Origin: Shigella phage SFPH2
Sequence record: MH464253
DNA length: 40,387 nt
Strand: one strand, 5' to 3'
The notes beneath the pieces were generated by a model. The model saw only the letters and a list, made by a program, of their open reading frames with translations. It had not been told where the DNA came from and ran no database searches. This document shows positions 1 to 40,387 of this stretch, piece by piece. Numbering within the stretch: position 1 is the first letter of the stretch; the number at the start of each line of letters is the position of its first letter. The position numbers were made by a program, and so were the translations under genes.

Positions 1-909
1 GCGACCTTTAGCCCAGTACCCACCACCAACCACCCCGGTCCACGGCTTAGGTGGCACGACGCAGGGCTGGTAAACTGGGGCAATTCCTGCCAGAGAGAAA
101 CCACGCTGAGCCATCTTCTTGACCCAGAAGTCAGACAGGTGGACCATCTCAACGTCTGCCGCAGCGTTGCCTGCACCGTAGCGCTTAAGCTCGACCAGTT
201 GTGAGGACTGGATGACCAGCTCAAGCATCTTGATGCCTACGTGAACAGCCTCGGTCGGACTCCAAGTCCCCCACGCGTCAGCCAGTTGTCCCTGCTCAAG
301 CATAGACGCCTCGACTGCCTGCATGTAGGCCTTCTTGTAGCTTGCGCCAGCGCGTTTCTTCAGGTTCTCCGCGATGGTCTTCTTGAAGTGCTCCTGCTCC
401 TGCTCACGGATGCGACCAAAGCGGATTTCATCTTCCAGTGTGCGACCTATCGCGGATGCCATAGGAGTTATCGGAATGCCTTCAGGCTTGACCAGCTTGC
501 TGAGGATGACTTTCAGTATGATGACCGCAGCAGACTCCGCAGAGATTAGCAGAGAGCGGTCTTTGACAGCCTTCTCGTCAGTGCTCATCATGGTAAACGC
601 CACGCTTGGACGTGAGGTCGAGGACTTACCGTCCGGGCCTTCATGCCACTCACGCACAGCCTTAGCGATGGTCGGAACCAGTGTTTGCATCAGAGGTTTA
701 GCGACCTGATTGTCTGCCAGCTCCCCGCGCTCGGTCTGACGCTCAAGGTTCTTAATGAAACGTCGCTCACCTTCAGTGTATGCCTCATGCTCTAGCTGGA
801 GCTGTTTGACTGCGAGGTCTTGCCCGTAGTGGTCAGCCAGTACGTTGAAAGGTTCGATTGCATTCGACACATCAGAGAAGTCGTGTTTGTCAATTGAGAT
901 GACGCTCAT
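1..909 (-). CDS. gp1: DNA-directed RNA polymerase, N-terminal part (gene cut by window boundary; continues at 40387..38615)
   Basis: ATG at 909..907 with AAGGA 9 nt upstream; translation MSVISIDKHDFSD...FGRIREQEQEHFKK...PCVVPPKPWTGVVGGGYWAKGR is colinear with T7 RNAP N-terminus; frame runs off position 1 with a complete codon. Confidence 0.93.
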   Translation of the reverse strand, partial: MSVISIDKHDFSDVSNAIEPFNVLADHYGQDLAVKQLQLEHEAYTEGERRFIKNLERQTERGELADNQVAKPLMQTLVPTIAKAVREWHEGPDGKSSTSRPSVAFTMMSTDEKAVKDRSLLISAESAAVIILKVILSKLVKPEGIPITPMASAIGRTLEDEIRFGRIREQEQEHFKKTIAENLKKRAGASYKKAYMQAVEASMLEQGQLADAWGTWSPTEAVHVGIKMLELVIQSSQLVELKRYGAGNAAADVEMVHLSDFWVKKMAQRGFSLAGIAPVYQPCVVPPKPWTGVVGGGYWAKGR

Positions 910-984
910 ACTTAAAGTCCTTATAACTGTTGTCTTATCACTAAAGTCTTTCACTTCAGTCCTGACTTAGAGTCTTTCGACCTT

Positions 985-1007
985 GAGTCCTTTAGTGATA
1001 GTTTAGT
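985..1007 (-). promoter_or_regulatory. Phage-promoter-like element upstream of gene 1 (ACTAAACTATCACTAAAGGACTC); variant of the consensus, also half of a 10-bp inverted repeat
   Basis: 17 of 19 upstream positions match the phage promoter consensus but TATAGGG is replaced by TAAAGGA; ATCACTAAAG (plus 944-953 region) pairs with CTTTAGTGAT (988-997). Confidence 0.35.
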
Positions 1008-1011
1008 CCAA

Positions 1012-1338
1012 CTACTTGCATATCAGTGGGTTAGCGTGTAGATGACTGAAGTCACCGCGTGTAGTGTGCTTGATGTCTGACCGCTGGTCTATTGCCCTCC
1101 AGCCGGAGACCAGAAGTTTACCATCGTCAGTGCGAGGTCGTCCACCATACGCCAGACACATCAGCTCGGCCTTATGGCCCTCGGCCCGGAGTCTTGCTTG
1201 CAGCACCCGGTCGCGCTCCTGCTGTTGACGAATGGTGTGACTTGAGGTCCCGTGACGGTAGCCTGTAGCCAGTGCTGAAAGCAGGTTAAGGTCTGCGTCC
1301 AGCGCATGAACCAGATTAATCCCATATGACTTGCTCAT
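1012..1338 (-). CDS. Hypothetical protein, 108 aa, between kinase and RNAP
   Basis: Minus-strand ORF with ATG start overlapping upstream stop (TAATG); no recognisable homolog from memory. Confidence 0.45.
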   Translation of the reverse strand: MSKSYGINLVHALDADLNLLSALATGYRHGTSSHTIRQQQERDRVLQARLRAEGHKAELMCLAYGGRPRTDDGKLLVSGWRAIDQRSDIKHTTRGDFSHLHANPLICK

Positions 1339-1628
1339 TACAGTTTACTCCCTAAGGTTGCGATGTCCCAGACGTTTGCGAGGTTGCGCATGAATCGTCC
1401 GTTCGGTTGTCTTACAGTCCAGCGCCCAAGTGATACATACTGGAAGCGGTAGACTTTACGTGCCTTGATGATGTCCTTCGTGATTACTGCGAGTATTGAC
1501 CCGTAGCCGATGACCAGAAGTATCCAGCCCATTACAGAGACCCTCGCTTGATTGCATCCAGAAGACCCCAAGCTATCAGAAAGATGACCGGAGATAAGCA
1601 CACCCAGTACCCGATGTTCATAGTTCAC
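1338..1628 (-). CDS. Hypothetical protein, 96 aa (GTG start in track); contains hydrophobic segment WILLVIGYGSILAVI; may instead be two short ORFs (30 aa + 64 aa)
   Basis: Track start is GTG; an ATG with AGGTGA SD at ~1620 opens a 30-codon hydrophobic ORF whose TAA overlaps an internal ATG of this frame. Confidence 0.3.
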   Translation of the reverse strand: MNYEHRVLGVLISGHLSDSLGSSGCNQARVSVMGWILLVIGYGSILAVITKDIIKARKVYRFQYVSLGRWTVRQPNGRFMRNLANVWDIATLGSKL

Positions 1629-1688
1629 CTGCCTATATGTTGTGAGAAATAACCTTTGAGACCACTAGATGTAGTGGCCTCTCGTCTA

Positions 1689-2423
1689 TCACTCAGCTAT
1701 TGCGTTCAGCCTGCCTTGCAGCTCGTCTTGATGGTCTGCCTGAGTCCAAGACACTGGGTCTGTGATTATCAGTCGCCCGTTGTTATCAACCATCACATTA
1801 GCGCGGTGTGTGTCGAATGATGCCAGCCCGTAGAAGAAACTGTTAATCTTCTTAGCAGTCTGCGCAAGGTCCTTGATATACTGGGCCTCGACGTGTGCAA
1901 ACTCAGCCCGTGCGTCTTGGTCCAGCCACCAGCTCAGGGCCTCAGACGGTTGCTCGCAATGGTCTATTATCGCGTTGACTACACGCCACGACACGTTTAA
2001 GACTCGCTGCTCGTAGGTCTCACCATCCCGGCAGTAGTCACCGCCGATGTCATTCAGTGAGCGGTACTTATCCATAGCCACCATGTAGGCCCTGCTGAAG
2101 CGCTTGACCAGATGGATGACCGGAAGCCCAGCCAGACCCTCGTTCTCTCGGCAGAAGGCCGCATATGCAGCGCCTGAGTCATCCTTCTTAAAGCCTACCT
2201 TGATTGCATATCCCGGCAGGTCCTCATGCTCAAAGGCAGCGGCGAAATGTCCAAGGCCTAACAGCTTGTAACCATGTTCCCGCGCCAGTATCTCAAAGGC
2301 TCCCCAGCGAGGTTGACCAGCTATGCCAGCGCTAGAGTCTTCAATCTTGTAGCACTCCTCGCAGATGATAGCGTGGAGCTGAGACATCAGGTTATTCATG
2401 ATTACTTTATCGTGTGCGTTCAT
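1689..2423 (-). CDS. gp0.7: Serine/threonine protein kinase (T7 gp0.7-type kinase domain only)
   Basis: LGLGHFAAAF...AIKVGFKKDDSGAAYAAFCR...ITDPVS blocks match T7 gp0.7 kinase domain; ATG at 2423 (MNAHDK) has AAGGAAAC SD, the track start at 2456 is TTG; about 115 residues shorter than T7 gp0.7. Confidence 0.85.
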   Translation of the reverse strand: MNAHDKVIMNNLMSQLHAIICEECYKIEDSSAGIAGQPRWGAFEILAREHGYKLLGLGHFAAAFEHEDLPGYAIKVGFKKDDSGAAYAAFCRENEGLAGLPVIHLVKRFSRAYMVAMDKYRSLNDIGGDYCRDGETYEQRVLNVSWRVVNAIIDHCEQPSEALSWWLDQDARAEFAHVEAQYIKDLAQTAKKINSFFYGLASFDTHRANVMVDNNGRLIITDPVSWTQADHQDELQGRLNAIAE

Positions 2424-2454
2424 TACGTGTGTTTCCTTCTTGTGGTTAAGTGAC

Positions 2455-2495
2455 AATCAGTCAGGCCACCAGCATGGATGACCTGTAGTCTGGCA
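2455..2495 (-). promoter_or_regulatory. Conserved RNA hairpin A (candidate RNase III processing site)
   Basis: Minus-strand transcript CAGGUCAUCCA..UGGUGGCCUG, stem closed by G-U wobbles; member of a 5-copy family. Confidence 0.5.
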
Positions 2496-2515
2496 CTCGT
2501 CTACAGCGCTAGGCC

Positions 2516-2863
2516 CTAGACCTCCACCGCGATGGTCGTCATCTTGGTTACAGTAAGTCCGCCAGCCAGCTCGACTGCATAGCGTATCGCCTCTTCTTTG
2601 GACTTAAAGTCCTTACCAGCAAGGTGGTATGTGTCCCCTGTTATTACCTTAGATGGACTGCGACTTACCGCAATAGCGTTTTCCATGGCAAGCTCACCAC
2701 GGCTATACTGAGTAAACCAGCGCTTCACCGAACTCGTCCCCACCCCGAACTTTTGGGCTGTTTCCGTCACCCTATCCATAACGCCCTCAGGTAGAGAGGT
2801 GTAGTATTCAACAACGTTGAGTTTAAATGCTAACGAGAATACATTGCGAGTTTTAGCAGTCAT
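2516..2863 (-). CDS. Early protein with putative N-terminal helix-turn-helix (115 aa)
   Basis: ETAQKFGVGTSSVKRWFTQY resembles transposase/sigma-type HTH (A..GVS..T..RW); SD GAAGGAAAG upstream. Confidence 0.6.
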   Translation of the reverse strand: MTAKTRNVFSLAFKLNVVEYYTSLPEGVMDRVTETAQKFGVGTSSVKRWFTQYSRGELAMENAIAVSRSPSKVITGDTYHLAGKDFKSKEEAIRYAVELAGGLTVTKMTTIAVEV

Positions 2864-2884
2864 TATTCTTTCCTTCTATATTTG

Positions 2885-2940
2885 TCAAGTGGTAATCACT
2901 CAGGCCACCATGTAGATGACCTGTAGTTTAACACTCAGTA
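2885..2940 (-). promoter_or_regulatory. Conserved RNA hairpin B (candidate RNase III processing site)
   Basis: CAGGUCAUC-UACAU-GGUGGCCUG with two G-U wobbles, same flanks as hairpins A, C, D. Confidence 0.5.
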
Positions 2941-3060
2941 CCCGCCTGTCAGCGTTATGGTTAGCGCATGGTGGTTAGCCGTGTAGCAGGCCCCGCGCTT
3001 CATCAGCTCGACGAGACCATCATAGAACGCCTGCTCGCTGCTGTAGCTTATCGTGTACAT
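2935..3060 (-). CDS. Small hypothetical ORF (41 aa)
   Basis: ATG overlapping upstream stop (TGATG); MYTISYSSEQAFYDGLVELMKRGACYTANHHALTITLTGGY; below track length cutoff. Confidence 0.3.
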   Translation of the reverse strand: MYTISYSSEQAFYDGLVELMKRGACYTANHHALTITLTGGY

Positions 3061-3263
3061 CAGTAGAACCTCCTTGCGTACTTGAGGAAAGCGCCATCAC
3101 GCAGAATCTCCCAGTCTCCCCAGCTCAGGCTATAGCTATGCGGAAGTTTGAACTCCTTGTTAACGTGTATGCTTGACCGTATGGTCACAAACTTGGAGTC
3201 GCCCACGGTCTCAATATCAACCGTTATCCACGGCTTGATGTGATTAGGGTATGAGTTAATCAT
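3060..3263 (-). CDS. Hypothetical early protein (67 aa, 0.4 position)
   Basis: ATG at 3263 (MINSYPNH) directly after SAMase stop with GGGAGGTGG SD; track start at 3296 lies inside SAMase. Confidence 0.5.
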   Translation of the reverse strand: MINSYPNHIKPWITVDIETVGDSKFVTIRSSIHVNKEFKLPHSYSLSWGDWEILRDGAFLKYARRFY

Positions 3264-3264
3264 C

Positions 3265-3717
3265 TTACACCACCTCCCAGAACCGACCTTCAGCATCTTT
3301 CGTGAAGCATTCGCCCTTTGGTGCCTCGACTTGCTGGAATGCCCCGTTCAGACGTGTGGTCTTGTAGCCATCCAGACCTTTGCAGAACATCAGGCCAGCC
3401 GTGTGAGTCTGAGACTTGTAGACCATCACGCAGTCTTGCTCAAAGTCATTGCAGGCCAGCCGCGCAACGTTGATAGCCTGAGCTTTGGACTCACAGCGCA
3501 CACGATATGTTCTCTCCTCAGTGGCGACCTCTTGCCCTTCCTCGCGGTAGCATCCTGTAAGCCCAGTGCATTCGAGCACACCGTAGTAGTCTGGCTCAGC
3601 TTGTAGCAGTGCCTTAAGGTCTAACTGACGGCCCATGTTCACTATGTCTGACAGTCCAGCACGAGCGGCTGACACGAGCACATAGAAGACGTTAGCTGGT
3701 TCGTTAGTGTAAATCAT
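3265..3717 (-). CDS. gp0.3: S-adenosyl-L-methionine hydrolase/lyase (T3 gene 0.3-type SAMase, anti-restriction)
   Basis: MIYTNEPANVFYVLVSA...TGCYRE...VRC.SKAQAINVARLACN..EQDCVMVYKSQTHTAGL matches T3 SAMase as recalled, near-identical length (150 aa). Confidence 0.88.
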   Translation of the reverse strand: MIYTNEPANVFYVLVSAARAGLSDIVNMGRQLDLKALLQAEPDYYGVLECTGLTGCYREEGQEVATEERTYRVRCESKAQAINVARLACNDFEQDCVMVYKSQTHTAGLMFCKGLDGYKTTRLNGAFQQVEAPKGECFTKDAEGRFWEVV

Positions 3718-3931
3718 GATGTGTATCCTTTAAGTGTGAGTGATTATCATAAAGAGACCTGAGGCGCTCATCTTGAGCCTGACCCGCAGTAGCCAACAAG
3801 TCTCTTGAGTTAATCGCTTACTATCGGCGCACATTAAGAGTTATCCAGATTGTTAAAGAGCATTCGCTTGGCTGTCGTCGCCTCGCTAGCCTGTTTCAGT
3901 GTTAGGCTTCACTGTCGTTTCGATGTGGTTC

Positions 3932-3961
3932 ATACTACTTTAAGTCGTTACTGCTTGTCAA
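3932..3961 (-). promoter_or_regulatory. Candidate host sigma70 promoter (TTGACA-N18-TAGTAT), rightward/sense
   Basis: Hexamers read on minus strand upstream of the early genes. Confidence 0.3.
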
Positions 3962-4076
3962 CTACTTTCTTTCTGTCGGTTGCCTGTTTTTCGTATGTCT
4001 TACAGGCTGACTACTTAACCGGACCGACCCGGCGTCTTCACTATCCGGTTGTTGCCGTGTCGTGTTGACGGAAGCT

Positions 4077-4105
4077 ATTAAACCAAAAGTCAGACCTACT
4101 GTCAA
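4077..4105 (-). promoter_or_regulatory. Candidate host sigma70 early promoter (TTGACA-N17-TTTAAT), rightward/sense
   Basis: Perfect -35 and 17-bp spacer on minus strand, ~360 bp upstream of SAMase. Confidence 0.4.
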
Positions 4106-4168
4106 CAACTATTTATCATGGTAATTTATACAGTAGTCCAATGACTATATAATAACGACTACAGATGA

Positions 4169-4196
4169 TTGACTTTAAGTCTGGACTGTGGATAAT
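4169..4196 (+). promoter_or_regulatory. Candidate sigma70 promoter on the antisense strand (TTGACT-N16-GATAAT)
   Basis: TTGACTttaagtctggactgtgGATAAT on plus strand; closely resembles T7 A1 core (TTGACTtaaagtct...GATACT) but points opposite to all genes. Confidence 0.4.
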
Positions 4197-4199
4197 GAG

Positions 4200-4852
4200 A
4201 GTCCAGTTAGCAAGACACTAACTAATAACCCTAGTCAGCTATGGTCTCTGACTGCTAAACGGACCGGATGTGATAACCTGTGAGTCTAGACCTTAGGACT
4301 CTGATAAACTGAAGGTCGACATGGTGTCTATTGACTGTAGGTAGTGAGACTGTAGGTAGTCCCGTTACCAATGGATTGACTGTAGGTAGTGAGACTGAAG
4401 GTGATGACTCTAGGCTGATACAGATAGCGACTCAGGGACACAACATATAGTCCCGACCAATCGTCCCTACCACAAGATATAGGCCCTATCGGTCCAGACT
4501 TCGGGTCGACTTCGGGTCAAAGACTTGAGGTTTAGACCTTCGGTCTAGGGGTAGGGCCTTTGGTCGAGACTTAAAGAGGGCCTATGGGGAGACTTGAGGT
4601 TCTTGAACTGTGAGATGTGGTCTCAAACTTTTGGTCCAAAACTCATCGTCCCTACTGTAGGCCTCAGCCACTGTAGGTCAAGGACCGTAGGTCAGGCGAC
4701 ACTAGGGTAGACCAGTGAGTAGGATGACCCTAAGTGAGCTTCTCTTAAGGTGTTACCTAAAGTCCTTGACTACAGTAGCTAAGGTCAGTAGAGTAGCGTC
4801 AGCTATGAACTGACCTTAGGTCCGTCTTTCGTTGATTGTTACCATGATGGCG
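4200..4852. repeat. Repeat-rich non-coding terminal region (expected location of physical genome ends / terminal repeat / concatemer junction)
   Basis: No ORF of 60 codons or more on the coding strand; 22-bp perfect direct repeat TTGACTGTAGGTAGTGAGACTG at 4331-4352 and 4376-4397; recurring CTGTAGG, ATCGTCCCTAC, AGACTTGAGG, CTTCGGGTC motifs. Confidence 0.6.
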
Positions 4853-5011
4853 TTAATGACACTCAGACACCAGAGTACATACGAGAGTCTCGACCCACCC
4901 GACCCACTGACTTCCAGCAGTAACGCCAGCAGCAAGTAGAACAGCAGCAAGAAACCTGTATGTAGCTCTATTGGTCGCCAGAGCTTTAAGAACAGCTTTG
5001 GTCTTACCCAT
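4853..5011 (-). CDS. gp19.5: gp19.5-like small protein (52 aa)
   Basis: MGKTKAVLKALATNRATYRFLAAVLLAAGV... resembles T7 gp19.5 (..RVTYRFLVVLCAALGY..); AGGAGGT SD 7 nt upstream; lies downstream of the phiOR-position promoter. Confidence 0.65.
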   Translation of the reverse strand: MGKTKAVLKALATNRATYRFLAAVLLAAGVTAGSQWVGWVETLVCTLVSECH

Positions 5012-5185
5012 GCTACATACCTCCTGTCGCTTAGGGTCTACTTAAGTTATGAGGGTGTGATGATTACAATCACCCTCTCCATCGGTGCTAACCTTAGGTA
5101 AGAACTAAGGAGTCTGCCTCCTAAGGTCTTGCATAAAGTGTGCATATGCTTATTCATTGAGTCTTTACTATAAGTAACCGGGGGT

Positions 5186-5208
5186 CTTCCCTATAGTGAT
5201 AGTTAAGT
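5186..5208 (-). promoter_or_regulatory. Phage RNAP promoter (phiOR position): ACTTAACTATCACTATAGGGAAG
   Basis: Full consensus match between terminase large subunit and gene 19.5. Confidence 0.85.
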
Positions 5209-5301
5209 CCCTTTCCCTTTAGAATCATTAAATTACGAGAGATACCTAACGCACTACTTACTGCTTATACATGCAGATTTCATGCGTAGGTATTCATTAG
5301 G

Positions 5302-7065
5302 TTAGTGGAACTTGACGTAGGACCCTAAGCCTAAGTCATCATCTGTATTGAACTGGACCCGGACCCCATTGTCCCAATAGTCAGTCTCGATGGACTTAAA
5401 GCCTTTCCGAGGGTCTTCCATCTGTTCCTCAAGCCACTCTTCTGTTACTTCACGCTGTCCCTTGACGGCATCCTTCGCCATAGACTCTACGAAGAACTGT
5501 ACACCGATAGCCAGAGCATCAAGTCGGTCGTCATGAGCCAAGGCTCCACGTTCACGGCTGATACGGGTCATCTGGTAGAACAGAGAGTAGATAGGGTTAC
5601 GGACACCATCCTTATCGGCAGCAGTCTGGTAGTCAGACACAATGGTCGAGGAGTTCACGATGAGTCGGTGAGACCCCATGATAGGCTCCAGAACGTCGCA
5701 GATGCGCAGCTCCTTCTGACCCTTACTCTTGACCTCGGTAACTGCTGCCGGGTGAATACGGGCCGCTACAGGCTTGAAGAGTTCGAGATACATACCGTCA
5801 CCGAAGTTACCTTCAATCACGTACTCGTTGACCTTCCACTTACGACCAATCTTAGCCAGAGCCTCCAGCGTAGAGTCCTCATAGCCACCACGCATACCAC
5901 CCGCTTCCATCACGAAGATGTAGCCGTTGAGCTGGTACAGAACCGCATACCCGGTCTCATCCTTACCTCGACCACTTGGGTCAATGACCAGAATCTTCTG
6001 GGTGTACGAACTGAAGGCAGAACCTACAGTCTGATACGTATGGTAGGAATCGCCCATGAGTCCCACGTTAGGAACGTCATCACGCTTGTTCTGAAGGTTC
6101 GGCAGCCACTGGTATACCATAGGGCTAGACTCAGGGTCCAAGTCCGCTACGATAAGGTCACGCAGCTTCAGAGGGTATTTCTCGGCGTCCCCTAGGTTGG
6201 GGTTCAGCATGAACTGTAGGGCGAAGCCCGCCTTACCATAAGACAGCTCACGCTCCTTCAGGTCCTCATCGTCGAAGCGAACCTCATCGGTCGGTCTCCA
6301 GTAGTATCCCTCAGGGTCAGACTCCAGCTCGGCCTGAAGCATAGGAGCCAGACGGTCTCCGTAAGACTTCCAGTCCTTCTCATCACGTGGGTAGCGGGCA
6401 GGCCAGATGGTAGTTGAGTAACCACGACCCTCAAGCTGTCGATACAGGGTCATCTCGGTCTGAGGAGTACCCAGATAGATAACCGTACCACCCGGCTTCA
6501 GGATTGCGTCGAACTCTTTCACCAGCTCTGACAGTCTGTCACGTGCCGCCTGAGTAGCGGAGTTACCGGGGACCTCTACGTCATCGGCAATCAGGATGTC
6601 AGCACGGCTACCAGTTAACTGACCAGTGATACCAACGGACTTAACCGAGGGAGAGTGGTCAGGCTTGGCAGGCCCTACGTCAAAGCTGATTACTGCGTCT
6701 CGCTGCCCCTGCTTAGGCTTCAACTCTTGGAGCTGAGGCATGAGGTCGATGATACGCTTGATGAAGATTGAGTTCGCATCGGCTCGTTCCTTTGAGGCCG
6801 ACACAATCATGAACTTCAAGTCCGGGTTATTCCATAGCTTCCAGACCACGAAGGCACACGTAATGAAGGACTTCCCGATACCACGGAATGCCTGCAAGAT
6901 GAAGCGCCTGTTGTCCCCAGCCGATAGCTTCTTCGCCATGTCAATCTGACAGCGAGTCGGAACAGGAAGTGACAGAGCTTTCCACAGAACGAACAGGAAG
7001 AACACGAAGTCTGACTTCATACGGGCAGTCATAAGCGCCTGACGCGCTGCTAAGTCTTGACTCAA
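5302..7065 (-). CDS. gp19: Terminase large subunit (DNA maturase B)
   Basis: 587 aa; Walker A-like GIGKS, colinear with T7 gp19 (586 aa). Confidence 0.95.
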
Positions 7066-7511
7066 GGTTTCACCTCCTTCTCTTGCTGCAAGGCCCTGAT
7101 GGTCCCCTGCAAGGCCTTAATCCATTCGTCGCCTTTCAGTCCGATGGCGATAAGACGCTTAGCATCTCGCTCGTCAAGGTCGGCGTAGCCATCAACGAGG
7201 CATCGACCGTCACTCTGGACCGTTCCACTGGTAGGCTGGACTCTGATGCGCAGCCGCTTGTTATCGCGGTTAAGGTCAGCAATAATCCTATCAGTAGAGC
7301 CTTCCAGCTCGGACATCTTGTCTTGGTATTCTTTTGCAATACGTGACACCTCTCGCTGTACCGAAGTGCGCGTTCTGTCCTCTGCCTGTAGTTTAGTGAT
7401 GTACTCATCGTTTACCTTCGCCTCCCACTTTGTGTCCGCTACCCAGTAGCCTGAACAGAACAGGAGTCCTGCCACCAACCACGGGAGCGCTTTACGTAAA
7501 AGTTCGAGCAT
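7062..7511 (-). CDS. gp18.5: i-spanin (Rz-like, gp18.5)
   Basis: [19 protein letters not shown]-terminal TMD, ...[21 protein letters not shown]...DERDAKR matches T7 gp18.5. Confidence 0.9.
7136..7408 (-). CDS. gp18.7: o-spanin (Rz1-like lipoprotein) embedded in +1 frame of gp18.5; true start probably internal (TTG before KNTKTR)
   Basis: Embedded ORF with signal-like [17 protein letters not shown] followed by Cys (lipobox-like). Confidence 0.55.
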   Translation of the reverse strand: MSTSLNYRQRTERALRYSERCHVLQKNTKTRCPSWKALLIGLLLTLTAITSGCASESSLPVERSRVTVDASLMATPTLTSEMLSVLSPSD

Positions 7512-7560
7512 AGTTGCCCTCCTGTTTTAAAAGAATTCACGTAGAGTCACCTACGTTAGT

Positions 7561-7615
7561 GTTAATCATGAAGGCCACCCACTACATGTAGTAGATGACC
7601 TTGAGTCTAACACTT
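7561..7615 (-). promoter_or_regulatory. Conserved RNA hairpin C (R18.5-position candidate RNase III site)
   Basis: GGUCAUCUACUAC-AU-GUAGUGGGUGGCC, 13-bp stem with three G-U wobbles; flanks AGACUCAAGG / CCUUCAUGAUUAAC. Confidence 0.55.
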
Positions 7616-7877
7616 ACTGTACACCATACCCGGTGTCATTGTCCTCAGTAGCTGAGAGCACCTTATCGTACTCCCTGTTCAACGCCTCCATGTCAGCTAA
7701 CTGTTTCTCATCCACAGACACCTTGCTGAGTACAAAGTTGTGGCGAGCTAGCAGCTTCTCGATAGCGTTGTAAAGCTGAGGTGAACGCTTGGTGTCATCC
7801 CGCAGGTCTTGCAGCATGAGTCTAGCACGTTCAGTGTCCAGCATTAACAGGAACTTCTCTAAGTCCATCTGCGTCAT
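7614..7877 (-). CDS. gp18: Terminase small subunit (DNA maturase A)
   Basis: 87 aa; ...RSPQLYNAIEKLLARHN.VLSK matches T7 gp18. Confidence 0.9.
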   Translation of the reverse strand: MTQMDLEKFLLMLDTERARLMLQDLRDDTKRSPQLYNAIEKLLARHNFVLSKVSVDEKQLADMEALNREYDKVLSATEDNDTGYGVQ

Positions 7878-8068
7878 GTCTTACCTCCGCTCTTAATCGT
7901 CTTGTAAATCAGTACGCCAATCTGCACCACGGTATACGCGATAGCAGCGACGTAGAACCATTCGTTGAGTGTTAACCCAAAGAAGAACCGACTGGCACCA
8001 TCAGCCGCAGCGGTCCCGACGATAGGCGAGGCTTTGAGGACCTCATTCTTGAAGTCGAACTCAATCAT
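7874..8068 (-). CDS. gp17.5: Holin (class II, gp17.5)
   Basis: ...FFFGLTLNEWFYVAAIAYTVVQIG... near-identical to T7 gp17.5 core. Confidence 0.92.
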   Translation of the reverse strand: MIEFDFKNEVLKASPIVGTAAADGASRFFFGLTLNEWFYVAAIAYTVVQIGVLIYKTIKSGGKT

Positions 8069-8114
8069 ACTACCTCCATTGTTAAACGGGTCGTCCTTGA
8101 CCCAAAGTTATCGG

Positions 8115-10622
<2,508 letters not shown>

Positions 10623-10662
10623 TTAAGTGTTGAATTAAATGGGAGCCTATGGTAGCACTCCC

Positions 10663-10685
10663 GTTTCCTATAGTGATAGTTTAGT
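10663..10685 (-). promoter_or_regulatory. Phage RNAP promoter (phi17 position): ACTAAACTATCACTATAGGAAAC
   Basis: Consensus match overlapping gp16 stop, upstream of tail fibre. Confidence 0.85.
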
Positions 10686-13600
10686 CCTTGATGTGAATAC
10701 CTTGTTCCTCAAAGGTTCCCAGTAGGAGCTTCTGAGTAATCGGGTCGTTCGGGACTAGCTCGCGGAAAGTGTTATACATCCCGGTCATGTAGTCTCGTTC
10801 GTTCACTCTGGTATCAGCCTTCAAGTATCCAGCCAAGTTGTAGGCCGAAGCACCAACGTTAGCGGCGTATCCAAAAGCAGGAACCTGCTCAAGGAAGTTA
10901 CCGACCACATTCATCACCGGGTCACTCTTCGCAGCGCCATAGGTAATAGCACGTTCAGGTTTCTCGGTAGGTGAGCGCGGAAGGATTGACGAGCGGAGCA
11001 TCTTAGTGTCCTCATACCCAGCGATTCCACCCAGAATGTTGGCTACCCCAAGAGGACCACCTAAGTGGGAGCTACGGGACAGAGCCGCATAGCCAATCAT
11101 TGTCGGGTTAAGGGCTTGCTTCAGATACTCACGGTCACGACCGTCCTGCATAGCGTAGGCCTTGATGTGCGCCTGAGCCATGTAGTACATTCCAGCCAGA
11201 CCCATAGACATAACCGTTGATAGTGCAGCGTCCATCGCTCGGTTGTTCTTGGTGGCATTGTAGAAGGTACGCATGGTTCGACCGTTGATGGACTTGATAA
11301 CGAAGTTCTTAAACTGCAAGACAGTCTTCGCCATCGGTCCATACGCCTTGGCATCCATGTTGCTCAGCTTGTGCGGACGAATCATGGTCTCGTCAGCGAT
11401 GGCATCACCCATACGCCAGAGGTCCATAGCCCTTGGGTCCTGACTGAACGCCTTCTTATCCTTGATGGTGTACTTCCCGTCTGGGCCACGAGTCACTGAC
11501 TCACGGATGAGGGACTTAATGCCCTTCCACTGCTCGTCCGAAATACCAGCGGTCTTCAACCAGCGGTCATCAAACTTACGCTTACTTCCAGTCAGGCTGT
11601 GCTCCACGATGTCAGACAGGAAGCCTTGACGTCCAGCATCCAGCAGGTAGTTCGTCGTGCCGTTCAGGACCTTCGTAAACGGAGAGCGGACCGCAAGTTC
11701 ACCAGTGTAATACTTGGCAGAACCCAAAGCCGTAGCTGCTGGTTTACTCAAGGCACTGTACGCCCGCAGGCGGTCTATGACATCCTGTTTTGACGGACGG
11801 ATTGAGTCGTCCAGTTCCTTACCGAAGATAACATTGTGCAGGTCCTTAATCTCTGATGCCCCTACCTTCTTGTTACGGAAGGCTAGGTCACGGAACATAG
11901 GTACTCCATGTAGCAATGCACGAACGTTACCACGAGCCAGCATACCACCAATCTCCGTTAAATTCTGAACACCCATGTAGGCATTCTTAGCGAAGAAGGA
12001 CAGGTCTGTCATTGTGCGCATCACTGTAGCAAAGGCAGCATCGTCTGCACCATCACGTCGAGCACGACCAGTCAGAATCTTCAGGGTGTCACGCAGTGTT
12101 GAGACTTCACCCTTCAGTTTACCGTCATCACCAGCACGGTTCATCAGGGTCTCTACTGCGTCCTTCATCTCCTTCGTGGTCTTACCTGTCCCAGCCATGA
12201 TAGCAATGTCCCCATTGACTCGACGGTTGTACGCCGGGACAATCTTATCCATGTCCCACTCACGGAGGCTGTTCACACTGAACGGTTGACCGTTTGGCAG
12301 GATGATAGACATATCGCTATCGAACAGGTTACGGGCCTCAAGGAAGTTGTTGTTCTCCAGACCCACCAGACCGTTGATGTTCTCTTCCATGACAGACGAG
12401 CGCTCGAATAGGTCGGTGTGAGAGATACCGTAAGCCTTATCGTTGGCGTACTTCTCGACCGCAGCCGCGAGTCCTTCTGGAGTCAGATTAGGGTCAGCTT
12501 CCATCAAGGCCTCATCCACCCGCGCTTTGACCTCAGGTCTTGACGCATAGCTCGTTAGCCAAGACTTCTTGATTGCCTCCTGTAGCGCCTCAGGGCTTCC
12601 AAGCTCCTTGATGTACAGCTCCTTCATCTGGTTGCTGTAGACGTGAGGAACGTATGTCCCCTTGAAGCGGCTGCCGGGGAAGATAGACTTAGCGTCCACC
12701 CGACCGAACATCGCGGGGTTCTCCATCATCTCACGCTTGGCGTCGAACTGGTTCTTCAGCAGGTCGTAGACCTTCAGTTCGCCCGGAGTAAGCTCAGACT
12801 TCAGGTTTCCACTTCCGTCCTCGATAGCCAGAGCTACACGCTGGTAGATGTCCTGACGGAAAGCCCCTGTGTCCCGGTTGAAGTTGGTCTGGAAGTACGG
12901 GTCCTTCAGAGCCTCAGTCACCGCATCGTCGATGTCGTTGTAGAACCGATGGTCCACTGCACGAAGTCGCTCGAATACGTCTGACGCTGTAGTCCCAATC
13001 TTCCCGCTCGCACCCGACTGCATACCTGTAGGGGAACGCACCAAGTCAGCGGCAAGTCCGCGAATCTCAGGGTTCTCAGACCTCAAGAGTTTCAAGCCAA
13101 TCTCGGTAAGTCCACCAAGGTTTACACCAGCAGCAGCACGCTCAGGCTCAATCACCTCGTCGAAGACTTGGCGTGTCTTAGGGTTCAGAGGGTTCTCACC
13201 AATCAGGATTGAGCCATCTTCCAGTCGAACACTTCCCGGCTCGTTCGGAACGTCAGCAAACTTAACGCCTTGGTGACTGAAGGTCTGCTCTCCTTCACGG
13301 ATTGGTAGACGCGACAGGTCCTGACCGTCAACGTTACGAGCAGTCTCACGTGCCTCAAGACGTGTAGCTGGACCAGCGAACTCATTGGTAGACTTTCCAA
13401 GAGCCTTGCCAAGAGCGTCACCGATAGCAGTCATGCCACCACCGAAGAGCGCACCGCCCATAATTGCCTCAGACACGTGAGCATCGCCACCAGCAACAGA
13501 GGTACGAGCAATCTCAGACGCGCCAGCCAACGCACCAGACTGAGCAGCCACGGTGAACATCTTGTTAACCAGCTTACCGCCTTTACCTACCTGTCCGGCA

Positions 13601-14577
13601 ATAGGAACATAGGTCAGTGGGTCCACTCCAGCGCCAATCACACCAGCCGCAAGTTGAGCGCCAGTCCCGGCCTTAGCCTTCTCAGCGTCTAACTTCTGGT
13701 TCTCCAGCGCCAAGTTAATCAGCTCGGTCAGATTCTGAGGCGAACCACCAGTGATTACTCCGTAATACTGAGGAAGTACCCCAGCGTTACGAATCTGGTC
13801 TAACTCCTCGCGGGACCACTTGTGGTTATTCCAGCGGGTAGGGTTAAACACATCGCCAATGACATCGAGCGAGTCCTCAGTCTGACCAGCGCGGACAGCC
13901 ACGCCCACCAGAGAGTTCTTCACTTCAGCCTCAGCAGCTCCGCCGAAGCCGAACCATGTAGAGCGGTCAGCTCTTTGGTCCAGCGTCTCGCCAGTTGACT
14001 TATAGAACATCTCTCCGAAAGACTCGTTAGGAGCCTCAGGTTCCTGACCTTCGATGTTCATACCAGTAACGCCCGGAAGGTTCTCTCCAAGAGCGACTTT
14101 AGGTTTAGCCTTCAAGCCCTCCGTGAGAGCGTCGAAGACGTTAGCGCTTACTGGTGGGGTCTTTGGGGTGATGCCTCCAGCACCACTTAAGGCGCGAGAG
14201 ACTCCGAGCTTGTAGACCTCAGGGTCATACCGGGAACCAGTCTCGTGGTAGCCGATAGCCTCAGACAGAGAGGCGAGGACATCAGGGTTCGTCAGGTCGA
14301 TACTTTGGGACGCTGGAATGCCAGTGGCAGCCACAACAGAGTCGATGTAAGACTGAGTGTCGTTCTCGCTAGGTGGTGCCCATCGGTTGATAATCTTCTC
14401 GATTGAGTCGTAGCCTTGGCGACCGTAGGACATCAGGTTCTTCGCCAGAGCGCGGACGCCAGAGTCAGGAGTGTCGAACGTTACGAAAGACCCATCGTCT
14501 CCTGTAGCTCCTTCCCACTGGTCTTTGGAAACACGAATGTTCCCGATGTTATTGTTGCGAATACCACGAGTCGCCAT
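10681..14577 (-). CDS. gp16: Internal virion (core) protein D, gp16-type, with divergent N-terminal ~190 aa
   Basis: 1298 aa; from ...TWFGFGGAAEAEV... onward colinear with T7 gp16 (PATRLEARETARN, SPTGMQSGASGK, ARRVNGDIAIMAGTGKTTKE); N-terminus lacks the T7 lytic-transglycosylase motifs as recalled. Confidence 0.92.
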   Translation of the reverse strand: MATRGIRNNNIGNIRVSKDQWEGATGDDGSFVTFDTPDSGVRALAKNLMSYGRQGYDSIEKIINRWAPPSENDTQSYIDSVVAATGIPASQSIDLTNPDVLASLSEAIGYHETGSRYDPEVYKLGVSRALSGAGGITPKTPPVSANVFDALTEGLKAKPKVALGENLPGVTGMNIEGQEPEAPNESFGEMFYKSTGETLDQRADRSTWFGFGGAAEAEVKNSLVGVAVRAGQTEDSLDVIGDVFNPTRWNNHKWSREELDQIRNAGVLPQYYGVITGGSPQNLTELINLALENQKLDAEKAKAGTGAQLAAGVIGAGVDPLTYVPIAGQVGKGGKLVNKMFTVAAQSGALAGASEIARTSVAGGDAHVSEAIMGGALFGGGMTAIGDALGKALGKSTNEFAGPATRLEARETARNVDGQDLSRLPIREGEQTFSHQGVKFADVPNEPGSVRLEDGSILIGENPLNPKTRQVFDEVIEPERAAAGVNLGGLTEIGLKLLRSENPEIRGLAADLVRSPTGMQSGASGKIGTTASDVFERLRAVDHRFYNDIDDAVTEALKDPYFQTNFNRDTGAFRQDIYQRVALAIEDGSGNLKSELTPGELKVYDLLKNQFDAKREMMENPAMFGRVDAKSIFPGSRFKGTYVPHVYSNQMKELYIKELGSPEALQEAIKKSWLTSYASRPEVKARVDEALMEADPNLTPEGLAAAVEKYANDKAYGISHTDLFERSSVMEENINGLVGLENNNFLEARNLFDSDMSIILPNGQPFSVNSLREWDMDKIVPAYNRRVNGDIAIMAGTGKTTKEMKDAVETLMNRAGDDGKLKGEVSTLRDTLKILTGRARRDGADDAAFATVMRTMTDLSFFAKNAYMGVQNLTEIGGMLARGNVRALLHGVPMFRDLAFRNKKVGASEIKDLHNVIFGKELDDSIRPSKQDVIDRLRAYSALSKPAATALGSAKYYTGELAVRSPFTKVLNGTTNYLLDAGRQGFLSDIVEHSLTGSKRKFDDRWLKTAGISDEQWKGIKSLIRESVTRGPDGKYTIKDKKAFSQDPRAMDLWRMGDAIADETMIRPHKLSNMDAKAYGPMAKTVLQFKNFVIKSINGRTMRTFYNATKNNRAMDAALSTVMSMGLAGMYYMAQAHIKAYAMQDGRDREYLKQALNPTMIGYAALSRSSHLGGPLGVANILGGIAGYEDTKMLRSSILPRSPTEKPERAITYGAAKSDPVMNVVGNFLEQVPAFGYAANVGASAYNLAGYLKADTRVNERDYMTGMYNTFRELVPNDPITQKLLLGTFEEQGIHIKD

Positions 14578-14582
14578 TGTTA

Positions 14583-16865
14583 TTACTCCTTACCGATTAA
14601 GGTGTTTGCGATACCCTCCAGCGAGACATCACCGTACAGACCACCGCGTTTCTGGATGTTACCTTCACGCTCGGCTCGACGCTTATCACCAGCCGCTTTA
14701 GTCTCGACAATGCGAGCGCGGGTATTGGCTTTACGTTCAGCTTCAGCGTAGGCTTTATCCTCAGCTTGCTTCTGCTGTTCACGGTACAGTTTGCCCACCA
14801 GTTCCTTATCGTAGCGAATACGAATGGTCCCAGTGGCGTCTTGCAGGAAGACCGAGCCGTTCTGCTCAACTACAGAGAGCTGAGAGTTCACGACCCAAGG
14901 GTTAGTTTTGATTAGTTGCTTGCGAGCTGTGTCGATAATGTCTCGACCAACCTGCCACGACTCAGGGTTATCCCCGACCATAAGTTGATGTTTGGACACC
15001 ATGCCGATGGACTTACCGTCCTGACCATCATCATTAAAAGTCACGGTGTTCTCGTTCAGCCACTTCTGAGTGTTCTGGGTAGCTGCATCGGCGTTACCTG
15101 TGCGGTAATACCATGAGTCCCATACCTTACGAGCACTTGCGTCCAGACTCGTCGGGAGACGCGAGAGGTCCTTGTTCTTCGAGTCGTTCTTCAGCTCCTG
15201 CCACGCCTTGTCAGACTCAATGCGCATCTCACGGGACTGACTTGCAGCCTGTTTGTCAGCGTCAATCATAGTCTGAGGGTCCAGACCCATCTTGTCCATC
15301 TGCTCGAAAGTCGTGAACAATTGGGCCTGCTCAGGGTAGAGGGCCGCGAAGCTGGAAGGGTCCTGAGTGTAGACCTTACGCAGGGACTCGAAGCGCTGCA
15401 TCTTGTCTGGGTCGTATTGACCACGGATGACAGCAGCTTGCCACTCACCAGCAGCATCCTGAGTCAGCGTCTGGAAGGCGTTACGGAACGGGCCATTGTT
15501 GGTATCAGCTCGCAGCAGCGCTACCTTCTGAGCATCCTTAGCAGCCTGAGGTATATCCATCTGGTCAATCTGCTGGAGTTTACCCATGGCGTAGTTGTTC
15601 ATGTCCGAACGCTTGAACTCACCAGTGGCCTCGGATACCGGGAGGTCCTCATAGTTGGTGGACACGTTTTCGCCAGCCAGTCGTCTCTGATACACTTGGT
15701 CGATGACCAACTGCTTATTCTGAGTCTGGATGAGCTTAGTGTTCTCCTTAGCCTGCTCAGCGGACTTGCGCTTCACGGACTCTAAGAGGCTGGCCTCGGC
15801 ATTGATGAGCATCTGACGTTGTGGTGTCATTTCCTCACCCGGCTGAAGCTGGTTGTTCTGAGCCTTGAGTTTCTGGATTTGAGCCAGACCAATGGTCGGG
15901 TCATCCTGAAGTAGTGCAGACTGAACTCCCAGAGACAAGTCTTCCTGATACTTCGCTACCAGCTTATACTCGGTTCCTTGCGCCTCGACCACAGCAGCGT
16001 TGAAGACCTCAGGCCCAACAATCTCCTCAATCGTGGCGTCCACCCCGTTAAGGGTGATACGTTCCTGTCGAATCTGCTGGAGGAAGTTAGCGCCACCGGA
16101 CTTCTGGATTGCATCCCGTACCGTCTGTGTGATTACTTCAGTCGCCCTTTGGTCAGACGGAATGGCAGCAGTGGTCAGCCCATCGCGAAGATACGCCATG
16201 AAAGACTTGCCTGCCTCAGGTGAGCGCATCAGGTCCCCATCATTCAGGAACGAGTTCAGCTCTACACGGGTGTTCAGCATAGCAGTATTCTCTGACTGCT
16301 TAGAGAAATACTTATTGAACGACCCGTAGATGGCTATGTTTCGGTCCGTGATGTCTGCGTTAAATCCACGCTGGAAGTGCTCATCATTGGGGTTAATACC
16401 AGCCTCGTCAGCATAAGACTTAGCGGCATCCTGAAGTCGCTGGTGGCGGTACTCCTCCATTTCCTGACGGGTGCGGAACTCACCGTTCTGAATCTTGACG
16501 TTAATCTCATCGTCTACCGCATAGGCAGCGTTTCGACCAGTCTTGACTTTCAGTGCCTCCATTGCATACGGGTCGTCCTGATACAGCAGAGTACCATTCT
16601 GGATAGCCTCACGCCTTTGCTGGGGAGTCAGCTTACGGATAATCTCGTTAGACCGCTCGTCACCAAGGTTCTTGGACTTCTCTTGGAACTGCTTGTACAG
16701 ACCTGTGCCCGACTCAACGAAGTTAGTGAGCGCACGGGCAAGACCGGAGTCACCAGTCTGCCCCTGAATGTTCGCCGCCTGATAGTCCACACTGATAGCT
16801 TTGCCCGGAGCGCGACCACGGCCCATAGTCCGGTTAGCTAAAGCTGATTCGATATTACTAGCCAT
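14583..16865 (-). CDS. gp15: Internal virion (core) protein C
   Basis: 760 aa; DERSNEIIRKLTPQQRREAIQNGTLLYQDDPYAMEALKVKTGRNAAY matches T7 gp15. Confidence 0.93.
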   Translation of the reverse strand: MASNIESALANRTMGRGRAPGKAISVDYQAANIQGQTGDSGLARALTNFVESGTGLYKQFQEKSKNLGDERSNEIIRKLTPQQRREAIQNGTLLYQDDPYAMEALKVKTGRNAAYAVDDEINVKIQNGEFRTRQEMEEYRHQRLQDAAKSYADEAGINPNDEHFQRGFNADITDRNIAIYGSFNKYFSKQSENTAMLNTRVELNSFLNDGDLMRSPEAGKSFMAYLRDGLTTAAIPSDQRATEVITQTVRDAIQKSGGANFLQQIRQERITLNGVDATIEEIVGPEVFNAAVVEAQGTEYKLVAKYQEDLSLGVQSALLQDDPTIGLAQIQKLKAQNNQLQPGEEMTPQRQMLINAEASLLESVKRKSAEQAKENTKLIQTQNKQLVIDQVYQRRLAGENVSTNYEDLPVSEATGEFKRSDMNNYAMGKLQQIDQMDIPQAAKDAQKVALLRADTNNGPFRNAFQTLTQDAAGEWQAAVIRGQYDPDKMQRFESLRKVYTQDPSSFAALYPEQAQLFTTFEQMDKMGLDPQTMIDADKQAASQSREMRIESDKAWQELKNDSKNKDLSRLPTSLDASARKVWDSWYYRTGNADAATQNTQKWLNENTVTFNDDGQDGKSIGMVSKHQLMVGDNPESWQVGRDIIDTARKQLIKTNPWVVNSQLSVVEQNGSVFLQDATGTIRIRYDKELVGKLYREQQKQAEDKAYAEAERKANTRARIVETKAAGDKRRAEREGNIQKRGGLYGDVSLEGIANTLIGKE

Positions 16866-16876
16866 TGGTCCTCCTG

Positions 16877-17464
16877 TTAGCTGTGACCTGTAGGTGTGCC
16901 TTTAGCAGCACTAATTGGAGCAGCACCGCCAGACGGCTTAGCGCCAGAGATAGAGCTACCCATAGCGTAACCCTGCATACCAGCAGAGGTGACGTTAAGT
17001 GCATGAGCCAGAGGGCTGGTCTTGATGATTTTAGCCTGACCCTTGATGGCAGACTTGGTGTTCTCGATGTTGGCAATACGGTTCCCGAAGATAGCCGCAT
17101 AATCGCGGTTGTAACTTTCGGTGATGCCAGCACGTTCTTTCACAGTGTCTCCTTCCACTGAGCGCTCAATGCGTTTCATGGAGTTTCCTTCAAGACCGGA
17201 CTCAGCCACTGCTGCACGGACCATGCCCTGATTGCGAATACCGTTCAGGGTTGTCTCTGTCAGCTCAGCGACCTGTTGCTCTTTAAGGTCTCGCTCCTGC
17301 ATCGTCAGGTTGGCGTCAGAGTAGTTCATCTGCTTAATCATCTCCTGAGCCTGTCTGTTCTGAGCGTCGATGGCAGCACCCTCAGCCTTGGCCTGTTGAG
17401 ATGCGGACATAGTGGCCCCGGCTACAGCCAGTATACCCATTCCGATACTTACGGGTTCACACAT
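16877..17464 (-). CDS. gp14: Internal virion (core) protein B
   Basis: 195 aa; size and composition match T7 gp14 (196 aa, starts MCW/MCE, Ala/Gln-rich). Confidence 0.85.
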   Translation of the reverse strand: MCEPVSIGMGILAVAGATMSASQQAKAEGAAIDAQNRQAQEMIKQMNYSDANLTMQERDLKEQQVAELTETTLNGIRNQGMVRAAVAESGLEGNSMKRIERSVEGDTVKERAGITESYNRDYAAIFGNRIANIENTKSAIKGQAKIIKTSPLAHALNVTSAGMQGYAMGSSISGAKPSGGAAPISAAKGTPTGHS

Positions 17465-17919
17465 ACGTCCTCCTTAGAGATTGTGAATAGTTGAAAACGC
17501 TCACCTGTTACCGGACTAATAGTCACCTCAGGGTGAAACTTAGCTCCCAGCAACCGCAAGAATTTAATGTGAGACTTGTTGCCTGACCACACGTAGTTCC
17601 AGATGGTCCCGTATTGGTCTAACATTAAGTCCCTGTACTCAGAGATGCGCTGAATGAACTCACGCTTGTCTTTAGGACGTAACCTTTCGACAAGACTTGA
17701 AGTCAGGAACCACACGTTATCTCCTTGGTTCCCTCCATAGGCAAACACTTCGCCTACGCCATTCGTCAAAACCACAGATGACGGAGTTAGGTGACTGAGC
17801 ATTCTGTCTGTCAGACCCTTGGTCGACCCGAAGTTTGCCATGCACTCATTAACGTCATCCTGTGAGAGATGTCCCAATAGGTAGTGAACATCTGGTTCAG
17901 TAGCCTTACGAATATACAT
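17449..17919 (-). CDS. gp13: gp13-position virion assembly/internal protein
   Basis: 156 aa ORF between phi13-position promoter and gp14; assigned by synteny. Confidence 0.7.
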   Translation of the reverse strand: MYIRKATEPDVHYLLGHLSQDDVNECMANFGSTKGLTDRMLSHLTPSSVVLTNGVGEVFAYGGNQGDNVWFLTSSLVERLRPKDKREFIQRISEYRDLMLDQYGTIWNYVWSGNKSHIKFLRLLGAKFHPEVTISPVTGERFQLFTISKEDVCVNP

Positions 17920-17947
17920 AAAGTCTCCTATAACTTAAAGGGCCTAT

Positions 17948-17970
17948 AGTCCCTATAGTGATAGTTAAGT
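17948..17970 (-). promoter_or_regulatory. Phage RNAP promoter (phi13 position): ACTTAACTATCACTATAGGGACT
   Basis: Consensus match between gp12 and gp13. Confidence 0.85.
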
Positions 17971-17994
17971 TGAAACTATAGGCCATTCAATTAG

Positions 17995-20364
17995 TTAGAT
18001 AGCTTTGGCTTTACGGGCATATGAAGCCTCCCAGCCGCAACCAACGATGGACACTGGGGTCGGATAGTCTGACTCAAGGATTAACCGAGTGTGCAGAGCA
18101 TCTCCGTTCATTGGGAACCTGAACTGACCGTCACCAATGTTAACCTGACCGATGTCCTGTAGACCCAGCTTGTAGCCATTCAGAGTGTTCAGGAACTCAC
18201 GGTGCTGGTTGACAACTCGCATCACCAGAGCACCAGTTCGCTGATAGTTCACCCAAGCGCGGCGAAGCTGTAGTCGACCGGAGTCTTCCGTCACCGTCCC
18301 GTTCTGGTCTTCATACTTAATGAGGAACCGAGAGAAGGCGTAGGTGAACTTATAGACGCGACCAAGGAACACTGTCTTGCCTGACCAGTCCCCCTTCACA
18401 GTCACCCACCGAGTGCTGGACCATACGGTATCCGGCAGTTGGACGAATCGCCCACTGGAGTCTACCATTACGTACTTCCCTGCTGGTGGGAAAACTCCAC
18501 CATAAGCAGCGCCAACGTCGAATGACGAGGTGTATGTGTTAGGGTTAAACGCGTTAGTCGGAATGACCATAGTGGTTTTGCCATCAAGATGCAGGCGGTA
18601 GGGTTCGCCAGCGATGTCCACAGTCTCCTTGATGAACTCCAGCTTCTCCAAGTCCACGCCATAGCCATGCTTACGCACGATGTACATAGCGGACCCGATA
18701 CAGGCTGATGCCATAATCTGCTCGCCCTGCTCCAGCTCCCAGTGTGACCACGAGGCTTGAAGCTGTACGCCATCCTTGAAGAGGAACTTGTAGATGAACA
18801 GCTTGTTCGGAGCGCCCTCAGTCGACACGGTGATGAAGTTCTCAGTAGAGGACCCTTGGATGTCGAATACTCCATTAGGAATATAAGACAGCACATGCCC
18901 GGTCGTATCGTCTGCGTCCTTCACGTCTGTAACGTCAGCCACCGCAAAGTAACGGTTAATGCTGGTGAACGAGCCGCGAGGGGCAGCGAAGAAGACTGAA
19001 CGTCCAATGGCAAACGGTCGAGCATTATCACTAACAGCGAACTCAGAGCCTACATCAAGTTGGATGGACTTGGCTGTCAGCACCCCGGAGCTGGTCATCA
19101 CGAACTGCACCTCGTCAGACCACAGTAGTAGCTGTTCTGCGAATGGTACAGCATACTTCAGGATTGAGATTCGAGGGTGACTCACAGCCACGTCAATCGG
19201 GTCATCATCACTGAGGGTCGCCACGCTCTTAGGGAAGAACGCAAAGTATCCAGCAGACCGGGACATAATGACGTTCTCGCCGGAGAGGAACCCTAAGCGG
19301 TTACGATAGAAGAACACATCGTTAATCGTAGAGTTCACGAAGCTAGGCATCGGGTTGGTCTCATCGTTACCAGCACCACGCTCAGTCCAGTCTAGGGTCT
19401 GGAACCTAAAGTTACCATCTGCCTGTCTGACCAGAGCGTGTGGCATGGTGGAAGCGTCAAAGCCTGTTATGGTCCCCGGCTCCACAGTCTCACGCCAAGT
19501 CTTCTTCGCAGAGTCATACTTCACGAAATACTCATCGGCTGAGCTGTTGGTCTCTCCCTGAATACGGATTATGTATCCTTCAGGTGCTGCCAGAGGTAGC
19601 TTACTGATAGTCTGAACGGTGTCAAGGACTGCGTTGATTAGCTGGTTAGCGTAGCCATCTTCGGTCTCCACCGAGTTGATGGTGGTCCCTGCTGGTGCTT
19701 TAATCTCAATGTAGCCAGACCCAAGGGTGAACGTGTAGTTCGGATAGGCCACGACAAGCAGGTCCACTAACGCCTTGCCGATAGCCTGAGCGTCGACTTT
19801 AGGTGGGTCATCCTTGGCGTTATCTCCCGGAGGAAGCTGGTGCTCAACCTTTGTCCCGCCATTGATTCCTACCTTCAGCAATCTACCGTACTGACCACCA
19901 CGAAGGTTAATCAGTGCGCGGTTCTTCATGTTGTAAGTAGGGTTTGCCTTAGTTGTCCCCTGAGCCACCACAGTGCGGCGATTCACTACGAACGTGTAGT
20001 CAGCTACTGTAATGACCCGGATGTCGTCACGCGGCTTGGAAGTGTTCACGTAGTCCGTTACACCTGAGACAGCGTACTGGTTCCCCTCAAGGTCAAAGAC
20101 CATGATTTCCTTTCCTGTGAAGACGATGTAATACTGCTCGTTCTCGTCCCTGTTAATCAGATGGAACTTAGCGTTGTTCGGGATGACCCAGTTCACTGCT
20201 GAAAGTCTTTTCTTCCAGACGGTCGGTGGTCGCTTCTGAAGCCCGTCACTCTCGGATGACCAGCCGTTAATCTGCTGTTCACCTTGGTCAGAGAACCTCA
20301 GGATGTCCGGCTGTTGGCTAATGCCACCCTTCAGGTTCTTGATTGATTGCGTGTAAAGTGGCAT
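17995..20364 (-). CDS. gp12: Tail tubular protein B
   Basis: 789 aa; QSIKNLKGGISQQPDILR...HLINRDE.EQYY.VFTG...LRRAWVNY match T7 gp12. Confidence 0.95.
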   Translation of the reverse strand: MPLYTQSIKNLKGGISQQPDILRFSDQGEQQINGWSSESDGLQKRPPTVWKKRLSAVNWVIPNNAKFHLINRDENEQYYIVFTGKEIMVFDLEGNQYAVSGVTDYVNTSKPRDDIRVITVADYTFVVNRRTVVAQGTTKANPTYNMKNRALINLRGGQYGRLLKVGINGGTKVEHQLPPGDNAKDDPPKVDAQAIGKALVDLLVVAYPNYTFTLGSGYIEIKAPAGTTINSVETEDGYANQLINAVLDTVQTISKLPLAAPEGYIIRIQGETNSSADEYFVKYDSAKKTWRETVEPGTITGFDASTMPHALVRQADGNFRFQTLDWTERGAGNDETNPMPSFVNSTINDVFFYRNRLGFLSGENVIMSRSAGYFAFFPKSVATLSDDDPIDVAVSHPRISILKYAVPFAEQLLLWSDEVQFVMTSSGVLTAKSIQLDVGSEFAVSDNARPFAIGRSVFFAAPRGSFTSINRYFAVADVTDVKDADDTTGHVLSYIPNGVFDIQGSSTENFITVSTEGAPNKLFIYKFLFKDGVQLQASWSHWELEQGEQIMASACIGSAMYIVRKHGYGVDLEKLEFIKETVDIAGEPYRLHLDGKTTMVIPTNAFNPNTYTSSFDVGAAYGGVFPPAGKYVMVDSSGRFVQLPDTVWSSTRWVTVKGDWSGKTVFLGRVYKFTYAFSRFLIKYEDQNGTVTEDSGRLQLRRAWVNYQRTGALVMRVVNQHREFLNTLNGYKLGLQDIGQVNIGDGQFRFPMNGDALHTRLILESDYPTPVSIVGCGWEASYARKAKAI

Positions 20365-20375
20365 ATCACCTCCTA

Positions 20376-20942
20376 TTAGTCTCGACCGATGTCAGACATC
20401 ATGTTGTAGCGCCCGGTGTCCATCTCGTACTCCATCACCTGCTGGTACAGCTCTGCTTCCTGCTCCCGCAGATAGGCTTCAGACTCTGGGCTTCCGAAGA
20501 ACTTAGCGTTGAACTCACGGCTTGCCTTGGTAACGATGTAGTCCCGGAAGACCACAGGCATCTCTGAGAACGGCTTCATCTCCACCAGCTCGACTGTAAT
20601 CGGTCCAGTGAATGTTGTCGACTGAGTGCTGAGGTCATAGAGATAGCCACCCATATTACTGTAGTAGCTGGTAGCACCAGCAGTCATGACACGGAGGTAA
20701 GACGGGAGGAATCGAATCCTTTGGTCTTGGACATCCGGTGTTAGGACAGCGGCCTCGTTGATGTTAAAGTTCCAGCCTTTAGCTTGGACCTGACGATTGA
20801 CTCGATGTAGGATGCGCTGAGCGTTCGATACGTCTGCGTTACCTTCATCAAGCTGTAGGACTGCTGGTTCACCGATAGCAGCCAGCATATCGTTAACAGC
20901 ATCCAAGTCGTCATTAGCGTTAAGCGGAATGTATTGAGCCAT
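20376..20942 (-). CDS. gp11: Tail tubular protein A
   Basis: 188 aa; AVNDMLAAIGEP...GW.FNI.E...IVTKASR.FN..FFG.PE matches T7 gp11. Confidence 0.93.
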   Translation of the reverse strand: MAQYIPLNANDDLDAVNDMLAAIGEPAVLQLDEGNADVSNAQRILHRVNRQVQAKGWNFNINEAAVLTPDVQDQRIRFLPSYLRVMTAGATSYYSNMGGYLYDLSTQSTTFTGPITVELVEMKPFSEMPVVFRDYIVTKASREFNAKFFGSPESEAYLREQEAELYQQVMEYEMDTGRYNMMSDIGRD

Positions 20943-20956
20943 AGGCCCTCCTTAAG

Positions 20957-20996
20957 CAAAAAACCCCTCAAGCACCCGAAGGCACCCAAGGGGTTT
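20957..20996 (-). terminator. Intrinsic terminator (Tphi-like) after capsid gene
   Basis: Minus-strand AACCCCTTGGGTGCCTTCGGGTGCTTGAGGGGTTTTTTGC: GC-rich stem with G-U wobbles then U6; close to recalled T7 Tphi. Confidence 0.8.
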
Positions 20997-20999
20997 CAA

Positions 21000-21290
21000 T
21001 TAGTTTGTGAAAGATACGTTGAAGGAACGCACAGGCGAACCGTCATACCCAACAATCACCAGACCTTCCACGCCAGAGGTGGCCTTGAAGTAGAGACTGT
21101 TGGTTCTACGGGAGTAGCTAACACCATCAGGCGTAGTCACCTCAAGCAGCGACCAATCGGTCACGTCTGAAAGCTCAGGGAAGTCAACCTTCAAGCTGGT
21201 TCCCACCGTAGAACTGTATGTCTCTAAGGTAGGACCCTCTGTAGAGAGGGCCTTAAAGGTCGTTAGCCCGCTGACGCTGCTGTGAAAACC
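21000..21290 (-). CDS. gp10B: Capsid 10B C-terminal extension read in -1 frame from slippery GGTTTTC (minor capsid protein via programmed frameshift)
   Basis: -1 frame open from the GGUUUUC heptamer (plus 21284-21290) across the 10A stop for 94 codons to TAA at 21000. Confidence 0.6.
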   Translation of the reverse strand, partial: GFHSSVSGLTTFKALSTEGPTLETYSSTVGTSLKVDFPELSDVTDWSLLEVTTPDGVSYSRRTNSLYFKATSGVEGLVIVGYDGSPVRSFNVSFTN

Positions 21291-22312
21291 AGTGCGCCTG
21301 CCGCTTCTGGACGCAGACCGCCGTGACCCATAGCGTACTTACCGACAATCAGGTCGCCCTGAGCATCGACGTCGCGGTCACGTTCCAGCGCCAAGTCACG
21401 CAGCTTGACAGTACCAACAGCAGAACGGTGAGAGAACAGGCCCACAACGTTGTCCAGAGCAACCTTAACGGTAGAGCTGGAGGTCGCCGGGAATGCGTGT
21501 TTCTGACCAGAAGCAATGGAGATACCATCGTCACCACGGGTTTCGCCAGCACCACCCTGAGTCAGGTGAGGAACTTCAACCACAACGAAGCCCATTACGT
21601 TACGGATGTTGCCCGTCTCAGGGTCAATCAGCGCAGCGTAGTTAGCAGCGTTAGGCATCAGAGCCGCCAGAATCGCGGAGTAGTTGTCAGGGGTGGTGTA
21701 GAAGTAGCGGTCGCCAGCAGGCACGTAGTTGGAAGTCAGCTTCGCACGTGCGATGGTCAGTTGACCGATGATAGCTTCGCCCAGCTTGGCTGGAGTGTTC
21801 AGGTCGGCTTTTGCACCAACTTCCAGAACTGACGCCTTGCCCAGACCCGCGATGTTCTCGTCGGATGCAGCCGGGAGGTTACACAGAATCGCCATCTCAG
21901 CCAGTACAGCGCCATCAGCAGCGATAGCCAGAGCCTCACCGAGCTGGTTGGAATACTCGCCAGCCACGTCATAGTGGTTCATGGCGTCTTCGATGTCGAA
22001 AATCATCACGTCAGCGGTCAGCAGACCATCAATGGTGATAACCTTCTCAGTGTGTTTGATACCCTTGCGCTTATCGCTCAGGCGCTCACCGGGAGCAAGA
22101 TACACACCTGAGGTGCGACCCATTACCGGGAACTGTGCGGACTTACCGTTCTGAATGGTGCGGACAATATGTTTGTCAGCGGTAACAGAGCGGCGAGTGA
22201 AAGCTGTCAGGACTTCACCAGCGAAGACCTTAAGGAACAGTGCGAGCTGGTCTGCACTAGATTTGCCCTTACCTTGGTCTGCACCAATTTTCTGACCCGG
22301 AACGTTTGCCAT
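21263..22312 (-). CDS. gp10A: Major capsid protein 10A
   Basis: 349 aa; LALFLKVF.GEVLTAF.R.SVT...HTEKVITIDGLLTADV...DIEDAMNHYDV...ALMPNAANYAALIDPE...VGTVKLRDLALER match T7 gp10A. Confidence 0.97.
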   Translation of the reverse strand: MANVPGQKIGADQGKGKSSADQLALFLKVFAGEVLTAFTRRSVTADKHIVRTIQNGKSAQFPVMGRTSGVYLAPGERLSDKRKGIKHTEKVITIDGLLTADVMIFDIEDAMNHYDVAGEYSNQLGEALAIAADGAVLAEMAILCNLPAASDENIAGLGKASVLEVGAKADLNTPAKLGEAIIGQLTIARAKLTSNYVPAGDRYFYTTPDNYSAILAALMPNAANYAALIDPETGNIRNVMGFVVVEVPHLTQGGAGETRGDDGISIASGQKHAFPATSSSTVKVALDNVVGLFSHRSAVGTVKLRDLALERDRDVDAQGDLIVGKYAMGHGGLRPEAAGALVFTAASAG

Positions 22313-22409
22313 ATGATAATTCTCCTATTCGAATGAAAGAAATAAAGTTTAGTTACTTCGTTATGCCCAATCCGTATGGACTGAAGTTACAGGGAAACCT
22401 TGATCTTGG

Positions 22410-22432
22410 TCTCCCTATAGTGATAGTTTAGT
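22410..22432 (-). promoter_or_regulatory. Phage RNAP promoter (phi10 position): ACTAAACTATCACTATAGGGAGACC
   Basis: Full consensus; leader begins GGGAGACC and folds 5' stem-loop, SD GGAGA before capsid ATG. Confidence 0.9.
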
Positions 22433-22436
22433 CCTC

Positions 22437-23318
22437 TTACAGACTAGACGCTGCAACCTTAGCGCGTACCTCCATTGTGTACTTCGCGTCACGCAGGTAG
22501 CGTGGGTCACTCATTGCCTTGACCATATCAGCCTTGGAGCTGAAACCTTCGGTCTGGACCTTCGGCGTAGAAACCGCTGGCTTACCTTGAGTAGTCAGTG
22601 TACGCTGAGGTGCAACGCCACGGGTCTTACCGAGGTTACGACCAGCCAGATTCAGGATGGCCTTAGCGGTCGCAAGGTCCTTACGGATGATTGCAGACTC
22701 AAGGGCTTCCTTGGTTGACTTATCGTTCGCCTCAAGGTGTGACAGGATGCGGTTAAACTGCTCAGCCCCACCAGCGTAGCGAACCACACCAGCAGCGTAC
22801 TGCTCAGCCAGAGCTTCCTGACCACGGACGAATGAATCGACGAAACGCTTTGTGTAACCAGCTTCAGCCAGCTTAGCATAGGATGCCTCGGACAGCTCAC
22901 CTTTAGAGGCGTATTCGGCCTTAATAGCGGTGATGTCATCAGCAGTGACCTTGCCAGCCTCTACAGCAGCAGAAACCATGTCGTCGAAGGCAGCTTCGTT
23001 CTCGTTCAGAGCGGTGACACTTTCGGTCAGCTCTTTAGGAGTTTCACCCAGTTCGACAAACTCTTGGTCATCACCTTCGGTATCAGACTCATCGTCGTTA
23101 CCTTCGGTATCATCACCTTCAGTCTCTTCGACGTTATCGTCTTCTTCGGTAGCCTCTTCGTTCTCGGCTTCCAGTTGCTTGAAGGTAATAGCATCATCGC
23201 CATCGCGAACTGCTACGTCCTGTTCGAGCATAGACCGCTGGTGTTCGTTCAGGTCCTCAACGGAGCCAGTGATTGCATTAGGGCTAACGCCGAACTCGGC
23301 ATAAACTGATTGGGACAT
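22437..23318 (-). CDS. gp9: Capsid assembly scaffold protein
   Basis: 293 aa acidic protein; FGV...RDGDDAI, SYAKLAE.GYTK.F.DS..RGQEAL.EQY, KAMSDPRY match T7 gp9. Confidence 0.93.
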   Translation of the reverse strand: MSQSVYAEFGVSPNAITGSVEDLNEHQRSMLEQDVAVRDGDDAITFKQLEAENEEATEEDDNVEETEGDDTEGNDDESDTEGDDQEFVELGETPKELTESVTALNENEAAFDDMVSAAVEAGKVTADDITAIKAEYASKGELSEASYAKLAEAGYTKRFVDSFVRGQEALAEQYAAGVVRYAGGAEQFNRILSHLEANDKSTKEALESAIIRKDLATAKAILNLAGRNLGKTRGVAPQRTLTTQGKPAVSTPKVQTEGFSSKADMVKAMSDPRYLRDAKYTMEVRAKVAASSL

Positions 23319-23405
23319 TGAGTCGTTCTCCTTTGGTAGTTAATAGGTTACGGGACAGAGTATGGTAGCTCCCAGTGGCACACTCGCGGTGAATGTGTGT
23401 CCCGT

Positions 23406-23428
23406 TGTTCCTATAGTGATAGTTAAGC
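23406..23428 (-). promoter_or_regulatory. Phage RNAP promoter (phi9 position): CTTAACTATCACTATAGGAACAA
   Basis: Consensus match overlapping portal 3' end. Confidence 0.85.
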
Positions 23429-24991
23429 CTGAGCCATATCCTCACCAGCCCCTTGACCAACAGCAGCGCCCATGTTCGCACCAGCAGCACCAGCACCTTG
23501 GACTACTGCATTTTGGGACGACTGCTCAGCCATGCGCTGAATCTTCTCGTCCTGCGTCAGGAGTAGACCGGATGTGTCGATACCCAGAGCGTTGAGAAGT
23601 CTCAGCTTAAGGGTAGGTAAGTTAATGTCCGGGTCCTGAGCCAGAGGCTGAAGTCCAGTCATCATGTTCACCGCCTGAGTCAGCTTCTCCAAGTCCTGAC
23701 CACGACCCAACGCTTCCAGACCAGTGGAGACCGTAGGCTCTACCGCTTCTTTCGGAAGGTCGGGAATCATGCCAGCGGACTGAAGCTGGTTTAACAGCAC
23801 ACGGACCAGAGGCAACTGCATCTCCTGAGACTGCACAGAGTACACGCCACCTAAGGTCGCCTCCAGTTCGCCAGCAACATAACGAATCTCTTCAGCAGTC
23901 ACTCGCTCAGCATTACGCTGAACAGCACTATTAAGAAGGAAGGCCCAGCCTAGACGTTGCTCGATAGCGTCAGCCACCGACTTAGCAATCGTAAAGTCCT
24001 GACCTTTCGTCAGTTGCAGGAAGTTGATGTCCTCTACTCGACCCGCCACGAACTCACCTGTAGCCGCCTTGTTCAGACGTCGAGGTTGCGTGATACCGTT
24101 CGGGTTAACGAGGCCCACCACTTTGGAGGCTACCTTAGCCATTTTGGTGATAGCTTCTGTAATCGTCTCCAGCGAGTTCAGGTCTCCCAGATATTCCTCG
24201 CAGTAAGAACGACCATAGTCTTCACCATCCAGTCGAACCATTCGTACCGGGATGTAAGGACAGGCATTCAGCGGGTAGGAACCATCGGTCCCTTTCACCT
24301 CTATGCCCTCCACTTCCTCATATCGCAGGTACTCATCGTCCTGACGATAGATGTGCGTGTAGACTTCAAGCTCGGTGTCCGGCTCGTAGTCATCAGCGTT
24401 TAGCTGAGACTTAACGTCTTCCGGCAGTGCGCTGTAAGCCACCTTGTCTAGGGTGACAATCTGGAGCACGTTACCGAACGCATCACGCTGGACCACATAG
24501 GAGACCAGACGATACATGCGCATAGGACTATAGGTCCCTTGCTCAGGTTCAGGAACGTACAGTAGACAGTTGCCTGCGACGATAAGTTGCTTAAGGGCCT
24601 CGAACAGCGGGACACGGAAACTGTTAGTCTCCATGTAGGCCATCAGGACACGCTCGACCATAGCCAGACCCTCATCAACACGGGCAGCAGCCTCAGAGTC
24701 TTGACTCAGGGCCTTTGCCTCATATTCAGAGACGGTAAGTCTCATCCACGGGGCTTGTGGGAACAGGGCCAGCATCAGCTTGGCAGCGAGGTTGTTCAGA
24801 CAGCGAGCGCCCACCGCCTGCCACGGAGTCGTATACTCGGTTGAGGAGTTGTCAGACTCTTTCGGAAACAGCGACGGTATGGTGACAGCAGCGCAGTTCT
24901 GAGCACGGGTCTCATACGGCTGTCGTCCGTTCTTCAGTCGGTCATAGACCGCTTTGGCTCCTTCAGCAGCGAAGCCTTCACGTTCAGCCAT
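23423..24991 (-). CDS. gp8: Portal (head-tail connector) protein
   Basis: 522 aa; RLKN.R.PYETRAQNCA..TIPSLFPK.SDN.ST.Y.TPWQAVGAR and downstream blocks match T7 gp8. Confidence 0.96.
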   Translation of the reverse strand: MAEREGFAAEGAKAVYDRLKNGRQPYETRAQNCAAVTIPSLFPKESDNSSTEYTTPWQAVGARCLNNLAAKLMLALFPQAPWMRLTVSEYEAKALSQDSEAAARVDEGLAMVERVLMAYMETNSFRVPLFEALKQLIVAGNCLLYVPEPEQGTYSPMRMYRLVSYVVQRDAFGNVLQIVTLDKVAYSALPEDVKSQLNADDYEPDTELEVYTHIYRQDDEYLRYEEVEGIEVKGTDGSYPLNACPYIPVRMVRLDGEDYGRSYCEEYLGDLNSLETITEAITKMAKVASKVVGLVNPNGITQPRRLNKAATGEFVAGRVEDINFLQLTKGQDFTIAKSVADAIEQRLGWAFLLNSAVQRNAERVTAEEIRYVAGELEATLGGVYSVQSQEMQLPLVRVLLNQLQSAGMIPDLPKEAVEPTVSTGLEALGRGQDLEKLTQAVNMMTGLQPLAQDPDINLPTLKLRLLNALGIDTSGLLLTQDEKIQRMAEQSSQNAVVQGAGAAGANMGAAVGQGAGEDMAQA

Positions 24992-25005
24992 TTGTCACCT
25001 CCTGC

Positions 25006-25257
25006 TTAAATTGAGATACCGCCACCGGATGTGCGAGAGACCTGAAGTCCACGCTTACCAGTTGACTTGACCTTCTTCTTATCGGTCTCGGTCACATCGG
25101 TCTCAACGTCAGTCACTTGGTCCTGAGGCACTTCTACCGGAGCAGCAGCTACCTGAACGTCCTGAGCTTTAGGCTGAGGAGCAGAGGGTCCCAGACCAAC
25201 TGTGTTCAGTGCGCCACCGACAACTTTCTTAAAGGCTTTACTAATGGATTTACCCAC
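25006..25257 (-). CDS. gp7.3: gp7.3-like virion protein
   Basis: 83 aa, MGK..K..KKV start and C-terminal SGGGISI as in recalled T7 gp7.3. Confidence 0.7.
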   Translation of the reverse strand: MGKSISKAFKKVVGGALNTVGLGPSAPQPKAQDVQVAAAPVEVPQDQVTDVETDVTETDKKKVKSTGKRGLQVSRTSGGGISI

Positions 25258-25651
25258 GGTTAATCTCCTTGGTTGTAACGATGTCTACTGGCCCATTGTG
25301 CTTGACACGGGACCACCAGTTAAGACCCCATCGTCTGCACTCTCCGTCAATAATGTGTCTGACAGTCTCAAGAACCTTGCGGGAGGACTGCGAGTCACTA
25401 CGGATAGCGAGAATGGAAAGGTCAAGACCGGGAGTCTTTCGATGCCAAGACGATGAGGCCAGCATGTAGAGGTAGGCCACTGGCTTACACTCATCATCGT
25501 AGATTGTGTACTCCTCACCTTCAAGCTCATCAGCCATACGAAATGTATGTTGTTTGAACTCAGAGAATGAGGCGAAGTCAGACTGTCCGTCTTCCCAGAG
25601 GCGTTCAGCAGCCATGCGGCGACCGTCGCTTGAGTTTCGGTAGTGGAGCAT
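25250..25651 (-). CDS. gp7-position protein (133 aa)
   Basis: Synteny and identical length to T7 gp7; sequence not independently recognised. Confidence 0.55.
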   Translation of the reverse strand: MLHYRNSSDGRRMAAERLWEDGQSDFASFSEFKQHTFRMADELEGEEYTIYDDECKPVAYLYMLASSSWHRKTPGLDLSILAIRSDSQSSRKVLETVRHIIDGECRRWGLNWWSRVKHNGPVDIVTTKEINRG

Positions 25652-25655
25652 AGTC

Positions 25656-25880
25656 TTACCCCATGTTCACGCCGGAAGCTCGCATAGCGCGACTCACGGA
25701 CGATTTATCTTTCGGTGCAGACTCCTTCTTGACTTTCAGGTCTGAAATACCTTTGGTCTCTTTGGTGTCTGCGTCAGCCTCTGCCCCGATGTCGACACTG
25801 GCTACTTCCTCGCTCAGAGGTGCAGGCTCAGGTGCAGCGGTCGATGGCTTCGGAGTGCTAATCTTCGGGCTGAAACACAT
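25656..25880 (-). CDS. gp6.7: gp6.7-like virion protein
   Basis: 74 aa starting MCFSPKI as recalled for T7 gp6.7. Confidence 0.7.
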   Translation of the reverse strand: MCFSPKISTPKPSTAAPEPAPLSEEVASVDIGAEADADTKETKGISDLKVKKESAPKDKSSVSRAMRASGVNMG

Positions 25881-25889
25881 AGTCCCTCC

Positions 25890-26162
25890 TTAGTCGAACT
25901 GAATGTTGTCCTTCAGGTTCTGACGCTTAGCCAGCGCAGAGTCCACAGACTCCGAGGCATAGCCCAGACCAGCGATGAACCCAGCAATATAGGCATCACT
26001 GTAGCCAGCAGCCTTCAGGTCACGGATTGTCCCACAACGGGATACATACCGCTCGTTGAACAGAACGTGAAGGAATTGGATAGCGGACTCGGAGAATGCA
26101 GGGACCTTAAGTCTCTCGTCGAGTTGCTGATTAACAATATCATCAATGGCTTTCAGGCCCAT
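25890..26162 (-). CDS. gp6.5-position hypothetical protein (90 aa)
   Basis: First ORF after phi6.5-position promoter; SD GAGGAG upstream. Confidence 0.6.
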   Translation of the reverse strand: MGLKAIDDIVNQQLDERLKVPAFSESAIQFLHVLFNERYVSRCGTIRDLKAAGYSDAYIAGFIAGLGYASESVDSALAKRQNLKDNIQFD

Positions 26163-26224
26163 CTTAAAGTCTCCTCTTAAAGTATTAACTTAAGTTTATC
26201 TTATAGTCATAACTTAGGTCCTAA

Positions 26225-26247
26225 AGTCCCTATAGTGATAGTTTAGT
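26225..26247 (-). promoter_or_regulatory. Phage RNAP promoter (phi6.5 position): ACTAAACTATCACTATAGGGACT
   Basis: Full consensus in the gp6/gp6.5 intergenic region; preceded by GGGCC-loop-GGCCC hairpin (plus 26346-26363). Confidence 0.88.
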
Positions 26248-26369
26248 GTTTCACCCATGGGTAGCTGTAGGTCGATAGGTTATGACTATCGGTTAAACTC
26301 AATGCTTAGGACGGTTTGTCCCACTGAACGTGTACAGTAAGTAAAGGGCCAGAAGTCCGGCCCAATACA

Positions 26370-27239
26370 CTACATGGAGGGTGTCCACAGAATGACCTCC
26401 TTGGACTTAGGGTCGTAGTCAGATGCCCGACAGATGCGAGCGACCTGAGCTTGGACCAGTAGTTCCTGTTCGGTCATCCCGGCTTTAGCAGCCAGAGTCA
26501 CCATGCAGTCCCACAACGTCTGGTCTTCGCGCTTCGGATACTTCTTCCACTCTACCTTGAGCTGACCTTTGTTCTTACCAGTCTTCAGCTCGCGGGTCTC
26601 TTGCACGAAGTAGTACGGCTCGTCAAGGAAAGCACGGGTAGTGTCCTCACCGTACCCCGGAATACCGCCGTAACCATCCGTCATGTCACCCTTGATGGTC
26701 TGCTCCATGTGCCAGTAATCTGCCTCGGCAGTCGTGTGGCTCAGGATTTCACCAGTGGTTAACCAGAAGAACTCACAGTTCGGGATAGTCTTGAAGTCCT
26801 TATCACAGGACACCAGCACCGCATGGTCGCAGCCCACAATCTGAGGGCGCGTACCAATGATTCCCATACAGTCATCTCCCTCAAGCGTTGGCTTCAGGAA
26901 GCTGTTGAACCGTGGGTCAGCCATCACTTCAGCTACGAACTTCTTGTATCCTACAGGCTTTCGAGAACCTTTACGGTTGGCCTTATAGGTGGGAAGTACG
27001 TCCTTGCGCCAGTTGGCGTCATCGGTGAAGCACATCACAATCTTAGCGTCTTTCCACGCCTTGCGCTTCTTGACGATTTCAGCGATGGTGTTCTCAAGGA
27101 TACGACGGGCTTTCTCGTGGTCGCAGATAAGGGTCCAGATGTCGTCGCCCCAGTCAGTCTCATCTTCAGCCGCAGCCATAGAGGAGAAGACAAGATAGTC
27201 GCCATCAAGCACCAGAGCTATCTTCTTCTCAGAACCCAT
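26370..27239 (-). CDS. gp6: 5'-3' exonuclease
   Basis: 289 aa; DGD.LVF...CDH.KAR.ILE, NWRK...YKANRK..KPVGY, LEGDD.MG.I, SCDKDFKTIPNC.F.W.TTG, KGD.TDGY.GI.G, TLWDC...AKAGMTE match T7 gp6. Confidence 0.95.
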   Translation of the reverse strand: MGSEKKIALVLDGDYLVFSSMAAAEDETDWGDDIWTLICDHEKARRILENTIAEIVKKRKAWKDAKIVMCFTDDANWRKDVLPTYKANRKGSRKPVGYKKFVAEVMADPRFNSFLKPTLEGDDCMGIIGTRPQIVGCDHAVLVSCDKDFKTIPNCEFFWLTTGEILSHTTAEADYWHMEQTIKGDMTDGYGGIPGYGEDTTRAFLDEPYYFVQETRELKTGKNKGQLKVEWKKYPKREDQTLWDCMVTLAAKAGMTEQELLVQAQVARICRASDYDPKSKEVILWTPSM

Positions 27240-27678
27240 CGTCCAGACCTCCCGTAGCCATAGTGACCGTAGCTGGCATCAAGGAAACTTTAGGCTCCTC
27301 AATACGTTCCAGAGTTACCTCAGGCTTCAGCCATTTGTTGGCGAACTCATGGGCCATGTCATTGTCCTCTGAGTTGAGGTGTGACATCAGGCTCCAGAAG
27401 TTTGAAGACATCTCGGTCTCCTTCTCAACCGGGCGATATACGCCCCAGTCATTTACCTCTGAGCCGTAGCTGTCGCCCCACATACCACTGGCTACGATGG
27501 TCAGGCCGATGAACGGACGCCACTCGTAAGCCTCAGAGGGAGACTCGGCGTATGACTCAACGTCCTTCTCGGTCAGGGTGTATGACCAAGATGCGTAGAA
27601 CTCAGCGTACTTTCGGTGCTCCTTCTCGCACTCGCCCATTTCAAGGACCAGCTCTTTCAGACTTTCAGGTATCTTCAT
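27229..27678 (-). CDS. Acidic, aromatic-rich hypothetical protein (149 aa) at the gp5.9 locus
   Basis: ATG at 27678 in ATGA overlap with gp5.7 stop, GGAGG SD; about 29 Asp/Glu vs 13 Lys/Arg, many Trp/Tyr; track start at 27732 lies inside gp5.7. Confidence 0.6.
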   Translation of the reverse strand: MKIPESLKELVLEMGECEKEHRKYAEFYASWSYTLTEKDVESYAESPSEAYEWRPFIGLTIVASGMWGDSYGSEVNDWGVYRPVEKETEMSSNFWSLMSHLNSEDNDMAHEFANKWLKPEVTLERIEEPKVSLMPATVTMATGGLDDGF

Positions 27679-27884
27679 AGACAGCCTCCGTGTTGATTCA
27701 GGAACTTGGTGCCAGCAGCGGTAATCTCCCACGCACCGTTGTTACGCCCATCCATAGACAGGCAGCTTAGATGTCCACGACTCGCAGCCTCAGCCACAAG
27801 TGCAGCGTTGTTGCGCACATAGTTGGACTGAAAGGTCTTCGGGCAGGACTTAAGGGCCGCTAGGACCCGTAAGTATTCACTCAT
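27675..27884 (-). CDS. gp5.7: gp5.7 protein
   Basis: 69 aa; MSEYLRVLAALKSCPKTFQSNYVRNNAALVAEAASRGH.SCL...GRN.GAWEITA.GT.FL...GGC near-identical to T7 gp5.7. Confidence 0.92.
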   Translation of the reverse strand: MSEYLRVLAALKSCPKTFQSNYVRNNAALVAEAASRGHLSCLSMDGRNNGAWEITAAGTKFLNQHGGCL

Positions 27885-28165
27885 TGCTTGACCTCGAATC
27901 GCAGGTTGGATACTCCGAACTGGTCATCACCAAAGGCGTCTACCAGCTCTTCCTTGACGGTCTTCTTGACGGCAATTTCAAGGGCAGACTCAGGACCTGA
28001 CTCGATTGCTGTTTTGACCAGAGCCAACTGAAGTCCATCCAGCTTCTCACCCTCAGCATAGGCTTTAGTCATCTCAGCAAGCTGACGACACCTTGTCTCT
28101 TCTTCCTTTGAGCTAACAACCATCTTCAGGTCAAAACTCACACGAATACGTTTAGTAATAGCCAT
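27881..28165 (-). CDS. gp5.5-position protein (94 aa)
   Basis: Synteny and size similar to T7 gp5.5 (H-NS-binding protein); sequence only weakly recalled. Confidence 0.55.
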   Translation of the reverse strand: MAITKRIRVSFDLKMVVSSKEEETRCRQLAEMTKAYAEGEKLDGLQLALVKTAIESGPESALEIAVKKTVKEELVDAFGDDQFGVSNLRFEVKQ

Positions 28166-28170
28166 TAGTG

Positions 28171-28653
28171 TTACTCCTGTTTAAATTGTCCGTACTTCTT
28201 GTCAGACGTTAAGTTTATACACATAGAGGTCTTGACTCTAACCTCTTCAGTGAACGGTATAAGCCAGAGGCAATCCTGATAAACAACCGCTAGTAGGTCG
28301 ATGTCTCCCGGACTGTAAGTTGGCTTACCGCATCCTCCCAGCCTTACCTGTATGCTATTACAGTTCTTCAGCTTCGTTCCGGTCTTGACCTGAACCCTAG
28401 TAAGGGTCCCGTCTATATCGACCACCAAGTCTGCCTTTGACTGCGTGAATGCTGGGAGGAATACTTGATGCCCTTTGGCTGTCAGCCTATAGCTTACATA
28501 TAGCTCACTAGCAGCACCAGTGAAGTGCTGGGACTTTCCGTCAATGGCATTCTTTCCACGTTGGTCCAATCTTACCCTCCGTATCAAGTTCACACTTGAA
28601 GTTATAGAAGCGTCCGACCTCACGCATAGCCTCTTGAGCAATACGGACGACAT
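28171..28653 (-). CDS. Hypothetical protein overlapping DNA polymerase 3' end (160 aa); possible PD-(D/E)xK-like motif
   Basis: Only ATG (28653, SD AGGAGA) lies 113 nt inside gene 5 in another frame; SELYV...ADLVVDIDG...VQVK spacing resembles E..D..(E/Q)xK nuclease core. Confidence 0.45.
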   Translation of the reverse strand: MSSVLLKRLCVRSDASITSSVNLIRRVRLDQRGKNAIDGKSQHFTGAASELYVSYRLTAKGHQVFLPAFTQSKADLVVDIDGTLTRVQVKTGTKLKNCNSIQVRLGGCGKPTYSPGDIDLLAVVYQDCLWLIPFTEEVRVKTSMCINLTSDKKYGQFKQE

Positions 28654-30712
28654 CTTCTGCTATCTCCTGAGTACGACATGCAATCTGCAATTCATCGTGA
28701 ATCCAAGCCATTAGCGCAAAGTCACCGTCCCATCCGTTACCATAGCCAGCCTCTTCAAGTTTCTTCTCAGTCAGTACCATCCAGTGCTTACATACCACCG
28801 CACCGTCACCCTGAAGTAAGGCGTTAAGTGCTGAGTGTGGAGACCGGATGTGGATACGTCTACCGTCCAGACCTTTAAGCCAGCGGCGTTTCCACTTCAC
28901 GATGTTCTCACCGTCTACCCACTTGGACTCGGAGATGAGCGTGTTTTGCACCGCCTCTCGCAGGTCCTTGATAGCTGGTGTACCCTCAATGAATTTCTTC
29001 ATCAGGGCGGAACCTTCCTTCTTACCACCGCCAACTATCAGCCCAATCTTCGCGGCCCCTGCACCATACAGGAACGCATAGATGAACGTCTTGGCGTTGT
29101 TACGGAAAGCATCGTGGTCGTGGTTAGACTTGTCGCGTGGGATGTTAGGTGCTAACCCGGCGTTGACCGCATTAGCCCAGTGGATGTCTCCATCGACCAC
29201 AGTCTTCGCATATTCACCACCATCGAACGGGGACGCACGGTTCCCCAGACAGCGGAGTTCAAGACCTGAGGCATCGACGCCCACCTGAATCCAAGGGTCA
29301 GGCTTACCAGCGTTCTGGTTCCACTTGGCACCGAAAGCGCTACGGCATATTTCACCCCAAGGAGCACCGTTAGCCGGGACCTGAGCCATGTTCGGGGAAC
29401 TGTGAGTCGCACGTCCGGTTACAGCACCACAGGGGTTAATCGACCCGTGCATCCTTCCGTCAGGACCCACAAGTCGAAGCCATGCGTTCTTACCTTCAGC
29501 CGCCTGACCAATGCGCTTCTGGACCACCAGATACTCACGGACCAGCTCTACGCAAGCCTGAGCTTCTGGGTCTGCCAGCTTAACGTGCTCCAGAGTTTCG
29601 TCATCACACTTAGGCTTCCCTGTATCCGTGAACTCAGTAGGCTCCCAGCCCCGGTCCATCAGAACCTTAGCTAAGTGGTCGCCACTACCCGGATTAAACT
29701 CAACGAAGGTAATCGGTGTGAACGGTGCGCCTTCCATCGTATCTCGTGAGTCTCGTTCGCAAGGCTCCAGACCTAAGCGCTGAGCTTTGTTCTTCGGCTT
29801 CTTGAAGATTGCCCCTACCTTCGGGTAGATGACTCGCGGGTATTTCGGCAGGTCTACCCCGGTTCGTGGGTGCTTGAAGAACTCTTTGCCACCCTTAGGT
29901 GAATACCAACTACCGAACGTCGACCGCAGCTTATCCAAAAGCTCAGCACGTTTGACTGATAGCTCACGATACAAGCCCTCGACTATCTCCGAGTTCATCG
30001 GGTAGCCGTTACGTTCCATCTTAGCGCATGTCCACGCAGCATCATGTTCGAGACGCAGTGCGTACACAGCCTCAAGTCCGGCCTCAGGAGACCCAAAGTA
30101 GAACTTGTCAGTCAGGAACTTCTTGAACAAGGCCAAAGTGACCACAACGTCTTGGACGTTATAGTCCAGCATCTCTTGGCTTGGGAATAACCACTCGTCA
30201 CCAGCCTTATATTCGATACCTTCTGCCTTGCACTTGGCAATGTAATCGGTCTTGTACTCACCCTTCATCTCACCGAGACGGTAGCCCCATGCTTCAAGAG
30301 ACTGTCGTCCCATCATCTTAGGGGGGAGACGACCAGCTTTCACAGCACCCATGTCCGAGAACTTAATGTTCGGGTACATCAGGCGGCCCATGACAAGTGT
30401 GTCAATCATCTTGTGCTTCGGGAAGTTGAAACGTTTACCGAAATACTTACGCTTCAGGATGTCAATAGCCGGGACGTCATAGTTAATCCCGTTATGGAAG
30501 ACCAGAAGCCCATGCGGCGTGGCTGCAATCTCTTCTACCTTCTGCACATACTCTTTGAAGCCGCCGACGATACCTACCATCGGAGCTACCCCATACTTCA
30601 GGGTCTCATTCGACTCGGCGTTAATCAGGACCCCACAGTGGAACTGAGAGACGGTATCAAGAAGACCGTTGGTCTCGATGTCCGAACCCCAGATATTCTG
30701 TAAGTCAATCAT
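28541..30712 (-). CDS. gp5: DNA polymerase (family A, T7 gp5-type)
   Basis: 723 aa; DIE.N.LL, FHNG..YDVPA, YNVQDVVVT, HPRTG..LPKYP, IFKKPKNKAQR, GVDASGLELRC, AKTFIYAFLYGAG, WIHDE.Q..CRT, ends TWKECH as T7 ends WAICH. Confidence 0.97.
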   Translation of the reverse strand: MIDLQNIWGSDIETNGLLDTVSQFHCGVLINAESNETLKYGVAPMVGIVGGFKEYVQKVEEIAATPHGLLVFHNGINYDVPAIDILKRKYFGKRFNFPKHKMIDTLVMGRLMYPNIKFSDMGAVKAGRLPPKMMGRQSLEAWGYRLGEMKGEYKTDYIAKCKAEGIEYKAGDEWLFPSQEMLDYNVQDVVVTLALFKKFLTDKFYFGSPEAGLEAVYALRLEHDAAWTCAKMERNGYPMNSEIVEGLYRELSVKRAELLDKLRSTFGSWYSPKGGKEFFKHPRTGVDLPKYPRVIYPKVGAIFKKPKNKAQRLGLEPCERDSRDTMEGAPFTPITFVEFNPGSGDHLAKVLMDRGWEPTEFTDTGKPKCDDETLEHVKLADPEAQACVELVREYLVVQKRIGQAAEGKNAWLRLVGPDGRMHGSINPCGAVTGRATHSSPNMAQVPANGAPWGEICRSAFGAKWNQNAGKPDPWIQVGVDASGLELRCLGNRASPFDGGEYAKTVVDGDIHWANAVNAGLAPNIPRDKSNHDHDAFRNNAKTFIYAFLYGAGAAKIGLIVGGGKKEGSALMKKFIEGTPAIKDLREAVQNTLISESKWVDGENIVKWKRRWLKGLDGRRIHIRSPHSALNALLQGDGAVVCKHWMVLTEKKLEEAGYGNGWDGDFALMAWIHDELQIACRTQEIAEDVVRIAQEAMREVGRFYNFKCELDTEGKIGPTWKECH

Positions 30713-30724
30713 AATGTCTCCTAT

Positions 30725-30768
30725 AGTCTAATCATAAAGGCCACTCGAAGTGAATGGCCTTGAGTCTA
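30725..30768 (-). promoter_or_regulatory. Conserved RNA hairpin E directly downstream of promoter (transcript 5' stem-loop / candidate RNase III site)
   Basis: GGCCAUUC-ACUUC-GAGUGGCC with G-U wobble, flanks AGACUCAAGG / CCUUUAUGAUUAG as in hairpins C and D. Confidence 0.5.
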
Positions 30769-30788
30769 TCCTACAGTGATAGTTAAGC
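30766..30788 (-). promoter_or_regulatory. Phage RNAP promoter variant upstream of DNA polymerase: CTTAACTATCACTGTAGGATAGA
   Basis: Consensus with one substitution (TGTAGG for TATAGG). Confidence 0.7.
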
Positions 30789-31316
30789 CTTAGGTGGAGT
30801 CATGTCCGGGACCAATGGCTCTATGGTCTCCATAGGTTCAACTACAGGACTCGCGCCAGATGATACGCGCACTTCTGGGTAGCTTTGTTCCATGCTACTG
30901 ACTGGAACCGCTGGTCCTTCAGGATGTTGCTCAACACTGTAGCTTCGTGGTGATACCACTTCGCCAGCGAAAGGTGATACTTGGACTTTAACTTCTCGCA
31001 CAACCTCTTTAACATCTTGGTGCTCCTCGAATGGGTAATAGGACAGAACGTCACCTTCCAGCTTGAACCCTACGAGGCCCATCTGGTCGAGACGCTGAGT
31101 GATTTGATACTTCGTGCTGTCAACCTCTTGGTCTCCCAAGTTGCCACGCAGCGTCCCAATGTCAATCGACCCTTGGACCATAGCCGTAGAGATGAACAGC
31201 AGCGCCCTGCCCAGAGTTCGACCAGTGCAGCGAGAGGTGAAGACTTCAAGGCCCTCCTTCGGGCCAAGCTCAAGTTGCAATTCGGTCAGGGTCTTACCGT
31301 TGATTAAGTTTCGCAT
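30783..31316 (-). CDS. Hypothetical protein (177 aa) between primase-helicase and DNA polymerase; Pro/Val/Ser-rich C-terminal tail
   Basis: ATG at 31316 (MRNLINGK) with AGGAGA SD; track start at 31382 is inside gene 4. Confidence 0.6.
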   Translation of the reverse strand: MRNLINGKTLTELQLELGPKEGLEVFTSRCTGRTLGRALLFISTAMVQGSIDIGTLRGNLGDQEVDSTKYQITQRLDQMGLVGFKLEGDVLSYYPFEEHQDVKEVVREVKVQVSPFAGEVVSPRSYSVEQHPEGPAVPVSSMEQSYPEVRVSSGASPVVEPMETIEPLVPDMTPPKA

Positions 31317-31360
31317 TATCCACTCTCCTCTTAAGTGCTGCTTCAAGCCTAGCCTCAGGA

Positions 31361-33067
<1,707 letters not shown>

Positions 33068-33114
33068 TCACTCCTTAGTCAATAGTGCGAACAAAGGGAC
33101 AAGACTCATGGTCT

Positions 33115-33137
33115 CATCCCTAAGGTGATAGTTTAGC
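33115..33137 (-). promoter_or_regulatory. Phage RNAP promoter variant upstream of primase-helicase: GCTAAACTATCACCTTAGGGATG
   Basis: Consensus with 2 substitutions; transcript starts with GGGAUGAGAC-CAUGA-GUCUUGUCCC stem-loop. Confidence 0.65.
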
Positions 33138-33345
33138 TGAAGAAGCCTTTCAGTTGCTCGGCTTTCTTGTCAAGACCTTTGGCACGTAGGCCAGCGTCCA
33201 GAGACTTGATGCGCAGACTATCCGCTTCCGCAGCAGCCGCTTCCGCACCTTTAGCCGCAGCAGATGCGACTTTTCGTTCCACACTCGCAGCACGAGCATA
33301 GCCACGCACAACCAGACGACCCAGAAATTCAATAAACTTAATCAT
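33133..33345 (-). CDS. Hypothetical protein (70 aa), Ala-rich
   Basis: ATG with AAGGAG SD 7 nt upstream, immediately after amidase gene. Confidence 0.55.
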   Translation of the reverse strand: MIKFIEFLGRLVVRGYARAASVERKVASAAAKGAEAAAAEADSLRIKSLDAGLRAKGLDKKAEQLKGFFS

Positions 33346-33359
33346 GTTAGTGCTCCTTG

Positions 33360-33818
33360 TTAGCCTCGGTCGGAAGTGACCAGTTCGTTAGTATTCAGCC
33401 AGCGCTGCAAGTCAAAACTTGGGCAAGCCTTTGGTGCTACATCGTGGTGGGCCTTGATGTCTGCCTGAGGGTACAGTGCCTTCAGTTCAGCCAGCTTGTT
33501 TCGTAGAGCGCTCATCTGAGCAGGAGTGAAGTTGGCTTCAAACTTGCCCTTGGCGTCAATTCCACCTACAAGGCAGACGCCTACTGACCGGGAGTTCCAG
33601 TCCTTAACGTGGGACCCTACTACATCGACCGGGCGGCCTTCTTCCACAGTGCCATCACGCTTGATGACGAAGTGATAGCCTACGTCCAGCCAGCCCTGCT
33701 GCTTGTGCCACATGCGGATAGTGTCTACCCCGATGTCCTGAGACGGTTTGGTCGCACTACAATGGACGAAGATTGCGTCAGTTACTGTACGCGGTTTGAA
33801 CTGAACCTTACTTACCAT
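33360..33818 (-). CDS. gp3.5: N-acetylmuramoyl-L-alanine amidase (T7 lysozyme, RNAP inhibitor)
   Basis: 152 aa; VQFK.R..TDAIFVHCSATKPSQ..GV..IR.WHK.QGWLDVGYHF.IKRDGTVE.GR, GVCLVGGID.KGKF.ANFTPAQM, HH.VAPKACPSFDL.RW...NELVTSDRG match T7 gp3.5. Confidence 0.97.
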   Translation of the reverse strand: MVSKVQFKPRTVTDAIFVHCSATKPSQDIGVDTIRMWHKQQGWLDVGYHFVIKRDGTVEEGRPVDVVGSHVKDWNSRSVGVCLVGGIDAKGKFEANFTPAQMSALRNKLAELKALYPQADIKAHHDVAPKACPSFDLQRWLNTNELVTSDRG

Positions 33819-34032
33819 TGTACACCACCAGCTCGACGATTACGAGATTCAGGTGAGACTTGAAGCGCTCGCTAACGGTCGTGTGCATCTGGAGGCGCTT
33901 ATGGTTGAAGACATGCGAGTTGCTAATCTTCACGTACACTTCGTCCGGTCGACCATGCACGATGAACGCGTAGCCCACCGGGATTTTATCAATGGTCAGT
34001 CGCTCGCGGACTACCTGCACTTCTTTAGTCAT
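33808..34032 (-). CDS. Hypothetical protein (74 aa) inserted between endonuclease I and amidase
   Basis: ATG overlapping gp3 stop with AAGGAG SD 7 nt upstream; no equivalent gene recalled in T7. Confidence 0.5.
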   Translation of the reverse strand: MTKEVQVVRERLTIDKIPVGYAFIVHGRPDEVYVKISNSHVFNHKRLQMHTTVSERFKSHLNLVIVELVVYNGK

Positions 34033-34481
34033 TTCTTAGCTCCTTTCTTCGGGATGAGTATACCTGAGGGCAGACGCACAGTCGCCTCTTTCAGCCACTC
34101 AACCGGGATAAACTTGTCGGCAAACTTAAAGCCGTTCTTTTCGCACCATGCGCCATACGTGGTCGGGGACCCTTTGTACAGCTTGGAGCGGGAGGACGAG
34201 AACACGAACCGGATGTCCAGCTCAGGGTGTTGCTCGCGCACCAGCATATGCTTCTTACGGTCCTCACTGTCGAAGATACCTTTGGTCTCGACGATGATTC
34301 CGTTCGGAAGGATGAAGTCTGGTGTGTACTTGTGGTCGGAAGCCGGAATCACATAGTTGATATAATGGCTTTCGTACTCCGCTTTGACGCCGTTCTGCTC
34401 CAGCCACTGCTGGTTCTTGGCCTCAAGTCCAGAGCGGTAGGCACCCACAGAGTGCCCCCGTTTTGGTGTCCATGCAGCCAC
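34029..34481 (-). CDS. gp3: Endonuclease I (Holliday-junction resolvase)
   Basis: 150 aa; FRSGLE, YVIPAS.H.YTPDF.LPNGI.VETKG, DRKKH.L.REQHPELDIR.VFSSSR.KLYKGSPT.YG..CEK.G.KFADK.IP.EW.KE match T7 gp3. Confidence 0.96.
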   Translation of the reverse strand: MAAWTPKRGHSVGAYRSGLEAKNQQWLEQNGVKAEYESHYINYVIPASDHKYTPDFILPNGIIVETKGIFDSEDRKKHMLVREQHPELDIRFVFSSSRSKLYKGSPTTYGAWCEKNGFKFADKFIPVEWLKEATVRLPSGILIPKKGAKK

Positions 34482-34483
34482 GA

Positions 34484-35182
34484 TTAGAAGTCGTAATCGC
34501 CACCGGACTCAGAGTCATCACCACCCTCGGCATCTTCACCGAAGTCGTCAGACCCGAAGTCACCGTCAGTAGACGCTTTGTAGCCACCGGAGCCGATGTC
34601 TTCATCGTCACCCCAGCCACCATCGCCACCAGTGCCATCGCCGGACCACTCTTTCAGTTCGACCAGCAGGCAGGACTCCAGTTGCAGCTTCACGCTAGCA
34701 CCAGTCGCAGCGTTCCACTTGAACGGCAGGACTTTGAACTTGACCTTCAGCTTAGACCCTGAGCCAATATTCGGGACGTCACGGATGAGTTTAGCATCGG
34801 TGTCGTAGAACCGTAATACGATAGGCTCGGACTTGCCGTCTTTCAAGTAGGACGCAAAGCATTTGAACTTCAGGGTAACAGTGCCGTCACCGTTCTCAAT
34901 CCACGGCATGTCGCCTTCACGTGGTTCGATAGGCTTCTTGCCACGCTGAACCTGAGGCGGGTTCTTCTCGTGGTCTGCGAGTGCTTTTGCATACGCATCG
35001 TCGTGAATCTTCTGCAAGACATCAATCATCTTGCGGACCTTCGGGTCGCTCAGGTCGAATGTCAGGTTGACTTTATGCTCACCGCGCTCGTTGTACTTGG
35101 TGTCTGCTTTGTTAAGCCATGCGTAAGGCTCAACGATACCAGCTACCGGAGTGGTGAAAGTCTTCAGTTGCTCTTTAGCCAT
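34484..35182 (-). CDS. gp2.5: Single-stranded DNA-binding protein
   Basis: 232 aa (same as T7 gp2.5); EPYA, ANPP.V.RGKKP..P.EGDMP...NGDGT.T.KFKC.AS, IGSGSKLKVK..L.P.KWN...GASVKLQLES..LVEL, acidic C-tail ending DF. Confidence 0.96.
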   Translation of the reverse strand: MAKEQLKTFTTPVAGIVEPYAWLNKADTKYNERGEHKVNLTFDLSDPKVRKMIDVLQKIHDDAYAKALADHEKNPPQVQRGKKPIEPREGDMPWIENGDGTVTLKFKCFASYLKDGKSEPIVLRFYDTDAKLIRDVPNIGSGSKLKVKFKVLPFKWNAATGASVKLQLESCLLVELKEWSGDGTGGDGGWGDDEDIGSGGYKASTDGDFGSDDFGEDAEGGDDSESGGDYDF

Positions 35183-35211
35183 CGGTGTAAATCTCCTAGT
35201 TAAAGTTAAGG

Positions 35212-35234
35212 TGTTCCTAAAGTGATAGTTTAGT
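35212..35234 (-). promoter_or_regulatory. Phage RNAP promoter variant (phi2.5 position): ACTAAACTATCACTTTAGGAACA
   Basis: Consensus with one substitution, overlapping gp2 stop, upstream of SSB. Confidence 0.7.
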
Positions 35235-35394
35235 CGTGCAGCTCAGGTCGGATGCGGCCTACCACGAAACCAGCATCTTCATACTCCTGAGACTTTAGGG
35301 TCGCCTCGTCCAGAGACTTGGCGTATACCGGGACCTCAAAGGACTGAACGCGACCCTCAAGCTCCACGATGTACTTCTTTTCTTCAAGGCTCAT
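35230..35394 (-). CDS. gp2: Inhibitor of host RNA polymerase (T7 gp2-like)
   Basis: [34 protein letters not shown] matches T7 gp2 [35 protein letters not shown]; ATG at 35394 preferred over track GTG at 35412. Confidence 0.85.
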
Positions 35395-35472
35395 AGCCCT
35401 CTCCCCTTCCACAGGTTATACATTTCGAGATAGTCTGTGTTACCTGTCCTCTCGAACATCATCTCGCACCAT

Positions 35473-35780
35473 TCACTCGGAGTCATGACTACCAGCCTTA
35501 CTCTGAGCTACCATACGAGCACCGAAGAACTCGACTTTCTCTGCATCGTAAAGACCATCATCTTTAGCGCCAGCTTTACGCAGACCCAAGGTCCGCTGGG
35601 CGGCTCGACGCCATATTGCCTTGAACGCATTGCCTTCCGCGAAGTTCATACCAAGAGCTTCGATGATGTCGTTGCACTCAGCGATGTACTCAGGTCGACC
35701 GGGGGTAGTGGTGCTCTTTATGTGGACCTGATAGTAGTCAGCAGAACCGCCAGTGTAGATAGGCTGTTCATTTTAGTCAT
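35473..35780 (-). pseudogene. Apparent frameshifted gene: SD-ATG (35780) opens a 20-codon frame, while ~100 protein-like codons continue in the adjacent frame to TGA at 35473
   Basis: AAGGAGG 5 nt before ATG ACT AAA ATG...TAA; other frame reads NEQPIYTGGSADYYQVHIK...AIWRRAAQRTLGLRKAG...SHDSE; one extra A in the A4 run (plus 35771-35774) would fuse them. Confidence 0.4.
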
Positions 35781-36033
35781 TGACCACCTCCTTCACAAAC
35801 TCAATGAACAGACGAACGCGAGGCCACTTGGTGTAGACCACAGGTACGCTGGTCTCACGCTTCTGGCGAGCCTCTTCAGCTTTGCCCGGAGTAATCAGAG
35901 CGAAGACTGTAGGTGACAGCTTAATGGCCTTCCCGAAGTAGCCCAGCTTCTCGTTGCGCTTAATGCAAGCGAACGGGTTGTGGGACAGATGGAAGGTATT
36001 GGAATAACGGTTGAACATTAAGTTCTTAAACAT
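35773..36033 (-). CDS. Hypothetical protein (86 aa, gene 1.6 position)
   Basis: ATG with AAGGAGG SD 7 nt upstream. Confidence 0.65.
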   Translation of the reverse strand: MFKNLMFNRYSNTFHLSHNPFACIKRNEKLGYFGKAIKLSPTVFALITPGKAEEARQKRETSVPVVYTKWPRVRLFIEFVKEVVND

Positions 36034-36061
36034 GGTCGGCCTCCTTAGGTCGAAGTTATTG

Positions 36062-36084
36062 TTGTCCTATAGTGATAGCTTAGT
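36062..36084 (-). promoter_or_regulatory. Phage RNAP promoter (phi1.5/1.6 position): CTAAGCTATCACTATAGGACAAC
   Basis: Consensus match after ligase and early terminator. Confidence 0.8.
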
Positions 36085-36172
36085 CGTCTAGGCACTCCCC
36101 TACCAGCCACGTAAGGCCGTAGACCAGCAGGCATGACAACAAGAAAACTAATGTAATATAGAGCATAAGCAT
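36080..36172 (-). CDS. Small hydrophobic ORF (30 aa, gene 1.4 position)
   Basis: GGAGGA SD 8 nt before ATG; MLMLYITLVFLLSCLLVYGLTWLVGECLDD; below track cutoff. Confidence 0.35.
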   Translation of the reverse strand: MLMLYITLVFLLSCLLVYGLTWLVGECLDD

Positions 36173-36193
36173 GAGTATGGTCCTCCAGAATGC

Positions 36194-36224
36194 GAAAAGA
36201 CCCAGCAGTACGAAGACCACTGGG
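36194..36224 (-). terminator. Candidate intrinsic early terminator (TE position, after ligase)
   Basis: CCCAGUGG-ucuucgua-CUGCUGGG stem (with G-U pairs) followed by UCUUUUCG. Confidence 0.55.
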
Positions 36225-36235
36225 TTGACGTTTAG

Positions 36236-37276
36236 TTAACTCTTAACGGTTGGATTGTCTTCAGTTCCACGCCAGCACTTGAAGCTGGGATGACGAAGGG
36301 ATCCATCTGGGAACCGCTCCATGAAGAGGACTTCACACTGCCAGCCGTTGAAGAACTCCTCACCTTCTGGGTACTCTTTTACCGCTGCGGTGAACTCGTC
36401 CTTCTGTGTTTCAGTCAGACCACAGGCGTTAACCACCATGCCATCCTCCAGCAGAACCTCGAAGCCGATGACCTTACCTTCGTTGGCCTTACCCGGAGTC
36501 CCCCACACGAGGCCACACACGGTCCCGTCTACGGTCTCCTCAGGCTTCATCTTCCACATGCCTGACTTCTTGCCACGCTTGTACTTACCCAGCGGGTCCT
36601 TGACTACCAGACCCTCGTGTCCTTCCAGACGCTTCTCTTCGTACAGGGAGTTGAGCGACTCAAGGTCATAGACCGTGTGTGACTCAGACAGAACCCAGTC
36701 GATTTCCGGGAAGTATTTCTGGAGGAGAGGGACGATAGCTTCGGCCTTCAGGCGAGTGACGCTATGGATAGGACCTTCGGCTTTCGGGTCGTTGATGACG
36801 TTAAGGTCGATGACCCCGTAGACGATTACCTTGATGTGTTCTGGGTCCAGTCTGAATGGTGTAGTCTTTGACTTCAGGTCCCAGTCACCATCGTGGAAGT
36901 CGTAGTTCTTAGACTTGACGTACTTCGTTCGGATAAGACCGGATGATGTGTTGAAGTCCACACCCTTGACCATCACCTCGCCATCAATCATCAGGCCAGA
37001 TACTTCATGTCCTGCTTGCTTCAGGAACCATCGCCAGTCGGACGCACGGCACGCTCCGATGTCCTGACCAACTGTTGACAAATGGTCTAAGGCCGGAAGC
37101 GTCTTAGACTCACGGCTTAACCATTCAGTTCGCCCATCAGGGAAGACAGGAATATTCAACCGCACACCGTCATACTTCACTTCAGCTTCCAGCGACCCGG
37201 CAGCTTCCAGTGCTTTCTTAACGCCAGACTCAGAGTAATCTACAGCGCGGTGCGGGTTAGTTTTGATAGTTGTCAT
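36236..37276 (-). CDS. gp1.3: ATP-dependent DNA ligase
   Basis: 346 aa; IKTNP..AV...ES..KKAL, adenylation motif KYDGVR, MIDGEVMVKGVDFNTSSGL.RTK, FPEI.W, EGHEGLVVKDP...YKRGKKSG.WKMKPE, DGSLRHPSF match T7 ligase. Confidence 0.96.
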   Translation of the reverse strand: MTTIKTNPHRAVDYSESGVKKALEAAGSLEAEVKYDGVRLNIPVFPDGRTEWLSRESKTLPALDHLSTVGQDIGACRASDWRWFLKQAGHEVSGLMIDGEVMVKGVDFNTSSGLIRTKYVKSKNYDFHDGDWDLKSKTTPFRLDPEHIKVIVYGVIDLNVINDPKAEGPIHSVTRLKAEAIVPLLQKYFPEIDWVLSESHTVYDLESLNSLYEEKRLEGHEGLVVKDPLGKYKRGKKSGMWKMKPEETVDGTVCGLVWGTPGKANEGKVIGFEVLLEDGMVVNACGLTETQKDEFTAAVKEYPEGEEFFNGWQCEVLFMERFPDGSLRHPSFKCWRGTEDNPTVKS

Positions 37277-37293
37277 CGTTAATGTCTCCAGAA

Positions 37294-37581
37294 TTAAAGG
37301 AATCGACCAGTGTAGTCGTTGAACTGTTTGTTAAACCAAGTGGCAACCGCTACGGTCTGCACATCTTCGTCATGAATATTCGGGTACTCCGTGAAGTCCT
37401 TCTCGATGAGGACCTCTTTCGTATGGCTGTGGACTATAACCGCCCGGACGCAGTGCCTGTTCATCATTGGGTCGAACCAAGTGCTTACCACTGCGTTATA
37501 GTCGGTCTCGGACTGCCAGTTGTGAATAGCTCTGCGGAGGGTGTTCAGGTTTCCACTATGCGCTCTTGAGAACATGCCCAT
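37294..37581 (-). CDS. gp1.2: gp1.2-like protein (host dGTPase inhibitor in T7)
   Basis: 95 aa; SGNL, HDEDV and W..W features similar to recalled T7 gp1.2; synteny after gene 1.1. Confidence 0.7.
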   Translation of the reverse strand: MGMFSRAHSGNLNTLRRAIHNWQSETDYNAVVSTWFDPMMNRHCVRAVIVHSHTKEVLIEKDFTEYPNIHDEDVQTVAVATWFNKQFNDYTGRFL

Positions 37582-37584
37582 GTT

Positions 37585-37764
37585 TTACGCTCCTACGAAA
37601 TACTTCTCTTGGTTAACCAGCGAGTCTTTACCTTCAGCGTTACGGAAAGCACCCTTGACACCACCGCCACGCTTGGTCTTGTTCAGCTTGCGTCCCTTCG
37701 GAATGTAGCCTTCAGTCTGCTGACGTTCACGGATGCGCTCGAAGTTGATAGTGTTCTGATACAT
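37585..37764 (-). CDS. gp1.1: gp1.1-like small basic protein (59 aa)
   Basis: MYQNTINFERIRERQQTEGYIPKGRKLNKTKRGGG...; KGRKLNKTKR identical to T7 gp1.1 motif; AGGAG SD; below track cutoff. Confidence 0.75.
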   Translation of the reverse strand: MYQNTINFERIRERQQTEGYIPKGRKLNKTKRGGGVKGAFRNAEGKDSLVNQEKYFVGA

Positions 37765-37792
37765 GGTGTAGCTCCTGAGTGAATTGGTTAGG

Positions 37793-37838
37793 GTTAATCA
37801 TGAAGGCCACGACTTTGAGTCATGACCTTGAGTCTAAT
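37793..37838 (-). promoter_or_regulatory. Conserved RNA hairpin D (R1.1-position candidate RNase III site) at 5' end of phi1.1 transcript
   Basis: AAGGUCAUGACU-caa-AGUCGUGGCCUU: 12-bp stem with two G-U wobbles, 3-nt loop. Confidence 0.55.
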
Positions 37839-37857
37839 CCTATAGTGATAGTTTAGA
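37835..37857 (-). promoter_or_regulatory. Phage RNAP promoter (phi1.1 position): CTAAACTATCACTATAGGATTAG
   Basis: Consensus match upstream of gene 1.1, overlapping the stop of the 156-aa ORF. Confidence 0.85.
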
Positions 37858-38323
37858 TGACGACGCGAGGTCTTACCCGAACGAATGCCTGAAGCGCTCG
37901 CTCTCGTTCGGCCTCTTCTCCGTATACTTTAACTTGCTCATAGTCGTACTGGATTCGACCGTCGATGTCGCTAAGTCGATACTCAAAATCCTTCTGAGAG
38001 CCATCCGTGTGGTGCTGGTGGATAGTCAGCTCCCGCTCGGTCCGACTCGTGGTGAAGTGAGTCACTGTCTTGCCACATGGCCCCGGCCCGGTCTTGAACT
38101 CAGTCGGCTGATAGAGGCCATTGAACAGCGCCCTGAACTTCAGGCCTACCATACGCTTCACAGTCACAGGCTCTGGCGGCGTTAAGCGTCTGCGCTCGGA
38201 TTCAGCAAGTTTATCCTTCAGCCTCTCGTTGTCCTTGTCACGGACCTCTACGGCTCGCTCCAAGTATGCCGCCTTCATGCTCAACTCTTTGATTTGCGCT
38301 TTAAGTTTTGACTTACCGAACAT
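37853..38323 (-). CDS. Hypothetical protein (156 aa), predicted N-terminal coiled coil, inserted between gene 1 and phi1.1
   Basis: ATG with GAGG SD; KLKAQIKELSMKAAYLERAVEVRDKDNERLKDKLAESERRRL heptad-like N-terminus. Confidence 0.6.
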   Translation of the reverse strand: MFGKSKLKAQIKELSMKAAYLERAVEVRDKDNERLKDKLAESERRRLTPPEPVTVKRMVGLKFRALFNGLYQPTEFKTGPGPCGKTVTHFTTSRTERELTIHQHHTDGSQKDFEYRLSDIDGRIQYDYEQVKVYGEEAERERALQAFVRVRPRVVI

Positions 38324-38401
38324 ATGGTTAACCTCTTCTGCGTTGAATTAAAGTGTACACTGCTAAGAAGGCCAGCCATAAGGCCAGCCACTGAAGGTCC
38401 G

Positions 38402-38602
38402 TCATTTCGTCACAGCCTCGGTCAAGGCCTGTTCGTGTGACTTCTCAACCTGCTGCACCAGCCATTTGAATGGGACGTTAAGCTGCTTTGACATCTCGGT
38501 TGGAATGACCGTGGTCTTTACCAGACCCTTGCCATTATGTTCGGCCACGGTCACGATTTGAGTACCGCCTTTAACGCCAGTTTGCTTGTGTGCGAATTTC
38601 AT
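38402..38602 (-). CDS. Hypothetical protein (66 aa) immediately after RNAP
   Basis: ATG-start ORF 10 nt after RNAP stop. Confidence 0.55.
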   Translation of the reverse strand: MKFAHKQTGVKGGTQIVTVAEHNGKGLVKTTVIPTEMSKQLNVPFKWLVQQVEKSHEQALTEAVTK

Positions 38603-38614
38603 GTAGGTGCCTCC

Positions 38615-40387
38615 TTAGGCGAATGCAAAGTCAGATAGCAGAATGTCTTCGATGTTCAGTTTACCGCGCTTCGGCAGCTCAGGCAATTTGTCGCGCTGGC
38701 TCTCATGAAGCTGGTCCTCGAACTGCTCGTAGAAGTCTTGCAGAACATCGTTGTCTCGGTAGGTCTCGACCATCGTCTCACGGACTCCCTTGAACAGGAA
38801 CTCAGCGTCTGCCGGGATGGTCCCAAAGCTGTCGTGAATCACCGCGAAGGACATCACGCCATACTTGCGGTGGGTATGGACTACAGTCTTCCTCAGGTGA
38901 CTGCCATCCTGTGAGTGTACAAAGTTAGGGCTGATACCGGACTCCTGCTTGTGCTTGTCCAGCTCTTTCTTCGACCCTTTGTTGACTGTCGGTTGCAGGT
39001 TGAACGACCCAAGGAACAGGAGGTTCAGCCGTGTGGTGTCTTTCTTGCGGTATTCCTGCCAGACCGGGAACCCATCAGGTGTTACCCAGTGTACCGGAAG
39101 GCAAGGCTTCAGGATTTCGCCAGTCTTCTTGTCCTTCACTTCAGCAGCCAGTAGCTTGGCAGCGCCTTGAAGCCACTTCATCGCGTCAACCGCAGCAACT
39201 ACGGTCACACTCACGGCGTCCCATATCATCTTAGCCATGAAGCGAGACGCTTGGCTTGGGTCGGTGAACATTGCGCCTTTACCGCTGTCAATCGCTGGCA
39301 TCACGGTGTCCTCAAACACTTGGTCCGCGAACCCGTATTCTTTCGACCCGTAGGCCAGAGTCATGACCGAGCGTTTAGTGACCGAGCGTGACATCCCGTA
39401 GGTCAGCCACTGTCGAGCCAGCTCACGGGTCCCAAGGACCAGACGCTCAGTAATCTCGCCTGTCTTCTTGTCCTCAAAGGTCTTCATTTCGTTGTCGCTC
39501 CCGTTGACCAGCAGTTCCTTGAGCTGTTCTTCCACCCGGTCGGACACAATGCGGTAGATGTCTTGGACCTTCCCGCTTGGCGTCAGGTTTACCGCATGTC
39601 CACCAACGTGGTCACGGAGCATAGCGCTGAAGTGCTGAATCCCGGAGCAGGACCCATCGAACGCGATAGGCAGTGAGCAGGAGTAACTCAGCCCGTGGTG
39701 CATGACTCCAGCATACTCAAAGCAGAACGCTAGGAAGCAGAACGGAGAGTCTAACCGGCCCCACCAATCAATGCTGTCCATCGGATTCTTTGCTGCTGAG
39801 AGGATGTTGTCGTGGTTGTCTTCGACCCACTTGATGCGCTCCTCAAAGGTGACTTTATCGACACCCGCGCAGTTTGCACCATGTACCTTCAGCCATTTGA
39901 AGCCGTCCGCACCGATTGGTTTACCGACCGCCAGAGTCAGCAGGCCCTTCTGCATATCGTTGCCTTGAGGGTTGAACATCGGGACAGCGTACACTCGGCC
40001 CCGCCAGTCCATGTTGTACGGGAACCAGATGGCCTTAAACTGAGAGAACTTGTTAGCCTGTGAGACGATGAAGCTCAGGGACAAGCGGCGCGACTGTCGG
40101 GCCTTCTCGCGTCGATAGATGCCAGCCGCAGACTTCTTCCAAGCCTTAAGCTCCTCCTCGGTCTCACCCGCATAGTCTTCAGGCTTCAGTGGCTCCATCT
40201 GAGGGATGTCAGCGATAGGCGTGTTATTCAGCTTCTCGACCATGTTCACCACTTCCAGCACCTTCTTGTTTACCTTCCAAGGAGTCTGCTGAATGATGTT
40301 CACTGCCTCTACCACTTCAGGCATGTACACGTCTTCGTAGCGCTGGACCGCAGCCTTAGACCCTAAGCGAATCAGTGGTAGAGGTCT
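38615..40387 (-). CDS. gp1: DNA-directed RNA polymerase, C-terminal part (continuation of 909..1 across the circular junction)
   Basis: Frame open to window edge; ...RYEDVYMPEV, FPYNMDWRGRVYAV.MFNPQGNDM.KGLLTLA, SPFCFLAFCFEYAGV.HHGLSY, GIQHFSAMLRD, SVMTLAYGSKE, HDSFGT, ends DFAFA as T7 RNAP. Confidence 0.97.
   Translation of the reverse strand, partial: RPLPLIRLGSKAAVQRYEDVYMPEVVEAVNIIQQTPWKVNKKVLEVVNMVEKLNNTPIADIPQMEPLKPEDYAGETEEELKAWKKSAAGIYRREKARQSRRLSLSFIVSQANKFSQFKAIWFPYNMDWRGRVYAVPMFNPQGNDMQKGLLTLAVGKPIGADGFKWLKVHGANCAGVDKVTFEERIKWVEDNHDNILSAAKNPMDSIDWWGRLDSPFCFLAFCFEYAGVMHHGLSYSCSLPIAFDGSCSGIQHFSAMLRDHVGGHAVNLTPSGKVQDIYRIVSDRVEEQLKELLVNGSDNEMKTFEDKKTGEITERLVLGTRELARQWLTYGMSRSVTKRSVMTLAYGSKEYGFADQVFEDTVMPAIDSGKGAMFTDPSQASRFMAKMIWDAVSVTVVAAVDAMKWLQGAAKLLAAEVKDKKTGEILKPCLPVHWVTPDGFPVWQEYRKKDTTRLNLLFLGSFNLQPTVNKGSKKELDKHKQESGISPNFVHSQDGSHLRKTVVHTHRKYGVMSFAVIHDSFGTIPADAEFLFKGVRETMVETYRDNDVLQDFYEQFEDQLHESQRDKLPELPKRGKLNIEDILLSDFAFA

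Follow-up and report, generated by a model that had tools for sequence, protein, structure and literature searches.

The window analysed here, the complete 40,387-nt record of Shigella phage SFPH2 (MH464253; G+C 52.4%), is very probably a single genome, of unit length, from a lytic podophage of the K1F-like group, recorded as its reverse complement and opened arbitrarily within gene 1. As parts of the same explanation, and jointly with the same high confidence, we predict a left virion end at position 4615, a terminal repeat running from 4615 to 4426, and packaged DNA of about 40,577 bp.

Gene 1 across the record junction

The initial annotation described an RNA polymerase (RNAP) frame that leaves the window at position 1 and resumes in phase at 40387, and suggested joining end to start and translating. 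The joined ends (40387 to 1) revealed neither a stop codon nor a phase break on the minus strand, but an open frame of 912 codons with the junction at codon phase 0, encoding an 893-aa single-subunit RNAP. The peptide spanning the junction, ...PWTGVVGGGYWAKGR|RPLPLIRLGSKAAVQRYEDVYMPEV, agrees exactly with the one written earlier. The record break lies exactly between codons 303 and 304, leaving gene 1 in two parts:

1..909, minus strand: gene 1 5′ part, ATG at 909-907, codons 1-303, exiting the window at base 1
38615..40387, minus strand: gene 1 3′ part, codons 304-893 at 40387..38618, stop codon TAA at 38617..38615

An in-phase join by itself has a chance of 1 in 3, but the colinearity here is gapless and goes beyond mere phase, which excludes chance for the junction. 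Residues 1-893 align with residues 1-883 of T7 RNAP (PDB 1aro; 1262 bits) without a gap at the junction, where R303|R304 corresponds to R291|R292 of T7 RNAP; the colinearity with T7 RNAP claimed at the outset thus extends over the full protein. Identity to the RNAP of Citrobacter phage SH5 is 98.9% over 893 aa. At the nucleotide level, a 1400-nt junction query (700 nt per side) gave a single 1400:1400 nt alignment to RNAP genes in over ten relatives, among them Enterobacter phage EP1 (96.4% identity), and therefore no base was lost or doubled at the junction.

Completeness of the genome was equally apparent from its gene content. When the reverse complement was restarted at 4615, the window was colinear from end to end with SH5 (SH5 1..39641), and its single-copy gene set was colinear with both SH5 and K1F. 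All genes lie on the minus strand in the order early, DNA metabolism, and structural-lysis-packaging, and each SH5 gene occurs once except early gp1-gp4, gp14, gp27 and an HNH ORF. The main features beyond the early region are:

7062..38602, minus strand: genes 1.05 to 18.5/18.7, each once in canonical order (ligase, gp2, gp2.5, endonuclease I, amidase, primase-helicase, DNA polymerase, exonuclease, portal, scaffold, capsid, tail tube A/B, internal virion proteins 13-16, tail fibre, holin, small terminase, Rz/Rz1)
28171-28653: PD-(D/E)XK endonuclease ORF, extra relative to SH5
27229-27732: phrog_4382 ORF, extra relative to SH5
5302..7065, minus strand: gene 19, large terminase subunit, 99.1% aa identity to SH5 gp45
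4853..5011, minus strand: gene 19.5, last on the map, 52 aa, 100% identity to SH5 gp46/gp19.5

The gene 19 ORF opens at 7065, with homology favouring the ATG at 7032 and a 576-aa product; the small terminase is 100% identical to that of SH5. No self-overlap of at least 8 nt, such as a left-over assembler k-mer, was detected between the window ends, and the window holds no internal duplication or second terminal-repeat copy, its repeats being only promoter-sized (at most 69 nt). Scans of the window for tRNAs and Rfam families found nothing. The earlier view of the window as one complete genome is borne out by these data. Its further claim of a full T7-type gene set present once holds for the conserved core, though it does not extend to each of the T7 accessory genes.

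An incomplete or chimeric contig, in which loss or duplication at the junction or the mis-joining of two phages was hidden by an accidental in-frame join, is very unlikely. Such a contig would fit the divided affinities of the sequence, since positions of about 1000-3700 in the early region are closest to SFP21A, EP1 and GW1 and the remainder to SH4/SH5/Dev2. The length-exact junction alignment with many independent RNAP genes, the full-length match to T7 RNAP, the complete colinearity with SH5 and the absence of missing or doubled core genes all argue against it. Furthermore, in EP1 and SFP21A the same early block is found in one contiguous stretch with gene 19 and the junction region, which shows that other isolates have this arrangement too. 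For this phage group, mosaicism of the early region is usual.

Predicted virion ends and terminal repeat

The true ends had been placed by the initial annotation in the non-coding region 3718-4852. This interval is confirmed as non-coding, with gene 0.3 starting at 3717 and gene 19.5 ending at 4853, and both ends predicted by homology (4615 and 4426) fall inside it:

3718..4852, minus strand: non-coding interval between genes 19.5 and 0.3, concatemer junction plus early control region
4426..4615, minus strand: predicted direct terminal repeat, one copy in the window, 190 bp by SH5 and 189 bp by K1F
4616..4822, minus strand: conserved non-coding block, 99.0% identical to SH5 and 97.1% to K1F

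We infer from sequence comparison that the virion ends occupy positions homologous to those of SH5 and K1F. Window position 4615 is the predicted left end, starting on the minus strand with TCTCACAG… (TCTCACAGTTCAAG...), and the right end would be a second repeat copy ending at 4426/4427, for a predicted virion length of 40,387 + 190 bp. The first 190 nt of the re-oriented window match SH5 1-191 and also 39642-39832; at the other end, the final 207 nt correspond to SH5 39433-39641, directly preceding the SH5 right repeat. Both boundaries are conserved among SFPH2, SH5 and K1F, the left as GAGACCACA|TCTCACAG and the right as CTGAGTCnC(T)|ATCTGTAT, with the right-boundary motif CTGAGTCnCTATCTGTAT conserved in this three-phage comparison. 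The SH5 record annotates terminal repeats of 191 nt, and run-off Sanger sequencing on SH5 virion DNA read the ends as a 190-bp repeat (PMC4925675). The K1F record has an exact 178-nt repeat at both ends with the same TCTCACAGTTCAAGAACCTCAAGTCTCCCC start, reported as 179 bp (PMC4925675). The forward run-off primer used for SH4/SH5, CTGCTGTTCTACTTGCTGCT (PMC4925675), has an exact match inside gene 19.5, and the reverse primer site, read by eye, lies at about 4240-4259 with one mismatch. The ends of Providencia phage EPr2 were left out of the comparison; four 'DTR' copies, oddly arranged, are annotated in its record.

Within the repeat, identity to K1F and SH5 is no more than 72-82%, and because of this divergence, and because the references already give 189 versus 190 bp, the predicted length may be off by a few bases. 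Could the fixed ends lie elsewhere, for example bounding a much longer or shorter repeat inside 3718-4852? Repeat lengths do vary: Kayfunavirus members have 179, 183 or 190 bp, the range among other T7-like phages is 160-242 bp (PMC4925675), and the divergent interior would also accommodate such a shift. We consider it unlikely nonetheless, as the left boundary sits inside more than 85 nt of sequence in which SFPH2, SH5 and K1F show few differences or none, and the motif at the right boundary is conserved.

Directly upstream of the predicted left-end cut site lies the conserved block 4616..4822, which contains the palindrome TTTTGGACCAAAA at 4629-4641 and is a candidate packaging or concatemer-processing signal. 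That this near-invariant 207-nt block may serve as such a signal genus-wide is more probable than virion ends at non-homologous positions.

Headful packaging as in P22 or T4 would yield virion DNA that is circularly permuted and terminally redundant, without unique ends. The assembly of a headful phage would likewise close on itself without an end repeat, as this sequence does. Both terminase subunits, however, match their SH5 counterparts at 99-100% identity, and the fixed ends of SH5 are known directly from its virion DNA (PMC4925675); SH5 and K1F also have the repeat boundaries and the 207-nt block before the cut site in conserved form. With a terminase and a cut-site context of this kind, SFPH2 does not group with the headful phages, and headful packaging is extremely improbable. 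The large (99.1%) and small (100%) terminase identities lead us to expect the same packaging chemistry as in SH5. The description "circularly permuted" in the initial annotation accordingly suits the record but not the virion DNA, for which fixed ends are expected. To our knowledge, every member of the Studiervirinae characterised so far has short direct terminal repeats at fixed positions. Ends away from the SH5/K1F-homologous sites, through a headful or variable-end mode despite a T7-type terminase, are hardly credible; if non-homologous and non-fixed, they would make SFPH2 the first member of the subfamily without such repeats.

Origin of the rotated record and its curation

The preferred reading, a fixed-end genome with one repeat copy in the record, has a proposed mechanism. 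Virion DNA in phages of this kind is a linear molecule bearing the same short repeat, exact and in direct orientation, at its two ends, and replication produces head-to-tail concatemers with one repeat copy per junction. Shotgun assemblers likewise merge the two repeat copies into one, and the contig then closes on itself, to be opened at an arbitrary base in arbitrary orientation; here the opening fell between RNAP codons 303 and 304, on the strand that is the reverse complement of the conventional map. We infer such an assembler-made rotation, by way of a circularised assembly, as the origin of the record. Deliberate rotation of a linear record would give an identical sequence. Rotation of this kind is a routine, well-known assembly result of terminal redundancy and is biologically meaningless, and most related GenBank records are rotated likewise. 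Three segment searches of the phage collection found no record identical to this one, the highest identity being about 96%, and none that opens at the same position, and the exact 38-nt junction sequence had no match among IMG/VR viral contigs.

The main value of these results lies in curation of the record. A corrected version would be the reverse complement, starting at 4615, with the 190-bp right-end repeat added to reach about 40,577 bp, and gene 1 would be annotated as one 893-aa protein instead of two fragments. Left uncorrected, the record leads automated annotation to truncate or lose the RNAP and comparisons to show a false rearrangement. Biologically, SFPH2 is an unremarkable member of Kayfunavirus whose early region is mosaic.

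Early region, promoters and relatives

The early region carries a SAM lyase, DUF7300, an HTH ORF and a 0.7-like kinase. Its genes and predicted promoters, together with the phage-type promoter at the T7 phiOR position, include:

4105..4077, minus strand: predicted sigma-70-type early promoter 1, TTGACA-17-TTTAAT, read by eye
3961..3932, minus strand: predicted sigma-70-type early promoter 2, TTGACA-18-TAGTAT, sigma-70 scan
3265..3717, minus strand: gene 0.3, first on the map, 150 aa, T3-type S-adenosylmethionine lyase (PF23780, E 1.2e-39)
1689..2456, minus strand: gene 0.7-like protein kinase, 255 aa (phrog_15752, E 5.6e-115)
985..1007, minus strand: predicted phage-type promoter just upstream of gene 1, ACTAAACTATCACTAAAGGACTC
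5186..5208, minus strand: predicted phage-RNAP promoter in the gap between genes 19 and 19.5, T7 phiOR position, ACTTAACTATCACTATAGGGAAG

The PF23780 match led us to reject T7 Ocr as the identity of gene 0.3. The resemblance to T7 assumed in the initial annotation does not extend to detail: the phage is a member of Kayfunavirus, and its gene 0.3 encodes a SAM lyase of the T3 type. The two predicted host promoters (3932..4105, minus strand) sit where T7 has its A promoters; the sigma-70 scan found only one of them because its rule demands A at position 2 of the -10 hexamer. Core matches to the phage promoter numbered 9 against 0.97 expected, and a PWM scan predicted 12 phage promoters, all on the coding strand, with nothing comparable on the other strand.

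SFPH2 belongs to Autographiviridae, Studiervirinae, Kayfunavirus, and is K1F-like, with SH4/SH5 and Cronobacter phage Dev2 as nearest relatives. The traits of the subfamily are present: a T7-type RNAP, a genome of about 40 kb on one strand in conserved order, and predicted phage promoters. ICTV delimits genera at a nucleotide similarity of at least about 70% over the genome and species at a nucleotide identity of at least 95% over the whole genome. Identity x coverage over the whole genome reaches 0.855 for SH5 and 0.662 for K1F, and the best matches are all classified as Kayfunavirus; the value for SH5, together with that classification, places SFPH2 within the genus but outside the species Kayfunavirus SH4.

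SH4, SH5 and Dev2 share about 95% nucleotide identity with SFPH2 over 97% of the 24-kb segment 7000-31000. SH4/SH5 also have the same gene order from 1 to 19.5, most proteins at 95-100% identity, the same promoter consensus, homologous terminal-repeat boundaries with a repeat of about 190 bp, and a G+C content of 52.5-52.6% (PMC4925675) versus 52.4%. They differ in the early region, where SH5 has gp1-gp4 in place of the four SFPH2 genes, and the HNH ORF before SH5 gene 4 is missing from SFPH2. The SH5 record runs from the true left end with both repeats, whereas that of SFPH2 is rotated and reverse-complemented with one. K1F, the Kayfunavirus type species, shares the colinear map, an identical first 30 nt of the genome, 97% identity over the 207 nt before the repeat, and the conserved promoter upstream of gene 1. 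In contrast to SFPH2, its gene 0.3 is ocr-like, its DNA polymerase is interrupted (HNH/intein-type), its repeat measures 178-179 bp rather than a predicted 190 or so, and its tail protein is a 1064-aa endosialidase that resembles the 832-aa SFPH2 protein only at the N-terminus.

T7 (Teseptimavirus) has a single-subunit RNAP alignable over its full length, T3 (Teetrevirus) a SAM-lyase gene 0.3, and both share the gene order 0.3...19.5 and the arrangement of terminal repeat, host promoters and early genes. Nevertheless, they belong to different genera, with nucleotide similarity below megablast reach over most of the genome, a promoter comparison consensus of TAATACGACTCACTATAGGGAGA versus CTAAACTATCACTATAGGRA in SFPH2, and repeats of 160 bp (T7) and about 230 bp (T3) versus the roughly 190 bp predicted here.

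Gene 1 across the record boundary

The window opens gcgaccttt… and closes …ggtagaggtct. When position 40387 was joined to position 1, minus-strand translation gave one uninterrupted frame of 912 codons, with the join at phase 0, exactly between two codons, and the peptide …PWTGVVGGGYWAKGR|RPLPLIRLGSKAAVQRYEDVYMPEV across it, as the initial annotation gave it. This frame holds the gene for the phage single-subunit RNA polymerase (RNAP):

ATG at 909 (MSVISIDKHD…) to the AFA-TAA end at 38615, minus strand: gene 1, 893 aa by translation

Codons 1-303 lie at the window start and codons 304-893 at its end. The joined protein aligned over its full length with T7 RNA polymerase (PDB 1aro, residues 1-883; 1262 bits), without a gap at the junction, bearing out the proposed colinearity. 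A 1400-nt junction query, with 700 nt taken per side, found one-piece matches of exactly 1400 nt in RNAP genes across many relatives, and the RNAP gene of Enterobacter phage EP1 is 96.4% identical to it. Agreement in phase alone carries 1-in-3 odds; the T7 RNAP and 1400-nt alignments make the case for the join decisive. Because the protein alignment has no gap at the junction and the DNA alignments span exactly 1400 nt, no base is missing or duplicated there. Comparison of end with start found no terminal self-overlap, and no internal repeats >69 nt were found within the window. The split of gene 1 is a book-keeping artefact, not a biological feature.

Genome ends and the terminal repeat

Virions of T7-like phages contain linear DNA that begins and ends with the same short, exact repeat, and concatemers of this DNA have one copy at each junction. 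In the window, 3718-4852 is non-coding, bounded by the end of gene 19.5 at 4853 and the start of gene 0.3 at 3717. The true ends had been proposed to lie in this interval, and homology to the ends of Citrobacter phage SH5 and Escherichia phage K1F agrees, giving 4615 and 4426/4427. In the SH5 record, each end is annotated with a direct terminal repeat of 191 nt; the SH4 and SH5 repeats were reported as 190 bp, the SH5 ends having been mapped by sequencing outward on virion DNA to the point where the signal fell off (PMC4925675). For K1F, the two ends of the record share an exact repeat of 178 nt, and 179 bp is the cited length (PMC4925675).

Reconstructed concatemer junctions of the window, SH5 and K1F were aligned. 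The left boundary, GAGACCACA|TCTCACAGTTCAAGAACCTCAAGTCTCCCC, fell at window 4615 in an essentially invariant stretch, and the conserved right boundary, …CTGAGTCnC(T)|ATCTGTAT…, at 4426 by SH5 and 4427 by K1F. Ends that are fixed, but at non-homologous positions, are quite unlikely: a shift of a few bases is possible, as the references already differ (189 versus 190), but a large one is improbable.

Reverse complemented and restarted at 4615, the window is colinear with SH5 bases 1 to 39641. Its first 190 nt match both SH5 ends and its last 207 nt correspond to the stretch of SH5 directly before the right-hand repeat. The terminal repeat is thus single-copy in the window, exactly as in a concatemer junction or an assembly that has collapsed. 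With a second copy added, the predicted length of the packaged DNA is 40,387 + 190 ≈ 40,577 bp. An incomplete or chimeric contig is very improbable, given gapless junction alignments, complete colinearity, single-copy genes and other isolates that carry the same early-region arrangement contiguous with gene 19. True headful permutation of the virion DNA is more improbable still, contradicted by terminase identity to SH5 and by conserved cut sites. With both terminase subunits 99-100% identical to those of SH5 and the cut-site contexts conserved, fixed virion ends are expected; "circularly permuted" thus describes the record, not the virion DNA.

The cut site adjoins the following feature:

4616-4822, minus strand: conserved non-coding block, 207 nt, preceding the left-end cut site in the concatemer

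Identity in this block is 99.0% with SH5 and 97.1% with K1F. The adjoining terminal repeat reaches only 81.5% (SH5) and 71.7% (K1F), and K1F genes average ~80-85%, so that no other non-coding block of the genome is as well conserved; this makes the 207 nt a candidate signal for packaging or concatemer processing. They contain a palindrome, TTTTGGACCAAAA, at 4629-4641 and an inverted repeat at 4677-4692/4755-4770. Past the terminal repeat, just within the left end, 4330-4402 holds two copies, 45 nt apart, of a 28-nt direct repeat (ATTGACTGTAGGTAGTGAGACTGTAGGT, read on the plus strand), placed like the short repeated elements beside the T7 left repeat.

Assemblers merge both repeat copies, which leaves a contig that closes on itself and has an arbitrary first base; the PhageTerm paper states this explicitly, with T7 as example (PMC5557969). 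We infer that an assembler produced the rotation, although deliberate rotation would give the same sequence. Most related GenBank records are rotated likewise, the junction region lying mid-record in the great majority of matches. In the Providencia phage EPr2 deposit (OM256482.1), a 179-nt "direct terminal repeat" is annotated four times (1-179, 501-679, 40583-40761 and 41083-41261), which suggests an end region that was extended too far or duplicated. A corrected SFPH2 record would be the reverse complement starting at 4615, with the terminal repeat appended at the right end and gene 1 annotated as one protein.

Early region and promoters

The early genes set the phage apart from SH5 as well as from K1F. 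After gene 0.3 come a DUF7300 protein, a small HTH ORF (115 aa) and then the kinase:

1012-3717, minus strand: mosaic early region (SAM lyase, DUF7300, HTH ORF, 0.7-like kinase)
Start 3717, minus strand: gene 0.3, T3-type S-adenosylmethionine lyase (PF23780, E 1e-39)
255 aa, minus strand: short 0.7-like protein kinase (phrog_15752, E 6e-115)
3932-4105, minus strand: two strong sigma-70-type promoters, TTGACA-17-TTTAAT and TTGACA-18-TAGTAT, upstream of gene 0.3
985-1007, minus strand: phage-RNAP-type promoter ACTAAACTATCACTAAAGGACTC, directly upstream of the RNAP gene

Across most of 1012-3717 no nucleotide similarity to SH5 or K1F was found, and the region is 91-96% identical to Shigella SFP21A, Enterobacter EP1 and Cronobacter GW1, a pattern that points to probable recombination between Kayfunavirus lineages. 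The sigma-70-type promoters, of which a consensus scan picked up TTGACA-18-TAGTAT only, correspond to the early promoters A1-A3 of T7. All 12 putative phage-RNAP promoters (consensus CTAAACTATCACTATAGGRA) are on the coding strand. The stretch from the terminal repeat to gene 0.3 yielded no phiOL-like phage promoter. The promoter at 985-1007 is kept in SH5 (~2716) and K1F (~2484), and its position upstream of the phage's own RNAP gene suggests that gene 1 may be positively autoregulated. T7 is not known to have a phage promoter at the corresponding position.

Relatives and gene content

Nucleotide searches placed the phage in the genus Kayfunavirus (Autographiviridae, Studiervirinae), and the subfamily tests on RNAP, genome layout and phage promoters, like the genus test, gave the same assignment. 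Citrobacter phages SH4/SH5 and Cronobacter phage Dev2 are ~95% identical over 97% of a 24-kb window segment; for the segment with the genome ends and early genes the closest are Shigella phage SFP21A (95.8%), Enterobacter phage EP1 and Cronobacter phage GW1. No record matched above ~96% in three window-segment searches, and identity x coverage against SH5 is 0.855, below the 95% species line. The description that fits best is a new mosaic phage within a well-known genus. Its G+C content is 52.4%, and scans of the window found no tRNAs and no Rfam matches.

Nearly all SH5 genes have exactly one counterpart each in the window, in the same order: RNAP (98.9% aa), ligase, gp2, gp2.5, endonuclease I, amidase, primase-helicase, DNA polymerase, gp5.5, gp5.7, exonuclease, gp6.5, gp6.7, gp7, portal (100%), scaffold, capsid, tail tube A/B, internal proteins 13-16, tail fibre (96.8%), holin, small terminase (100%), Rz/Rz1, large terminase (99.1%) and gp19.5 (100%). 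Those lacking one are early gp1-gp4, gp14, gp27 and the HNH ORF before gene 4. Conversely, two window ORFs are absent from SH5 and K1F:

28171-28653, minus strand: PD-(D/E)XK endonuclease-like ORF (PF11645, E 1e-10), just after the DNA polymerase gene
27229-27732, minus strand: phrog_4382 ORF, function not assigned, between genes 5.7 and 6

Together with the missing SH5 HNH endonuclease, these are typical of mobile-nuclease turnover. Gene 7.3 has its counterpart in K1F only, not in SH5. The "full T7 gene set" of the initial annotation therefore holds for the conserved core but not for the accessory genes, which form a K1F/T3-type mosaic.

What the first reader, a model, noticed from the sequence alone, without database searches (positions are those of the whole stretch)
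1012..2423. Kinase lacks the T7 C-terminal region; two extra ORFs sit between 0.7 and gene 1
The 0.7-type protein (244 aa) covers only the kinase domain, whereas T7 gp0.7 has an extra C-terminal host-shutoff region. In its place are two separate ORFs (96 aa with a hydrophobic segment, 108 aa) coupled by overlapping stop/start. They may be a diverged or split shutoff module, or unrelated early accessory genes.
Basis: partly seen in the sequence, partly recalled or inferred. Interest (0 to 1): 0.45.

Follow-up and report, generated by a model that had tools for sequence, protein, structure and literature searches.

The report
Kinase-only phage kinase, ordinary neighbour genes
This K1F-like (Kayfunavirus) phage has a T7-type protein kinase that naturally lacks the DNA-binding "shutoff" tail; the ORFs after it are not pieces of that tail but small early genes already named in relatives (gp0.6, gp0.38) plus an overlooked 29-residue membrane peptide, so the locus is ordinary.

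Summary
The window is a Kayfunavirus (K1F-like T7 relative) read on its minus strand. It is 96.7% identical here to Shigella phage ESh23, and the kinase is 100% identical to Cronobacter phage Dev2 gp0.5.

Confirmed:
- A 244-aa gp0.7-type kinase (1689-2423) ends exactly at the T7 kinase/shutoff boundary (T7 residue 242) and keeps the Gly-loop and DPV-Ser motifs.
- A 108-aa ORF (1012-1338) is joined to the upstream ORF by a TAATG overlap.

Corrected:
- The "96-aa" ORF is an over-extension.
- The conserved gene is 64 aa (1338-1532) and belongs to the T3 gp0.6 / K1F gp0.37 family (phrog_2385).
- A separate 29-aa hydrophobic ORF lies upstream in another frame (1532-1621). Its substitutions are 61 synonymous to 14 nonsynonymous, against 2 to 78 in the 96-aa frame.

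Rejected: a split or diverged shutoff module.
- Neither ORF resembles the shutoff domain (BLASTP nothing; hhalign probability 0.2%).
- Both ORFs sit in the same place in K1F and EcoDS1, which have no kinase.
- T3 has gp0.6 as well as a full-length kinase.
- gp0.38 relatives precede the RNA polymerase gene in kinase-less Pseudomonas phages.
- All kinase homologues at 54% identity or more are 244 aa or shorter, so this is not a frameshift artefact.

The functions of gp0.6 and gp0.38 remain unknown. Low interest; already known.

The parts
1689..2423 (-). Kinase-only homologue of T7 gp0.7 (T7K): 244 aa, protein kinase (PK) domain only, no shutoff (SO) domain.
   Evidence: phrog_15752 E 4.5e-114. 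BLASTP to T3 and T7 gp0.7, E 2.6e-39 and 1.8e-34. Alignment A3 shows the LG.GHF glycine loop (T7 G76), VIKVGFKK, FD.H..N and ITDPVS (T7 D213-S216) conserved, and the protein ends at T7 residue 242. 100% identical to Dev2 gp0.5.
1637..1696 (-). Conserved stem-loop (10-bp upper stem, internal loop, lower stem) that starts in the kinase stop-codon region. Inferred to be an RNase III-type processing site and a cassette boundary.
   Evidence: RNA fold -22.4 kcal/mol, z -2.1. Conserved in all ten Kayfunavirus loci aligned, including kinase-less K1F, where it follows gp0.35, which also ends ...AE*. RNase III function is inferred from its resemblance to annotated T3/T7 R sites and was not tested.
1532..1621 (-). 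29-aa hydrophobic micro-ORF (MNIGYWVCLSPVIFLIAWGLLDAIKRGSL).
   Evidence: Translation. Codon-position and synonymous/nonsynonymous test. Shine-Dalgarno AGGTGA 4 nt upstream and a TAATG overlap with the gp0.6 start. tblastn finds it full length in 93 phage records down to about 58% identity. Best 19-residue hydropathy window 1.99.
1338..1532 (-). gp0.6 (T3 gp0.6 / K1F gp0.37 family), 64 aa: N-terminal hydrophobic helix plus a basic, conserved C-terminal part.
   Evidence: phrog_2385 E 1.4e-26; T3 gp0.6 hits the same family at 9e-30. 77% identical to K1F gp0.6 and 32% to T3 gp0.6 (E 3e-6). Annotated as 64 aa in EP1, GW1, IMM-002, SFP21A and Dev2. pI 11.0; best hydropathy window 1.98 at residues 4-22.
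1012..1338 (-). gp0.38-family protein, 108 aa: variable N-terminus (residues 1-24), conserved core (about residues 27-108) with an invariant C-terminal GDFSHLH motif. Function unknown.
   Evidence: phrog_7066 E 7.4e-43. 147 homologous clusters and 219 phage records. Named gp0.38 in K1F, EcoDS1 and Dev2. Alignments A1 and A4. AlphaFold model with helices at 33-53, 56-63 and 71-88, pLDDT about 90 in the core. No informative fold match.
985..1007 (-). Phage RNA polymerase promoter just after the gp0.38 stop codon and upstream of gene 1.
   Evidence: Its 17-nt core (987-1003) matches the consensus AACTATCACTATAGGGA, which has 11 copies in the window, all on the minus strand, against 0.1 expected. 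The homologous site is annotated as a phage promoter in EcoDS1.
2449..2500 (-). RNase III-type hairpin upstream of the kinase gene. A second copy lies upstream of the 115-aa gene at 2886-2937.
   Evidence: The core ACAGGTCATC...GGTGGCCTGA is shared with the annotated T3 R1 site and the T7 R1 region. The two window copies are 85-86% identical (families D4 and D8). Folds.
1..909 (-). N-terminal part of the T7-type RNA polymerase gene (gene 1); context only, cut by the window end.
   Evidence: The ATG at 909 and the sequence read. Relatives annotate RNA polymerase at the homologous position.

Best explanation
This is the standard early (class I) region of a Kayfunavirus. It is built from small, independently exchangeable gene cassettes separated by RNase III-type hairpins.

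In phage order (the minus strand of the window) the elements are:
1. RNase III-type hairpin.
2. A 244-aa kinase.
3. A second hairpin.
4. A 29-aa membrane peptide.
5. gp0.6 (64 aa, membrane-anchored).
6. gp0.38 (108 aa).
7. A phage promoter.
8. Gene 1 (RNA polymerase).

The kinase is a clade-wide, natural 'delta-SO' form of the T7 kinase (SO is the T7 kinase's C-terminal shutoff domain). It keeps the catalytic and autoinhibition motifs. It most likely acts early in infection as a promiscuous Ser/Thr/Tyr kinase on host proteins, including defence proteins, but without the DNA-binding tail that steers T7K to nucleic-acid-binding substrates and delays its self-inactivation. Host RNA polymerase shutoff is left to the gp2 homologue encoded elsewhere in the window.

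The last three ORFs are translationally coupled by TAATG overlaps. gp0.6 and gp0.38 are backbone genes of the genus, present whether or not a kinase is there, and are not remnants of SO.

Shown here: gene boundaries, homologies, synteny, absence of SO, motif conservation. Inferred: kinase activity and its altered targeting, RNase III cleavage at the hairpins, membrane location of the 29-aa peptide and gp0.6. The role of gp0.38 is a guess: a small helical host-factor binder.
For: Identity of the phage: (96.7% to ESh23; Kayfunavirus relatives).

Kinase:
- Family matches.
- Motifs, and the end at the T7 PK/SO boundary (PK is the kinase domain). Boundary coordinates come from PMC13645617.
- All homologues at 54% identity or more are 217-244 aa, while those at 47% or less are mostly 366-392 aa.
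- No SO anywhere in the window; gp2 homologue at 35245-35397, E 2.7e-11.

The effects of deleting SO in T7 are taken from PMC13645617: about 31% of phosphopeptides remain, preference for nucleic-acid binders is lost, and the activity plateaus earlier.

gp0.6.

29-aa ORF.

gp0.38:
- Family and distribution.
- Same position in kinase-less K1F and EcoDS1.
- Same position in Pseudomonas phages Keeri and PspYZU08, where no kinase is annotated in the stretch inspected.

Hairpins and promoter.
Against: - No experiment shows that the 244-aa protein is an active kinase or what it phosphorylates.
- In phage JSS1 both the kinase and SO domains were needed to defeat Dnd restriction (PMC12345140), so a kinase-only protein might be a weaker or differently used tool than assumed.
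- The RNase III assignment of the hairpin at 1637-1696 rests on shape and position only. Its arms differ from the T3/T7 core and its z-score is only -2.1.
- gp0.38 has no informative structural or sequence relative, so any role given to it is a guess.
- The first structure model was poor (pLDDT 51) and the second is only moderate overall (pLDDT 68).
Confidence: 0.85

Rival explanations
1. The two downstream ORFs are a split or strongly diverged version of the T7 gp0.7 shutoff (SO) domain, now expressed as separate polypeptides.
For: They occupy the space between the kinase and gene 1, where T7 and T3 have the SO domain. Both are basic: gp0.6 has pI 11.0 and gp0.38 has pI 9.6.
Against: - BLASTP to T7 and T3 gp0.7 gives only chance hits (E 0.09 or worse).
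- hhalign of the gp0.38 profile against an SO profile gives probability 0.2%.
- An SO HMM finds nothing in the window.
- K1F and EcoDS1 have both genes but no kinase.
- T3 has gp0.6 upstream of a kinase that still carries SO.
- gp0.38 relatives lie before gene 1 in Pseudomonas phages with no kinase annotated in the stretch inspected.
- gp0.38 carries net charge +5 against +14 for SO.
Confidence: 0.02
2. The short kinase and the following ORFs are a sequencing or frameshift artefact, or a pseudogenised full-length 0.7 gene.
For: None found.
Against: - 29 phage records cover at least 80% of the region at megablast sensitivity (identities 87-97% among those listed).
- Eight related genomes were inspected. 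All have the same gene order, and their kinases are 236-244 aa.
- 43 protein clusters at 54% identity or more are all 244 aa or shorter.
- The kinase stop lies in a conserved hairpin shared with kinase-less K1F.
Confidence: 0.01
3. The 96-aa GTG-initiated ORF is translated as such (an N-terminally extended gp0.6), and the 29-aa ORF is a chance overlap.
For: The frame is open in the window, ESh23, Pisces and SFP21A. Phage Pisces annotates an 87-aa version.
Against: - The substitution pattern is that of a non-coding frame: 2 synonymous to 78 nonsynonymous differences, with 12 of 17 variable sites at its first codon position.
- The extension is absent in GW1, IMM-002, K1F, ST29 and LET1.
- A 1-nt indel in EP1 removes the GTG start from that frame.
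- The family profile starts at the ATG.
- The 29-aa peptide is conserved in 93 records.
Confidence: 0.04
4. gp0.38 (or the coupled trio of 29-aa peptide, gp0.6 and gp0.38) is not homologous to SO but replaces its function in trans, for example by tethering or prolonging the kinase or by inhibiting host transcription.
For: It lies close to the kinase. It is basic and helical. The kinase-only clade must do without SO's reported roles.
Against: The genes are equally conserved in phages without any kinase. Only about 46 of roughly 219 gp0.38-bearing records have a close kinase homologue. No evidence of DNA binding was obtained.
Confidence: 0.07

Closest known systems
T7 gp0.7 protein kinase (T7K; also T3 gp0.7 and JSS1_004)
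   Same: Homologous kinase domain with the same motifs: the glycine loop containing T7 G76, the DPV motif, and the autoinhibitory serine after it. It is an early gene upstream of gene 1 and is preceded by an RNase III-type site.
   Different: It stops at the PK/SO boundary, so it has no C-terminal DNA-binding shutoff domain. It is only 31-42% identical to T7/T3 and has a longer central variable region. It lies upstream of gp0.6 rather than downstream as in T3.
Cronobacter phage Dev2 gp0.5 and the Kayfunavirus 'protein kinase' clade (phrog_15752)
   Same: 100% identical protein in Dev2. Full-length members are about 230-244 aa (shorter entries look like fragments), with the same neighbours (gp0.6, gp0.38, gene 1).
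   Different: Nothing of substance. Dev2 has a chimeric 70-aa gp0.38 that shares only the last 34 or so residues.
T3 gp0.6 / K1F gp0.37 (also called gp0.6); phrog_2385
   Same: Same family. About 64-65 aa, with an N-terminal hydrophobic helix and a conserved basic C-terminal part. Early region.
   Different: In T3 it precedes the kinase; here it follows it. It is not related to T7 gp0.6A/B. Function unknown in all of them.
K1F / EcoDS1 gp0.38 (phrog_7066)
   Same: Same conserved core and C-terminal GDFSHLH..PLICK motif. It is the last gene before the phage promoter and gene 1, and it overlaps the gp0.6 stop codon.
   Different: The N-terminus is mosaic across phages: 84-86, 108 and 130-139 aa forms. 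The window has the 108-aa form. Function unknown.
T7 gp0.5 and K1F gp0.36 (small hydrophobic early peptides)
   Same: The 29-aa ORF occupies the same slot, between the hairpin and gp0.6, as the 41-aa T7 gp0.5-like peptide of phage ST29 and the 53-55-aa gp0.36 of K1F and LET1. All are single hydrophobic segments.
   Different: No detectable sequence similarity between the 29-aa peptide and either of them, and no PHROG family matches it.

Membership tests
T7K / gp0.7 protein kinase family | Sequence homology of the kinase domain | tested here: met
   phrog_15752 E 4.5e-114 and phrog_2828 E 3.3e-53. BLASTP to T3 and T7 gp0.7, E 2.6e-39 and 1.8e-34.
T7K / gp0.7 protein kinase family | Catalytic and regulatory motifs: glycine loop (T7 G76), DPV motif (T7 213-215), autoinhibitory Ser216 | tested here: met
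   Invariant columns in A3 include G58 (LG.GHF) and T221 D222 P223 V224 S225. Motif definitions are from PMC13645617.
T7K / gp0.7 protein kinase family | C-terminal shutoff (SO) DNA-binding domain following the kinase domain (canonical two-domain architecture) | tested here: not met
   The protein ends at T7 residue 242. There is no SO anywhere in the window. It is therefore a member of the kinase family but not of the two-domain architecture.
T7K / gp0.7 protein kinase family | Ser/Thr/Tyr kinase activity on host proteins | not testable with these tools
   Needs a biochemical assay or phosphoproteomics.
T7 gp0.7 shutoff (SO) domain, considered for gp0.6 and gp0.38 | Sequence or profile similarity to T7/T3 SO | tested here: not met
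   BLASTP E 0.09 or worse. hhalign probability 0.2% for gp0.38. SO HMM finds no hit on these ORFs.
T7 gp0.7 shutoff (SO) domain, considered for gp0.6 and gp0.38 | Occurrence tied to the kinase (SO is found fused to a kinase domain) | tested here: not met
   Both genes are present in kinase-less K1F and EcoDS1. T3 has gp0.6 plus a kinase with SO.
T7 gp0.7 shutoff (SO) domain, considered for gp0.6 and gp0.38 | Toxicity, transcription shutoff or DNA binding | not testable with these tools
   Needs expression and binding experiments.
T3-type gp0.6 (phrog_2385) | Profile match over the full length, about 65 aa | tested here: met
   Window 64-aa protein E 1.4e-26, covering profile positions 7-69 of 70; T3 gp0.6 E 9.1e-30.
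T3-type gp0.6 (phrog_2385) | N-terminal hydrophobic helix followed by a basic conserved region | tested here: met
   Hydropathy 1.98 over residues 4-22; pI 11.0. The same layout is seen in the K1F and T3 sequences.
gp0.38 family (phrog_7066) | Profile match and conserved C-terminal motif | tested here: met
   E 7.4e-43. G95, F97, H99 and L100 are invariant even with distant members included.
gp0.38 family (phrog_7066) | Position as the last, or next to last, early gene before gene 1 | tested here: met
   Window. K1F, EcoDS1 and Dev2. Pseudomonas phages Keeri and PspYZU08.

The most novel reading that the evidence does not exclude
The Kayfunavirus 244-aa kinases would be a stable natural 'delta-SO' lineage of the T7 kinase. 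They would have re-solved substrate targeting and timing of self-inactivation in some other way. The candidates are their longer central insert or help in trans from the translationally coupled trio downstream (29-aa membrane peptide, membrane-anchored gp0.6, gp0.38), for example by working at the membrane instead of on DNA.
Probability: 0.08. Interest if true: 0.5.

Novelty: already known. Interest (0 to 1): 0.15.

Why it matters
The practical value is mainly a corrected annotation.
- There are three genes rather than two.
- The 96-aa ORF should be replaced by gp0.6 (64 aa) plus a 29-aa membrane micro-ORF, which many GenBank records of this genus leave unannotated.

There is a modest biological point. 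Recent work shows that the T7 kinase's shutoff domain binds DNA, steers the kinase to nucleic-acid-binding targets and delays its auto-inactivation (PMC13645617). It is also needed for anti-Dnd activity in phage JSS1 (PMC12345140). A whole clade of related phages that naturally lacks this domain is therefore a ready-made comparison for asking what the kinase does without it. Nothing here opens a long-standing question.

Tried and rejected
- Pfam and NCBIfam scans of the kinase, gp0.6 and gp0.38, and an NCBIfam scan of the 29-aa ORF, gave nothing above threshold. The local Pfam copy also lacks the T7 kinase family PF27024 and gave no hit even for T7 and T3 gp0.7.
- No solved structure is related to T7 gp0.7 by sequence.
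- The first AlphaFold model of gp0.38 was unusable (27 close homologues, pLDDT 51).
- An exhaustive profile search of 1.84 billion representatives found only 15 clusters for gp0.38. Two were long proteins that match only profile positions about 9-56 in several repeated stretches, probably compositional rather than homologous (not checked).
- The intrinsic-terminator scan found none in 850-4600, so the hairpin after the kinase is not a simple terminator.
- The supplementary tables of the T7K paper are not held, so I could not check whether this clade was among its 'divergent C-terminus' cases.
- Literature searches found no paper on the function of T3-type gp0.6 or gp0.38.
Full report
**What the window is.** All genes in the first 7 kb run on the minus strand. 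The region 900-2600 is 96.7% identical to Shigella phage ESh23 and 88-95% identical to many other Kayfunavirus genomes (K1F-like members of the T7 family, Studiervirinae).

In phage order the early region reads:
- S-adenosylmethionine lyase, 3265-3717 (Pfam E 1.2e-39).
- A DUF7300 protein, 3060-3296.
- A 41-aa ORF.
- A 115-aa helix-turn-helix protein, 2516-2863.
- The kinase, 1689-2423.
- The ORFs in question.
- The N-terminus of the T7-type RNA polymerase, 1-909.

**The kinase.** The 244-aa product matches the phage kinase family phrog_15752 at E 4.5e-114 and the T7/T3 family phrog_2828 at 3.3e-53. It aligns with T3 and T7 gp0.7 at E 2.6e-39 and 1.8e-34.
- In the three-way alignment the glycine loop (T7 G76), VIKVGFKK, FD.H..N and ITDPVS (T7 D213-S216, the DPV motif and the autoinhibitory serine) are conserved.
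- The protein's last residues align with T7 residues 230-242.
- The recent T7 kinase study places the kinase domain at 1-242 and the shutoff (SO) domain at 243-359 (PMC13645617). So this protein ends exactly at the domain boundary.
- No SO-like sequence occurs anywhere in the window, by tblastn with T7 and T3 SO and by an SO profile HMM against all six frames.

The short form is a clade trait, not an accident.
- The protein is 100% identical to Cronobacter phage Dev2 gp0.5.
- Eight relatives inspected have kinases of 236-244 aa.
- In the large protein database, every homologue at 54% identity or more is 217-244 aa. Those at 47% or less are mostly 366-392 aa.

**The '96-aa' ORF is two genes.** Only residues 33-96 match the family profile phrog_2385.
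- From the ATG at 1532 the protein is 64 aa. It is 77% identical to K1F gp0.6 (gp0.37 in the other K1F record) and 32% identical to T3 gp0.6 (E 3e-6). T3 gp0.6 hits the same PHROG family at 9e-30.
- Relatives GW1, IMM-002, K1F, ST29 and LET1 have no upstream extension.
- In the window and four relatives, the 89 nt between a shared Shine-Dalgarno sequence (AGGTGAACT) and the gp0.6 ATG encode a 29-aa hydrophobic peptide in another frame, ending in TAATG.
- Twelve of 17 variable sites are third positions of that frame. Pairwise codon differences are 61 synonymous to 14 nonsynonymous there, against 2 to 78 in the 96-aa frame.
- A 1-nt indel in EP1 removes the GTG start from the 96-aa frame and leaves the small ORF intact.
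- tblastn finds the peptide at full length in 93 phage records down to about 58% identity, often unannotated.

The same slot varies between phages:
- Empty in GW1 and IMM-002.
- A 41-aa T7 gp0.5-like peptide in ST29 (BLASTP 1e-5).
- A 53-55-aa gp0.36 peptide in LET1 and K1F.

**The 108-aa ORF.** It matches phrog_7066 (E 7.4e-43), has 147 homologous clusters and occurs in 219 phage records. K1F, EcoDS1 and Dev2 call it gp0.38.
- The core (about residues 27-108) is strongly conserved, with a C-terminal GDFSHLH..PLICK motif.
- The N-terminus is mosaic between phages: forms of 84-86, 108 and 130-139 aa exist, and Dev2 has a 70-aa form that shares only the tail.
- An exhaustive profile search found only 15 representative clusters.
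- The most distant members belong to Pseudomonas T7-like phages (Pifdecavirus, Pijolavirus). There the gene again lies directly, or one gene, upstream of the RNA polymerase gene, and no kinase is annotated in the stretch inspected.
- With those members added, AlphaFold gives a confident helical core: helices 33-53, 56-63 and 71-88, pLDDT about 90, overall 68.

**Is either ORF a piece of the shutoff domain? No.**
- BLASTP gives only chance matches.
- Profile-profile comparison of gp0.38 with an SO alignment gives probability 0.2%.
- K1F and EcoDS1 have gp0.6 and gp0.38 in the same place and no kinase.
- T3 has gp0.6 as well as a full kinase with SO.
- Only about 46 records have a close homologue of this kinase, against 219 with gp0.38.

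The kinase therefore looks like a cassette added to a conserved backbone, not the other way round. Its stop codon lies inside a conserved hairpin (GCTGAGTGATAGACGAGAGGCC...). In K1F the same hairpin follows the unrelated gp0.35, which also ends ...AE*.

**Signals around the genes.**
- Hairpins upstream of the 115-aa gene and of the kinase share the core ACAGGTCATC...GGTGGCCTGA with the annotated T3 R1 RNase III site and the T7 R1 region. They are 85-86% identical to each other.
- The hairpin between the kinase and the 29-aa ORF has the same build (upper stem, internal loop, lower stem; -22.4 kcal/mol, z -2.1). I infer RNase III processing at these sites; it was not tested.
- Right after the gp0.38 stop there is a phage promoter (985-1007; its 17-nt core at 987-1003). 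It is one of 11 minus-strand matches to AACTATCACTATAGGGA, against 0.1 expected, and is homologous to a promoter annotated in EcoDS1.

**How it most likely works.** The kinase is probably an active, promiscuous early kinase like T7K, whose hyperactivity is conserved among the Autographiviridae homologues tested (PMC13645617). It lacks SO.
- In T7, SO binds DNA, biases the kinase to nucleic-acid-binding substrates and delays auto-inactivation. Deleting SO leaves about 31% of the phosphopeptides and an earlier plateau.
- By inference, this phage gives a shorter, less DNA-directed pulse of phosphorylation. It would rely on its gp2 homologue (35245-35397, E 2.7e-11) to inhibit host RNA polymerase.
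- The 29-aa peptide and gp0.6 each have one hydrophobic segment (hydropathy about 2.0) and are probably membrane proteins.
- gp0.38 is a small basic helical protein (pI 9.6). Its position and conservation suggest a host-directed early function, but I have no direct evidence for any target.

**Verdict.** The 'split shutoff module' idea is rejected and the 'unrelated early accessory genes' alternative is right. The genes are already deposited and named in close relatives, so the locus is ordinary. The useful by-products are the corrected gene boundaries and the conserved 29-aa micro-ORF.

Noticed in passing
window 1532-1621 (-); loci L001-L004, L007-L011: The slot between a shared Shine-Dalgarno sequence and the gp0.6 ATG is variable. 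It is empty in GW1 and IMM-002. It holds a 29-aa peptide in the window, ESh23, Pisces, EP1 and SFP21A. In ST29 it holds a 41-aa T7 gp0.5-like peptide, and in LET1 and K1F a 53-55-aa gp0.36 peptide. All the inserts are small hydrophobic ORFs, and many records leave the 29-aa one unannotated.
   Followed up: yes
window 2445-2498 and 2884-2936 (-): A roughly 55-nt RNase III-type hairpin element is duplicated (85-86% identity) upstream of both the kinase and the 115-aa helix-turn-helix gene. The 115-aa gene is present in GW1 but absent from EP1, Pisces and SFP21A. The duplicated hairpins look like the boundaries of an inserted cassette.
   Followed up: partly
window 2516-2863 (-): A 115-aa early protein has a weak Brinker/transposase-type helix-turn-helix match (Pfam BrkDBD E 6.9e-5, just under the cut-off). 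It is an unusual putative DNA-binding protein directly upstream of the kinase.
   Followed up: no
window 987-1003 (-) and 10 other sites: The phage RNA polymerase promoter consensus AACTATCACTATAGGGA has 11 matches, all on the minus strand (0.1 expected). One lies between gp0.38 and gene 1, a place where T7 is annotated only with a host promoter (C).
   Followed up: partly
L004 (IMM-002) 2567-2989; CHRF_20041 and CHRF_10037 records: Some relatives carry an endonuclease VII gene inserted between gp0.6 and a shortened (84-aa) gp0.38. This shows that the gp0.6/gp0.38 junction is an insertion hot spot.
   Followed up: no
window 1012-1338 (-); alignment A1: The gp0.38 N-terminus is mosaic: a 24-aa leader, an optional 31-aa insert (LRTFTDKNGVEWKYVGTDSRGRNYWEKTG..), or neither. 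Dev2 has a 70-aa chimera that keeps only the last 34 or so residues. The invariant C-terminal motif GDFSHLH..PLICK was modelled with low confidence (pLDDT about 50).
   Followed up: partly
window 1689-2423 (-), about residues 125-165: The kinase is about 20-25 residues longer than T7 and T3 in the central variable region between the conserved N-terminal and C-terminal kinase motifs. This rests on a three-sequence alignment only.
   Followed up: no
window 3800-7065: The window is circularly permuted relative to the usual T7-type map. The terminase large subunit (5302-7065, minus strand) precedes the genome-end region. That region contains tandem 26-nt repeats at 4330-4400 and host-type promoter-like sites near 3930-4200.
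   Followed up: no
phage records OR786095.1, PQ520054.1, MT350293.1: Records labelled Staphylococcus phage MBBL139 and Enterococcus phage IME_EF3 are about 90% identical to this enterobacterial Kayfunavirus. Enterococcus phage EFA-2 carries a T7-type SO domain. These host labels are probably wrong. The closest record, ESh23, is 'UNVERIFIED' and its features here are mis-annotated on the wrong strand.
   Followed up: no

Follow-up and report, generated by a model that had tools for sequence, protein, structure and literature searches.

The five hairpins that a preliminary description had located at 2455–2495, 2885–2940, 7561–7615, 30725–30768 and 37793–37838 in the genome of Shigella phage SFPH2 (MH464253) were all found there on the minus (coding) strand, and they are very probably RNase III processing signals of the T7/T3 type in polycistronic mRNAs; cleavage itself we infer from sequence and structure. 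The window, the whole stretch of 40,387 nucleotides that was analysed, represents, in circularly permuted form, the genome of a T7-like phage in the genus Kayfunavirus, with its genes on the minus strand. The reading as RNase III sites, already proposed in that description, is supported by fold, strand bias, covariation and synteny, and by homology both to the T3 sites that are annotated and to those of T7. The elements are irregular hairpins of about two turns with two stems and an asymmetric internal loop, as seen in the minimum free energy folds, the consensus fold and the covariation. They lie on the transcribed strand, between genes and at conserved map positions (R0.3, early operon, R1.1, R4.7 and R18.5). 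Table 1 summarizes the features; individual hairpins are named below by their first position.

Table 1. Predicted processing sites and the kinase gene in the window, with folding energies of the minus-strand RNA and its complement (kcal/mol) and cut positions predicted by alignment to T7 sites
Feature	Coordinates	Strand	G-U pairs in upper stem	Minus-strand RNA	Complement	Match	Predicted cut
Sixth family member	1637..1702	-		-22.4	-14.8	33-38 bits, E ~1e-7 to 1e-8	
Gene 0.7-like protein kinase	1689..2423	-				phrog_15752, E = 4.5e-114	
Early-operon RNase III site, predicted, R1-type variant (hairpin 2455)	2441..2506	-	2	-17.9	-11.9		2459/2458
Early-operon RNase III site, predicted, R1-type variant ACAGGUCAUC...GGUGGCCUGA (hairpin 2885)	2880..2944	-	2	-19.3	-9.8		2898/2897
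Putative R0.3 homologue before SAMase gene	3731..3827	-		-29.1	-32.6	20 bits, E = 0.0015; 15 bits, E = 0.1	
R18.5-position RNase III site, predicted (hairpin 7561)	7550..7623	-	3	-21.2	-9.8		7568/7567
R4.7-equivalent RNase III site, predicted (hairpin 30725)	30716..30782	-	1	-15.4	-12.0		30734/30733
R1.1-position RNase III site, predicted (hairpin 37793)	37782..37851	-	2	-16.6	-10.6	model 65.8 bits	37800/37799 (T7 R1.1)

In the consensus fold, an upper stem is separated from a lower stem of approximately 6–9 bp by an internal loop with about 4 nt in its 5' arm and 5 nt in its 3' arm. The upper stem has 9–15 bp in the window, and it is in the lengths of the apical stem and loop that T7 R1.1 differs, with 10 bp and a GCAA loop. 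Direct reading of the upper stems confirmed that each needs one to three G-U pairs. When both strands were folded, the energies were unequal for all five copies, with the minus-strand RNA better by 3.4–11.4 kcal/mol; equal energies would, by the preliminary description's own criterion, have refuted the reading. The claim that the stems fold only in the minus-strand RNA is overstated, since their complements also fold, albeit with less stability, and that of 30725 retains z = -2.3. By folding energy alone, 2455 and 2885 were unremarkable (z = -1.8; 11 of 200 shuffles folded equally well), and their significance therefore comes from homology, not from folding energy.

The window copies carry the core of T7 R1.1, AAGGUCAU...GUGGCCUU, which supplies the initial 8 bp of the upper stem and includes both U-G wobbles. 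Over these 8 bp, which adjoin the internal loop, three copies do not differ from T7 R1.1. The loop flanks (ACUC on the 5' side, (U/C)AUGA on the 3' side) and the pairs of the lower stem are also alike. With up to 3 mismatches, GTGGCCTTYATGATTA was matched five times in the window against 0.37 expected; four of the matches are copies 2885, 7561, 30725 and 37793, and the fifth is a 3-mismatch match on the plus strand. The exact flanks AGACUCAAGG and GUGGCCUU(C/U)AUGAUUA, which had been attributed to all five, are shared by 7561, 30725 and 37793 only, while 2455 and 2885 have (A/G)ACUACAGG...CCUGA(C/G)UGAUU. These two copies are, judging by sequence, the R1-type variant (CAGG/CCUG) of T7 and T3; T3 R1 carries it as CAGGUCAUC...GGUGGCCUGA, and site 2880..2944 aligns with both T7 R1 and T3 R1. 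The variant stands before gene 1 in T3, whereas in SFPH2 it is found upstream of the kinase gene and of a small ORF with a helix-turn-helix (HTH) motif.

A covariance model (labelled R1) was built from the five window copies alone. The scores of 69–74 bits that these copies obtain are circular, since the model derives from these very copies, but independent sites in T3 and T7 are recovered as well. In the annotated benchmark, the T3 record AJ318471, the eight best matches (R0.5, R1.1, R4.7, R6.5, R0.3, R1.3, R18.5 and R1; all E <= 0.016, all in sense orientation) coincide with eight out of ten stem-loops annotated as 'RNase III recognition site', and no other match outscores them; these T3 sites equal the window copies in consensus and architecture. 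In T7, R0.3, R0.5, R1, R1.1, R1.3, R4.7, R6.5 and R18.5 were found with 17–56 bits, of which R1.1 scored 56 bits. What we take to be the T7 cleavage coordinates of Dunn and Studier (1983), checked for internal consistency only, coincide with the eight T7 matches and fall at one aligned position, CCUU(U/C)A(U/C)↓GA (arrow, cut). Direct joint alignment of the window, T7 and T3 sites gave the common motif AGUGNUANACUCAAGGUCAU...GUGGCCUUUAUGAUUA. The T7 records NC_001604 and V01146 list no RNase III features, and Rfam, searched at gathering thresholds over the entire window, returned no match, which is uninformative as no family fits. In the literature searched on RNase III sites in K1F and Kayfunavirus, nothing relevant was found, and no experimental end-mapping for SFPH2 or any other Kayfunavirus.

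The pair next to the loop is C-G in 2455 and 2885, and likewise in T7 R1 and T3 R1. According to PMC1540722, catalysis on the minimal uR1.1 substrate is lowered by a G-C or C-G pair adjoining the scissile bond; such a pair uncouples binding from cleavage, and some substrates can be bound by RNase III but not cut. Together with the location of the hairpins 12–47 nt upstream of start codons, this would suit RNA elements that stay uncut and that might stabilise 3' ends, modulate translation of the downstream gene or be bound by RNase III without cleavage. However, the homology to annotated T3 RNase III sites and to T7 sites holds position by position, and the CAGG/CCUG variant is itself common to T7 R1 and T3 R1; we regard uncut elements as improbable.

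If the hairpins are RNase III processing sites, host RNase III would bind the roughly two-turn helix and cut a single strand on the 3' side of the internal loop, three nucleotides past the upper stem (CCUU(C/U)AU↓GAUUA), the cut being limited to one strand because of the internal loop. Both two-turn helices and internal loops that restrict cleavage to one strand are counted among the established features of RNase III substrates (PMC1540722). The upstream mRNA would be left with a stable 3' hairpin, protective against 3' exonucleases, and the downstream mRNA would start 12–47 nt before the next start codon. The exact cut positions in SFPH2 are predictions obtained by alignment to T7 sites.

The genes flanking 37793 and 7561 agree with the earlier placement of these copies at the T7 R1.1 and R18.5 positions. 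A phage promoter (37852–37839) runs directly into hairpin 37793, which is followed by a 59-aa ORF (ATG 37764), a weak homologue of gene 1.2 and the ligase gene. Hairpin 7561, whose upper stem has 15 bp, lies between gp18 (small terminase, 7614–7877) and the Rz-like gp18.5 (7062–7511). The copy reported behind the promoter before gene 5 was likewise found as described: promoter 30783–30770 is followed by hairpin 30725, with a stem nearly identical to T7 R1.1, and by gene 5 (DNA polymerase, ATG 30712). This site is the positional equivalent of R4.7 and is no novelty, as in T3, too, R4.7 immediately precedes gene 5. Two window copies (37793 and 30725) thus sit directly behind phage promoters, a layout reported to be common in T7 (PMC6938266) and that 37793 shares with T7 R1.1.

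Stable, G+C-containing hairpins between genes might also be intrinsic transcription terminators or pause sites. We find this hardly conceivable, as termination immediately behind two promoters would be self-defeating, no hairpin is followed by a U-tract (the 3' flank is CAUGAUUAAC), and a terminator scan of positions 1–8000, which hold four family hairpins, flagged none of them; intrinsic terminators were accordingly rejected.

The two copies assigned earlier to the early operon are 2455 and 2885, both of the R1 type. Downstream of 2880..2944 lies the 115-aa ORF with the HTH motif (2516–2863), which has no PHROG family, and site 2441..2506 lies upstream of the gene 0.7-like kinase (ATG 2423). 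SFPH2 encodes a kinase of the type that stimulates RNase III in T7, where the gene 0.7 kinase phosphorylates the host enzyme (PMC4858673); this context is in favour of the RNase III reading.

The family is larger than the five copies first counted, with at least seven members in the window. A sixth member, overlooked in the preliminary description, overlaps the kinase stop codon at 1637–1702 and precedes a 96-aa ORF; its fold has z = -4.45, and its stem resembles T7 R18.5 (AGGCCACUAC...UAGUGGUCU). The weaker element noticed before the SAMase gene is real, spans 3731–3827 and lacks strand asymmetry (Table 1). It is probably an R0.3 homologue: the match to the model is weak, and the assignment rests on position and on the conserved flanks UAACUCAAG...CUUUAUGAUAAUCACU, which are retained around an enlarged, branched upper stem. 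The SAMase gene (3265–3717) is an ORF 62% identical to the T3 SAMase, and T3 likewise has R0.3 before its SAMase gene. Compared with T7, SFPH2 has no copy of the family type at the R1, R1.3 or R6.5 positions and has three early-operon copies around the kinase gene; before gene 1 there is a different hairpin with a promoter-like sequence. Matches at 928–1001, 26196–26241 and 17930–17964 (10–12 bits, E ~0.5–2) were folded as well and were not counted as members. The latter two are short hairpins immediately behind the promoters that precede gene 6.5 and gene 13; they recall R3.8 and R13 of T7 and T3, which are short RNase III sites overlapping promoters, but they reach only 10–12 bits and fold weakly. 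A tandem-repeat search of non-coding 3830–5300 gave nothing of note.

Related loci were gathered by querying with RNA polymerase, DNA polymerase and terminase, which together replaced a gp18.5 query that gave only 12 loci. Across 180 related-phage loci, 317 matches (218 + 99) were obtained, without exception on the sense strand and at syntenic intergenic positions. In the relatives, the R4.7-type site lies 4 nt before gene 5 (T7 copy at 13846–13910), and in the terminase loci the distance from the R18.5-type orthologues to gene 19 downstream is approximately 490 nt. Both helices covary among relatives, and a second set agrees. For 107 distinct related sequences, in alignments that were fitted to the model, 93% of cells were paired and 14 of 19 pairs showed double changes; the observed covariation score was reached by 0 of 500 shuffles, and slid controls paired 20–48% of cells. 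The U-G pair next to GG/CC was kept in 105 of the 107.

These results also bear on whether the repeats act as DNA, for example as linkers for recombination where modules meet, or as signals for replication or packaging, with the RNA fold being incidental. The copies do stand at gene-module boundaries, the 115-aa ORF lies between two near-identical copies, and relatives vary in how many early-operon copies they have. However, the conserved G-U pairs are mismatches in the complement, compensatory changes keep the pairing despite sequence change, and all 317 matches are on the transcribed strand; a function at the DNA level instead of the RNA level is thus very improbable. It is less improbable, though still unlikely, that the conserved sites of about 50 nt double as homologous-recombination linkers for the gain or swap of early-operon cassettes, beside RNA processing. 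The bracketing of the HTH ORF by the R1-type copies at 2441–2506 and 2880–2944 would fit this idea, as would the variable number and spacing of early-operon copies among close relatives and an 8-bp core, U-G wobble included, that varies less than the structure by itself would demand.

Ever since the genome papers on T7 and T3, this type of element has been textbook knowledge, together with its mechanism and map positions. Accordingly, the hairpin family itself brings no new biology, and its identification in SFPH2 is correct but ordinary. The practical value lies in annotation, as Kayfunavirus genomes such as K1F and Dev2 have GenBank records in which no such RNase III site features are annotated. 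Since the model is small and gave no T3 false positives above true sites, it could be used to annotate processing sites across Studiervirinae, and known sites help to set mRNA boundaries for phage engineering and gene-expression models.

All five hairpins, named here by their first positions, were found on the minus strand (Table), and the claim of the preliminary description that every stem holds one to three G-U pairs was borne out by direct counting in the upper stems (1 in 30725; 2 each in 2455, 2885 and 37793; 3 in 7561). Consensus folding of the five copies gave an upper and a lower stem on either side of an internal loop, with 4 nt in the 5' strand of the loop and 5 nt in its 3' strand; compensatory differences were seen between the window paralogues. 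The minus-strand RNAs folded at -15.4 to -21.2 kcal/mol and the complements at -9.8 to -12.0 kcal/mol. The two energies are thus unequal, which confirms the strand asymmetry. The complements fold too, however, so the statement that the hairpins fold only in the minus-strand RNA was too strong. By folding energy alone, the three late copies clearly surpassed shuffled sequence (z = -3.3 to -3.7), but 2455 and 2885 were unremarkable (z = -1.8). The flanks first quoted for all copies occur unaltered only at 7561, 30725 and 37793, while those at 2455 and 2885 are ACUACAGGUCAUC…GGUGGCCUGA(C/G)UGAUU.

The full window was searched on both strands, with filters off, using R1, a covariance model trained on the five window copies alone and distinct from the T7/T3 site R1. 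A sixth clear copy, 1637, was added to the confirmed five (33 bits, E = 1e-7); it overlaps the kinase stop codon and folds at -22.4 kcal/mol, compared with -14.8 for its complement (z = -4.45). The weaker element described before the SAMase gene was also recovered (20 bits, E = 0.0015). There, conserved flanks enclose an enlarged, branched upper stem with no strand asymmetry of folding, and the following ORF is 62% identical to T3 SAMase. No significant match was obtained on the plus strand, and a broader model, R2, returned an identical list.

The identity of the hairpins was decided by applying R1 to phages with documented RNase III sites. In T3 (GenBank AJ318471, ten stem_loops labelled "RNase III recognition site"), the best eight matches were eight of the ten annotated sites (R0.5, R1.1, R4.7, R6.5, R0.3, R1.3, R18.5 and R1), all on the sense strand with E <= 0.016 and no other match ranked between; only the short R3.8 and R13 were missed. 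In T7, eight sites were found. As RNase III features are absent from the T7 records examined, the cleavage coordinates reported by Dunn & Studier (1983) were used. All eight fell inside the R1 matches, at one aligned position 3 nt past the upper stem, CCUU(U/C)A(U/C)↓GA; wrong coordinates would be unlikely to agree so consistently. When aligned jointly, the window, T7 and T3 sites fall into a single family (consensus AGUGNUANACUCAAGGUCAU…GUGGCCUUUAUGAUUA). The stem of T7 R1.1 is nearly matched by 30725, T7 R18.5 is resembled by 1637, and T7 R1 and T3 R1 have a CAGG/CCUG variant in common with 2455 and 2885. As judged by these sequence comparisons, the interpretation of the hairpins as T7/T3-type RNase III sites is right, and their cleavage is predicted.

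Regions surrounding the genes for RNA polymerase, DNA polymerase and the large terminase in related phages were taken from IMG/VR. Matches numbered 218 with R1 in the 80 RNA polymerase loci and 99 with R2 in the 100 loci for DNA polymerase and terminase, and every one was on the sense strand. Gene 5 begins 4 nt past the hairpin end in close relatives; in T7-like genomes the hairpin lies ~440 nt upstream of gene 5, before gene 4.7, and the match in the locus that is T7 itself (L150) is R4.7. In the terminase loci, it lies ~490 nt upstream of gene 19, that is, before gene 18.5. Pairing with two-sided changes was found in these relatives: among 107 distinct sequences, in alignments whose fitting to the model somewhat favours the structure, 93% of pairs were standard and 14 of 19 had changed on both sides. 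This covariation was reached by 0 of 500 shuffles, and a second set of related sequences agreed. Slid controls, which keep the sequence relatedness, paired at only 20–48%, which argues for a genuine signal. Covariation in the lower stem is free. Next to the loop, the upper stem (A-U, G-C, G-C, U-G, C-G) is nearly invariant, which would be expected of a segment recognised by a protein. Conserved G-U pairs, compensatory changes and the absolute strand bias all speak against a role purely at the DNA level. Terminators were excluded, as there is no U-tract and a terminator scan of 1-8000 flagged none of the four family hairpins in that range.

The U-G wobble that follows GG/CC (columns 31/53 and 27/54 of related-phage alignments A2 and A3; e.g. 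U37826-G37807) was retained as U-G in nearly all distinct related sequences (105 of 107 and 67 of 71), with no replacement by C-G or U-A. Yet in vitro cleavage is reported to rise slightly when the pair is made G-U or G-C (PMC1540722).

E. coli RNase III substrates typically span two helical turns, internal loops limit cutting to one phosphodiester, and the 3' hairpin left by the cut shields upstream RNA from 3'-to-5' exonucleases (PMC1540722). By alignment with T7, each of the five hairpins would be cut once, giving a leader of 12–47 nt ahead of the next start codon. During T7 infection, the phage kinase raises RNase III activity (PMC4858673). The gene after 2455 encodes a gene 0.7-type kinase (phrog_15752, E = 4.5e-114; described in PHROG as positively regulating RNase III), and this phage might stimulate the enzyme likewise. 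Less probably, individual copies bind RNase III without being cut. At 2455 and 2885 a C-G pair adjoins the internal loop, and a pair of this kind lowers catalysis in a minimal substrate (PMC1540722), but T7 R1 and T3 R1 have it too. No RNA end-mapping for the genus Kayfunavirus was found in the literature searched.

Table. Features of the window and T7 sites matched by R1 (window cuts predicted; T7 cuts as reported by Dunn & Studier)
Feature	Position	Strand	Cut
Hairpin 2455	2455-2495	minus	2459/2458
Hairpin 2885	2885-2940	minus	2898/2897
Hairpin 7561	7561-7615	minus	7568/7567
Hairpin 30725	30725-30768	minus	30734/30733
Hairpin 37793	37793-37838	minus	37800/37799
Sixth copy (1637)	1637-1702	minus	
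SAMase element	3731-3827	minus	
Promoter-like hairpin	925-1002	minus	
Weak post-promoter hairpins (10–12 bits, weak folds)	26196-26241, 17930-17964	minus	
Small hairpin, T-rich tail	7539-7556	minus	
115-aa ORF	2516-2863	minus	
R1-type hairpins flanking the ORF (full extents of hairpins 2455 and 2885)	2441-2506, 2880-2944	minus	
Promoter-like sequences, first six	37852, 36079, 35229, 33132, 30783, 26242	minus	
Promoter-like sequences, last six	23423, 22427, 17965, 10680, 5203, 1002	minus	
T7 site	845-908		890
T7 site	1420-1486		1468
T7 site	3091-3156		3138
T7 site	5840-5905		5887
T7 site	6400-6466		6448
T7 site	13846-13910		13892
T7 site	18494-18581		18563
T7 site	36809-36874		36856

The proposed map positions also held. 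Hairpin 7561 lies between gp18 (small terminase) and the Rz-like gp18.5, the R18.5 position. Hairpin 37793 follows a phage promoter and precedes a 59-aa ORF; it is assigned to the R1.1 position because a weak gene 1.2 homologue and the ligase come after that ORF. Searching with ACTATCACTATAGG, also given as (T/A)AACTATCACTATAGG, at <=2 mismatches gave 12 promoter-like sequences on the minus strand and none on the plus strand of the window. Two of the 12 lead straight into family hairpins; RNase III sites shortly behind a transcription start are described as common in T7 (PMC6938266). Just upstream of the phage's RNA polymerase gene, promoter-like ACTATCACTAAAGG, which departs from the consensus of the phage promoters at a single position, makes up the 5' arm of a long hairpin (-19 kcal/mol, z = -2.4) whose lower stem, UAUCACUAAAG/CUUUAGUGAUA, pairs perfectly over 11 bp. 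It was rejected as a family-type site (11 bits), though at the R1 position; several relatives carry a perfect consensus promoter there within a differently paired hairpin. The promoters before genes 6.5 and 13 are followed by short weak hairpins (GGGACUUUAGGACCUAAGUU, GGGACUAUAGGCCCUUUAAGU) at the positions of T7/T3 R6.5 and R13. A second small hairpin, ACGTAGGTGACTCTACGT GAATTCTTTT, lying between the R18.5 site, which it directly follows, and gene 18.5, was flagged by the terminator scan.

The 115-aa ORF lies between two near-identical hairpins; PHROG gave no match for it, and its helix-turn-helix hit (BrkDBD, 23.1 bits; cut-off 23.4) was borderline. Most relatives have a single R1-type hairpin ahead of the kinase gene, and in the closest relative (L016) the early-operon hairpins are spaced differently. 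The ORF looks like a cassette inserted along with a duplication of the hairpin site.

The window was matched to T7-like phages (genus Kayfunavirus): identity is 95.8% to Shigella phage ESh23 over a stretch of 8 kb, and 91–96% to Cronobacter phages Dev2 and GW1 and Citrobacter phage SH4. All long ORFs are on the minus strand. The window is a circularly permuted phage genome cut open within gene 1, because the RNA polymerase frame descends from 909 to 1 and carries on unbroken from 40387 (…GGYWAKGR/RPLPLIR…), its 303 + 591 codons equalling the length of Dev2 gp1. Work on T7 and T3 long ago established the RNase III element type, its consensus, its map positions and its mechanism. No RNase III sites are listed in the K1F and Dev2 records, although R2 matched six in K1F and four in Dev2. 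The finding is an ordinary one, and what is missing in Kayfunavirus is the annotation of RNase III sites.

Follow-up and report, generated by a model that had tools for sequence, protein, structure and literature searches.

The locus and the early region

The DNA considered here (the window) is the 40,387-nucleotide sequence record MH464253 of Shigella phage SFPH2, a Kayfunavirus. All of its long open reading frames (ORFs) are on the minus strand, and the record presents the complete genome as its reverse complement, with the opening placed within gene 1, the gene for the phage RNA polymerase (RNAP). Gene 1 spans the two ends of the record (909..1 plus 40387..38615, minus strand) and amounts to 894 codons with a single terminal stop. 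The subject of the current report is a complete coding sequence at 2516..2863 on the minus strand, which runs from ATG to stop in the ORF list (stop codon at 2516-2518) and specifies a protein of 115 amino acids (aa) and 12.7 kDa. A first-pass annotation had recognized an ORF at this position and had quoted from it a motif suggestive of a helix-turn-helix (HTH), without giving the strand. Both the ORF and the motif are present on the minus strand, where the quoted residues, ETAQKFGVGTSSVKRWFTQY, are positions 34-53 of the translation (2705..2764, minus strand) and correspond in the secondary structure to helix 2, the turn and helix 3. The ORF is preceded by a Shine-Dalgarno sequence, GAAGGA (2871..2876, minus strand), which ends 7 nt 5' of the ATG and is kept in orthologous loci. 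Orthologues with 88-99% identity are annotated as coding sequences in the phages GW1, SH3, phiHAO1-1, Penshu1 and TM1, and the dN/dS ratio of the gene is well below 1 across phages in which synonymous sites are near saturation. The ORF is thus a genuine, selected, early and accessory gene of a T7-like phage.

The early region reads, on the minus strand, from a sigma-70-like promoter (3961-3932) through the genes for a SAM lyase, a DUF7300 protein, a 41-aa protein, the 115-aa protein and a protein kinase, followed by two small ORFs and the RNAP gene, which begins at 909. The promoter, TTGACA-18-TAGTAT (3932..3961, minus strand), lies upstream of the early operon and was located in a consensus scan with 10/12 matches, and is a candidate by consensus match only. 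The first gene of the operon (3265..3717, minus strand) encodes the SAM lyase (SAMase) of the T3 gp0.3 type (PF23780, E 1.2e-39), and the next gene downstream of the 115-aa gene (1689..2423, minus strand) encodes the gp0.7-type kinase (phrog_15752, E 5.6e-115), for which the ATG at 2423 is chosen in accordance with the annotation of GW1. Directly upstream of the 115-aa gene lies the conserved 41-aa ORF (2935..3060, minus strand; phrog_33188, E 1.2e-7), which is annotated in GW1 and in SFP21A. The DUF7300 ORF (3060-3296, minus strand; PF23974, E 2.2e-26) overlaps the 3' end of the SAMase gene in its longest form; it and the 41-aa ORF are both small, conserved early ORFs and separate the SAMase gene from the 115-aa gene.

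A 22-mer that represents the phage promoter occurs in 11 copies in the genome, of which those nearest to the early genes lie at 988-1009 and 5189-5210. Since a scan with this 22-mer found no copy on the minus strand between about 4100 and 1010, the 115-aa gene can be assigned to the host-transcribed class I region. As expected for class I genes of the T7 type, it lies upstream of the RNAP gene and downstream of a host-type promoter, with no phage promoter between, which agrees with the early location between SAMase and kinase that had been proposed for it. The copy at 988-1009 (minus strand) is a variant, GGACTAAACTATCACTAAAGGA, situated just upstream of the RNAP gene. To our knowledge, T7 has no phage promoter at the equivalent place, and the SFPH2 copy might direct autogenous transcription of gene 1 or might be inactive. 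Farther upstream, the non-coding DNA that separates the early promoters from the terminase side contains closely spaced direct repeats of the form ATTGACTGTAGGTAGTGAGACTG(T/A)AGGT at 4330-4402 and also at 4181-4208; they probably represent the array of repeats that T7-like phages have at genome ends or concatemer junctions.

Paralogous hairpins on either side of the gene

Two paralogous hairpins bracket the 115-aa gene, which thus has the form of a cassette. The upstream one, designated here Ra (2887..2936, minus strand), has an RNase III-type shape, with a lower stem, an internal loop and an upper stem (RNA fold -21.0 kcal/mol, z -2.4). The second, Rb (2448..2498, minus strand), lies between the 115-aa gene and the kinase gene and is a direct repeat of Ra with about 85% identity. 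Both belong to a family with five to six intergenic members in the genome (2436-2512, 2875-2945, 1635-1705, 7545-7625, 37777-37850 and 30735-30800, all minus strand), including one that follows the kinase gene. In the common design an asymmetric internal loop separates the lower stem GAGUGUUA/UAACACU from the upper stem AGGUCAUC/GGUGGCCU, and the folding z scores of the family range from -1.2 to -3.4. The RNase III processing sites of T7 occupy the same kind of intergenic positions and have the same kind of shape, and by this analogy Ra and Rb may be taken as RNase III processing sites. Rfam, which holds no such family, returned no match on the early region.

The two hairpins are not constant features of the locus. 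Rb is absent from GW1 and Dev2, in which two nucleotides separate the stop codon from the kinase ATG (TAAccATG; about 3198-3206 in GW1), an arrangement that suggests translational coupling of the two genes. Shigella phage SFP21A, a close relative of SFPH2, does not have the gene; all that is left there of the two hairpins (L002 1550-1650) is the left lower arm of Ra, fused with the right lower arm of Rb, and this junction is a deletion scar. The absence of the whole gene from so close a relative indicates that it is accessory and non-essential, as does the fact that several carriers also do without the kinase. Among close relatives dS is higher in the C-terminal than in the N-terminal half of the gene, and this difference suggests that recombination has taken place within it.

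The N-terminal helix-turn-helix domain

On the evidence of sequence comparison and structure modelling, residues ~10-55 are assigned to a homeodomain-like HTH of the IS3/IS66 transposase-accessory type (HTH_Tnp_1). The domain (residues 10-55; 2699..2836, minus strand) is recognizable in the AlphaFold2 (AF2) model, in Pfam matches, in distant family members, in profile matches to solved structures and in its isoelectric point. AF2 predicts helices at residues 11-23, 31-39 and 43-54 with pLDDT 81-92, in a layout in which helix 2 (31-39) is followed by the turn G40-V41-G42 and by a recognition helix (43-54) with an invariant tryptophan, W49. The N-terminal half of the protein is basic (pI 9.9, charge +3.5), and, as judged from the fold, helix 43-54 most likely binds duplex DNA.

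The Pfam assignment of the domain is consistent in kind and marginal in score. The top matches of the 115-aa protein are five HTH families (BrkDBD, HTH_Tnp_ISL3, HTH_23, HTH_28 and HTH_Tnp_1), all of them below their gathering scores. The best single match, to BrkDBD (PF09607; residues 6-50), has an E value of 6.9e-5 and 23.1 bits against a cutoff of 23.4, and the match to HTH_Tnp_1 (PF01527) has 15.6 bits (E 0.019) against a gathering score of 24.1. Membership in HTH_Tnp_1 is therefore transitive rather than direct, because thresholds that the 115-aa protein does not reach itself are passed by relatives that have the C-terminal domain and the linker in common with it: P0031 (34.1 bits), P0036 (40.4), P0039 (33.5-38.6) and P0073 (33.5) score at or above the gathering score of HTH_Tnp_1 or HTH_23, and P0034 (25.0) and P0030 (24.4) above that of HTH_Tnp_1. 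P0048 (39.8) and P0077 (33.2) exceed the latter as well. P0031 also matches the IS66 accessory protein TnpA in NCBIfam (E 4.3e-11), where the 115-aa protein itself gives only partial transposase-HTH matches far under the cutoffs. A profile of the family matches the solved HTHs of the IS3-type transposase protein Cgl2762 (2jn6, E 0.0045) and of the Brinker DNA-binding domain (2glo, E 0.0082). A Foldseek search of the PDB with the full-length model returned homeodomains, TnsB and TnpE at the top, none of them significant (best E 0.16).

Taken together, the AF2 helices, the Pfam matches and the profile matches to the PDB agree with the first-pass annotation that the protein has an HTH of the transposase type, and the Pfam check that it had recommended places HTH families uppermost. 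The alternative label that it had offered, of a sigma-type HTH, is not sustained. No Sigma70_r4 match was obtained in Pfam at E <= 1, and the sole link to sigma-70 region 4 is a Foldseek match to domain 4 of sigma-A (4g8x_A) with E 0.84.

The linker and the C-terminal domain

The HTH is followed by a conserved linker (residues 56-75; 2639..2698, minus strand), recognized in alignments by the motif G-x-L-S-L-x-N-A-I-A-V-S-R-x-P and modelled by AF2 with low confidence. Beyond it lies a C-terminal alpha/beta domain (residues 76-115; 2519..2638, minus strand), predicted to consist of a beta-hairpin (79-81/84-86), a helix (89-100) and a beta-prone tail, LTVTKMTTIAVEV. This domain is slightly acidic, and when folded alone it was modelled with moderate confidence (pLDDT 72-83). 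Constraint is stronger here than anywhere else in the protein. An alignment of 19 relatives has 37 invariant positions between G56 and V115, whereas the N-terminal halves fall to 55-60% identity. In the comparison with phage pO2, the C-terminal half of the gene has dS 1.09, dN 0.11 and omega 0.10, against dS 1.57, dN 0.86 and omega 0.55 for the N-terminal half. Because synonymous divergence is high in the C-terminal half (dS about 1), the invariance there reflects selection at the protein level, and conservation of the DNA itself or an overlapping gene can be ruled out as its cause. Among distant members of the family the invariant positions shrink to Y79, F86, V97, G101 and G102, and I, C, V, Y or K stands in place of H80.

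Searches with this part of the protein returned little. Pfam, applied to 12 members, gave for the C-terminal domain only faint matches to DUF2188 and NDUS4. The DUF2188 (PF09954) matches were set aside, as they cover only ~19 model positions in 5 of the 12 members and reach at best E 0.028 and 13.4 bits (in the 115-aa protein) against a cutoff of 22. A profile of the domain found nothing meaningful among all PDB sequences, its matches to Contactin and to an RRM of PRP24 being at the level of chance, and a fold search of the BFVD retrieved the orthologue alone. PADLOC, NCBIfam and PHROGs hold no match to the C-terminal half, nor does PADLOC match the 115-aa protein as a whole or PHROGs have a family for it. 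We also considered whether the hairpin and helix might be read as an HNH (beta-beta-alpha-Me) or a GIY-YIG nuclease, and rejected both readings, for which neither a profile match nor conserved catalytic residues were found. The C-terminal part of the protein (56-115) is a real conserved core with no relatives detectable by sequence or by fold. The emphasis of the first-pass annotation on the HTH was thus justified in that the HTH is present, but the HTH is the faster-evolving half, and the more constrained C-terminal domain had been overlooked. Since the HTH evolves fast and the C-terminal domain persists in derivatives that have no HTH (see below), the HTH may not be the functional heart of the protein.

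Distribution and genomic setting of the family

By tblastn, the protein was detected in 24 of 50,697 phage records, all of them from the Autographiviridae and none of them T7 or T3, in keeping with the earlier remark that the canonical early genes of T7 do not include this one. Cronobacter phage GW1, a Kayfunavirus, has 95% identity to the 3.2 kb that surround the gene, and 223 phage records are related to this stretch, so that the carriers make up ~11% (24/223) of the phage records that share the early region. A profile search of 1.84 billion representative proteins yielded 53 matches at E <= 1e-3; two weak long matches, P0067 and P0070, proved to be BNR-repeat proteins and were discarded as spurious. 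In a collection of 5.8 billion proteins about 33 clusters were found, one of which is labelled 'SiR5 protein' and the longest contigs of which are about 40 kb.

In every context examined, a member of the family lies upstream of the RNAP gene. These contexts include Kayfunavirus (GW1, SH3, phiHAO1-1, Penshu1, TM1 and pO2), Przondovirus (VLCpiA3d, in which the family member is the first gene and precedes ocr), Foetvirus (SRT7, in which it lies just before the kinase gene), Phimunavirus, the unclassified Pectobacterium phages JJY1 and Phoria, and metagenomic contigs. The SFPH2 protein itself is present in the BFVD (A0A345AV87, 115 aa) under the name 'Transposase', with 100% identity over the C-terminal 60 residues tested. 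The literature contained no match to its peptide strings or accessions; the protein is absent from the supplements of two screens of accessory genes, and it is not discussed in the SFPH2 paper (PMC6302001).

Derivatives and the shuffling of modules

At least five deletion or fusion derivatives have no HTH and carry the C-terminal domain as the in-frame continuation of an unrelated N-terminus. In Dev2, gp0.2 (L003 759-1076) consists of SAMase residues 1-46 joined to residues 57-115 of the 115-aa protein at a GGTG microhomology, whereby the SAMase is destroyed. In IMEP24, which also has no kinase, the protein annotated as 'DNA mimic ocr' (L004 1117-1677, 187 aa) is Ocr extended by residues 63-115. 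The remaining three carry the domain behind the N-terminus of gp0.4 (P0028), of a DUF7300 protein (P0032) and of the 41-aa ORF (P0006). The intact reading frame of all five fusions points to selection that acts on the C-terminal domain by itself; the indication is a weak one, because a search for derivatives by way of protein databases favours in-frame cases. The derivatives might also mean that DNA binding is dispensable for whatever is selected.

Other combinations of the modules also occur. In P0036, P0039, P0073 and JJY1 (L008 827-1438), proteins of 155-203 aa carry a second HTH ahead of the unit made up of HTH, linker and C-terminal domain. Another set of proteins (P0041, P0044, P0045, P0048, P0050, P0077 and AZF94947 of Phoria) have in common the HTH and the 'NAIAVS' linker and end in unrelated C-termini. 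From the existence of these two sets it can be concluded that the HTH-linker unit and the C-terminal domain shuffle independently of each other.

Possible functions of the protein

The reading that we hold to be probably, if by no means securely, correct is that the 115-aa protein is an early regulator or host-takeover factor built of two modules, an HTH that would be bound to DNA and a C-terminal effector or oligomerisation module. The gene would be transcribed by the host RNA polymerase together with the SAMase and kinase genes and, given its position between two RNase III-type hairpins, would probably be released as a small mRNA of its own. The HTH might then tether the protein to DNA, either that of the phage early promoters or the host chromosome, with a specificity that differs between phage lineages. 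The conserved linker connects it to the alpha/beta domain of ~45 residues, which would perform a conserved task, either dimerisation or contact with a conserved component of the host. The net effect could be a modulation of transcription by the host polymerase, or some other early step of host takeover or anti-defence. The suggestion of the first-pass annotation, that the protein regulates transcription, is plausible in this light by analogy with T7 Gp5.7 and the Aca repressors (see below), and competes with an autonomous role of the C-terminal domain. Several observations count against the two-module arrangement: the protein falls under all Pfam gathering scores, the Foldseek matches of its HTH are not significant, the C-terminal model is only moderately confident, derivatives exist that have no HTH, and the gene has been lost from SFP21A.

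A clearly less probable alternative, although one that deserves to be kept in mind, is that the C-terminal ~45-60 residues are by themselves a self-sufficient effector of host takeover or anti-defence, with a conserved protein or nucleic acid of the host as its binding partner. In that case the HTH would be an exchangeable and dispensable accessory, and the protein would not be primarily a regulator of transcription. The contrast in omega between the C-terminal half (about 0.1) and the HTH (about 0.5) is what such an effector would lead one to expect, as is the recurrence of the C-terminal domain in five independent derivatives behind a SAMase fragment, Ocr, gp0.4, DUF7300 and the 41-aa ORF, and the genes of its neighbourhood (SAMase or Ocr, gp0.4 and kinase) have anti-defence or host-takeover functions. 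Deletions at microhomologies are, however, common in the early regions of T7-type phages, and the fusions could be neutral scars of such deletions, as the GGTG shared at the Dev2 junction would allow; moreover, three of the five derivatives came to light through protein databases, in which in-frame cases are favoured. The domain has no similarity to a known anti-defence protein or to a PADLOC model, and in full-length members from different genera the HTH and its linker are conserved too. A bolder form of the same idea, which we regard as doubtful and as slightly less probable again, is that the ~45-residue domain is a new, self-sufficient effector of host takeover or anti-defence directed at a highly conserved enterobacterial target, for which HTH, Ocr and SAMase fragment would serve as different carriers, the form with the HTH being the one tethered to DNA.

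A quite unlikely possibility is that the gene is a relic of an IS accessory gene (of the IS3 OrfA or IS66 TnpA type) or a selfish mobile cassette with little role in infection, which would have spread between phages by recombination at the repeated hairpins that resemble RNase III sites. The type of the HTH and the UniProt entry of the SFPH2 protein as 'Transposase' are in line with such an origin, as are the patchy distribution (24 of 223 related early regions), the 85%-identical direct repeats that flank the gene, its clean loss from a close relative and the difference in dS between its two halves, with its suggestion of intragenic recombination. Against it stands the lack, in the vicinity of the gene, of an ORF for a DDE or other catalytic transposase (the neighbours being the 41-aa ORF and the kinase) and of inverted repeats at its ends or target duplications. 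The repeats on either side of the gene, the only ones there, are direct copies that belong to the hairpin family of the phage; since this family recurs at five to six intergenic positions in the genome, they are not the ends of an element. Nor would a relic be expected to have a C-terminal domain under strong purifying selection, or to belong to a family that was found only in phage early regions and never beside transposases. As for the protein being a transposase in its own right, its 115 aa hold an HTH and the C-terminal domain only, and since there is neither a catalytic domain nor a pair of element ends, the label 'Transposase' is a misnomer.

A shade more unlikely still is the notion that the three-helix domain does not bind DNA but contacts a protein, for instance sigma or the RNA polymerase of the host, which would suit the habit of early and middle proteins of T7-like phages of binding host proteins (gp0.4, gp0.7 and gp2 act in this manner), the fast, arms-race-like evolution of the HTH (omega about 0.5) and the position of the protein under all Pfam thresholds, but which fits poorly with the bona fide DNA binders among its closest relatives of solved structure (the Brinker-DNA complex and the IS3-type HTH), with the strongly basic character of the domain and with the invariant W49 and the F13-K14 pattern, both of which conform to the DNA-binding signature of HTH_Tnp_1 and Brinker.

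Significance

The early regions of T7-like phages are places in which functions of host takeover and anti-defence are concentrated (Ocr, SAMase, gp0.4 and gp0.7), and most of the small accessory genes in these regions still await an assigned role. The protein described here adds to them a compact, phage-restricted family that has no Pfam or PHROG family of its own, and a new combination, in which an HTH of the transposase type is joined to a C-terminal domain without known relatives. That C-terminal half is under unusually strong constraint and has been repeatedly retained when the remainder of the protein was deleted. The analysis also corrects a misleading annotation, 'Transposase', in a phage that has been proposed for use in therapy. 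If the protein should turn out to be merely one more early repressor, the result would be an ordinary one.

Comparison with known systems

The two-module protein that we favour can be set beside several known systems, each of which it resembles in part. With the canonical T7 gp0.3-gp0.7 it shares the genomic compartment, the size class (~5-40 kDa), the non-essential accessory character and, if the analogy of the hairpins holds, the delimitation of mRNAs by RNase III. It has no homology to any of these proteins, however, and its gene co-occurs with homologues of the gp0.3-type (SAMase or Ocr), gp0.4 and gp0.7 genes, with no consistent replacement of one of them.

The HTHs of IS3 OrfA and IS66 TnpA have the three-helix, homeodomain-like fold that is predicted for the 115-aa protein and have in common with it the pattern F-K-x-x-V-x-x-Y ... 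A-x-x-[FY]-G-[VI]-S-x-x-[ST]-[VL]-x-x-W. Unlike them, the 115-aa protein lacks a partner transposase ORF, IS ends and a continuation into a leucine zipper; it carries instead a unique alpha/beta C-terminal domain and is encoded in the early operon of a lytic phage. The DNA-binding domain of Brinker (PF09607; 2glo), a transcriptional repressor of Drosophila, is similar in the layout of the helices and in the conserved W of the recognition helix, a resemblance that is due to a shared homeodomain-like superfamily and not to orthology.

The closest parallels in presumed function are small phage HTH proteins that damp transcription by the host RNAP from strong phage promoters, as described for T7 Gp5.7 (PMC5569994) and likewise for the anti-CRISPR-associated (Aca) repressors (PMC9410906). 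Gp5.7 differs in that it is a winged HTH and the product of a middle gene, whereas the gene for the 115-aa protein is an early one. Both Gp5.7 and the Aca proteins would be functional analogues, and the 115-aa protein possesses, in addition to its HTH, an extra conserved domain.

What the first reader, a model, noticed from the sequence alone, without database searches (positions are those of the whole stretch)
3265..3717. T3-type SAM hydrolase in a genome whose promoters are not T3-type (mosaic early region)
Gene 0.3 encodes a clear homolog of the T3 SAMase rather than a T7 Ocr-type DNA mimic, so anti-restriction here is presumably by SAM depletion or methyltransferase inhibition. Together with the distinct promoter specificity this points to a lineage separate from both T7 and T3, with counter-defence split between SAMase, kinase, gp1.2 and the acidic 149-aa protein.
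Basis: partly seen in the sequence, partly recalled or inferred. Interest (0 to 1): 0.4.

Follow-up and report, generated by a model that had tools for sequence, protein, structure and literature searches.

The report
T3-type SAM lyase in K1F-like phage
The first early gene of this T7-like phage genome encodes an ordinary, probably active copy of the phage T3 enzyme that destroys the host's S-adenosylmethionine to escape restriction, in a well-known phage genus (K1F-like) where close relatives already carry and annotate the same gene.

Summary
Confirmed but ordinary. The ORF at 3265..3717 lies on the minus strand and encodes 150 aa. It is a full-length T3-type SAM lyase: Pfam PF23780 at 1.2e-39, and 62% identity to T3 gp0.3 (PDB 7OCK/8BB1, E 1e-56). 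The predicted fold matches 8BB1 with TM 0.92. All SAM-binding residues (G55, Y57, E68, Q94, D95) are kept, as are the strictly conserved MetK-contact residues (T4, N9, Q103, T104, H105).

The window is a whole, circularly permuted, reverse-complemented Kayfunavirus (K1F-like) genome. It has 12 K1F-type promoters (AACTATCACTATAGG) and a K1F-type RNA polymerase specificity loop. Core proteins are mostly 85-97% identical to K1F and 45-72% to T3.

The SAMase is as diverged from T3's as the RNA polymerase is (both about 62%), so it was not recently imported from a T3-like phage. The early region is mosaic, but within the genus. The slot between a conserved RNase III-type leader and a conserved 41-aa ORF holds different cargo in different relatives:
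- SAMase plus a DUF7300 gene here and in GW1;
- Ocr in K1F and SAKp10309;
- unknown genes in SH4;
- a deletion remnant in Dev2.

Near-identical genes are already annotated as SAM hydrolase. The acidic 149-aa protein has no support as a counter-defence factor. Novelty: already known. Interest is low.

The parts
3265..3717 (-). Gene 0.3: T3-type S-adenosylmethionine lyase (SAMase), 150 aa plus stop
   Evidence: ORF. PF23780 at 1.2e-39. T3 SAMase 7OCK/8BB1 at E 1e-56. AF2 model pLDDT 90.7, TM 0.92 to 8BB1_E. G55, Y57, E67, E68, Q94, D95 and T4, N9, Q103, T104, H105 are identical to T3.
3726..3730 (-). Shine-Dalgarno AAGGA, 8 nt upstream of the ATG
   Evidence: Read from the sequence.
3737..3820 (-). 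R0.3-like leader hairpin (candidate RNase III site). It is conserved upstream of gene 0.3 whether the cargo is SAMase or Ocr, and forms the upstream edge of the exchangeable cassette.
   Evidence: Aligns with the annotated T3 R0.3 element and with T7, K1F, SH4, SAKp10309, Dev2 and GW1. Folds at -30.7 kcal/mol, z = -2.0. Homology to the Ocr-carrying SAKp10309 ends at 3724 and to SH4 at 3720.
3932..3961 (-). Sigma-70 promoter candidate, A3-like (TTGACA, 18 nt, TAGTAT)
   Evidence: Consensus scan, 10 of 12 matches. Lies in the stretch homologous to T3 672-838, which holds T3 promoter A3.
4077..4105 (-). Second sigma-70 promoter candidate (TTGACA, 17 nt, TTTAAT), A1-like by position
   Evidence: Read by eye. 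The scan did not report it because its rule requires an A at position 2 of the -10 hexamer. Inference only.
4430..4615 (-). Genome left end and collapsed terminal repeat. Position 4615 matches base 1 of K1F and SH4; the inner limit is approximate.
   Evidence: Exact 30-nt match of the SH4/K1F left terminus at 4615. blastn to position 1 of K1F, T3 and SH4. The K1F repeat is 178 bp and the SH4 repeat 191 bp. The ATG of gene 0.3 lies 899 nt from the end; in T3 it is at 901.
3060..3263 (-). Small gene after the SAMase (67 aa, DUF7300). It starts 1 nt after the SAMase stop and has a GGAGG Shine-Dalgarno. Together with the SAMase it forms the swapped unit 3061..3723.
   Evidence: PF23974 at 2.2e-26. 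Start context. Absent from SAKp10309, SH4 and K1F, where homology resumes at 3060. Also found in Acinetobacter and Pseudomonas phages.
2935..3060 (-). Conserved 41-aa ORF, forming the downstream edge of the exchangeable cassette
   Evidence: phrog_33188. Homology with SAKp10309 and SH4 resumes exactly here.
2516..2863 (-). 115-aa helix-turn-helix-like ORF: a second variable cassette
   Evidence: Weak BrkDBD/HTH Pfam hits. Absent from SAKp10309, SH4, K1F and T3. Its C-terminal 60 aa are fused to the SAMase N-terminus in Dev2.
1689..2423 (-). gp0.7-type protein kinase, 244 aa, kinase domain only
   Evidence: phrog_15752 at 5.6e-115. Aligns only with residues 4-219 of the 359-aa T7 gp0.7. Absent from K1F and SH4.
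1..909 (-). Gene 1 RNA polymerase, 5' part (codons 1-303); continues at 40387
   Evidence: 893 aa across the window junction, 93.8% identical to K1F and 63.8% to T3.
38615..40387 (-). Gene 1 RNA polymerase, 3' part, including the K1F-type specificity loop
   Evidence: loop VWQEYRKKDTTRLNLLFLGSFNLQPTVNKGSKKELDKHKQE against K1F VWQEYRKKDTTRLNLMFLGSFNLQPTVNKGTKKELDKHKQE.
989..1003 (-). K1F-type phage promoter-like site just upstream of gene 1 (AACTATCACTAAAGG)
5190..5204 (-). K1F-type phage promoter (phiOR position)
10667..10681 (-). K1F-type phage promoter
17952..17966 (-). K1F-type phage promoter
22414..22428 (-). K1F-type phage promoter (upstream of the capsid gene)
23410..23424 (-). K1F-type phage promoter
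26229..26243 (-). K1F-type phage promoter
30770..30784 (-). K1F-type phage promoter (1 mismatch)
33119..33133 (-). K1F-type phage promoter (2 mismatches)
35216..35230 (-). K1F-type phage promoter (1 mismatch)
36066..36080 (-). K1F-type phage promoter (1 mismatch)
37839..37853 (-). K1F-type phage promoter

Best explanation
The ORF is the gene 0.3 orthologue of a K1F-like (Kayfunavirus) phage. It encodes a functional T3-type SAM lyase. It is the first gene to enter the cell, about 0.9 kb from the left genome end. Host RNA polymerase transcribes it from sigma-70 promoters through a conserved R0.3-type leader.

The protein most likely works as T3 gp0.3 does. It cleaves S-adenosylmethionine into methylthioadenosine and homoserine lactone. 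It also binds the host SAM synthetase MetK through its N-terminal tail and its beta4-beta5 loop. Together these lower SAM and so disable SAM-dependent defences (type I restriction-modification, BREX).

Its presence next to non-T3 promoters does not reflect a T3 hybrid. The gene is one of several alternative cargoes of an exchangeable early-region slot that circulates within the Kayfunavirus gene pool.

Shown here: homology, conserved residues, predicted fold, gene position, promoter type and cassette boundaries. Inferred: enzymatic activity, MetK binding, transcription by host polymerase and the anti-restriction phenotype.
For: Family and fold:
- PF23780 at 1.2e-39.
- T3 SAMase 7OCK/8BB1 at E 1e-56, full length.
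- A profile of 39 homologues hits only the T3 SAMase in the PDB, at 2e-77.
- AF2 model pLDDT 90.7; Foldseek match to 8BB1_E at TM 0.92, rmsd 1.6 A.

Residues:
- G55, Y57, E67, E68, Q94 and D95 are identical to T3. E68, Q94 and D95 are the mutationally tested residues (PMC7877911; bioRxiv 10.1101/2023.02.27.530186).
- The MetK contacts T4, N9, Q103, T104 and H105, reported as strictly conserved, are identical here and invariant in 39 homologues.

Position and expression signals:
- The ATG lies 899 nt from the left end, preceded by a Shine-Dalgarno sequence, the R0.3-like leader and sigma-70-like promoters.

Lineage:
- Core proteins are mostly 85-97% identical to K1F and 45-72% to T3. RNA polymerase is 62.3% and SAMase 62.3% identical to T3.
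- Promoters and the specificity loop are K1F-type. The K1F loop and promoter were shown to be orthogonal to those of T3 and T7 (PMC3458549).

Slot variability:
- GW1 is collinear at 92-97% nucleotide identity and annotates the gene as SAM hydrolase.
- K1F and SAKp10309 carry Ocr in the slot. SH4 carries phrog_336 and phrog_11084. Dev2 carries an in-frame deletion remnant.
- About 32 phage records carry this SAMase clade at 80% identity or more, against about 220 records with RNA polymerase at 80% or more.
Against: - No activity data exist for this protein or for any Kayfunavirus SAMase that I found.
- Two MetK-contacting N-terminal residues differ from T3 (F3Y, K5N), and the host is unknown, so MetK binding is not certain.
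- The T3 internal start 0.3B has a GAGGTGA Shine-Dalgarno sequence that is missing here, so isoform usage may differ.
- The promoter and RNase III assignments are by consensus and homology only. The leader fold has a z-score of only -2.0.
Confidence: 0.85

Rival explanations
1. Recent horizontal import. The SAMase was acquired from a T3-like (Teetrevirus) phage by a K1F-like backbone, so the genome is a T3/K1F chimera.
For: The gene is absent from K1F itself and from SH4, whose late region is 95% identical in nucleotide sequence. The 0.3 slot is clearly exchangeable.
Against: - SAMase identity to T3 (62.3%) equals that of the RNA polymerase (62.3%) and lies inside the range of the core genes (45-72%).
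- In the evenly spaced sample of hit rows, the records at 86-97% identity are phages whose early region matches this window at 87-91% nucleotide identity, or for one of them an unchecked Escherichia phage. T3-group hits begin at about 63%.
- G+C of the gene (0.536) equals the core-gene mean of 0.535.
- Outside the SAMase, T3 shares only short weak DNA matches with the early region.
Confidence: 0.05
2. The protein has lost lyase activity and acts only as a MetK-binding inhibitor, or has another function.
For: The catalytically dead T3 E68Q/Q94A mutant still partly inhibits BREX through MetK, so a binding-only protein could be selected.
Against: Every residue known to matter for SAM binding or catalysis is retained and conserved across the clade. 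The predicted fold is intact.
Confidence: 0.05
3. The gene is a decaying remnant that is not expressed and has no role in the phage.
For: The close relative Dev2 carries a truncated fusion remnant (SAMase residues 1-46 joined to the tail of the HTH ORF). This shows the gene is dispensable in some settings.
Against: Here the ORF is full length, with a Shine-Dalgarno sequence, conserved leader and promoters. It is 95-97% identical to intact copies in other isolates and metagenome contigs.
Confidence: 0.03

Closest known systems
Bacteriophage T3 gp0.3 SAMase / SAM lyase (PDB 7OCK, 8BB1; Pfam PF23780)
   Same: - Same family and length (150 against 152 aa), 62% identity, same predicted nine-strand barrel with two helices.
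- Identical SAM-binding residues and identical conserved MetK-contact residues.
- Same genome position: first early gene, about 900 nt from the left end, behind host promoters and an R0.3-type leader.
   Different: - The host genome belongs to another genus, with K1F-type RNA polymerase and promoters.
- F3Y and K5N in the MetK-binding tail.
- A 2-residue deletion near position 131.
- No Shine-Dalgarno sequence for the internal 0.3B start.
- Followed by a DUF7300 gene that T3 lacks.
SAMase genes of Kayfunavirus isolates (Cronobacter phage GW1, Shigella phages SFP21A/SFP21B/SFP20, Enterobacter phage EP1, Salmonella phage CHRF_30116.1)
   Same: The proteins of Salmonella phage CHRF_30116.1, Dickeya phage Monomax, Klebsiella phage P7124 and Escherichia phage P1723 are 87-97% identical. 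GW1 has the same early gene order: SAMase, DUF7300, 41-aa ORF, HTH ORF, kinase. In GW1, the SFP phages and EP1 the gene is already annotated as S-adenosyl-L-methionine hydrolase.
   Different: Only sequence-level differences in the early region. The late region of this genome is closer to SH4, SH5 and Dev2 (95% nucleotide identity) than GW1's is.
T7 / K1F Ocr (gp0.3 DNA mimic)
   Same: Occupies the same slot behind the same conserved leader. Presumably serves the same purpose of escaping type I restriction and BREX.
   Different: Unrelated protein and mechanism (DNA mimicry). No Ocr homologue is present in this window.
Svi3-3-type trimeric SAM lyases (PDB 6ZM9)
   Same: Same reaction according to PMC7877911, and equivalent G/Y/E/Q/acidic SAM-binding residues in that paper's structure-guided alignment.
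   Different: No detectable sequence similarity, even with a profile. Only a weak fold hit (TM 0.35-0.39, probability 0.92). [quoted passage not shown]

Membership tests
T3-type SAM lyase (Pfam PF23780 S-AdoMet_lyase) | Sequence match to the family model above the curated threshold, over the full length | tested here: met
   135.7 bits against a cut-off of 28, residues 13-149 on profile positions 1-132 of 133. T3 SAMase at E 1e-56 over residues 1-149.
T3-type SAM lyase (Pfam PF23780 S-AdoMet_lyase) | SAM-binding and catalytic residues (T3 numbering G55, Y57, E68, Q94, D95) | tested here: met
   All identical, with the same numbering. G55, Q94 and D95 are invariant in the 21-sequence alignment. 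In the 39-sequence alignment Q94 and D95 are invariant and G55 and E68 are at least 90% conserved. The roles of the residues come from PMC7877911 and bioRxiv 10.1101/2023.02.27.530186.
T3-type SAM lyase (Pfam PF23780 S-AdoMet_lyase) | Monomer fold: nine-stranded beta barrel with two outer helices | tested here: met
   AF2 pLDDT 90.7 with nine strands and two long helices. TM 0.92 and rmsd 1.6 A to 8BB1_E. This is a prediction, not an experiment.
T3-type SAM lyase (Pfam PF23780 S-AdoMet_lyase) | MetK-contact residues reported as strictly conserved (T4, N9, Q103, T104, H105) | tested here: met
   All present and invariant among homologues. The non-conserved contacts F3 and K5 are Y and N here.
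T3-type SAM lyase (Pfam PF23780 S-AdoMet_lyase) | First early gene at the left genome end, under host promoters | tested here: met
   ATG 899 nt from the left terminus. Sigma-70-like promoters and the R0.3-like leader lie upstream. No phage promoter lies between the terminus and the gene.
T3-type SAM lyase (Pfam PF23780 S-AdoMet_lyase) | Cleavage of SAM to MTA plus homoserine lactone; anti-restriction and anti-BREX phenotype | not testable with these tools
   Needs an enzyme assay and plating experiments.
Ocr-type DNA mimic (T7 gp0.3) | Sequence homology to T7 or K1F Ocr anywhere in the genome | tested here: not met
   tblastn of T7, K1F and SAKp10309 Ocr against the window gives a best E of 0.067.
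Svi3-3-type SAM lyase | Detectable sequence or fold relationship to Svi3-3 (6ZM9) | tested here: inconclusive
   The profile search of the PDB does not reach it at E up to 10. Foldseek rank 6, E 7e-3, TM 0.35-0.39, 10% identity.
Kayfunavirus (K1F-like Studiervirinae) | K1F-type promoters and RNA polymerase specificity loop; high identity of core proteins to K1F | tested here: met
   12 promoters identical in core to the K1F promoters. The loop differs from K1F at 2 of 41 positions. RNA polymerase is 93.8%, portal 96.9%, capsid 95.7% and terminase 93.4% identical to K1F. The nearest records are classified as Kayfunavirus.
Teetrevirus (T3-like) | T3-type promoters (AACCCTCACTAAAGGGAGA) and T3-level core identity | tested here: not met
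   One site within 2 mismatches of the T3 core, against 15 in T3. Core proteins are 45-72% identical to T3.

The most novel reading that the evidence does not exclude
The stretch between the conserved R0.3-type leader (about 3720) and the conserved 41-aa ORF (3060) is a dedicated exchange site for counter-defence cargo in K1F-like phages.

If so, the uncharacterised genes that travel in and beside it would be unrecognised anti-defence or host-takeover factors. These are the DUF7300 gene 3060..3263, the HTH-like ORF 2516..2863 and, in SH4, phrog_336 and phrog_11084. Natural variants such as Dev2 (SAMase deleted) would then be ready-made isogenic tests.
Probability: 0.2. Interest if true: 0.4.

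Novelty: already known. Interest (0 to 1): 0.1.

Why it matters
It matters little beyond correct annotation. The gene should be named SAM lyase (SAMase). It is not a 'SAM-dependent methyltransferase', as PHROG and RefSeq label it, and strictly not a hydrolase. It predicts that this phage resists type I restriction-modification and BREX through SAM depletion.

The set of near-isogenic Kayfunaviruses could serve as a natural panel for comparing counter-defence strategies on one backbone. They carry a SAMase, Ocr, unknown cargo or a deletion at the same slot.

Tried and rejected
- Sequence link to Svi3-3. Neither phmmer nor a 39-sequence profile against the PDB reached it. Only a weak fold hit appeared.
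- A second anti-restriction gene of Ocr type, or a gp5.9 homologue, elsewhere in the window. None was found.
- Compositional sign of recent acquisition. G+C of the SAMase and of the cassette equals that of the core genes.
- The DUF7300 gene as an obligate SAMase partner. Rejected: most of its homologues are in Acinetobacter and Pseudomonas phages. I did not check whether those phages carry a SAMase.
- SH4 gp2 as a divergent Ocr. Rejected: BLASTP E 38 against K1F Ocr, and a different PHROG.
- The acidic 149-aa protein as a DNA mimic or counter-defence factor. It matches phrog_4382 (unknown function) and no Pfam family. The AF2 model reached only pLDDT 73.6, and there was no PDB fold match below E 0.38. 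Nothing supports or excludes a role.
- An apparent stop or frameshift in gene 1 at the window edge. This was an artefact of the circular permutation. The RNA polymerase reads through 909..1 and then 40387..38615 as 893 aa.
- The K1F genome paper (PMC1317022) is not held in the library.

Full report
**Observation**

The coordinates 3265..3717 correspond exactly to an ATG-initiated ORF of 150 codons plus stop, on the minus strand.
- It matches Pfam PF23780 (S-AdoMet_lyase) at 1.2e-39, 135.7 bits against a cut-off of 28, and PHROG 2226 at 1.4e-46.
- It matches the T3 SAMase chains of PDB 7OCK and 8BB1 at E 9.6e-57 over residues 1-149 with a single 2-residue gap.
- Identity to T3 gp0.3 is 62.3%.
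- No Ocr homologue exists anywhere in the window.

**What the window is**

All long ORFs lie on the minus strand. The RNA polymerase gene starts at 909, runs off position 1 and continues in frame from 40387 to 38615, giving 893 aa with no stop. The window is therefore a complete T7-like genome, reverse-complemented and circularly permuted. The physical left terminus (TCTCACAGTTCAAGAACC...) sits at 4615 and is identical to the first 30 bases of K1F and SH4.

Protein-by-protein comparison places the genome in the K1F group:

| Protein | Identity to K1F | Identity to T3 |
|---|---|---|
| RNA polymerase | 93.8% | 62.3% |
| Primase-helicase | 91.7% | 64.9% |
| Portal | 96.9% | 66.1% |
| Capsid | 95.7% | 72.0% |
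| Terminase | 93.4% | 65.1% |

The nearest records are classified as Kayfunavirus. GW1, SFP21A and EP1 match the early region at 93-95% nucleotide identity. SH4, SH5 and Dev2 match the late region at 95% over 97% of it.

**Promoters**

- AACTATCACTATAGG (up to 3 mismatches) occurs 12 times, always on the coding strand, against 0.77 expected.
- The sites are the same as the 11 K1F promoters. No such site exists in T3, and the T3 core is essentially absent here.
- The polymerase specificity loop differs from K1F at 2 of 41 positions and is unlike those of T3 and T7.
- The K1F loop and promoter pair has been shown experimentally to be orthogonal to T3 and T7 (PMC3458549).

'Promoters are not T3-type' is confirmed. 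The 'separate lineage', however, is a named and well-populated genus: about 220 phage records have an RNA polymerase at least 80% identical.

**Is the enzyme likely to work?**

T3 numbering transfers directly, because the two proteins align without gaps up to about residue 130.
- The residues that the Svi3-3 and T3 studies identify as binding SAM in its reactive conformation are all identical: G55, Y57, E68, Q94 and D95 in T3, with mutants E68Q, Q94A and D95A impaired (PMC7877911; bioRxiv 10.1101/2023.02.27.530186; residues checked).
- The MetK-contact residues reported as strictly conserved among T3-like SAMases (T4, N9, Q103, T104, H105) are also identical here. They are invariant in my alignments of 21 and 39 homologues.
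- Only the non-conserved contacts differ (F3Y, K5N).
- An AlphaFold model built on 39 homologues has pLDDT 90.7. It superposes on the cryo-EM T3 SAM lyase (8BB1_E) with TM 0.92 and rmsd 1.6 A.
- Svi3-3 (6ZM9) appears only as a weak fold hit (TM 0.35-0.39) and is not reached by a sequence profile. This agrees with the published statement that the similarity is barely detectable.

I therefore infer a dual-action protein like T3 gp0.3, combining a SAM lyase with a MetK inhibitor. Enzymatic activity and MetK binding are inferences, not observations.

**Expression context**

- The ATG is 899 nt from the left end; in T3 it is at 901.
- It is preceded by AAGGA 8 nt upstream.
- Upstream of that lies a leader that aligns with the annotated T3 R0.3 RNase III element and with the equivalent regions of T7, K1F, SH4, SAKp10309, Dev2 and GW1. 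It folds at -30.7 kcal/mol, z = -2.0.
- There are sigma-70-like promoters at 3961..3932 (TTGACA, 18 nt, TAGTAT, in the stretch homologous to T3 promoter A3) and, by eye, at 4105..4077.
- No phage promoter lies between the terminus and the gene.

This is the classical class I arrangement.

**Mosaicism**

The claim is right, but not in the sense implied. The SAMase is exactly as far from T3's as the RNA polymerase is (62.3% each). Its G+C matches the core genes. Every sampled copy at 86% identity or more is in a phage with a Kayfunavirus-type early region, apart from one Escherichia phage I did not check. So nothing points to a recent import from a T3-like phage.

What varies is the content of one slot on very similar backbones.
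- Homology to Klebsiella phage SAKp10309 stops at 3724 and resumes at 3060.
- Homology to Citrobacter phage SH4 stops at 3720 and resumes at 3060.
- The upstream junction falls right after the conserved leader. The downstream junction falls at the start of a conserved 41-aa ORF.

| Phage | Cargo between the two junctions |
|---|---|
| This genome, GW1 | SAMase plus a 67-aa DUF7300 gene |
| K1F, SAKp10309 | Ocr-like protein plus a 51-aa phrog_5058 gene |
| SH4 | phrog_336, phrog_11084 (both unknown) and phrog_5058 |

These assignments rest.

Dev2 carries a 105-aa 'gp0.2'. It is an in-frame fusion of SAMase residues 1-46 to residues 56-115 of the neighbouring HTH-like ORF. That corresponds to a deletion of the equivalent of 3574..2699, which removes all the catalytic residues.

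A second variable unit is the HTH-like ORF 2516..2863, and a third is the kinase, which K1F and SH4 lack. Hamdi et al. 2016 already noted that SH4/SH5 and Dev2 differ mostly in the early region (PMC4925675). Roughly 32 records carry this SAMase clade at 80% identity or more, out of about 220 Kayfunavirus-level records. The counts include duplicate RefSeq and GenBank entries, and the overlap of the two sets is inferred.

**The other 'counter-defence' genes named in the finding**

- The kinase (1689..2423, 244 aa; phrog_15752 at 5.6e-115) aligns only with residues 4-219 of the 359-aa T7 gp0.7. It therefore has the kinase domain without the C-terminal part.
- gp1.2 is present at 37294..37581 (PF10922 and phrog_2949).
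- The acidic 149-aa protein (27229..27678, pI 4.45) sits where T7 and T3 have gp5.9 but is unrelated to it. It belongs to phrog_4382 (unknown function) and has no Pfam match. Its distribution is patchy across 163 phage records. It gave a moderate model (pLDDT 73.6) with no PDB fold match. A counter-defence role is pure conjecture.

**Comparison with what is known, and novelty**

SAMase at the 0.3 locus of Studiervirinae other than Teseptimavirus is textbook. The BASEL study states that, at this locus, the phages it tested encode either Ocr (Teseptimavirus) or a SAM hydrolase (all other genera) (PMC8594841). tblastn finds the family in 495 phage records with various promoter specificities, including Klebsiella K11 and KP32, BA14 and Yersinia phages. 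In GW1, the SFP phages and EP1 the corresponding gene is annotated as S-adenosyl-L-methionine hydrolase, and the closest copy found, in Salmonella phage CHRF_30116.1, is 97.3% identical.

The finding is real, correctly read, and already known. The only mildly useful by-product is the precise definition of the exchangeable slot and of the natural variants that fill it.

**Verdict**

- Observation: confirmed.
- Interpretation: partly supported.
- Novelty: already known.
- Interest: 0.1.

Noticed in passing
window 27229..27678 (-): Acidic 149-aa ORF (pI 4.45) in the slot where T7 and T3 have gp5.9, between the 5.7-like gene and the exonuclease gene. It matches phrog_4382 (unknown function) and no Pfam family. 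It is absent from K1F and T3, present in 163 phage records, and restricted to roughly 40-kb contigs in metagenomes. The AF2 model has pLDDT 73.6 with a disordered acidic tail (129-149). No PDB fold match was found.
   Followed up: partly
L006 (Cronobacter phage Dev2) 759..1076; equivalent to window 3574..2699: Dev2 'gp0.2', labelled SAM-dependent methyltransferase, is an in-frame fusion of SAMase residues 1-46 to residues 56-115 of the HTH-like ORF. It is a natural deletion that removes the catalytic part of the SAMase, the DUF7300 gene, the 41-aa ORF and the HTH N-terminus.
   Followed up: yes
window 1689..2423 (-): The gp0.7-type kinase is only 244 aa and aligns with residues 4-219 of the 359-aa T7 gp0.7. 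The C-terminal third is missing. The longer TTG-initiated ORF in the mechanical list (to 2456) has no Shine-Dalgarno sequence, whereas the ATG at 2423 has AAGGAA.
   Followed up: partly
window 2516..2863 (-): 115-aa basic ORF with weak helix-turn-helix hits (BrkDBD 6.9e-5). It is present in GW1 but absent from SAKp10309, SH4, K1F and T3, so it is a second variable early cassette of unknown function.
   Followed up: partly
window 3060..3263 (-): The DUF7300 gene directly follows the SAMase: its ATG is 1 nt after the SAMase stop, with a GGAGG Shine-Dalgarno sequence inside the SAMase 3' end. Most of its homologues are in Acinetobacter Friunavirus-like and Pseudomonas YuA-like phages. The mechanical ORF list gives a longer 78-aa version that overlaps the SAMase.
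   Followed up: partly
window 989..1003 (-): A K1F-type promoter-like site lies immediately upstream of gene 1, with TAAAGG instead of TATAGG. It is the only site within 2 mismatches of the T3 core. K1F has an equivalent site at 2478. A phage promoter in front of the polymerase gene would give positive feedback, which T7 lacks.
   Followed up: no
window 3634..3661 (-): The T3 internal start 0.3B (M28) is conserved as a methionine. The T3 Shine-Dalgarno sequence GAGGTGA upstream of it is replaced by GACATAGTGAAC here and in GW1, so the short isoform may not be made.
   Followed up: partly
window 28171..28653 (-): 160-aa ORF with a PD-(D/E)XK endonuclease domain (PF11645, 1e-10). It overlaps the 3' end of the DNA polymerase gene and has almost no counterpart in K1F or T3. 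It is possibly a homing-type endonuclease insertion.
   Followed up: no
window 8115..10613 (-): The 832-aa tail fibre or spike shares only its N-terminal 250 or so residues with K1F (53%) and T3 (34%). This region is covered in the matches to SH4, SH5 and Dev2, which are 95% identical in nucleotide sequence over 97% of the late region. That suggests a Citrobacter or Cronobacter-type host rather than K1 E. coli.
   Followed up: no
whole window: The genome looks recombinant within the genus. From the left end to the HTH ORF it is closest to GW1 (92% nucleotide identity). From the kinase to gene 1 it is close to both GW1 and Dev2 (93-98%). The late region is closest to SH4, SH5 and Dev2 (95%), and GW1 is not among the top late-region hits.
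   Followed up: partly

What the first reader, a model, noticed from the sequence alone, without database searches (positions are those of the whole stretch)
4169..4196. Near-consensus sigma70 promoter pointing against all genes in the terminal region
TTGACT-N16-GATAAT on the plus strand is stronger than either minus-strand candidate (TTGACA-N17-TTTAAT at 4105..4077, TTGACA-N18-TAGTAT at 3961..3932) and closely resembles the T7 A1 core, yet it would transcribe leftward toward the genome end and the repeat region. I recall T7 having a minor leftward promoter (A0) near its left end; this may be its counterpart, possibly linked to replication or packaging at the terminus.
Basis: partly seen in the sequence, partly recalled or inferred. 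Interest (0 to 1): 0.5.

Follow-up and report, generated by a model that had tools for sequence, protein, structure and literature searches.

The report
Leftward host-type promoter beside phage A1
A sequence that looks like a bacterial promoter points backwards, towards the nearby end of this T7-like phage genome; it is kept in about 67 related phages, resembles the minor leftward promoter A0 known in T7 and T3, is untested, and can be lost in nature.

Summary
The window is a whole Kayfunavirus (T7-like) genome, reverse-complemented and circularly permuted. TTGACT-N16-GATAAT is at 4169-4196 on the + strand, as reported. It points away from all genes, towards the physical left end at 4615, about 412 nt away.

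On sequence alone it is unremarkable. It ranks tenth in the window on a crude promoter score, no better than the two rightward early promoters. A site this good appears in 8% of shuffles of the 510-nt left-end region.

Comparison gives better support. In 28 distinct relatives:
- the -35 is invariant in 27;
- the -10 keeps A2, A5 and T6 while positions 1, 3 and 4 and the adjacent spacer vary (GATAAT, TAGTAT, TATTAT).

It is not the T7 A0 ortholog. A0 starts at nt 224 in T7 and about nt 115 in T3, and its spacer is unrelated. This site resembles T7 A1 and lies back to back with the A1 equivalent. It sits on a ~145-bp module that ENT2, K1F, MopsHU1 and EcoDS1 lack.

I found no ORF, Rfam match or stable fold downstream. 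My verdict: a probable minor early leftward host promoter, an A0 analogue of unknown role. Interest is low.

The parts
4169..4196 (+). Leftward sigma70-type promoter core, here called PL1: -35 TTGACT (4169-4174), 16-nt spacer, -10 GATAAT (4191-4196)
   Evidence: In 28 distinct relatives the -35 is invariant in 27. The -10 keeps A2 in 27 of 28 and A5 and T6 in all 28, while positions 1, 3 and 4 vary.
4201..4205 (+). Predicted transcription start, 5-9 nt after the -10. The run-off RNA to the left end would be about 410-415 nt.
   Evidence: Inferred from the usual spacing between the -10 and the start. Left end placed at 4615.
4171..4181 (+). Palindrome GACTTTAAGTC overlapping the -35. The same arms overlap the -35 of T7 A1 (GACTTAAAGTC) and the start is shared with T3 A1.
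   Evidence: Positions 4166, 4168-4172, 4174-4177 and 4179 are invariant in the relatives.
4106..4168 (.). 63-bp stretch, 71% A+T, between the two back-to-back -35 hexamers. In relatives its length is only 53, 63 or 73 bp.
4077..4105 (-). Rightward early promoter, the A1 equivalent: TTGACA-17-TTTAAT preceded by TGG (extended -10)
   Evidence: Homologous to the stretch annotated 'host RNAP promoter' at 469-505 in the curated EcoDS1 record.
3932..3961 (-). Second rightward early promoter, A3-like: TTGACA-18-TAGTAT, followed by GAACCACATC here (GTACCACATC in Ro45lw)
4125..4153 (+). Second leftward match, TTTATA-17-TATAAT. Not conserved as a promoter: most relatives have TATAAG or TATAAA.
4205..4223 (+). 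Palindrome or hairpin AGTTAG-N7-CTAACT at the predicted 5' end of the leftward RNA. Positions 4209 and 4219 change together in relatives.
   Evidence: 14 distinct sequences have A-T and 13 have G-C, with none mixed, but there are only two haplotypes.
4169..4315 (.). Non-coding module of about 145 bp that carries PL1 and the first ~110 nt of its transcript. ENT2, K1F, MopsHU1 and EcoDS1 lack it.
   Evidence: The left boundary is approximate.
4330..4420 (.). Array of CCTACAGTC-type short repeats between PL1 and the terminal repeat, transcribed by PL1
4426..4615 (-). Terminal repeat, one collapsed copy. The physical left end is at 4615.
   Evidence: aligned to records that start at the genome end. 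Ro45lw has a 190-bp repeat and SH4 a 190/191-bp repeat.
4419..4427 (-). CTATCTGTA at the inner edge of the terminal repeat. This is the motif annotated 'concatemeric junction' in EcoDS1 and BA14.

Best explanation
PL1 (4169-4196, + strand) is most likely a working but minor promoter for the host sigma70 RNA polymerase.

It lies within the first ~450 bp of the end that enters the cell first in T7, back to back with the A1-equivalent early promoter. Host polymerase would therefore bind it at the same time as the rightward early promoters. It would transcribe about 410 nt of non-coding DNA: the short-repeat array, the concatemer-junction motif and the terminal repeat. It would then run off the left end.

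Once the gp2-type inhibitor is made, the promoter should go silent. It is thus an analogue of the leftward A0 promoters of T7 and T3. By sequence, however, it is an A1-type promoter in inverted orientation, carried on a lineage-specific ~145-bp module.

Shown:
- the motif, its orientation and its distance from the end;
- its pattern of conservation;
- its absence from some relatives;
- the lack of a gene downstream.

Inferred:
- that polymerase binds and fires there;
- when it does so;
- that the RNA runs off the end.

Unknown: what the RNA, or the act of transcription, is for. The same is true of A0 in T7, as far as I know.
For: - The motif is present and correctly oriented.
- The same crude score that finds it recovers exactly the four annotated host promoters (A0-A3) in the first 1.4 kb of T7 and the first 1.5 kb of T3. 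The only miss is T3's weak B promoter. There are no extra hits.
- Six of the ten best sites in the 40-kb window fall in 3932-4794.
- In 28 distinct relatives the variation fits what a sigma70 promoter tolerates. The -35 varies in 1 of 28. A2 of the -10 varies in 1 of 28, and A5 and T6 never. Positions 1, 3 and 4 of the -10 vary in 5-6 sequences. The -10-proximal half of the spacer is the most variable stretch nearby (mean 5.4 minority sequences per column, against 2.0 for the region).
- The neighbouring A1-like promoter, curated as a host promoter in EcoDS1, shows the same pattern.
- Where the -10 block is replaced (L017, L020, L022, L023, L035: TAGTAT; L002: TATTAT), a -10-like hexamer stays exactly 16 nt from the -35.
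- In those same variants the overlapping inverted repeat CTGGACT...AGTCCAG (4181-4206) is lost. That argues for a promoter rather than a hairpin.
- Leftward sigma70-type sites recur in left ends of other T7-group lineages: T7, T3, K1F/EcoDS1, Berlinvirus and Przondovirus-like contigs.
- A gp2 homologue is present (PF16857, E = 1.4e-20).
Against: - There are no experimental data for this phage or any relative. The papers I found on Kayfunavirus phages (Ro45lw, SH4) report no experimental mapping of host promoters.
- The single-sequence match is near chance: 8% of shuffles of the region do as well.
- The whole 4040-4330 stretch is well conserved (153 of 291 columns invariant). The conserved block around the -35 (4166-4181) is wider than the hexamer, so part of the conservation may serve something else.
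- The module is missing in ENT2, K1F, MopsHU1 and EcoDS1, and degraded in ST15 (TTGATT / GCTAAT). It is therefore dispensable.
- Nothing recognisable lies downstream. There is no ATG-started ORF of 20 codons or more after the start and no Rfam match. The folding energy is no better than shuffles, z = -0.27.
Confidence: 0.5

Rival explanations
1. The site only looks like a promoter and is not used. The left end of these phages is full of TTGAC- and TA...T-containing repeat motifs. The match is conserved only because the surrounding non-coding DNA is conserved among close relatives.
For: - 8% of shuffles of the region give a site at least as good.
- Other promoter-like hits nearby clearly come from repeat units. 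The -10 TACAGT of 4681..4654 is part of the CCTACAGT repeat.
- The neighbouring match PL2 (4125-4153) scores higher, yet most relatives lose its -7 T.
- More than half the columns in the region are invariant.
- Natural relatives do without the module.
Against: - Variation is sorted by position in the way a promoter predicts. A2, A5, T6 and the -35 are kept, while the spacer and -10 positions 1, 3 and 4 vary.
- A replaced -10 block still gives TAGTAT or TATTAT at the same 16-nt spacing.
- The same score identifies the experimentally known T7 promoters with comparable values. T7 A0 scores 10.75 and T7 A1 10.63.
Confidence: 0.3
2. What is conserved is the palindrome block (GACTTTAAGTC and its flanks, 4166-4181), possibly with the second palindrome at 4205-4223. 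It would be a DNA site for a phage or host protein, or a signal for replication, recombination or DNA maturation. On this reading the promoter likeness is incidental.
For: - The invariant block is wider than the -35 hexamer.
- The same palindrome lies at a similar distance from the left end in T7 (462-475) and EcoDS1 (377-387), whatever the promoter orientation.
- The two halves of the 4205-4223 palindrome change together.
- Indels next to it come only in 10-bp steps.
Against: - In T7 the palindrome is simply part of the A1 promoter, so it needs no other role.
- This reading does not explain the retention of a -10 hexamer at a fixed 16 nt.
- The module is dispensable in relatives that package and replicate normally.
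- No known binding site or RNA family matched.
Confidence: 0.12
3. PL1 drives a small leftward gene. Some annotators of related genomes have called 30-40-codon ORFs on that strand.
For: Leftward CDS calls overlap the site in IMM-002, ST57, ST35 and vB_EholP_HHH.
Against: - Those ORFs begin upstream of the predicted start. In IMM-002 the start codon is at 470 and the promoter spans 466-439.
- In the window the frame is a 31-codon GTG ORF that starts inside the promoter spacer, upstream of the -10 (4188-4283).
- Downstream of 4203 there is no ATG-started ORF of 20 codons or more. The only ones are TTG-started and lie in repeat DNA.
Confidence: 0.03

Closest known systems
T7 promoter A0 (leftward E. 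coli promoter, start at nt 224) and T3 promoter A0 (-35 at 145-150, -10 at 126-131)
   Same: - A sigma70-type promoter in the non-coding left end of a T7-group genome, pointing at the left end and away from all genes.
- The -35 is TTGACT in all three.
- No gene lies downstream and no function is known.

   Different: - Position: the start is about 412 nt from the end, against 224 in T7 and about 115 in T3, where it lies inside the terminal repeat.
- It sits next to A1 rather than in or beside the repeat array.
- The spacer is unrelated: shuffles reach the observed similarity 736 and 842 times in 2000.
- The -10 is better (GATAAT, against TAGGCT and TATCCT).
- It is confined to about 67 records of one Kayfunavirus sub-lineage.
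T7 promoter A1 (TTGACT-17-GATACT) and T3 A1 (TTGACTTTAAGT...)
   Same: - Same -35 hexamer, embedded in the same palindrome arms (GACTT.AAGTC).
- The first 12 nt are identical to T3 A1.
- The spacer is closest to T7 A1 (score 10 over 16 against 17 nt; 1 of 2000 shuffles does as well).
- The -10 differs at one base.
- The distance from the left end is similar: 435-447 here, 462-475 in T7.

   Different: - The orientation is inverted.
- The spacer is 16 nt rather than 17.
- The true A1 equivalent by homology is the rightward 4105..4077 promoter.
- Much of the spacer similarity comes from the palindrome, a motif common in these left ends. Common descent, such as an inverted copy, is therefore possible but not shown.
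Curated host-polymerase promoters of the Kayfunavirus EcoDS1 (469-505, 609-647, 764-800)
   Same: Same genus and the same left-end layout: terminal repeat, concatemer-junction motif, repeat array, then host promoters. The first EcoDS1 promoter is homologous to the window's 4105..4077 site.
   Different: - EcoDS1 has three rightward promoters and no PL1 module.
- No leftward promoter is annotated there.
- Its best leftward matches are at 98..69 and 257..229.

Membership tests
Bacterial sigma70 (housekeeping) promoter | -35 and -10 hexamers close to TTGACA and TATAAT, 16-18 nt apart, with A at -10 position 2 and T at position 6 | tested here: met
   TTGACT-16-GATAAT, 10 of 12 matches. The crude score is 11.22, within the range of the annotated T7 and T3 promoters, 10.6-13.6.
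Bacterial sigma70 (housekeeping) promoter | The match is better than chance in its context | tested here: inconclusive
   166 of 2000 shuffles of the 510-nt region reach the score. Two such sites on the strand occur in 10 of 2000.
Bacterial sigma70 (housekeeping) promoter | Selective constraint on the contact positions across relatives | tested here: met
   The -35 varies in 1 of 28 sequences. A2 varies in 1 of 28, and A5 and T6 in none. The spacer and -10 positions 1, 3 and 4 vary. A replaced -10 stays promoter-like at the same spacing.
Bacterial sigma70 (housekeeping) promoter | RNA polymerase holoenzyme binds and starts transcription there | not testable with these tools
   Needs in vitro transcription, footprinting or 5'-end mapping. 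I found no such data.
T7-group leftward promoter A0 | A host promoter in the left-end non-coding region that points at the left end | tested here: met
   + strand site at 4169-4196, with the left end at 4615.
T7-group leftward promoter A0 | Positional or sequence orthology with T7 A0 (start at 224, in the repeat array) or T3 A0 (inside the terminal repeat) | tested here: not met
   The start is about 412 nt from the end. The spacer is unrelated to either A0. The repeat-array TTGACT motifs at 4331 and 4376 lack a -10. EcoDS1 does hold a T7-A0-like site at 257..229.
T7-group A1-type early promoter | TTGACT within the GACTT.AAGTC palindrome, with a GATA.T -10 | tested here: met
T7-group A1-type early promoter | Rightward orientation, driving the early genes (0.3 onward) | tested here: not met
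   The site is on the strand opposite to every gene.
Phage RNA polymerase promoter (phiOL type) | Match to the phage's own promoter consensus (AACTATCACTATAGGGAAGA here) | tested here: not met
   There are eight matches with up to 3 mismatches in the window, none between 4077 and 4615.

The most novel reading that the evidence does not exclude
PL1 and the A1-equivalent promoter may form one unit: two A1-type promoters in inverted orientation, held on a fixed face of the helix. The gap between their -35 hexamers is only 53, 63 or 73 bp in 28 distinct relatives, through three separate 10-bp indels. Two polymerases loaded back to back at the entering DNA end would then help each other. Possible routes are shared upstream contacts, DNA bending, or the negative supercoiling that builds up between diverging polymerases. 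On this reading the leftward promoter serves to speed capture of host polymerase and the start of genome entry, not to make an RNA.
Probability: 0.12. Interest if true: 0.45.

Novelty: new member of a known kind. Interest (0 to 1): 0.25.

Why it matters
T7-group phages depend on host polymerase binding to the first few hundred base pairs that enter the cell. Leftward promoters there have been known since the T7 sequence was published (A0), but to my knowledge no role has been established for them.

This case adds one point. Such promoters recur in several lineages at non-homologous places. Here the promoter appears to be an A1-type promoter turned round, on an optional module. That pattern suggests repeated gain rather than one inherited element.

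Natural pairs of phages with and without the module, such as Ro45lw and ENT2, could be used to ask what leftward transcription does. For annotation there is a practical lesson: the small ORFs called over this site in related genomes are almost certainly spurious.

Tried and rejected
- Phage-polymerase promoter (phiOL) at this place: no match.
- Known RNA family in 3600-5300: none at E up to 1.
- Structured leader RNA: z = -0.27 on the + strand and -0.71 on the - strand.
- Small leftward gene: no credible ORF, and the CDS calls in relatives start upstream of the promoter.
- Hairpin CTGGACT...AGTCCAG (4181-4206) as the conserved feature: it is lost in the TAGTAT and TATTAT variants.
- PL2 (4125-4153) as the real leftward promoter: most relatives lack its -7 T.
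- A0 orthology: rejected on position and on sequence.
- More relatives from public collections: viral contigs gave only 5-11 loci and metagenome contigs 2. The comparison therefore rests mostly on GenBank phage records.
- Literature on A0, or on host promoters in Kayfunavirus: almost nothing is held. One T7 engineering preprint mentions A0 in passing. The K1F genome paper is not held.

Full report
**What the window is.** All long ORFs lie on the - strand. A 912-codon frame ending ...SDFAFA, the C-terminus typical of T7-type RNA polymerases, runs across the window's end and start. The window is therefore a complete, circularly permuted, reverse-complemented genome. The left-end region matches Kayfunavirus phages at 86-96% (SFP21A, EP1, Ro45lw, GW1, SH4 and others). 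In phage orientation the order is:
- terminase, 7065..5302;
- gene 19.5, 5011..4853;
- terminal repeat;
- short-repeat array;
- host promoters;
- gene 0.3, an S-adenosylmethionine lyase, 3717..3265 (PF23780).

**Where the physical end is.** The sequence TCTCACAGTTCAAGAACC... at 4615 (- strand) equals the first bases of five records deposited from the genome end. One of them is SH4, whose ends were determined by run-off sequencing (PMC4925675). With the 190-bp repeat of Ro45lw, the terminal repeat is 4426-4615. The motif CTATCTGTA follows at 4427..4419. The curated EcoDS1 and BA14 records label that motif 'concatemeric junction'.

**The observation.** TTGACT-16-GATAAT is at 4169-4196 on the + strand. 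The site points at the left end, and the predicted start (4201-4205) is about 412 nt from it.

I scored promoters with a crude position-weight matrix built from textbook base frequencies (my own knowledge), with a spacer penalty. The score is rough, but it recovers exactly the four annotated host promoters A0-A3 in the first 1.4 kb of T7 and the first 1.5 kb of T3. Its only miss is T3's weak B promoter, and it gives no extra hits.

On this score:
- the site gets 11.22 and ranks tenth in the window;
- the 4105 site gets 11.26 and the 3961 site 12.63, so the site is not stronger than they are;
- six of the ten best sites lie in 3932-4794, so the genome ends are enriched in such matches;
- the single match is still weak, because 166 of 2000 dinucleotide shuffles of the 510-nt left-end strand do as well.

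**Comparative evidence.** I collected the homologous stretch from 33 loci, giving 28 distinct sequences (alignments). The variation looks like this:
- The -35 is invariant in 27 of 28.
- In the -10, A2 is kept in 27 and A5 and T6 in all 28. Positions 1, 3 and 4 vary in 5-6 sequences.
- The -10-proximal half of the spacer is the most variable stretch nearby.
- In six sequences the block is replaced, yet TAGTAT or TATTAT sits at the same 16-nt distance. The overlapping inverted repeat (4181-4206) is lost in those sequences.
- The A1-like promoter shows the same pattern of constraint.
- One relative, ST15, has a degraded site (TTGATT / GCTAAT).
- The second leftward match in the window (4125-4153) loses its -7 T in most relatives, so I discount it.

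**Caveats.** The region as a whole is well conserved, and the invariant block around the -35 is wider than the hexamer.

**Relation to A0 and A1.** T7 A0 (TTGACT-17-TAGGCT) starts at nt 224, in the repeat array. T3 A0 lies inside the terminal repeat. The present site is 412 nt from the end and 63 bp from the A1-like -35.

Its spacer is unrelated to either A0. It is closest to T7 A1: 1 of 2000 shuffles does as well, though the shared palindrome GACTT.AAGTC supplies most of the matches. Its first 12 nt equal T3 A1. The rightward site at 4105 is the homologue of the first curated host promoter of EcoDS1.

The site is therefore an A0 analogue by direction and an A1-type promoter by sequence. It may be an inverted copy, but that is not shown.

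**Distribution.** 218 phage records share the A1-like region, but only 67 have the PL1 stretch. ENT2 has the same flanks but lacks about 145 bp (roughly 4169-4315). The breakpoint lies at the edge of the -35. K1F, MopsHU1 and EcoDS1 also lack the stretch. The element is therefore optional.

Leftward sigma70-type matches occur elsewhere in the group, at other positions:
- K1F and EcoDS1 at 98..69;
- EcoDS1 at 257..229, with the T7 A0 hexamers at the T7 A0 position;
- the Berlinvirus contig L011 and BA14, inside the terminal repeat;
- a Przondovirus-like contig, about 406 nt from the end.

ENT2, MopsHU1 and two other contigs have none.

**What lies downstream.** Between 4203 and 4615 there is no ATG-started ORF of 20 codons or more, no Rfam match and no unusual folding energy. 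There is no phage-polymerase promoter between the end and A1. The phage encodes a gp2-type inhibitor of host polymerase (PF16857), so any activity should be limited to the early phase (inference).

**Conclusion.** This is a probable but unproven minor early host promoter that makes a non-coding run-off RNA of about 410 nt towards the left end. It belongs to the known kind represented by A0, at a new position and with a different likely origin. Its role is unknown, and a link to replication or packaging has no support here.

The most interesting loose end is the spacing between the two back-to-back promoters. It takes only the values 53, 63 and 73 bp across relatives, which hints at a constraint on helical phase.

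Noticed in passing
window 4106-4168, and the same stretch in L002-L044: The gap between the leftward -35 and the A1-like -35 is 53 bp (4 sequences), 63 bp (18) or 73 bp (6) in 28 distinct relatives. Three different indel sites produce this, each exactly 10 bp. Indels elsewhere in 4040-4340 are 1-4 bp. This suggests a constraint on helical phase, or a 10-bp repeat mechanism.
   Followed up: partly
window 4766-4794 (+) and 4681..4654 (-): These sites lie in the right-end region, between gene 19.5 and the terminal repeat. TTGACT-17-TAGAGT points back into genes 19.5 and 19. It is the best sigma70 match in the whole window, and all 25 distinct relatives keep the site (one has TTGACC as the -35). 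Its divergent partner TTGACC-16-TACAGT is built from the CCTACAGT repeat unit and is missing in 8 relatives.
   Followed up: partly
window 4205-4223 (+): The palindrome AGTTAG-N7-CTAACT lies at the predicted 5' end of the leftward RNA. A4209/T4219 is replaced by G/C together (14 against 13 distinct sequences, none mixed). There are only two haplotypes, so this may be a single event.
   Followed up: partly
window 4419-4427 (-) and 4161-4166 (-): CTATCTGTA lies at the inner edge of the terminal repeat. It is the motif annotated 'concatemeric junction' in EcoDS1 and BA14, and it resembles the T7 polymerase pause signal ATCTGTT (my own knowledge). A second ATCTGT lies just right of the leftward -35 and is tandemly duplicated in L002, L020 and L035.
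   Followed up: no
window 4077-4105 (-): The A1-equivalent promoter has T, not A, at -10 position 2 (TTTAAT). It is preceded by TGG, an extended -10. One search's scan skipped it for that reason.
   Followed up: no
window 1 / 40387: The RNA polymerase gene (a 912-codon frame ending SDFAFA) crosses the window ends. The terminal repeat is present once. The sequence is therefore a circularised assembly, not the packaged linear form.
   Followed up: yes
L047 (EcoDS1) 257..229: There is an unannotated leftward TTGACT-17-TAGGCT here. It has the same hexamers and the same distance from the left end as T7 promoter A0.
   Followed up: no
L019 (IMM-002) 351-470; L018 (ST57) 748-864; L039 (ST35) 994-1110: Related records carry short leftward CDS calls over the promoter. 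One is named 'glycine cleavage system protein H'. They start upstream of the predicted transcript and are not conserved as ORFs, so they are probably annotation artefacts.
   Followed up: partly
L012 1794..1765; L011 1431..1403; L046 (BA14) 97..69: Near-consensus leftward sigma70 sites occur in the left ends of a Przondovirus-like contig (TTGACA-18-TATAGT, next to its phiOL-like promoter, about 406 nt from the end) and of Berlinvirus genomes (inside the terminal repeat). None is annotated.
   Followed up: partly
window 3720-3930 (-): This phage has only two strong rightward host promoters before gene 0.3. T7, T3 and EcoDS1 have three and BA14 has four.
   Followed up: no

What the first reader, a model, noticed from the sequence alone, without database searches (positions are those of the whole stretch)
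4200..4852. Repeat-dense non-coding block likely containing the physical genome ends
Between gene 19.5 and the early promoters there is about 650 bp without ORFs, packed with short direct repeats: a 22-bp perfect repeat TTGACTGTAGGTAGTGAGACTG at 4331-4352 and 4376-4397, a third CTGTAGGTAGT copy at 4350-4360, ATCGTCCCTAC at about 4460 and 4645, AGACTTGAGG at 4523 and 4591, and a tandem CTTCGGGTC(G/A)A at 4500-4520. T7-like phages have such arrays flanking the terminal repeat, where they are implicated in concatemer processing.
Basis: partly seen in the sequence, partly recalled or inferred. Interest (0 to 1): 0.45.

Follow-up and report, generated by a model that had tools for sequence, protein, structure and literature searches.

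The report
T7-type phage genome-end (concatemer junction) region
This repeat-rich gap is the well-known junction where a T7-like phage cuts its replicated DNA into genome units: it holds one collapsed copy of a 190-bp terminal repeat and its flanking short-repeat arrays, so it is real but ordinary.

Summary

The window is a complete Kayfunavirus (K1F-like, T7 group) genome. It is reverse-complemented, opened inside the RNA polymerase gene, and carries a single collapsed copy of the direct terminal repeat.

By alignment to relatives deposited with exact terminal repeats, the repeat is 4615->4426 (minus strand, 190 bp). Two of these relatives, SH4 and SH5, had their ends mapped by run-off sequencing. 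The left end reads TCTCACAGTTCAAG. The right end reads GAGTCGCT and is followed by ATCTGTA, the counterpart of the T7 junction pause signal ATCTGTT.

The repeats are copies of one strand-specific motif, CCNNNRGTC, about 13-fold enriched. It corresponds to T7's CCTAAAG arrays. The motif array recurs in every relative examined, but copy number and variant differ.

Left of the repeat lie two conserved inverted repeats able to form hairpins. A phiOR-like phage promoter lies upstream of gene 19.5. No phiOL-like promoter is present.

The function of the arrays remains inferred. The termini of this particular phage were not mapped.

The parts
5183..5213 (-). Phage RNA polymerase promoter, positional equivalent of T7/T3 phiOR. 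It lies upstream of gene 19.5 and would drive transcription through the junction.
   Evidence: It is one of 12 sense-strand sites matching the window's own promoter consensus ACTAAACTATCACTATAGGRA. PWM score 37.8; the next non-promoter site scores 11.7 or less. T7 and T3 records annotate phiOR at the same relative position.
4853..5011 (-). Gene 19.5 homologue (52 aa), the last gene before the right genome end. It forms the upper boundary of the block.
   Evidence: ORF list. The homologous 159-nt CDS is annotated gp19.5 in IMM-002 and as a hypothetical protein in Ro45lw, SH4 and SH5 at the same position. No Pfam family.
4616..4852 (-). Right-flank region (T7 'SRR' equivalent), between the gene 19.5 stop and the left boundary of the terminal repeat. 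It contains motif copies in both orientations and two inverted repeats.
   Evidence: Aligns with the segment preceding the right-hand repeat in seven DTR-bearing records. Folds as single-stranded DNA better than all 200 shuffles, z = -3.45.
4779..4819 (-). Inverted repeat HP1: arms CTAAGGTCAGT / ACTGACCTTAG with a 19-nt loop.
   Evidence: the repeat finder I8: 11 nt, 100% complementary. The 10-bp stem is invariant in 18 of 18 relatives while the loop occurs in three different versions.
4667..4779 (-). Inverted repeat HP2: arms 4779-4755 (GCTACTGTAGTCAAGGACTTTAGGT) and 4692-4667 (ACCTACGGTCCTTGACCTACAGTGGC), about 24 pairs.
   Evidence: Predicted in the MFE and centroid folds and in the consensus fold of 18 sequences. 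Arms are kept in 17 of 18, while the central segment is replaced in L022 and L028. Almost no covariation is seen because the arms are invariant.
4426..4615 (-). Direct terminal repeat, 190 bp, as a single collapsed copy. The predicted left genome end is at 4615 (TCTCACAGTTCAAG...) and the predicted right genome end at 4426 (...GAGTCGCT).
   Evidence: Homology to exact DTRs of Ro45lw, IMM-002, MBBL139, K1F and SH4/SH5, and to T7/T3 boundary motifs. Four IMG/VR contigs end exactly at the homologue of 4426. SH4/SH5 ends were mapped experimentally.
4419..4425 (-). ATCTGTA immediately after the right boundary of the repeat. It is the counterpart of the T7 concatemer-junction class II pause/termination signal ATCTGTT, matching 6 of 7 positions.
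   Evidence: T7 and T3 have ATCTGTT at the identical position. All Kayfunavirus relatives have ATCTGTA. On the sense strand of the window, ATCTGTA occurs only here and at 4166. Role of the T7 signal.
4280..4425 (-). Left-flank array (T7 'SRL' equivalent): seven direct, same-strand copies of CCNNNRGT(C/T). These are CCTAGAGTC, CCTTCAGTC, CCTACAGTC x3, CCTTCAGTT and CCTAAGGTC, spaced 13-30 nt apart.
   Evidence: Motif list and enrichment. The array is present, with variable copy number, in all relatives examined.
4200..4279 (-). Conserved spacer without repeats, between the array and the early-promoter region. It contains no motif copies.
   Evidence: Motif counts are 0. It is well conserved in 6 of 7 aligned relatives.
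4077..4105 (-). First host-type early promoter candidate (TTGACA, 17 nt, TTTAAT), just outside the block. It marks the lower boundary.
   Evidence: Read directly from the sequence. It was not reported by the consensus scan because of that tool's -10 rule. A second sense-strand site, TTGACA-18-TAGTAT at 3961-3932, was found by the scan. T7 and T3 annotate A1-A3 at the equivalent place.

Best explanation
The block is the concatemer junction of a Kayfunavirus (K1F-like, T7 group) genome. It appears here as one collapsed copy because the assembly was circularised, opened inside the RNA polymerase gene and reverse-complemented.

Anatomy, in gene orientation (minus strand):
- phiOR-like phage promoter (5213-5183)
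- gene 19.5 (5011-4853)
- right-flank region with two conserved inverted repeats (4852-4616)
- 190-bp terminal repeat (4615-4426)
- ATCTGTA pause-signal counterpart (4425-4419)
- left-flank array of seven CCNNNRGTC units (4425-4280)
- spacer (4279-4200)
- host-type early promoters

Proposed mechanism:
1. Replicated genomes recombine through the repeat into head-to-tail concatemers that hold one repeat per junction.
2. Phage RNA polymerase transcribing from the phiOR-like promoter crosses the junction and pauses at ATCTGTA at the right edge of the repeat.
3. The terminase-prohead complex (gp18/gp19) is recruited there. Cuts are made at the fixed positions 4616|4615 and 4426|4425.
4. The repeat is duplicated by extension synthesis so that each packaged genome carries it at both ends. 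The predicted virion DNA is 40,387 + 190 = 40,577 bp.

What is shown and what is inferred: the anatomy, the homology of both boundaries, the motif enrichment and the conservation are shown here. The order of events is taken from work on T7/T3. That the flanking arrays act as terminase or accessory-protein binding sites, and that the inverted repeats supply the hairpin intermediate, are inferences.
For: Identity of the window. 220 phage records match 3700-5300, best at 96% identity, and they are Kayfunavirus and close relatives. The end-to-start junction of the window aligns in one piece, 600 of 600 nt, inside the RNA polymerase gene of 151 records. The flanking genes are a T7-type large terminase (PF22530, 1.4e-37) and a SAM lyase (PF23780, 1.2e-39).

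Boundaries. Exact DTRs of 178-191 bp in six records start at TCTCACAGTTCAAG and end at GAGTC(T/C)C(T), followed by ATCTGTAT. These positions align to window 4615 and 4426. SH4/SH5 ends were mapped by run-off sequencing and Pisces by PhageTerm. Four IMG/VR contigs end exactly at the homologue of 4426. T7 and T3 share CCAnAAAAnnTGA...A|TCTCAYAGT on the left and ...CCCT|ATCTGTT on the right.

Repeats. Sense-strand CCNNNRGTC occurs 14 times against 1.1 expected (12.7-fold, Poisson P = 1.6e-11), with 5 on the antisense strand. The array is present in all 17 relatives examined; T7 and T3 carry CCTAAAG arrays instead.

Promoter.

Inverted repeats. The T7 and T3 right-flank regions also fold better than shuffles, z = -2.3 and -2.4.

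Mechanism in T7/T3. DTRs are generated by extension synthesis at staggered nicks (PMC5557969). There is one repeat per junction and a second is synthesised (PMC10438801). [quoted passage not shown] The class II signal ATCTGTT lies at the junction. A hairpin end was proposed as a processing intermediate (title of Chung et al. 1990, in the reference list read).
Against: - No sequencing reads or virion DNA were available for this phage, so its termini are inferred by homology only. A second TGTGTCCCT 8 nt upstream would give a 182-bp repeat ending at 4434 if cutting followed the T7/T3 motif literally.
- The pause motif differs from the T7 signal at position 7 (A instead of T). For T7 RNA polymerase any base change is reported to abolish the signal. 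Whether this phage's polymerase pauses at ATCTGTA is untested.
- No phiOL-like promoter is present, so the left side differs from T7 and T3.
- No protein has been shown to bind the arrays in any T7-group phage, to my knowledge.
- The inverted repeats show almost no covariation: 3 of 48 pairs, with a covariation term of +0.64. A structural role cannot be separated from conservation of the sequence itself.
Confidence: 0.9

Rival explanations
1. The repeat arrays are iterons of a replication origin, comparable to the secondary origins that T7 has near its ends, and not packaging or processing elements.
For: There are direct repeats at 13-16 nt spacing in a non-coding region. From my own knowledge, T7 secondary origins are associated with phiOL and phiOR. 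A phiOR-like promoter lies 330 bp upstream of the block.
Against: No phage promoter lies within or just downstream of the left-flank array; the best PWM score is -5.2 against 27-40 for real sites. The region is not AT-rich, with GC 0.45-0.52 against 0.52 for the genome. No initiator protein of the iteron-binding type is known in the T7 group. The arrays bracket the mapped cut sites precisely in all relatives.
Confidence: 0.05
2. The physical ends are not in this block. Either the phage packages by headful (circularly permuted) or the window's own ends are the true termini.
For: The window carries no terminal duplication, and no read data exist for this genome.
Against: The window ends join seamlessly inside the RNA polymerase gene of 151 relatives. 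The large terminase is T7-type. Every relative deposited with DTRs has its ends at the homologues of 4615 and 4426, two of them mapped experimentally. Short-read assemblers routinely collapse such DTRs and open the circle arbitrarily.
Confidence: 0.03
3. The exact repeats are neutral slippage or duplication products in a non-coding spacer with no function of their own. Only the two cut sites and the repeat itself matter.
For: Copy number, spacing and motif variant of the array differ freely between close relatives. L018 has five tandem CCATAGGTC units at 16-nt period, L019 has three CCTCAAGTC units, and the window has a private 22-bp duplication. The 11-mer GTAGGGACGAT found upstream of both cut sites is not universal. 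From my own knowledge, T7 mutants deleted for gene 19.5 and part of the adjacent right-flank region were reported viable.
Against: The motif core (CCNNNRGTC), its strand and its position next to the repeat are retained in all Kayfunavirus relatives despite this turnover. The same arrangement, with a different core (CCTAAAG), is seen in T7 and T3. That pattern points to selection for an array as such. The HP1 and HP2 arms stay invariant while the sequence between them is replaced.
Confidence: 0.25

Closest known systems
Terminal regions of Kayfunavirus phages with defined ends (Citrobacter phages SH4/SH5, Escherichia phages Ro45lw, IMM-002, Pisces, K1F)
   Same: The order is the same: gene 19.5, right flank with HP1/HP2, terminal repeat, ATCTGTAT, CCTACAGTC array, early promoters. 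Identity over the repeat region is 88-96%. Both boundary sequences are identical or nearly so. The repeat length matches at 190 bp (SH4/SH5 190-191, Ro45lw 190, Pisces 190).
   Different: The repeat is present only once here, because the assembly is collapsed and permuted. This phage has a private 22/23-bp duplication within the array and an exact 11-bp tandem, GACCCGAAGTC x2, inside the repeat. K1F and others have shorter repeats of 166-186 bp.
Bacteriophage T7 concatemer junction (160-bp terminal repetition flanked by the SRL/SRR short-repeat arrays, phiOR and phiOL, and the class II CJ pause site)
   Same: The position is the same, between gene 19.5 and the A promoters. The cut-site contexts are homologous...TGAGnnnnnA|TCTCACAGT on the left and ...CT|ATCTGT on the right. 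Strand-specific 7-9 nt motif arrays lie inside and on both sides of the repeat. phiOR lies upstream of 19.5. The right flank is hairpin-prone.
   Different: The repeat is 190 bp rather than 160 bp. The array core is CCTACAGTC rather than CCTAAAG. The pause motif is ATCTGTA rather than ATCTGTT. There is no phiOL. The inverted repeats are not sequence-homologous to those of T7.
Bacteriophage T3 terminal region (231-bp repeat)
   Same: The left end is nearly identical (TCTCATAGTTCAAGAACC against TCTCACAGTTCAAGAACC). The first early gene is a SAM lyase in both. The overall layout is the same.
   Different: The T3 repeat is 41 bp longer. T3 has phiOL and an annotated leftward A0 promoter inside the repeat. 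Its array motifs are CCTAAAG and CCTGTAG.

Membership tests
T7-group (Studiervirinae) concatemer junction / short exact direct terminal repeat region | Lies between the last late gene (19.5, downstream of terminase gene 19) and the host-type early promoters and gene 0.3 | tested here: met
   gp19-type terminase at 7065-5302, the 19.5 homologue at 5011-4853, sigma-70-like promoters below 4106, and a SAM lyase gene at 3717-3265.
T7-group (Studiervirinae) concatemer junction / short exact direct terminal repeat region | Boundary sequences homologous to those of phages whose ends were mapped | tested here: met
   The left boundary ...GAGACCACA|TCTCACAGTTC and the right boundary ...GAGTCGCT|ATCTGTATCAG align to the DTR edges of SH4/SH5 (run-off sequencing), Ro45lw, IMM-002, MBBL139, K1F, T7 and T3.
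T7-group (Studiervirinae) concatemer junction / short exact direct terminal repeat region | The segment is present at both ends of virion DNA, seen as doubled coverage and read-start peaks | not testable with these tools
   No reads or virion DNA were available. The window holds one copy only and has no terminal overlap.
T7-group (Studiervirinae) concatemer junction / short exact direct terminal repeat region | Arrays of a short strand-specific motif within and flanking the repeat (SRL/SRR type) | tested here: met
   CCNNNRGTC is 12.7-fold enriched on the sense strand. Sense-strand CCNNNRGT(C/T) counts are 3 in the right flank, 6 in the repeat and 7 in the left-flank array. The array is present in all relatives examined, and T7/T3 have CCTAAAG arrays.
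T7-group (Studiervirinae) concatemer junction / short exact direct terminal repeat region | Phage RNA polymerase promoter (phiOR) upstream of gene 19.5, directing transcription across the junction | tested here: met
   PWM score 37.8 at 5213-5183.
T7-group (Studiervirinae) concatemer junction / short exact direct terminal repeat region | Class II pause signal ATCTGTT at the right edge of the repeat | tested here: inconclusive
   ATCTGTA (6 of 7 positions), preceded by T, sits at exactly the homologous position and is conserved in all Kayfunavirus relatives. T7 RNA polymerase is reported to tolerate no change in the motif. Recognition by this phage's polymerase is untested.
T7/T3 left-end layout | Phage promoter phiOL between the repeat and promoter A1 | tested here: not met
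   The best PWM score in 4430-4050 is -5.2, against 27-40 for the 12 real promoters.
Genus Kayfunavirus | High nucleotide identity and synteny with K1F-like phages | tested here: met
   Best hits reach 96% identity over 1.6 kb. The matching records whose taxonomy was retrieved (Ro45lw, K1F, IMM-002, SH4/SH5, MBBL139) are classified as Kayfunavirus. Genome-wide identity was not computed.

The most novel reading that the evidence does not exclude
The strand-specific CCNNNRGTC arrays, together with the two invariant inverted repeats left of the repeat, could form a functional loading and processing platform. In this reading the arrays would be multi-site binding targets for the small terminase subunit or another phage protein, and the inverted repeats would extrude as the hairpin that primes duplication of the terminal repeat. 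The rapid turnover of units between close relatives would then reflect co-evolution with that protein. The function of these arrays has, to my knowledge, never been established for any T7-group phage.
Probability: 0.3. Interest if true: 0.4.

Novelty: already known. Interest (0 to 1): 0.12.

Why it matters
The practical value is for annotation. The deposited orientation hides the true genome ends. The genome should be reverse-complemented, re-opened at 4615, and given a second 190-bp repeat, for a predicted length of 40,577 bp. Automatic 'hypothetical protein' calls inside the block, which several related records carry, should be avoided.

Biologically this is a textbook feature of T7-like phages. 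The only open question it touches is the old one of what the short-repeat arrays flanking T7-group terminal repeats actually do. The comparison of about 20 Kayfunavirus junctions made here gives a clean set of natural variants for testing that. It shows conserved motif, strand and position with free copy-number turnover, and invariant hairpin arms around replaceable loops.

Tried and rejected
- A terminase recognition box. The exact 11-mer GTAGGGACGAT lies 29 nt upstream of the left cut and 34 nt upstream of the right cut, which looked like a repeated recognition element. Across 19 junctions, GACGAT is missing at the left site in six phages (L018, L023, L028, L030, L031, L035) and at the right site in two (L019, L035), with no co-variation. 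I rejected it as an essential element.
- A phiOL-like promoter. A PWM scan of 4430-4050 found none.
- Structured RNA. Rfam at E<=1 found nothing in 3600-5400.
- Covariation support for HP1 and HP2. The arms are invariant, so the test is uninformative: 3 of 48 pairs show changes on both sides, and the covariation term is +0.64.
- Folding of the repeat and the left-flank array as single-stranded DNA. Neither is better than shuffles, z = -1.2 and +0.5.
- Primary literature. The T7 packaging papers (Chung and Hinkle 1990 I-III, Dunn and Studier 1983) are not held in the library. Statements about pacB, SRL/SRR naming and the position of the hairpin rest on my own knowledge and on citing papers.
- A terminal overlap at the window ends. 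None of 10-399 nt was found.

Full report
**1. The observation**

- The 22-mer TTGACTGTAGGTAGTGAGACTG is at 4331 and 4376. It extends to 23 nt exact.
- A third CTGTAGGTAGT is at 4350.
- ATCGTCCCTAC is at 4460 and 4645, and nowhere else in the window.
- AGACTTGAGG is at 4521 and 4590.
- There is an exact 11-bp tandem at 4497-4518.

The block is exceptional within the window. Of 398 overlapping 653-bp blocks, it ranks first for bases covered by repeated 8-mers and 9-mers. None of 1000 dinucleotide-preserving shuffles reaches its repeat coverage or its longest repeat, which is 23 nt against a shuffle maximum of 14. Only mechanical ORFs of 31-39 aa overlap it, and Rfam finds nothing.

**2. What the window is**

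Genes run on the minus strand. Flanking the block are these features:
- a T7-type large terminase gene (7065-5302; PF22530, 1.4e-37);
- a 52-aa gene 19.5 homologue (5011-4853);
- on the other side, sigma-70-like promoters and a SAM lyase gene (3717-3265; PF23780, 1.2e-39).

The region 3700-5300 matches 220 phage records, the best at 96% identity. These are Kayfunavirus (K1F-like Studiervirinae) and close relatives.

Joining the last 300 nt of the window to its first 300 nt gives a sequence that aligns in one piece, 600 of 600 nt, inside the RNA polymerase gene of 151 records. The window has no terminal overlap. It is therefore a complete genome that was circularised by the assembler, opened arbitrarily and reverse-complemented, with one copy of whatever terminal repeat the virion DNA carries. 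This behaviour of assemblers with T7-like phages is documented (PMC3350473; PMC10438801; PMC5557969).

**3. Where the ends are**

Six GenBank records carry exact direct terminal repeats: Ro45lw 190 bp, IMM-002 189, MBBL139 190, K1F 178, and SH4 and SH5 191.
- All start with TCTCACAGTTCAAGAACC, preceded in the concatemer by ...GAGTTTTGGACCAAAAGTTTGAGACCACA.
- All end with ...GAGTC(T/C)C(T), followed by ATCTGTAT.

In the alignment these edges fall at window 4615 and 4426, which gives a 190-bp repeat.

The SH4/SH5 ends were determined by primer run-off sequencing on virion DNA (PMC4925675). The 190-bp repeat of Pisces was called by PhageTerm. Four IMG/VR contigs also end exactly at the homologue of 4426.

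The same boundary logic holds in T7 and T3.
- T7: ...TCTGAGTGACTA|TCTCACAGTG and ...GTGTCCCT|ATCTGTTACAG.
- T3: ...TCTGAATGGGTA|TCTCATAGTT and ...GTGTCCCT|ATCTGTTAGCC.

Among 18 further relatives, the distance from the left end to ATCTGTA ranges from 166 to 191 bp.

One residual ambiguity remains. The window reads TGTGTCCCT GAGTCGCT|ATCTGTA. A cut after the first octamer would give a 182-bp repeat. The alignment to the mapped SH4/SH5 ends favours 4426.

**4. What the repeats are**

- Sense-strand CCNNNRGTC occurs 14 times in the block against 1.1 expected from the rest of the genome (12.7-fold, P = 1.6e-11). There are 5 copies on the antisense strand.
- CCTACAG is about 50-fold enriched.

Copies lie in the right flank (4852-4616, in both orientations), throughout the repeat, and as a purely direct array of seven units at 13-30 nt spacing in the 146 nt after the repeat (4425-4280). 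The last 80 nt of the block (4279-4200) has none.

- The '22-bp perfect repeat' is a duplicated pair of units (CAGTCTCACTACCTACAGTCAA).
- The tandem is GACCCGAAGTC x2.
- AGACTTGAGG is the reverse complement of CCTCAAGTCT.

In the 170 nt after the repeat, all 17 relatives examined carry 4-10 such units, but with free turnover. L018 has five tandem CCATAGGTC units at a 16-nt period, and L019 has three CCTCAAGTC units. T7 and T3 carry CCTAAAG/CCTGTAG units at the same place.

So the array, its strand and its position recur in every relative examined, while the particular exact repeats do not.

**5. Other functional elements**

(a) Phage promoters. Twelve sense-strand sites share ACTAAACTATCACTATAGGRA. 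One of them, at 5213-5183, sits where T7 and T3 have phiOR. No phiOL-like site exists between the repeat and the host promoters, where the best PWM score is -5.2. This differs from T7 and T3.

(b) The pause-signal counterpart. The heptamer right after the repeat, ATCTGTA (4425-4419), is the counterpart of ATCTGTT, the class II pause/termination signal of T7 RNA polymerase at the concatemer junction. In T7 the polymerase-lysozyme complex pauses there and interacts with gp18/gp19 to start maturation (PMC3276506 citing Zhang and Studier 2004). All Kayfunavirus relatives have A at position 7. On the window's sense strand, ATCTGTA occurs only here and at 4166.

(c) Inverted repeats in the right flank. 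This region folds as single-stranded DNA better than all 200 shuffles (z = -3.45). The repeat and the left-flank array do not (z = -1.2 and +0.5). Two inverted repeats account for the result.
- HP1 (4819-4779) has a 10-bp stem that is invariant in 18 of 18 sequences, while its loop occurs in three versions.
- HP2 (arms 4779-4755 and 4692-4667, about 24 pairs) is kept in 17 of 18, while the centre is replaced in two relatives.

Because the arms are invariant, covariation is uninformative. The T7 and T3 right flanks are also hairpin-prone (z = -2.3 and -2.4), although their sequences are not homologous to these. A hairpin end was proposed as a T7 processing intermediate (title of Chung, Nardone and Hinkle 1990, reference list read).

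**6. Mechanism, with basis marked**

Shown here: the anatomy, the homology of both cut sites, the motif enrichment, the promoter and the conservation patterns.

Taken from T7/T3 literature:
- Concatemers hold one repeat per junction.
- Fixed-site nicks and extension synthesis regenerate the second copy.
- Transcription across the junction and pausing at its right edge recruit terminase.

Inferred:
- This phage's polymerase pauses at ATCTGTA.
- The arrays are protein-binding platforms.
- HP1 and HP2 provide the hairpin.

Predicted virion DNA is 40,577 bp, from TCTCACAG... (complement of 4615) to ...GAGTCGCT (4426), with the repeat at both ends.

**7. Rivals**

- An iteron origin is unlikely. 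There is no promoter in or after the array, the region is not AT-rich, and the arrays bracket the cut sites precisely.
- Ends lying elsewhere, or headful packaging, are contradicted.
- The arrays could be neutral slippage products. This cannot be excluded for individual units, but it fits poorly with the retention of motif, strand and position across Kayfunavirus, T7 and T3.

**8. Verdict**

The feature is the standard T7-group concatemer junction, nearly identical to those of published Kayfunavirus phages, so it is already known.

The useful outputs are the precise coordinates, the correction needed to the genome's orientation and ends, and a comparative picture of array turnover and invariant hairpin arms. 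That picture could guide an experimental test of what these arrays do.

Noticed in passing
window 1012, 5213, 10690, 17975, 22437, 23433, 26252, 30793, 33142, 35239, 36089, 37862 (5' ends, minus strand): There are twelve phage RNA polymerase promoters with the consensus ACTAAACTATCACTATAGGRA. This is closer to the T7/K11 type (CACTATAGG) than to T3. PWM scores are 27-40, and the next best site in the genome scores 11.7.
   Followed up: partly
window 4430-4050: There is no phiOL-like phage promoter between the terminal repeat and the host-type early promoters, unlike T7 and T3, where phiOL is annotated.
   Followed up: yes
window 4166-4160 (minus strand): A second sense-strand ATCTGTA lies 259 nt downstream of the one at the repeat edge, just before the early promoters. 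It is conserved in Ro45lw, IMM-002 and MBBL139 but not in SH4/SH5 or K1F. It could be a second pause site or chance.
   Followed up: partly
window 4125-4153 and 4169-4196 (plus strand): Two sigma-70-like sites (TTTATA-17-TATAAT and TTGACT-16-GATAAT, 10 of 12 matches each) point leftward in phage orientation, towards the genome end. They resemble the leftward A0 promoter annotated in T7 and T3.
   Followed up: no
window 4655-4645 and 4470-4460 (minus strand GTAGGGACGAT): An exact 11-mer lies 29 nt upstream of the left cut site and 34 nt upstream of the right cut site. A GACGAT core is common at both sites in relatives but is absent from several, with no co-variation, so it is probably not an essential recognition box.
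   Followed up: yes
window 40088-40387 joined to 1-300: The window ends are contiguous inside the RNA polymerase gene of 151 related records. The window is therefore a whole genome, circularly permuted and reverse-complemented, and lacks its second terminal repeat.
   Followed up: yes
L010 (PP328844.1, Escherichia phage 216Ecol046PP) 1-720; L025 and L034 locus ends: PP328844 begins with a repeat copy, then about 330 nt of unrelated sequence, then the right flank and the repeat again. The record is 41,264 bp. Two IMG/VR contigs end in tandem duplications inside the repeat. These look like assembly artefacts at collapsed terminal repeats.
   Followed up: no
OR786095.1 (L009/L013) and PQ520054.1: Records named 'Staphylococcus phage MBBL139' and 'Enterococcus phage IME_EF3' are Kayfunavirus sequences 89-96% identical to this enterobacterial phage. 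The host labels are probably wrong, or the sequences are contaminants.
   Followed up: no
window 2446-2498, 2885-2936, 3703-3726, 7555-7615, 37787-37837: Families of 16-24 nt direct repeats recur at several gene boundaries. Examples are GTTAGTGTTAATCATGAAGGCCAC and GATGACCTGTAGTCT / ATGACCTTGAGTCTAA. Some contain the same CCTNNAGTC-type motif on the sense strand as the terminal arrays.
   Followed up: no
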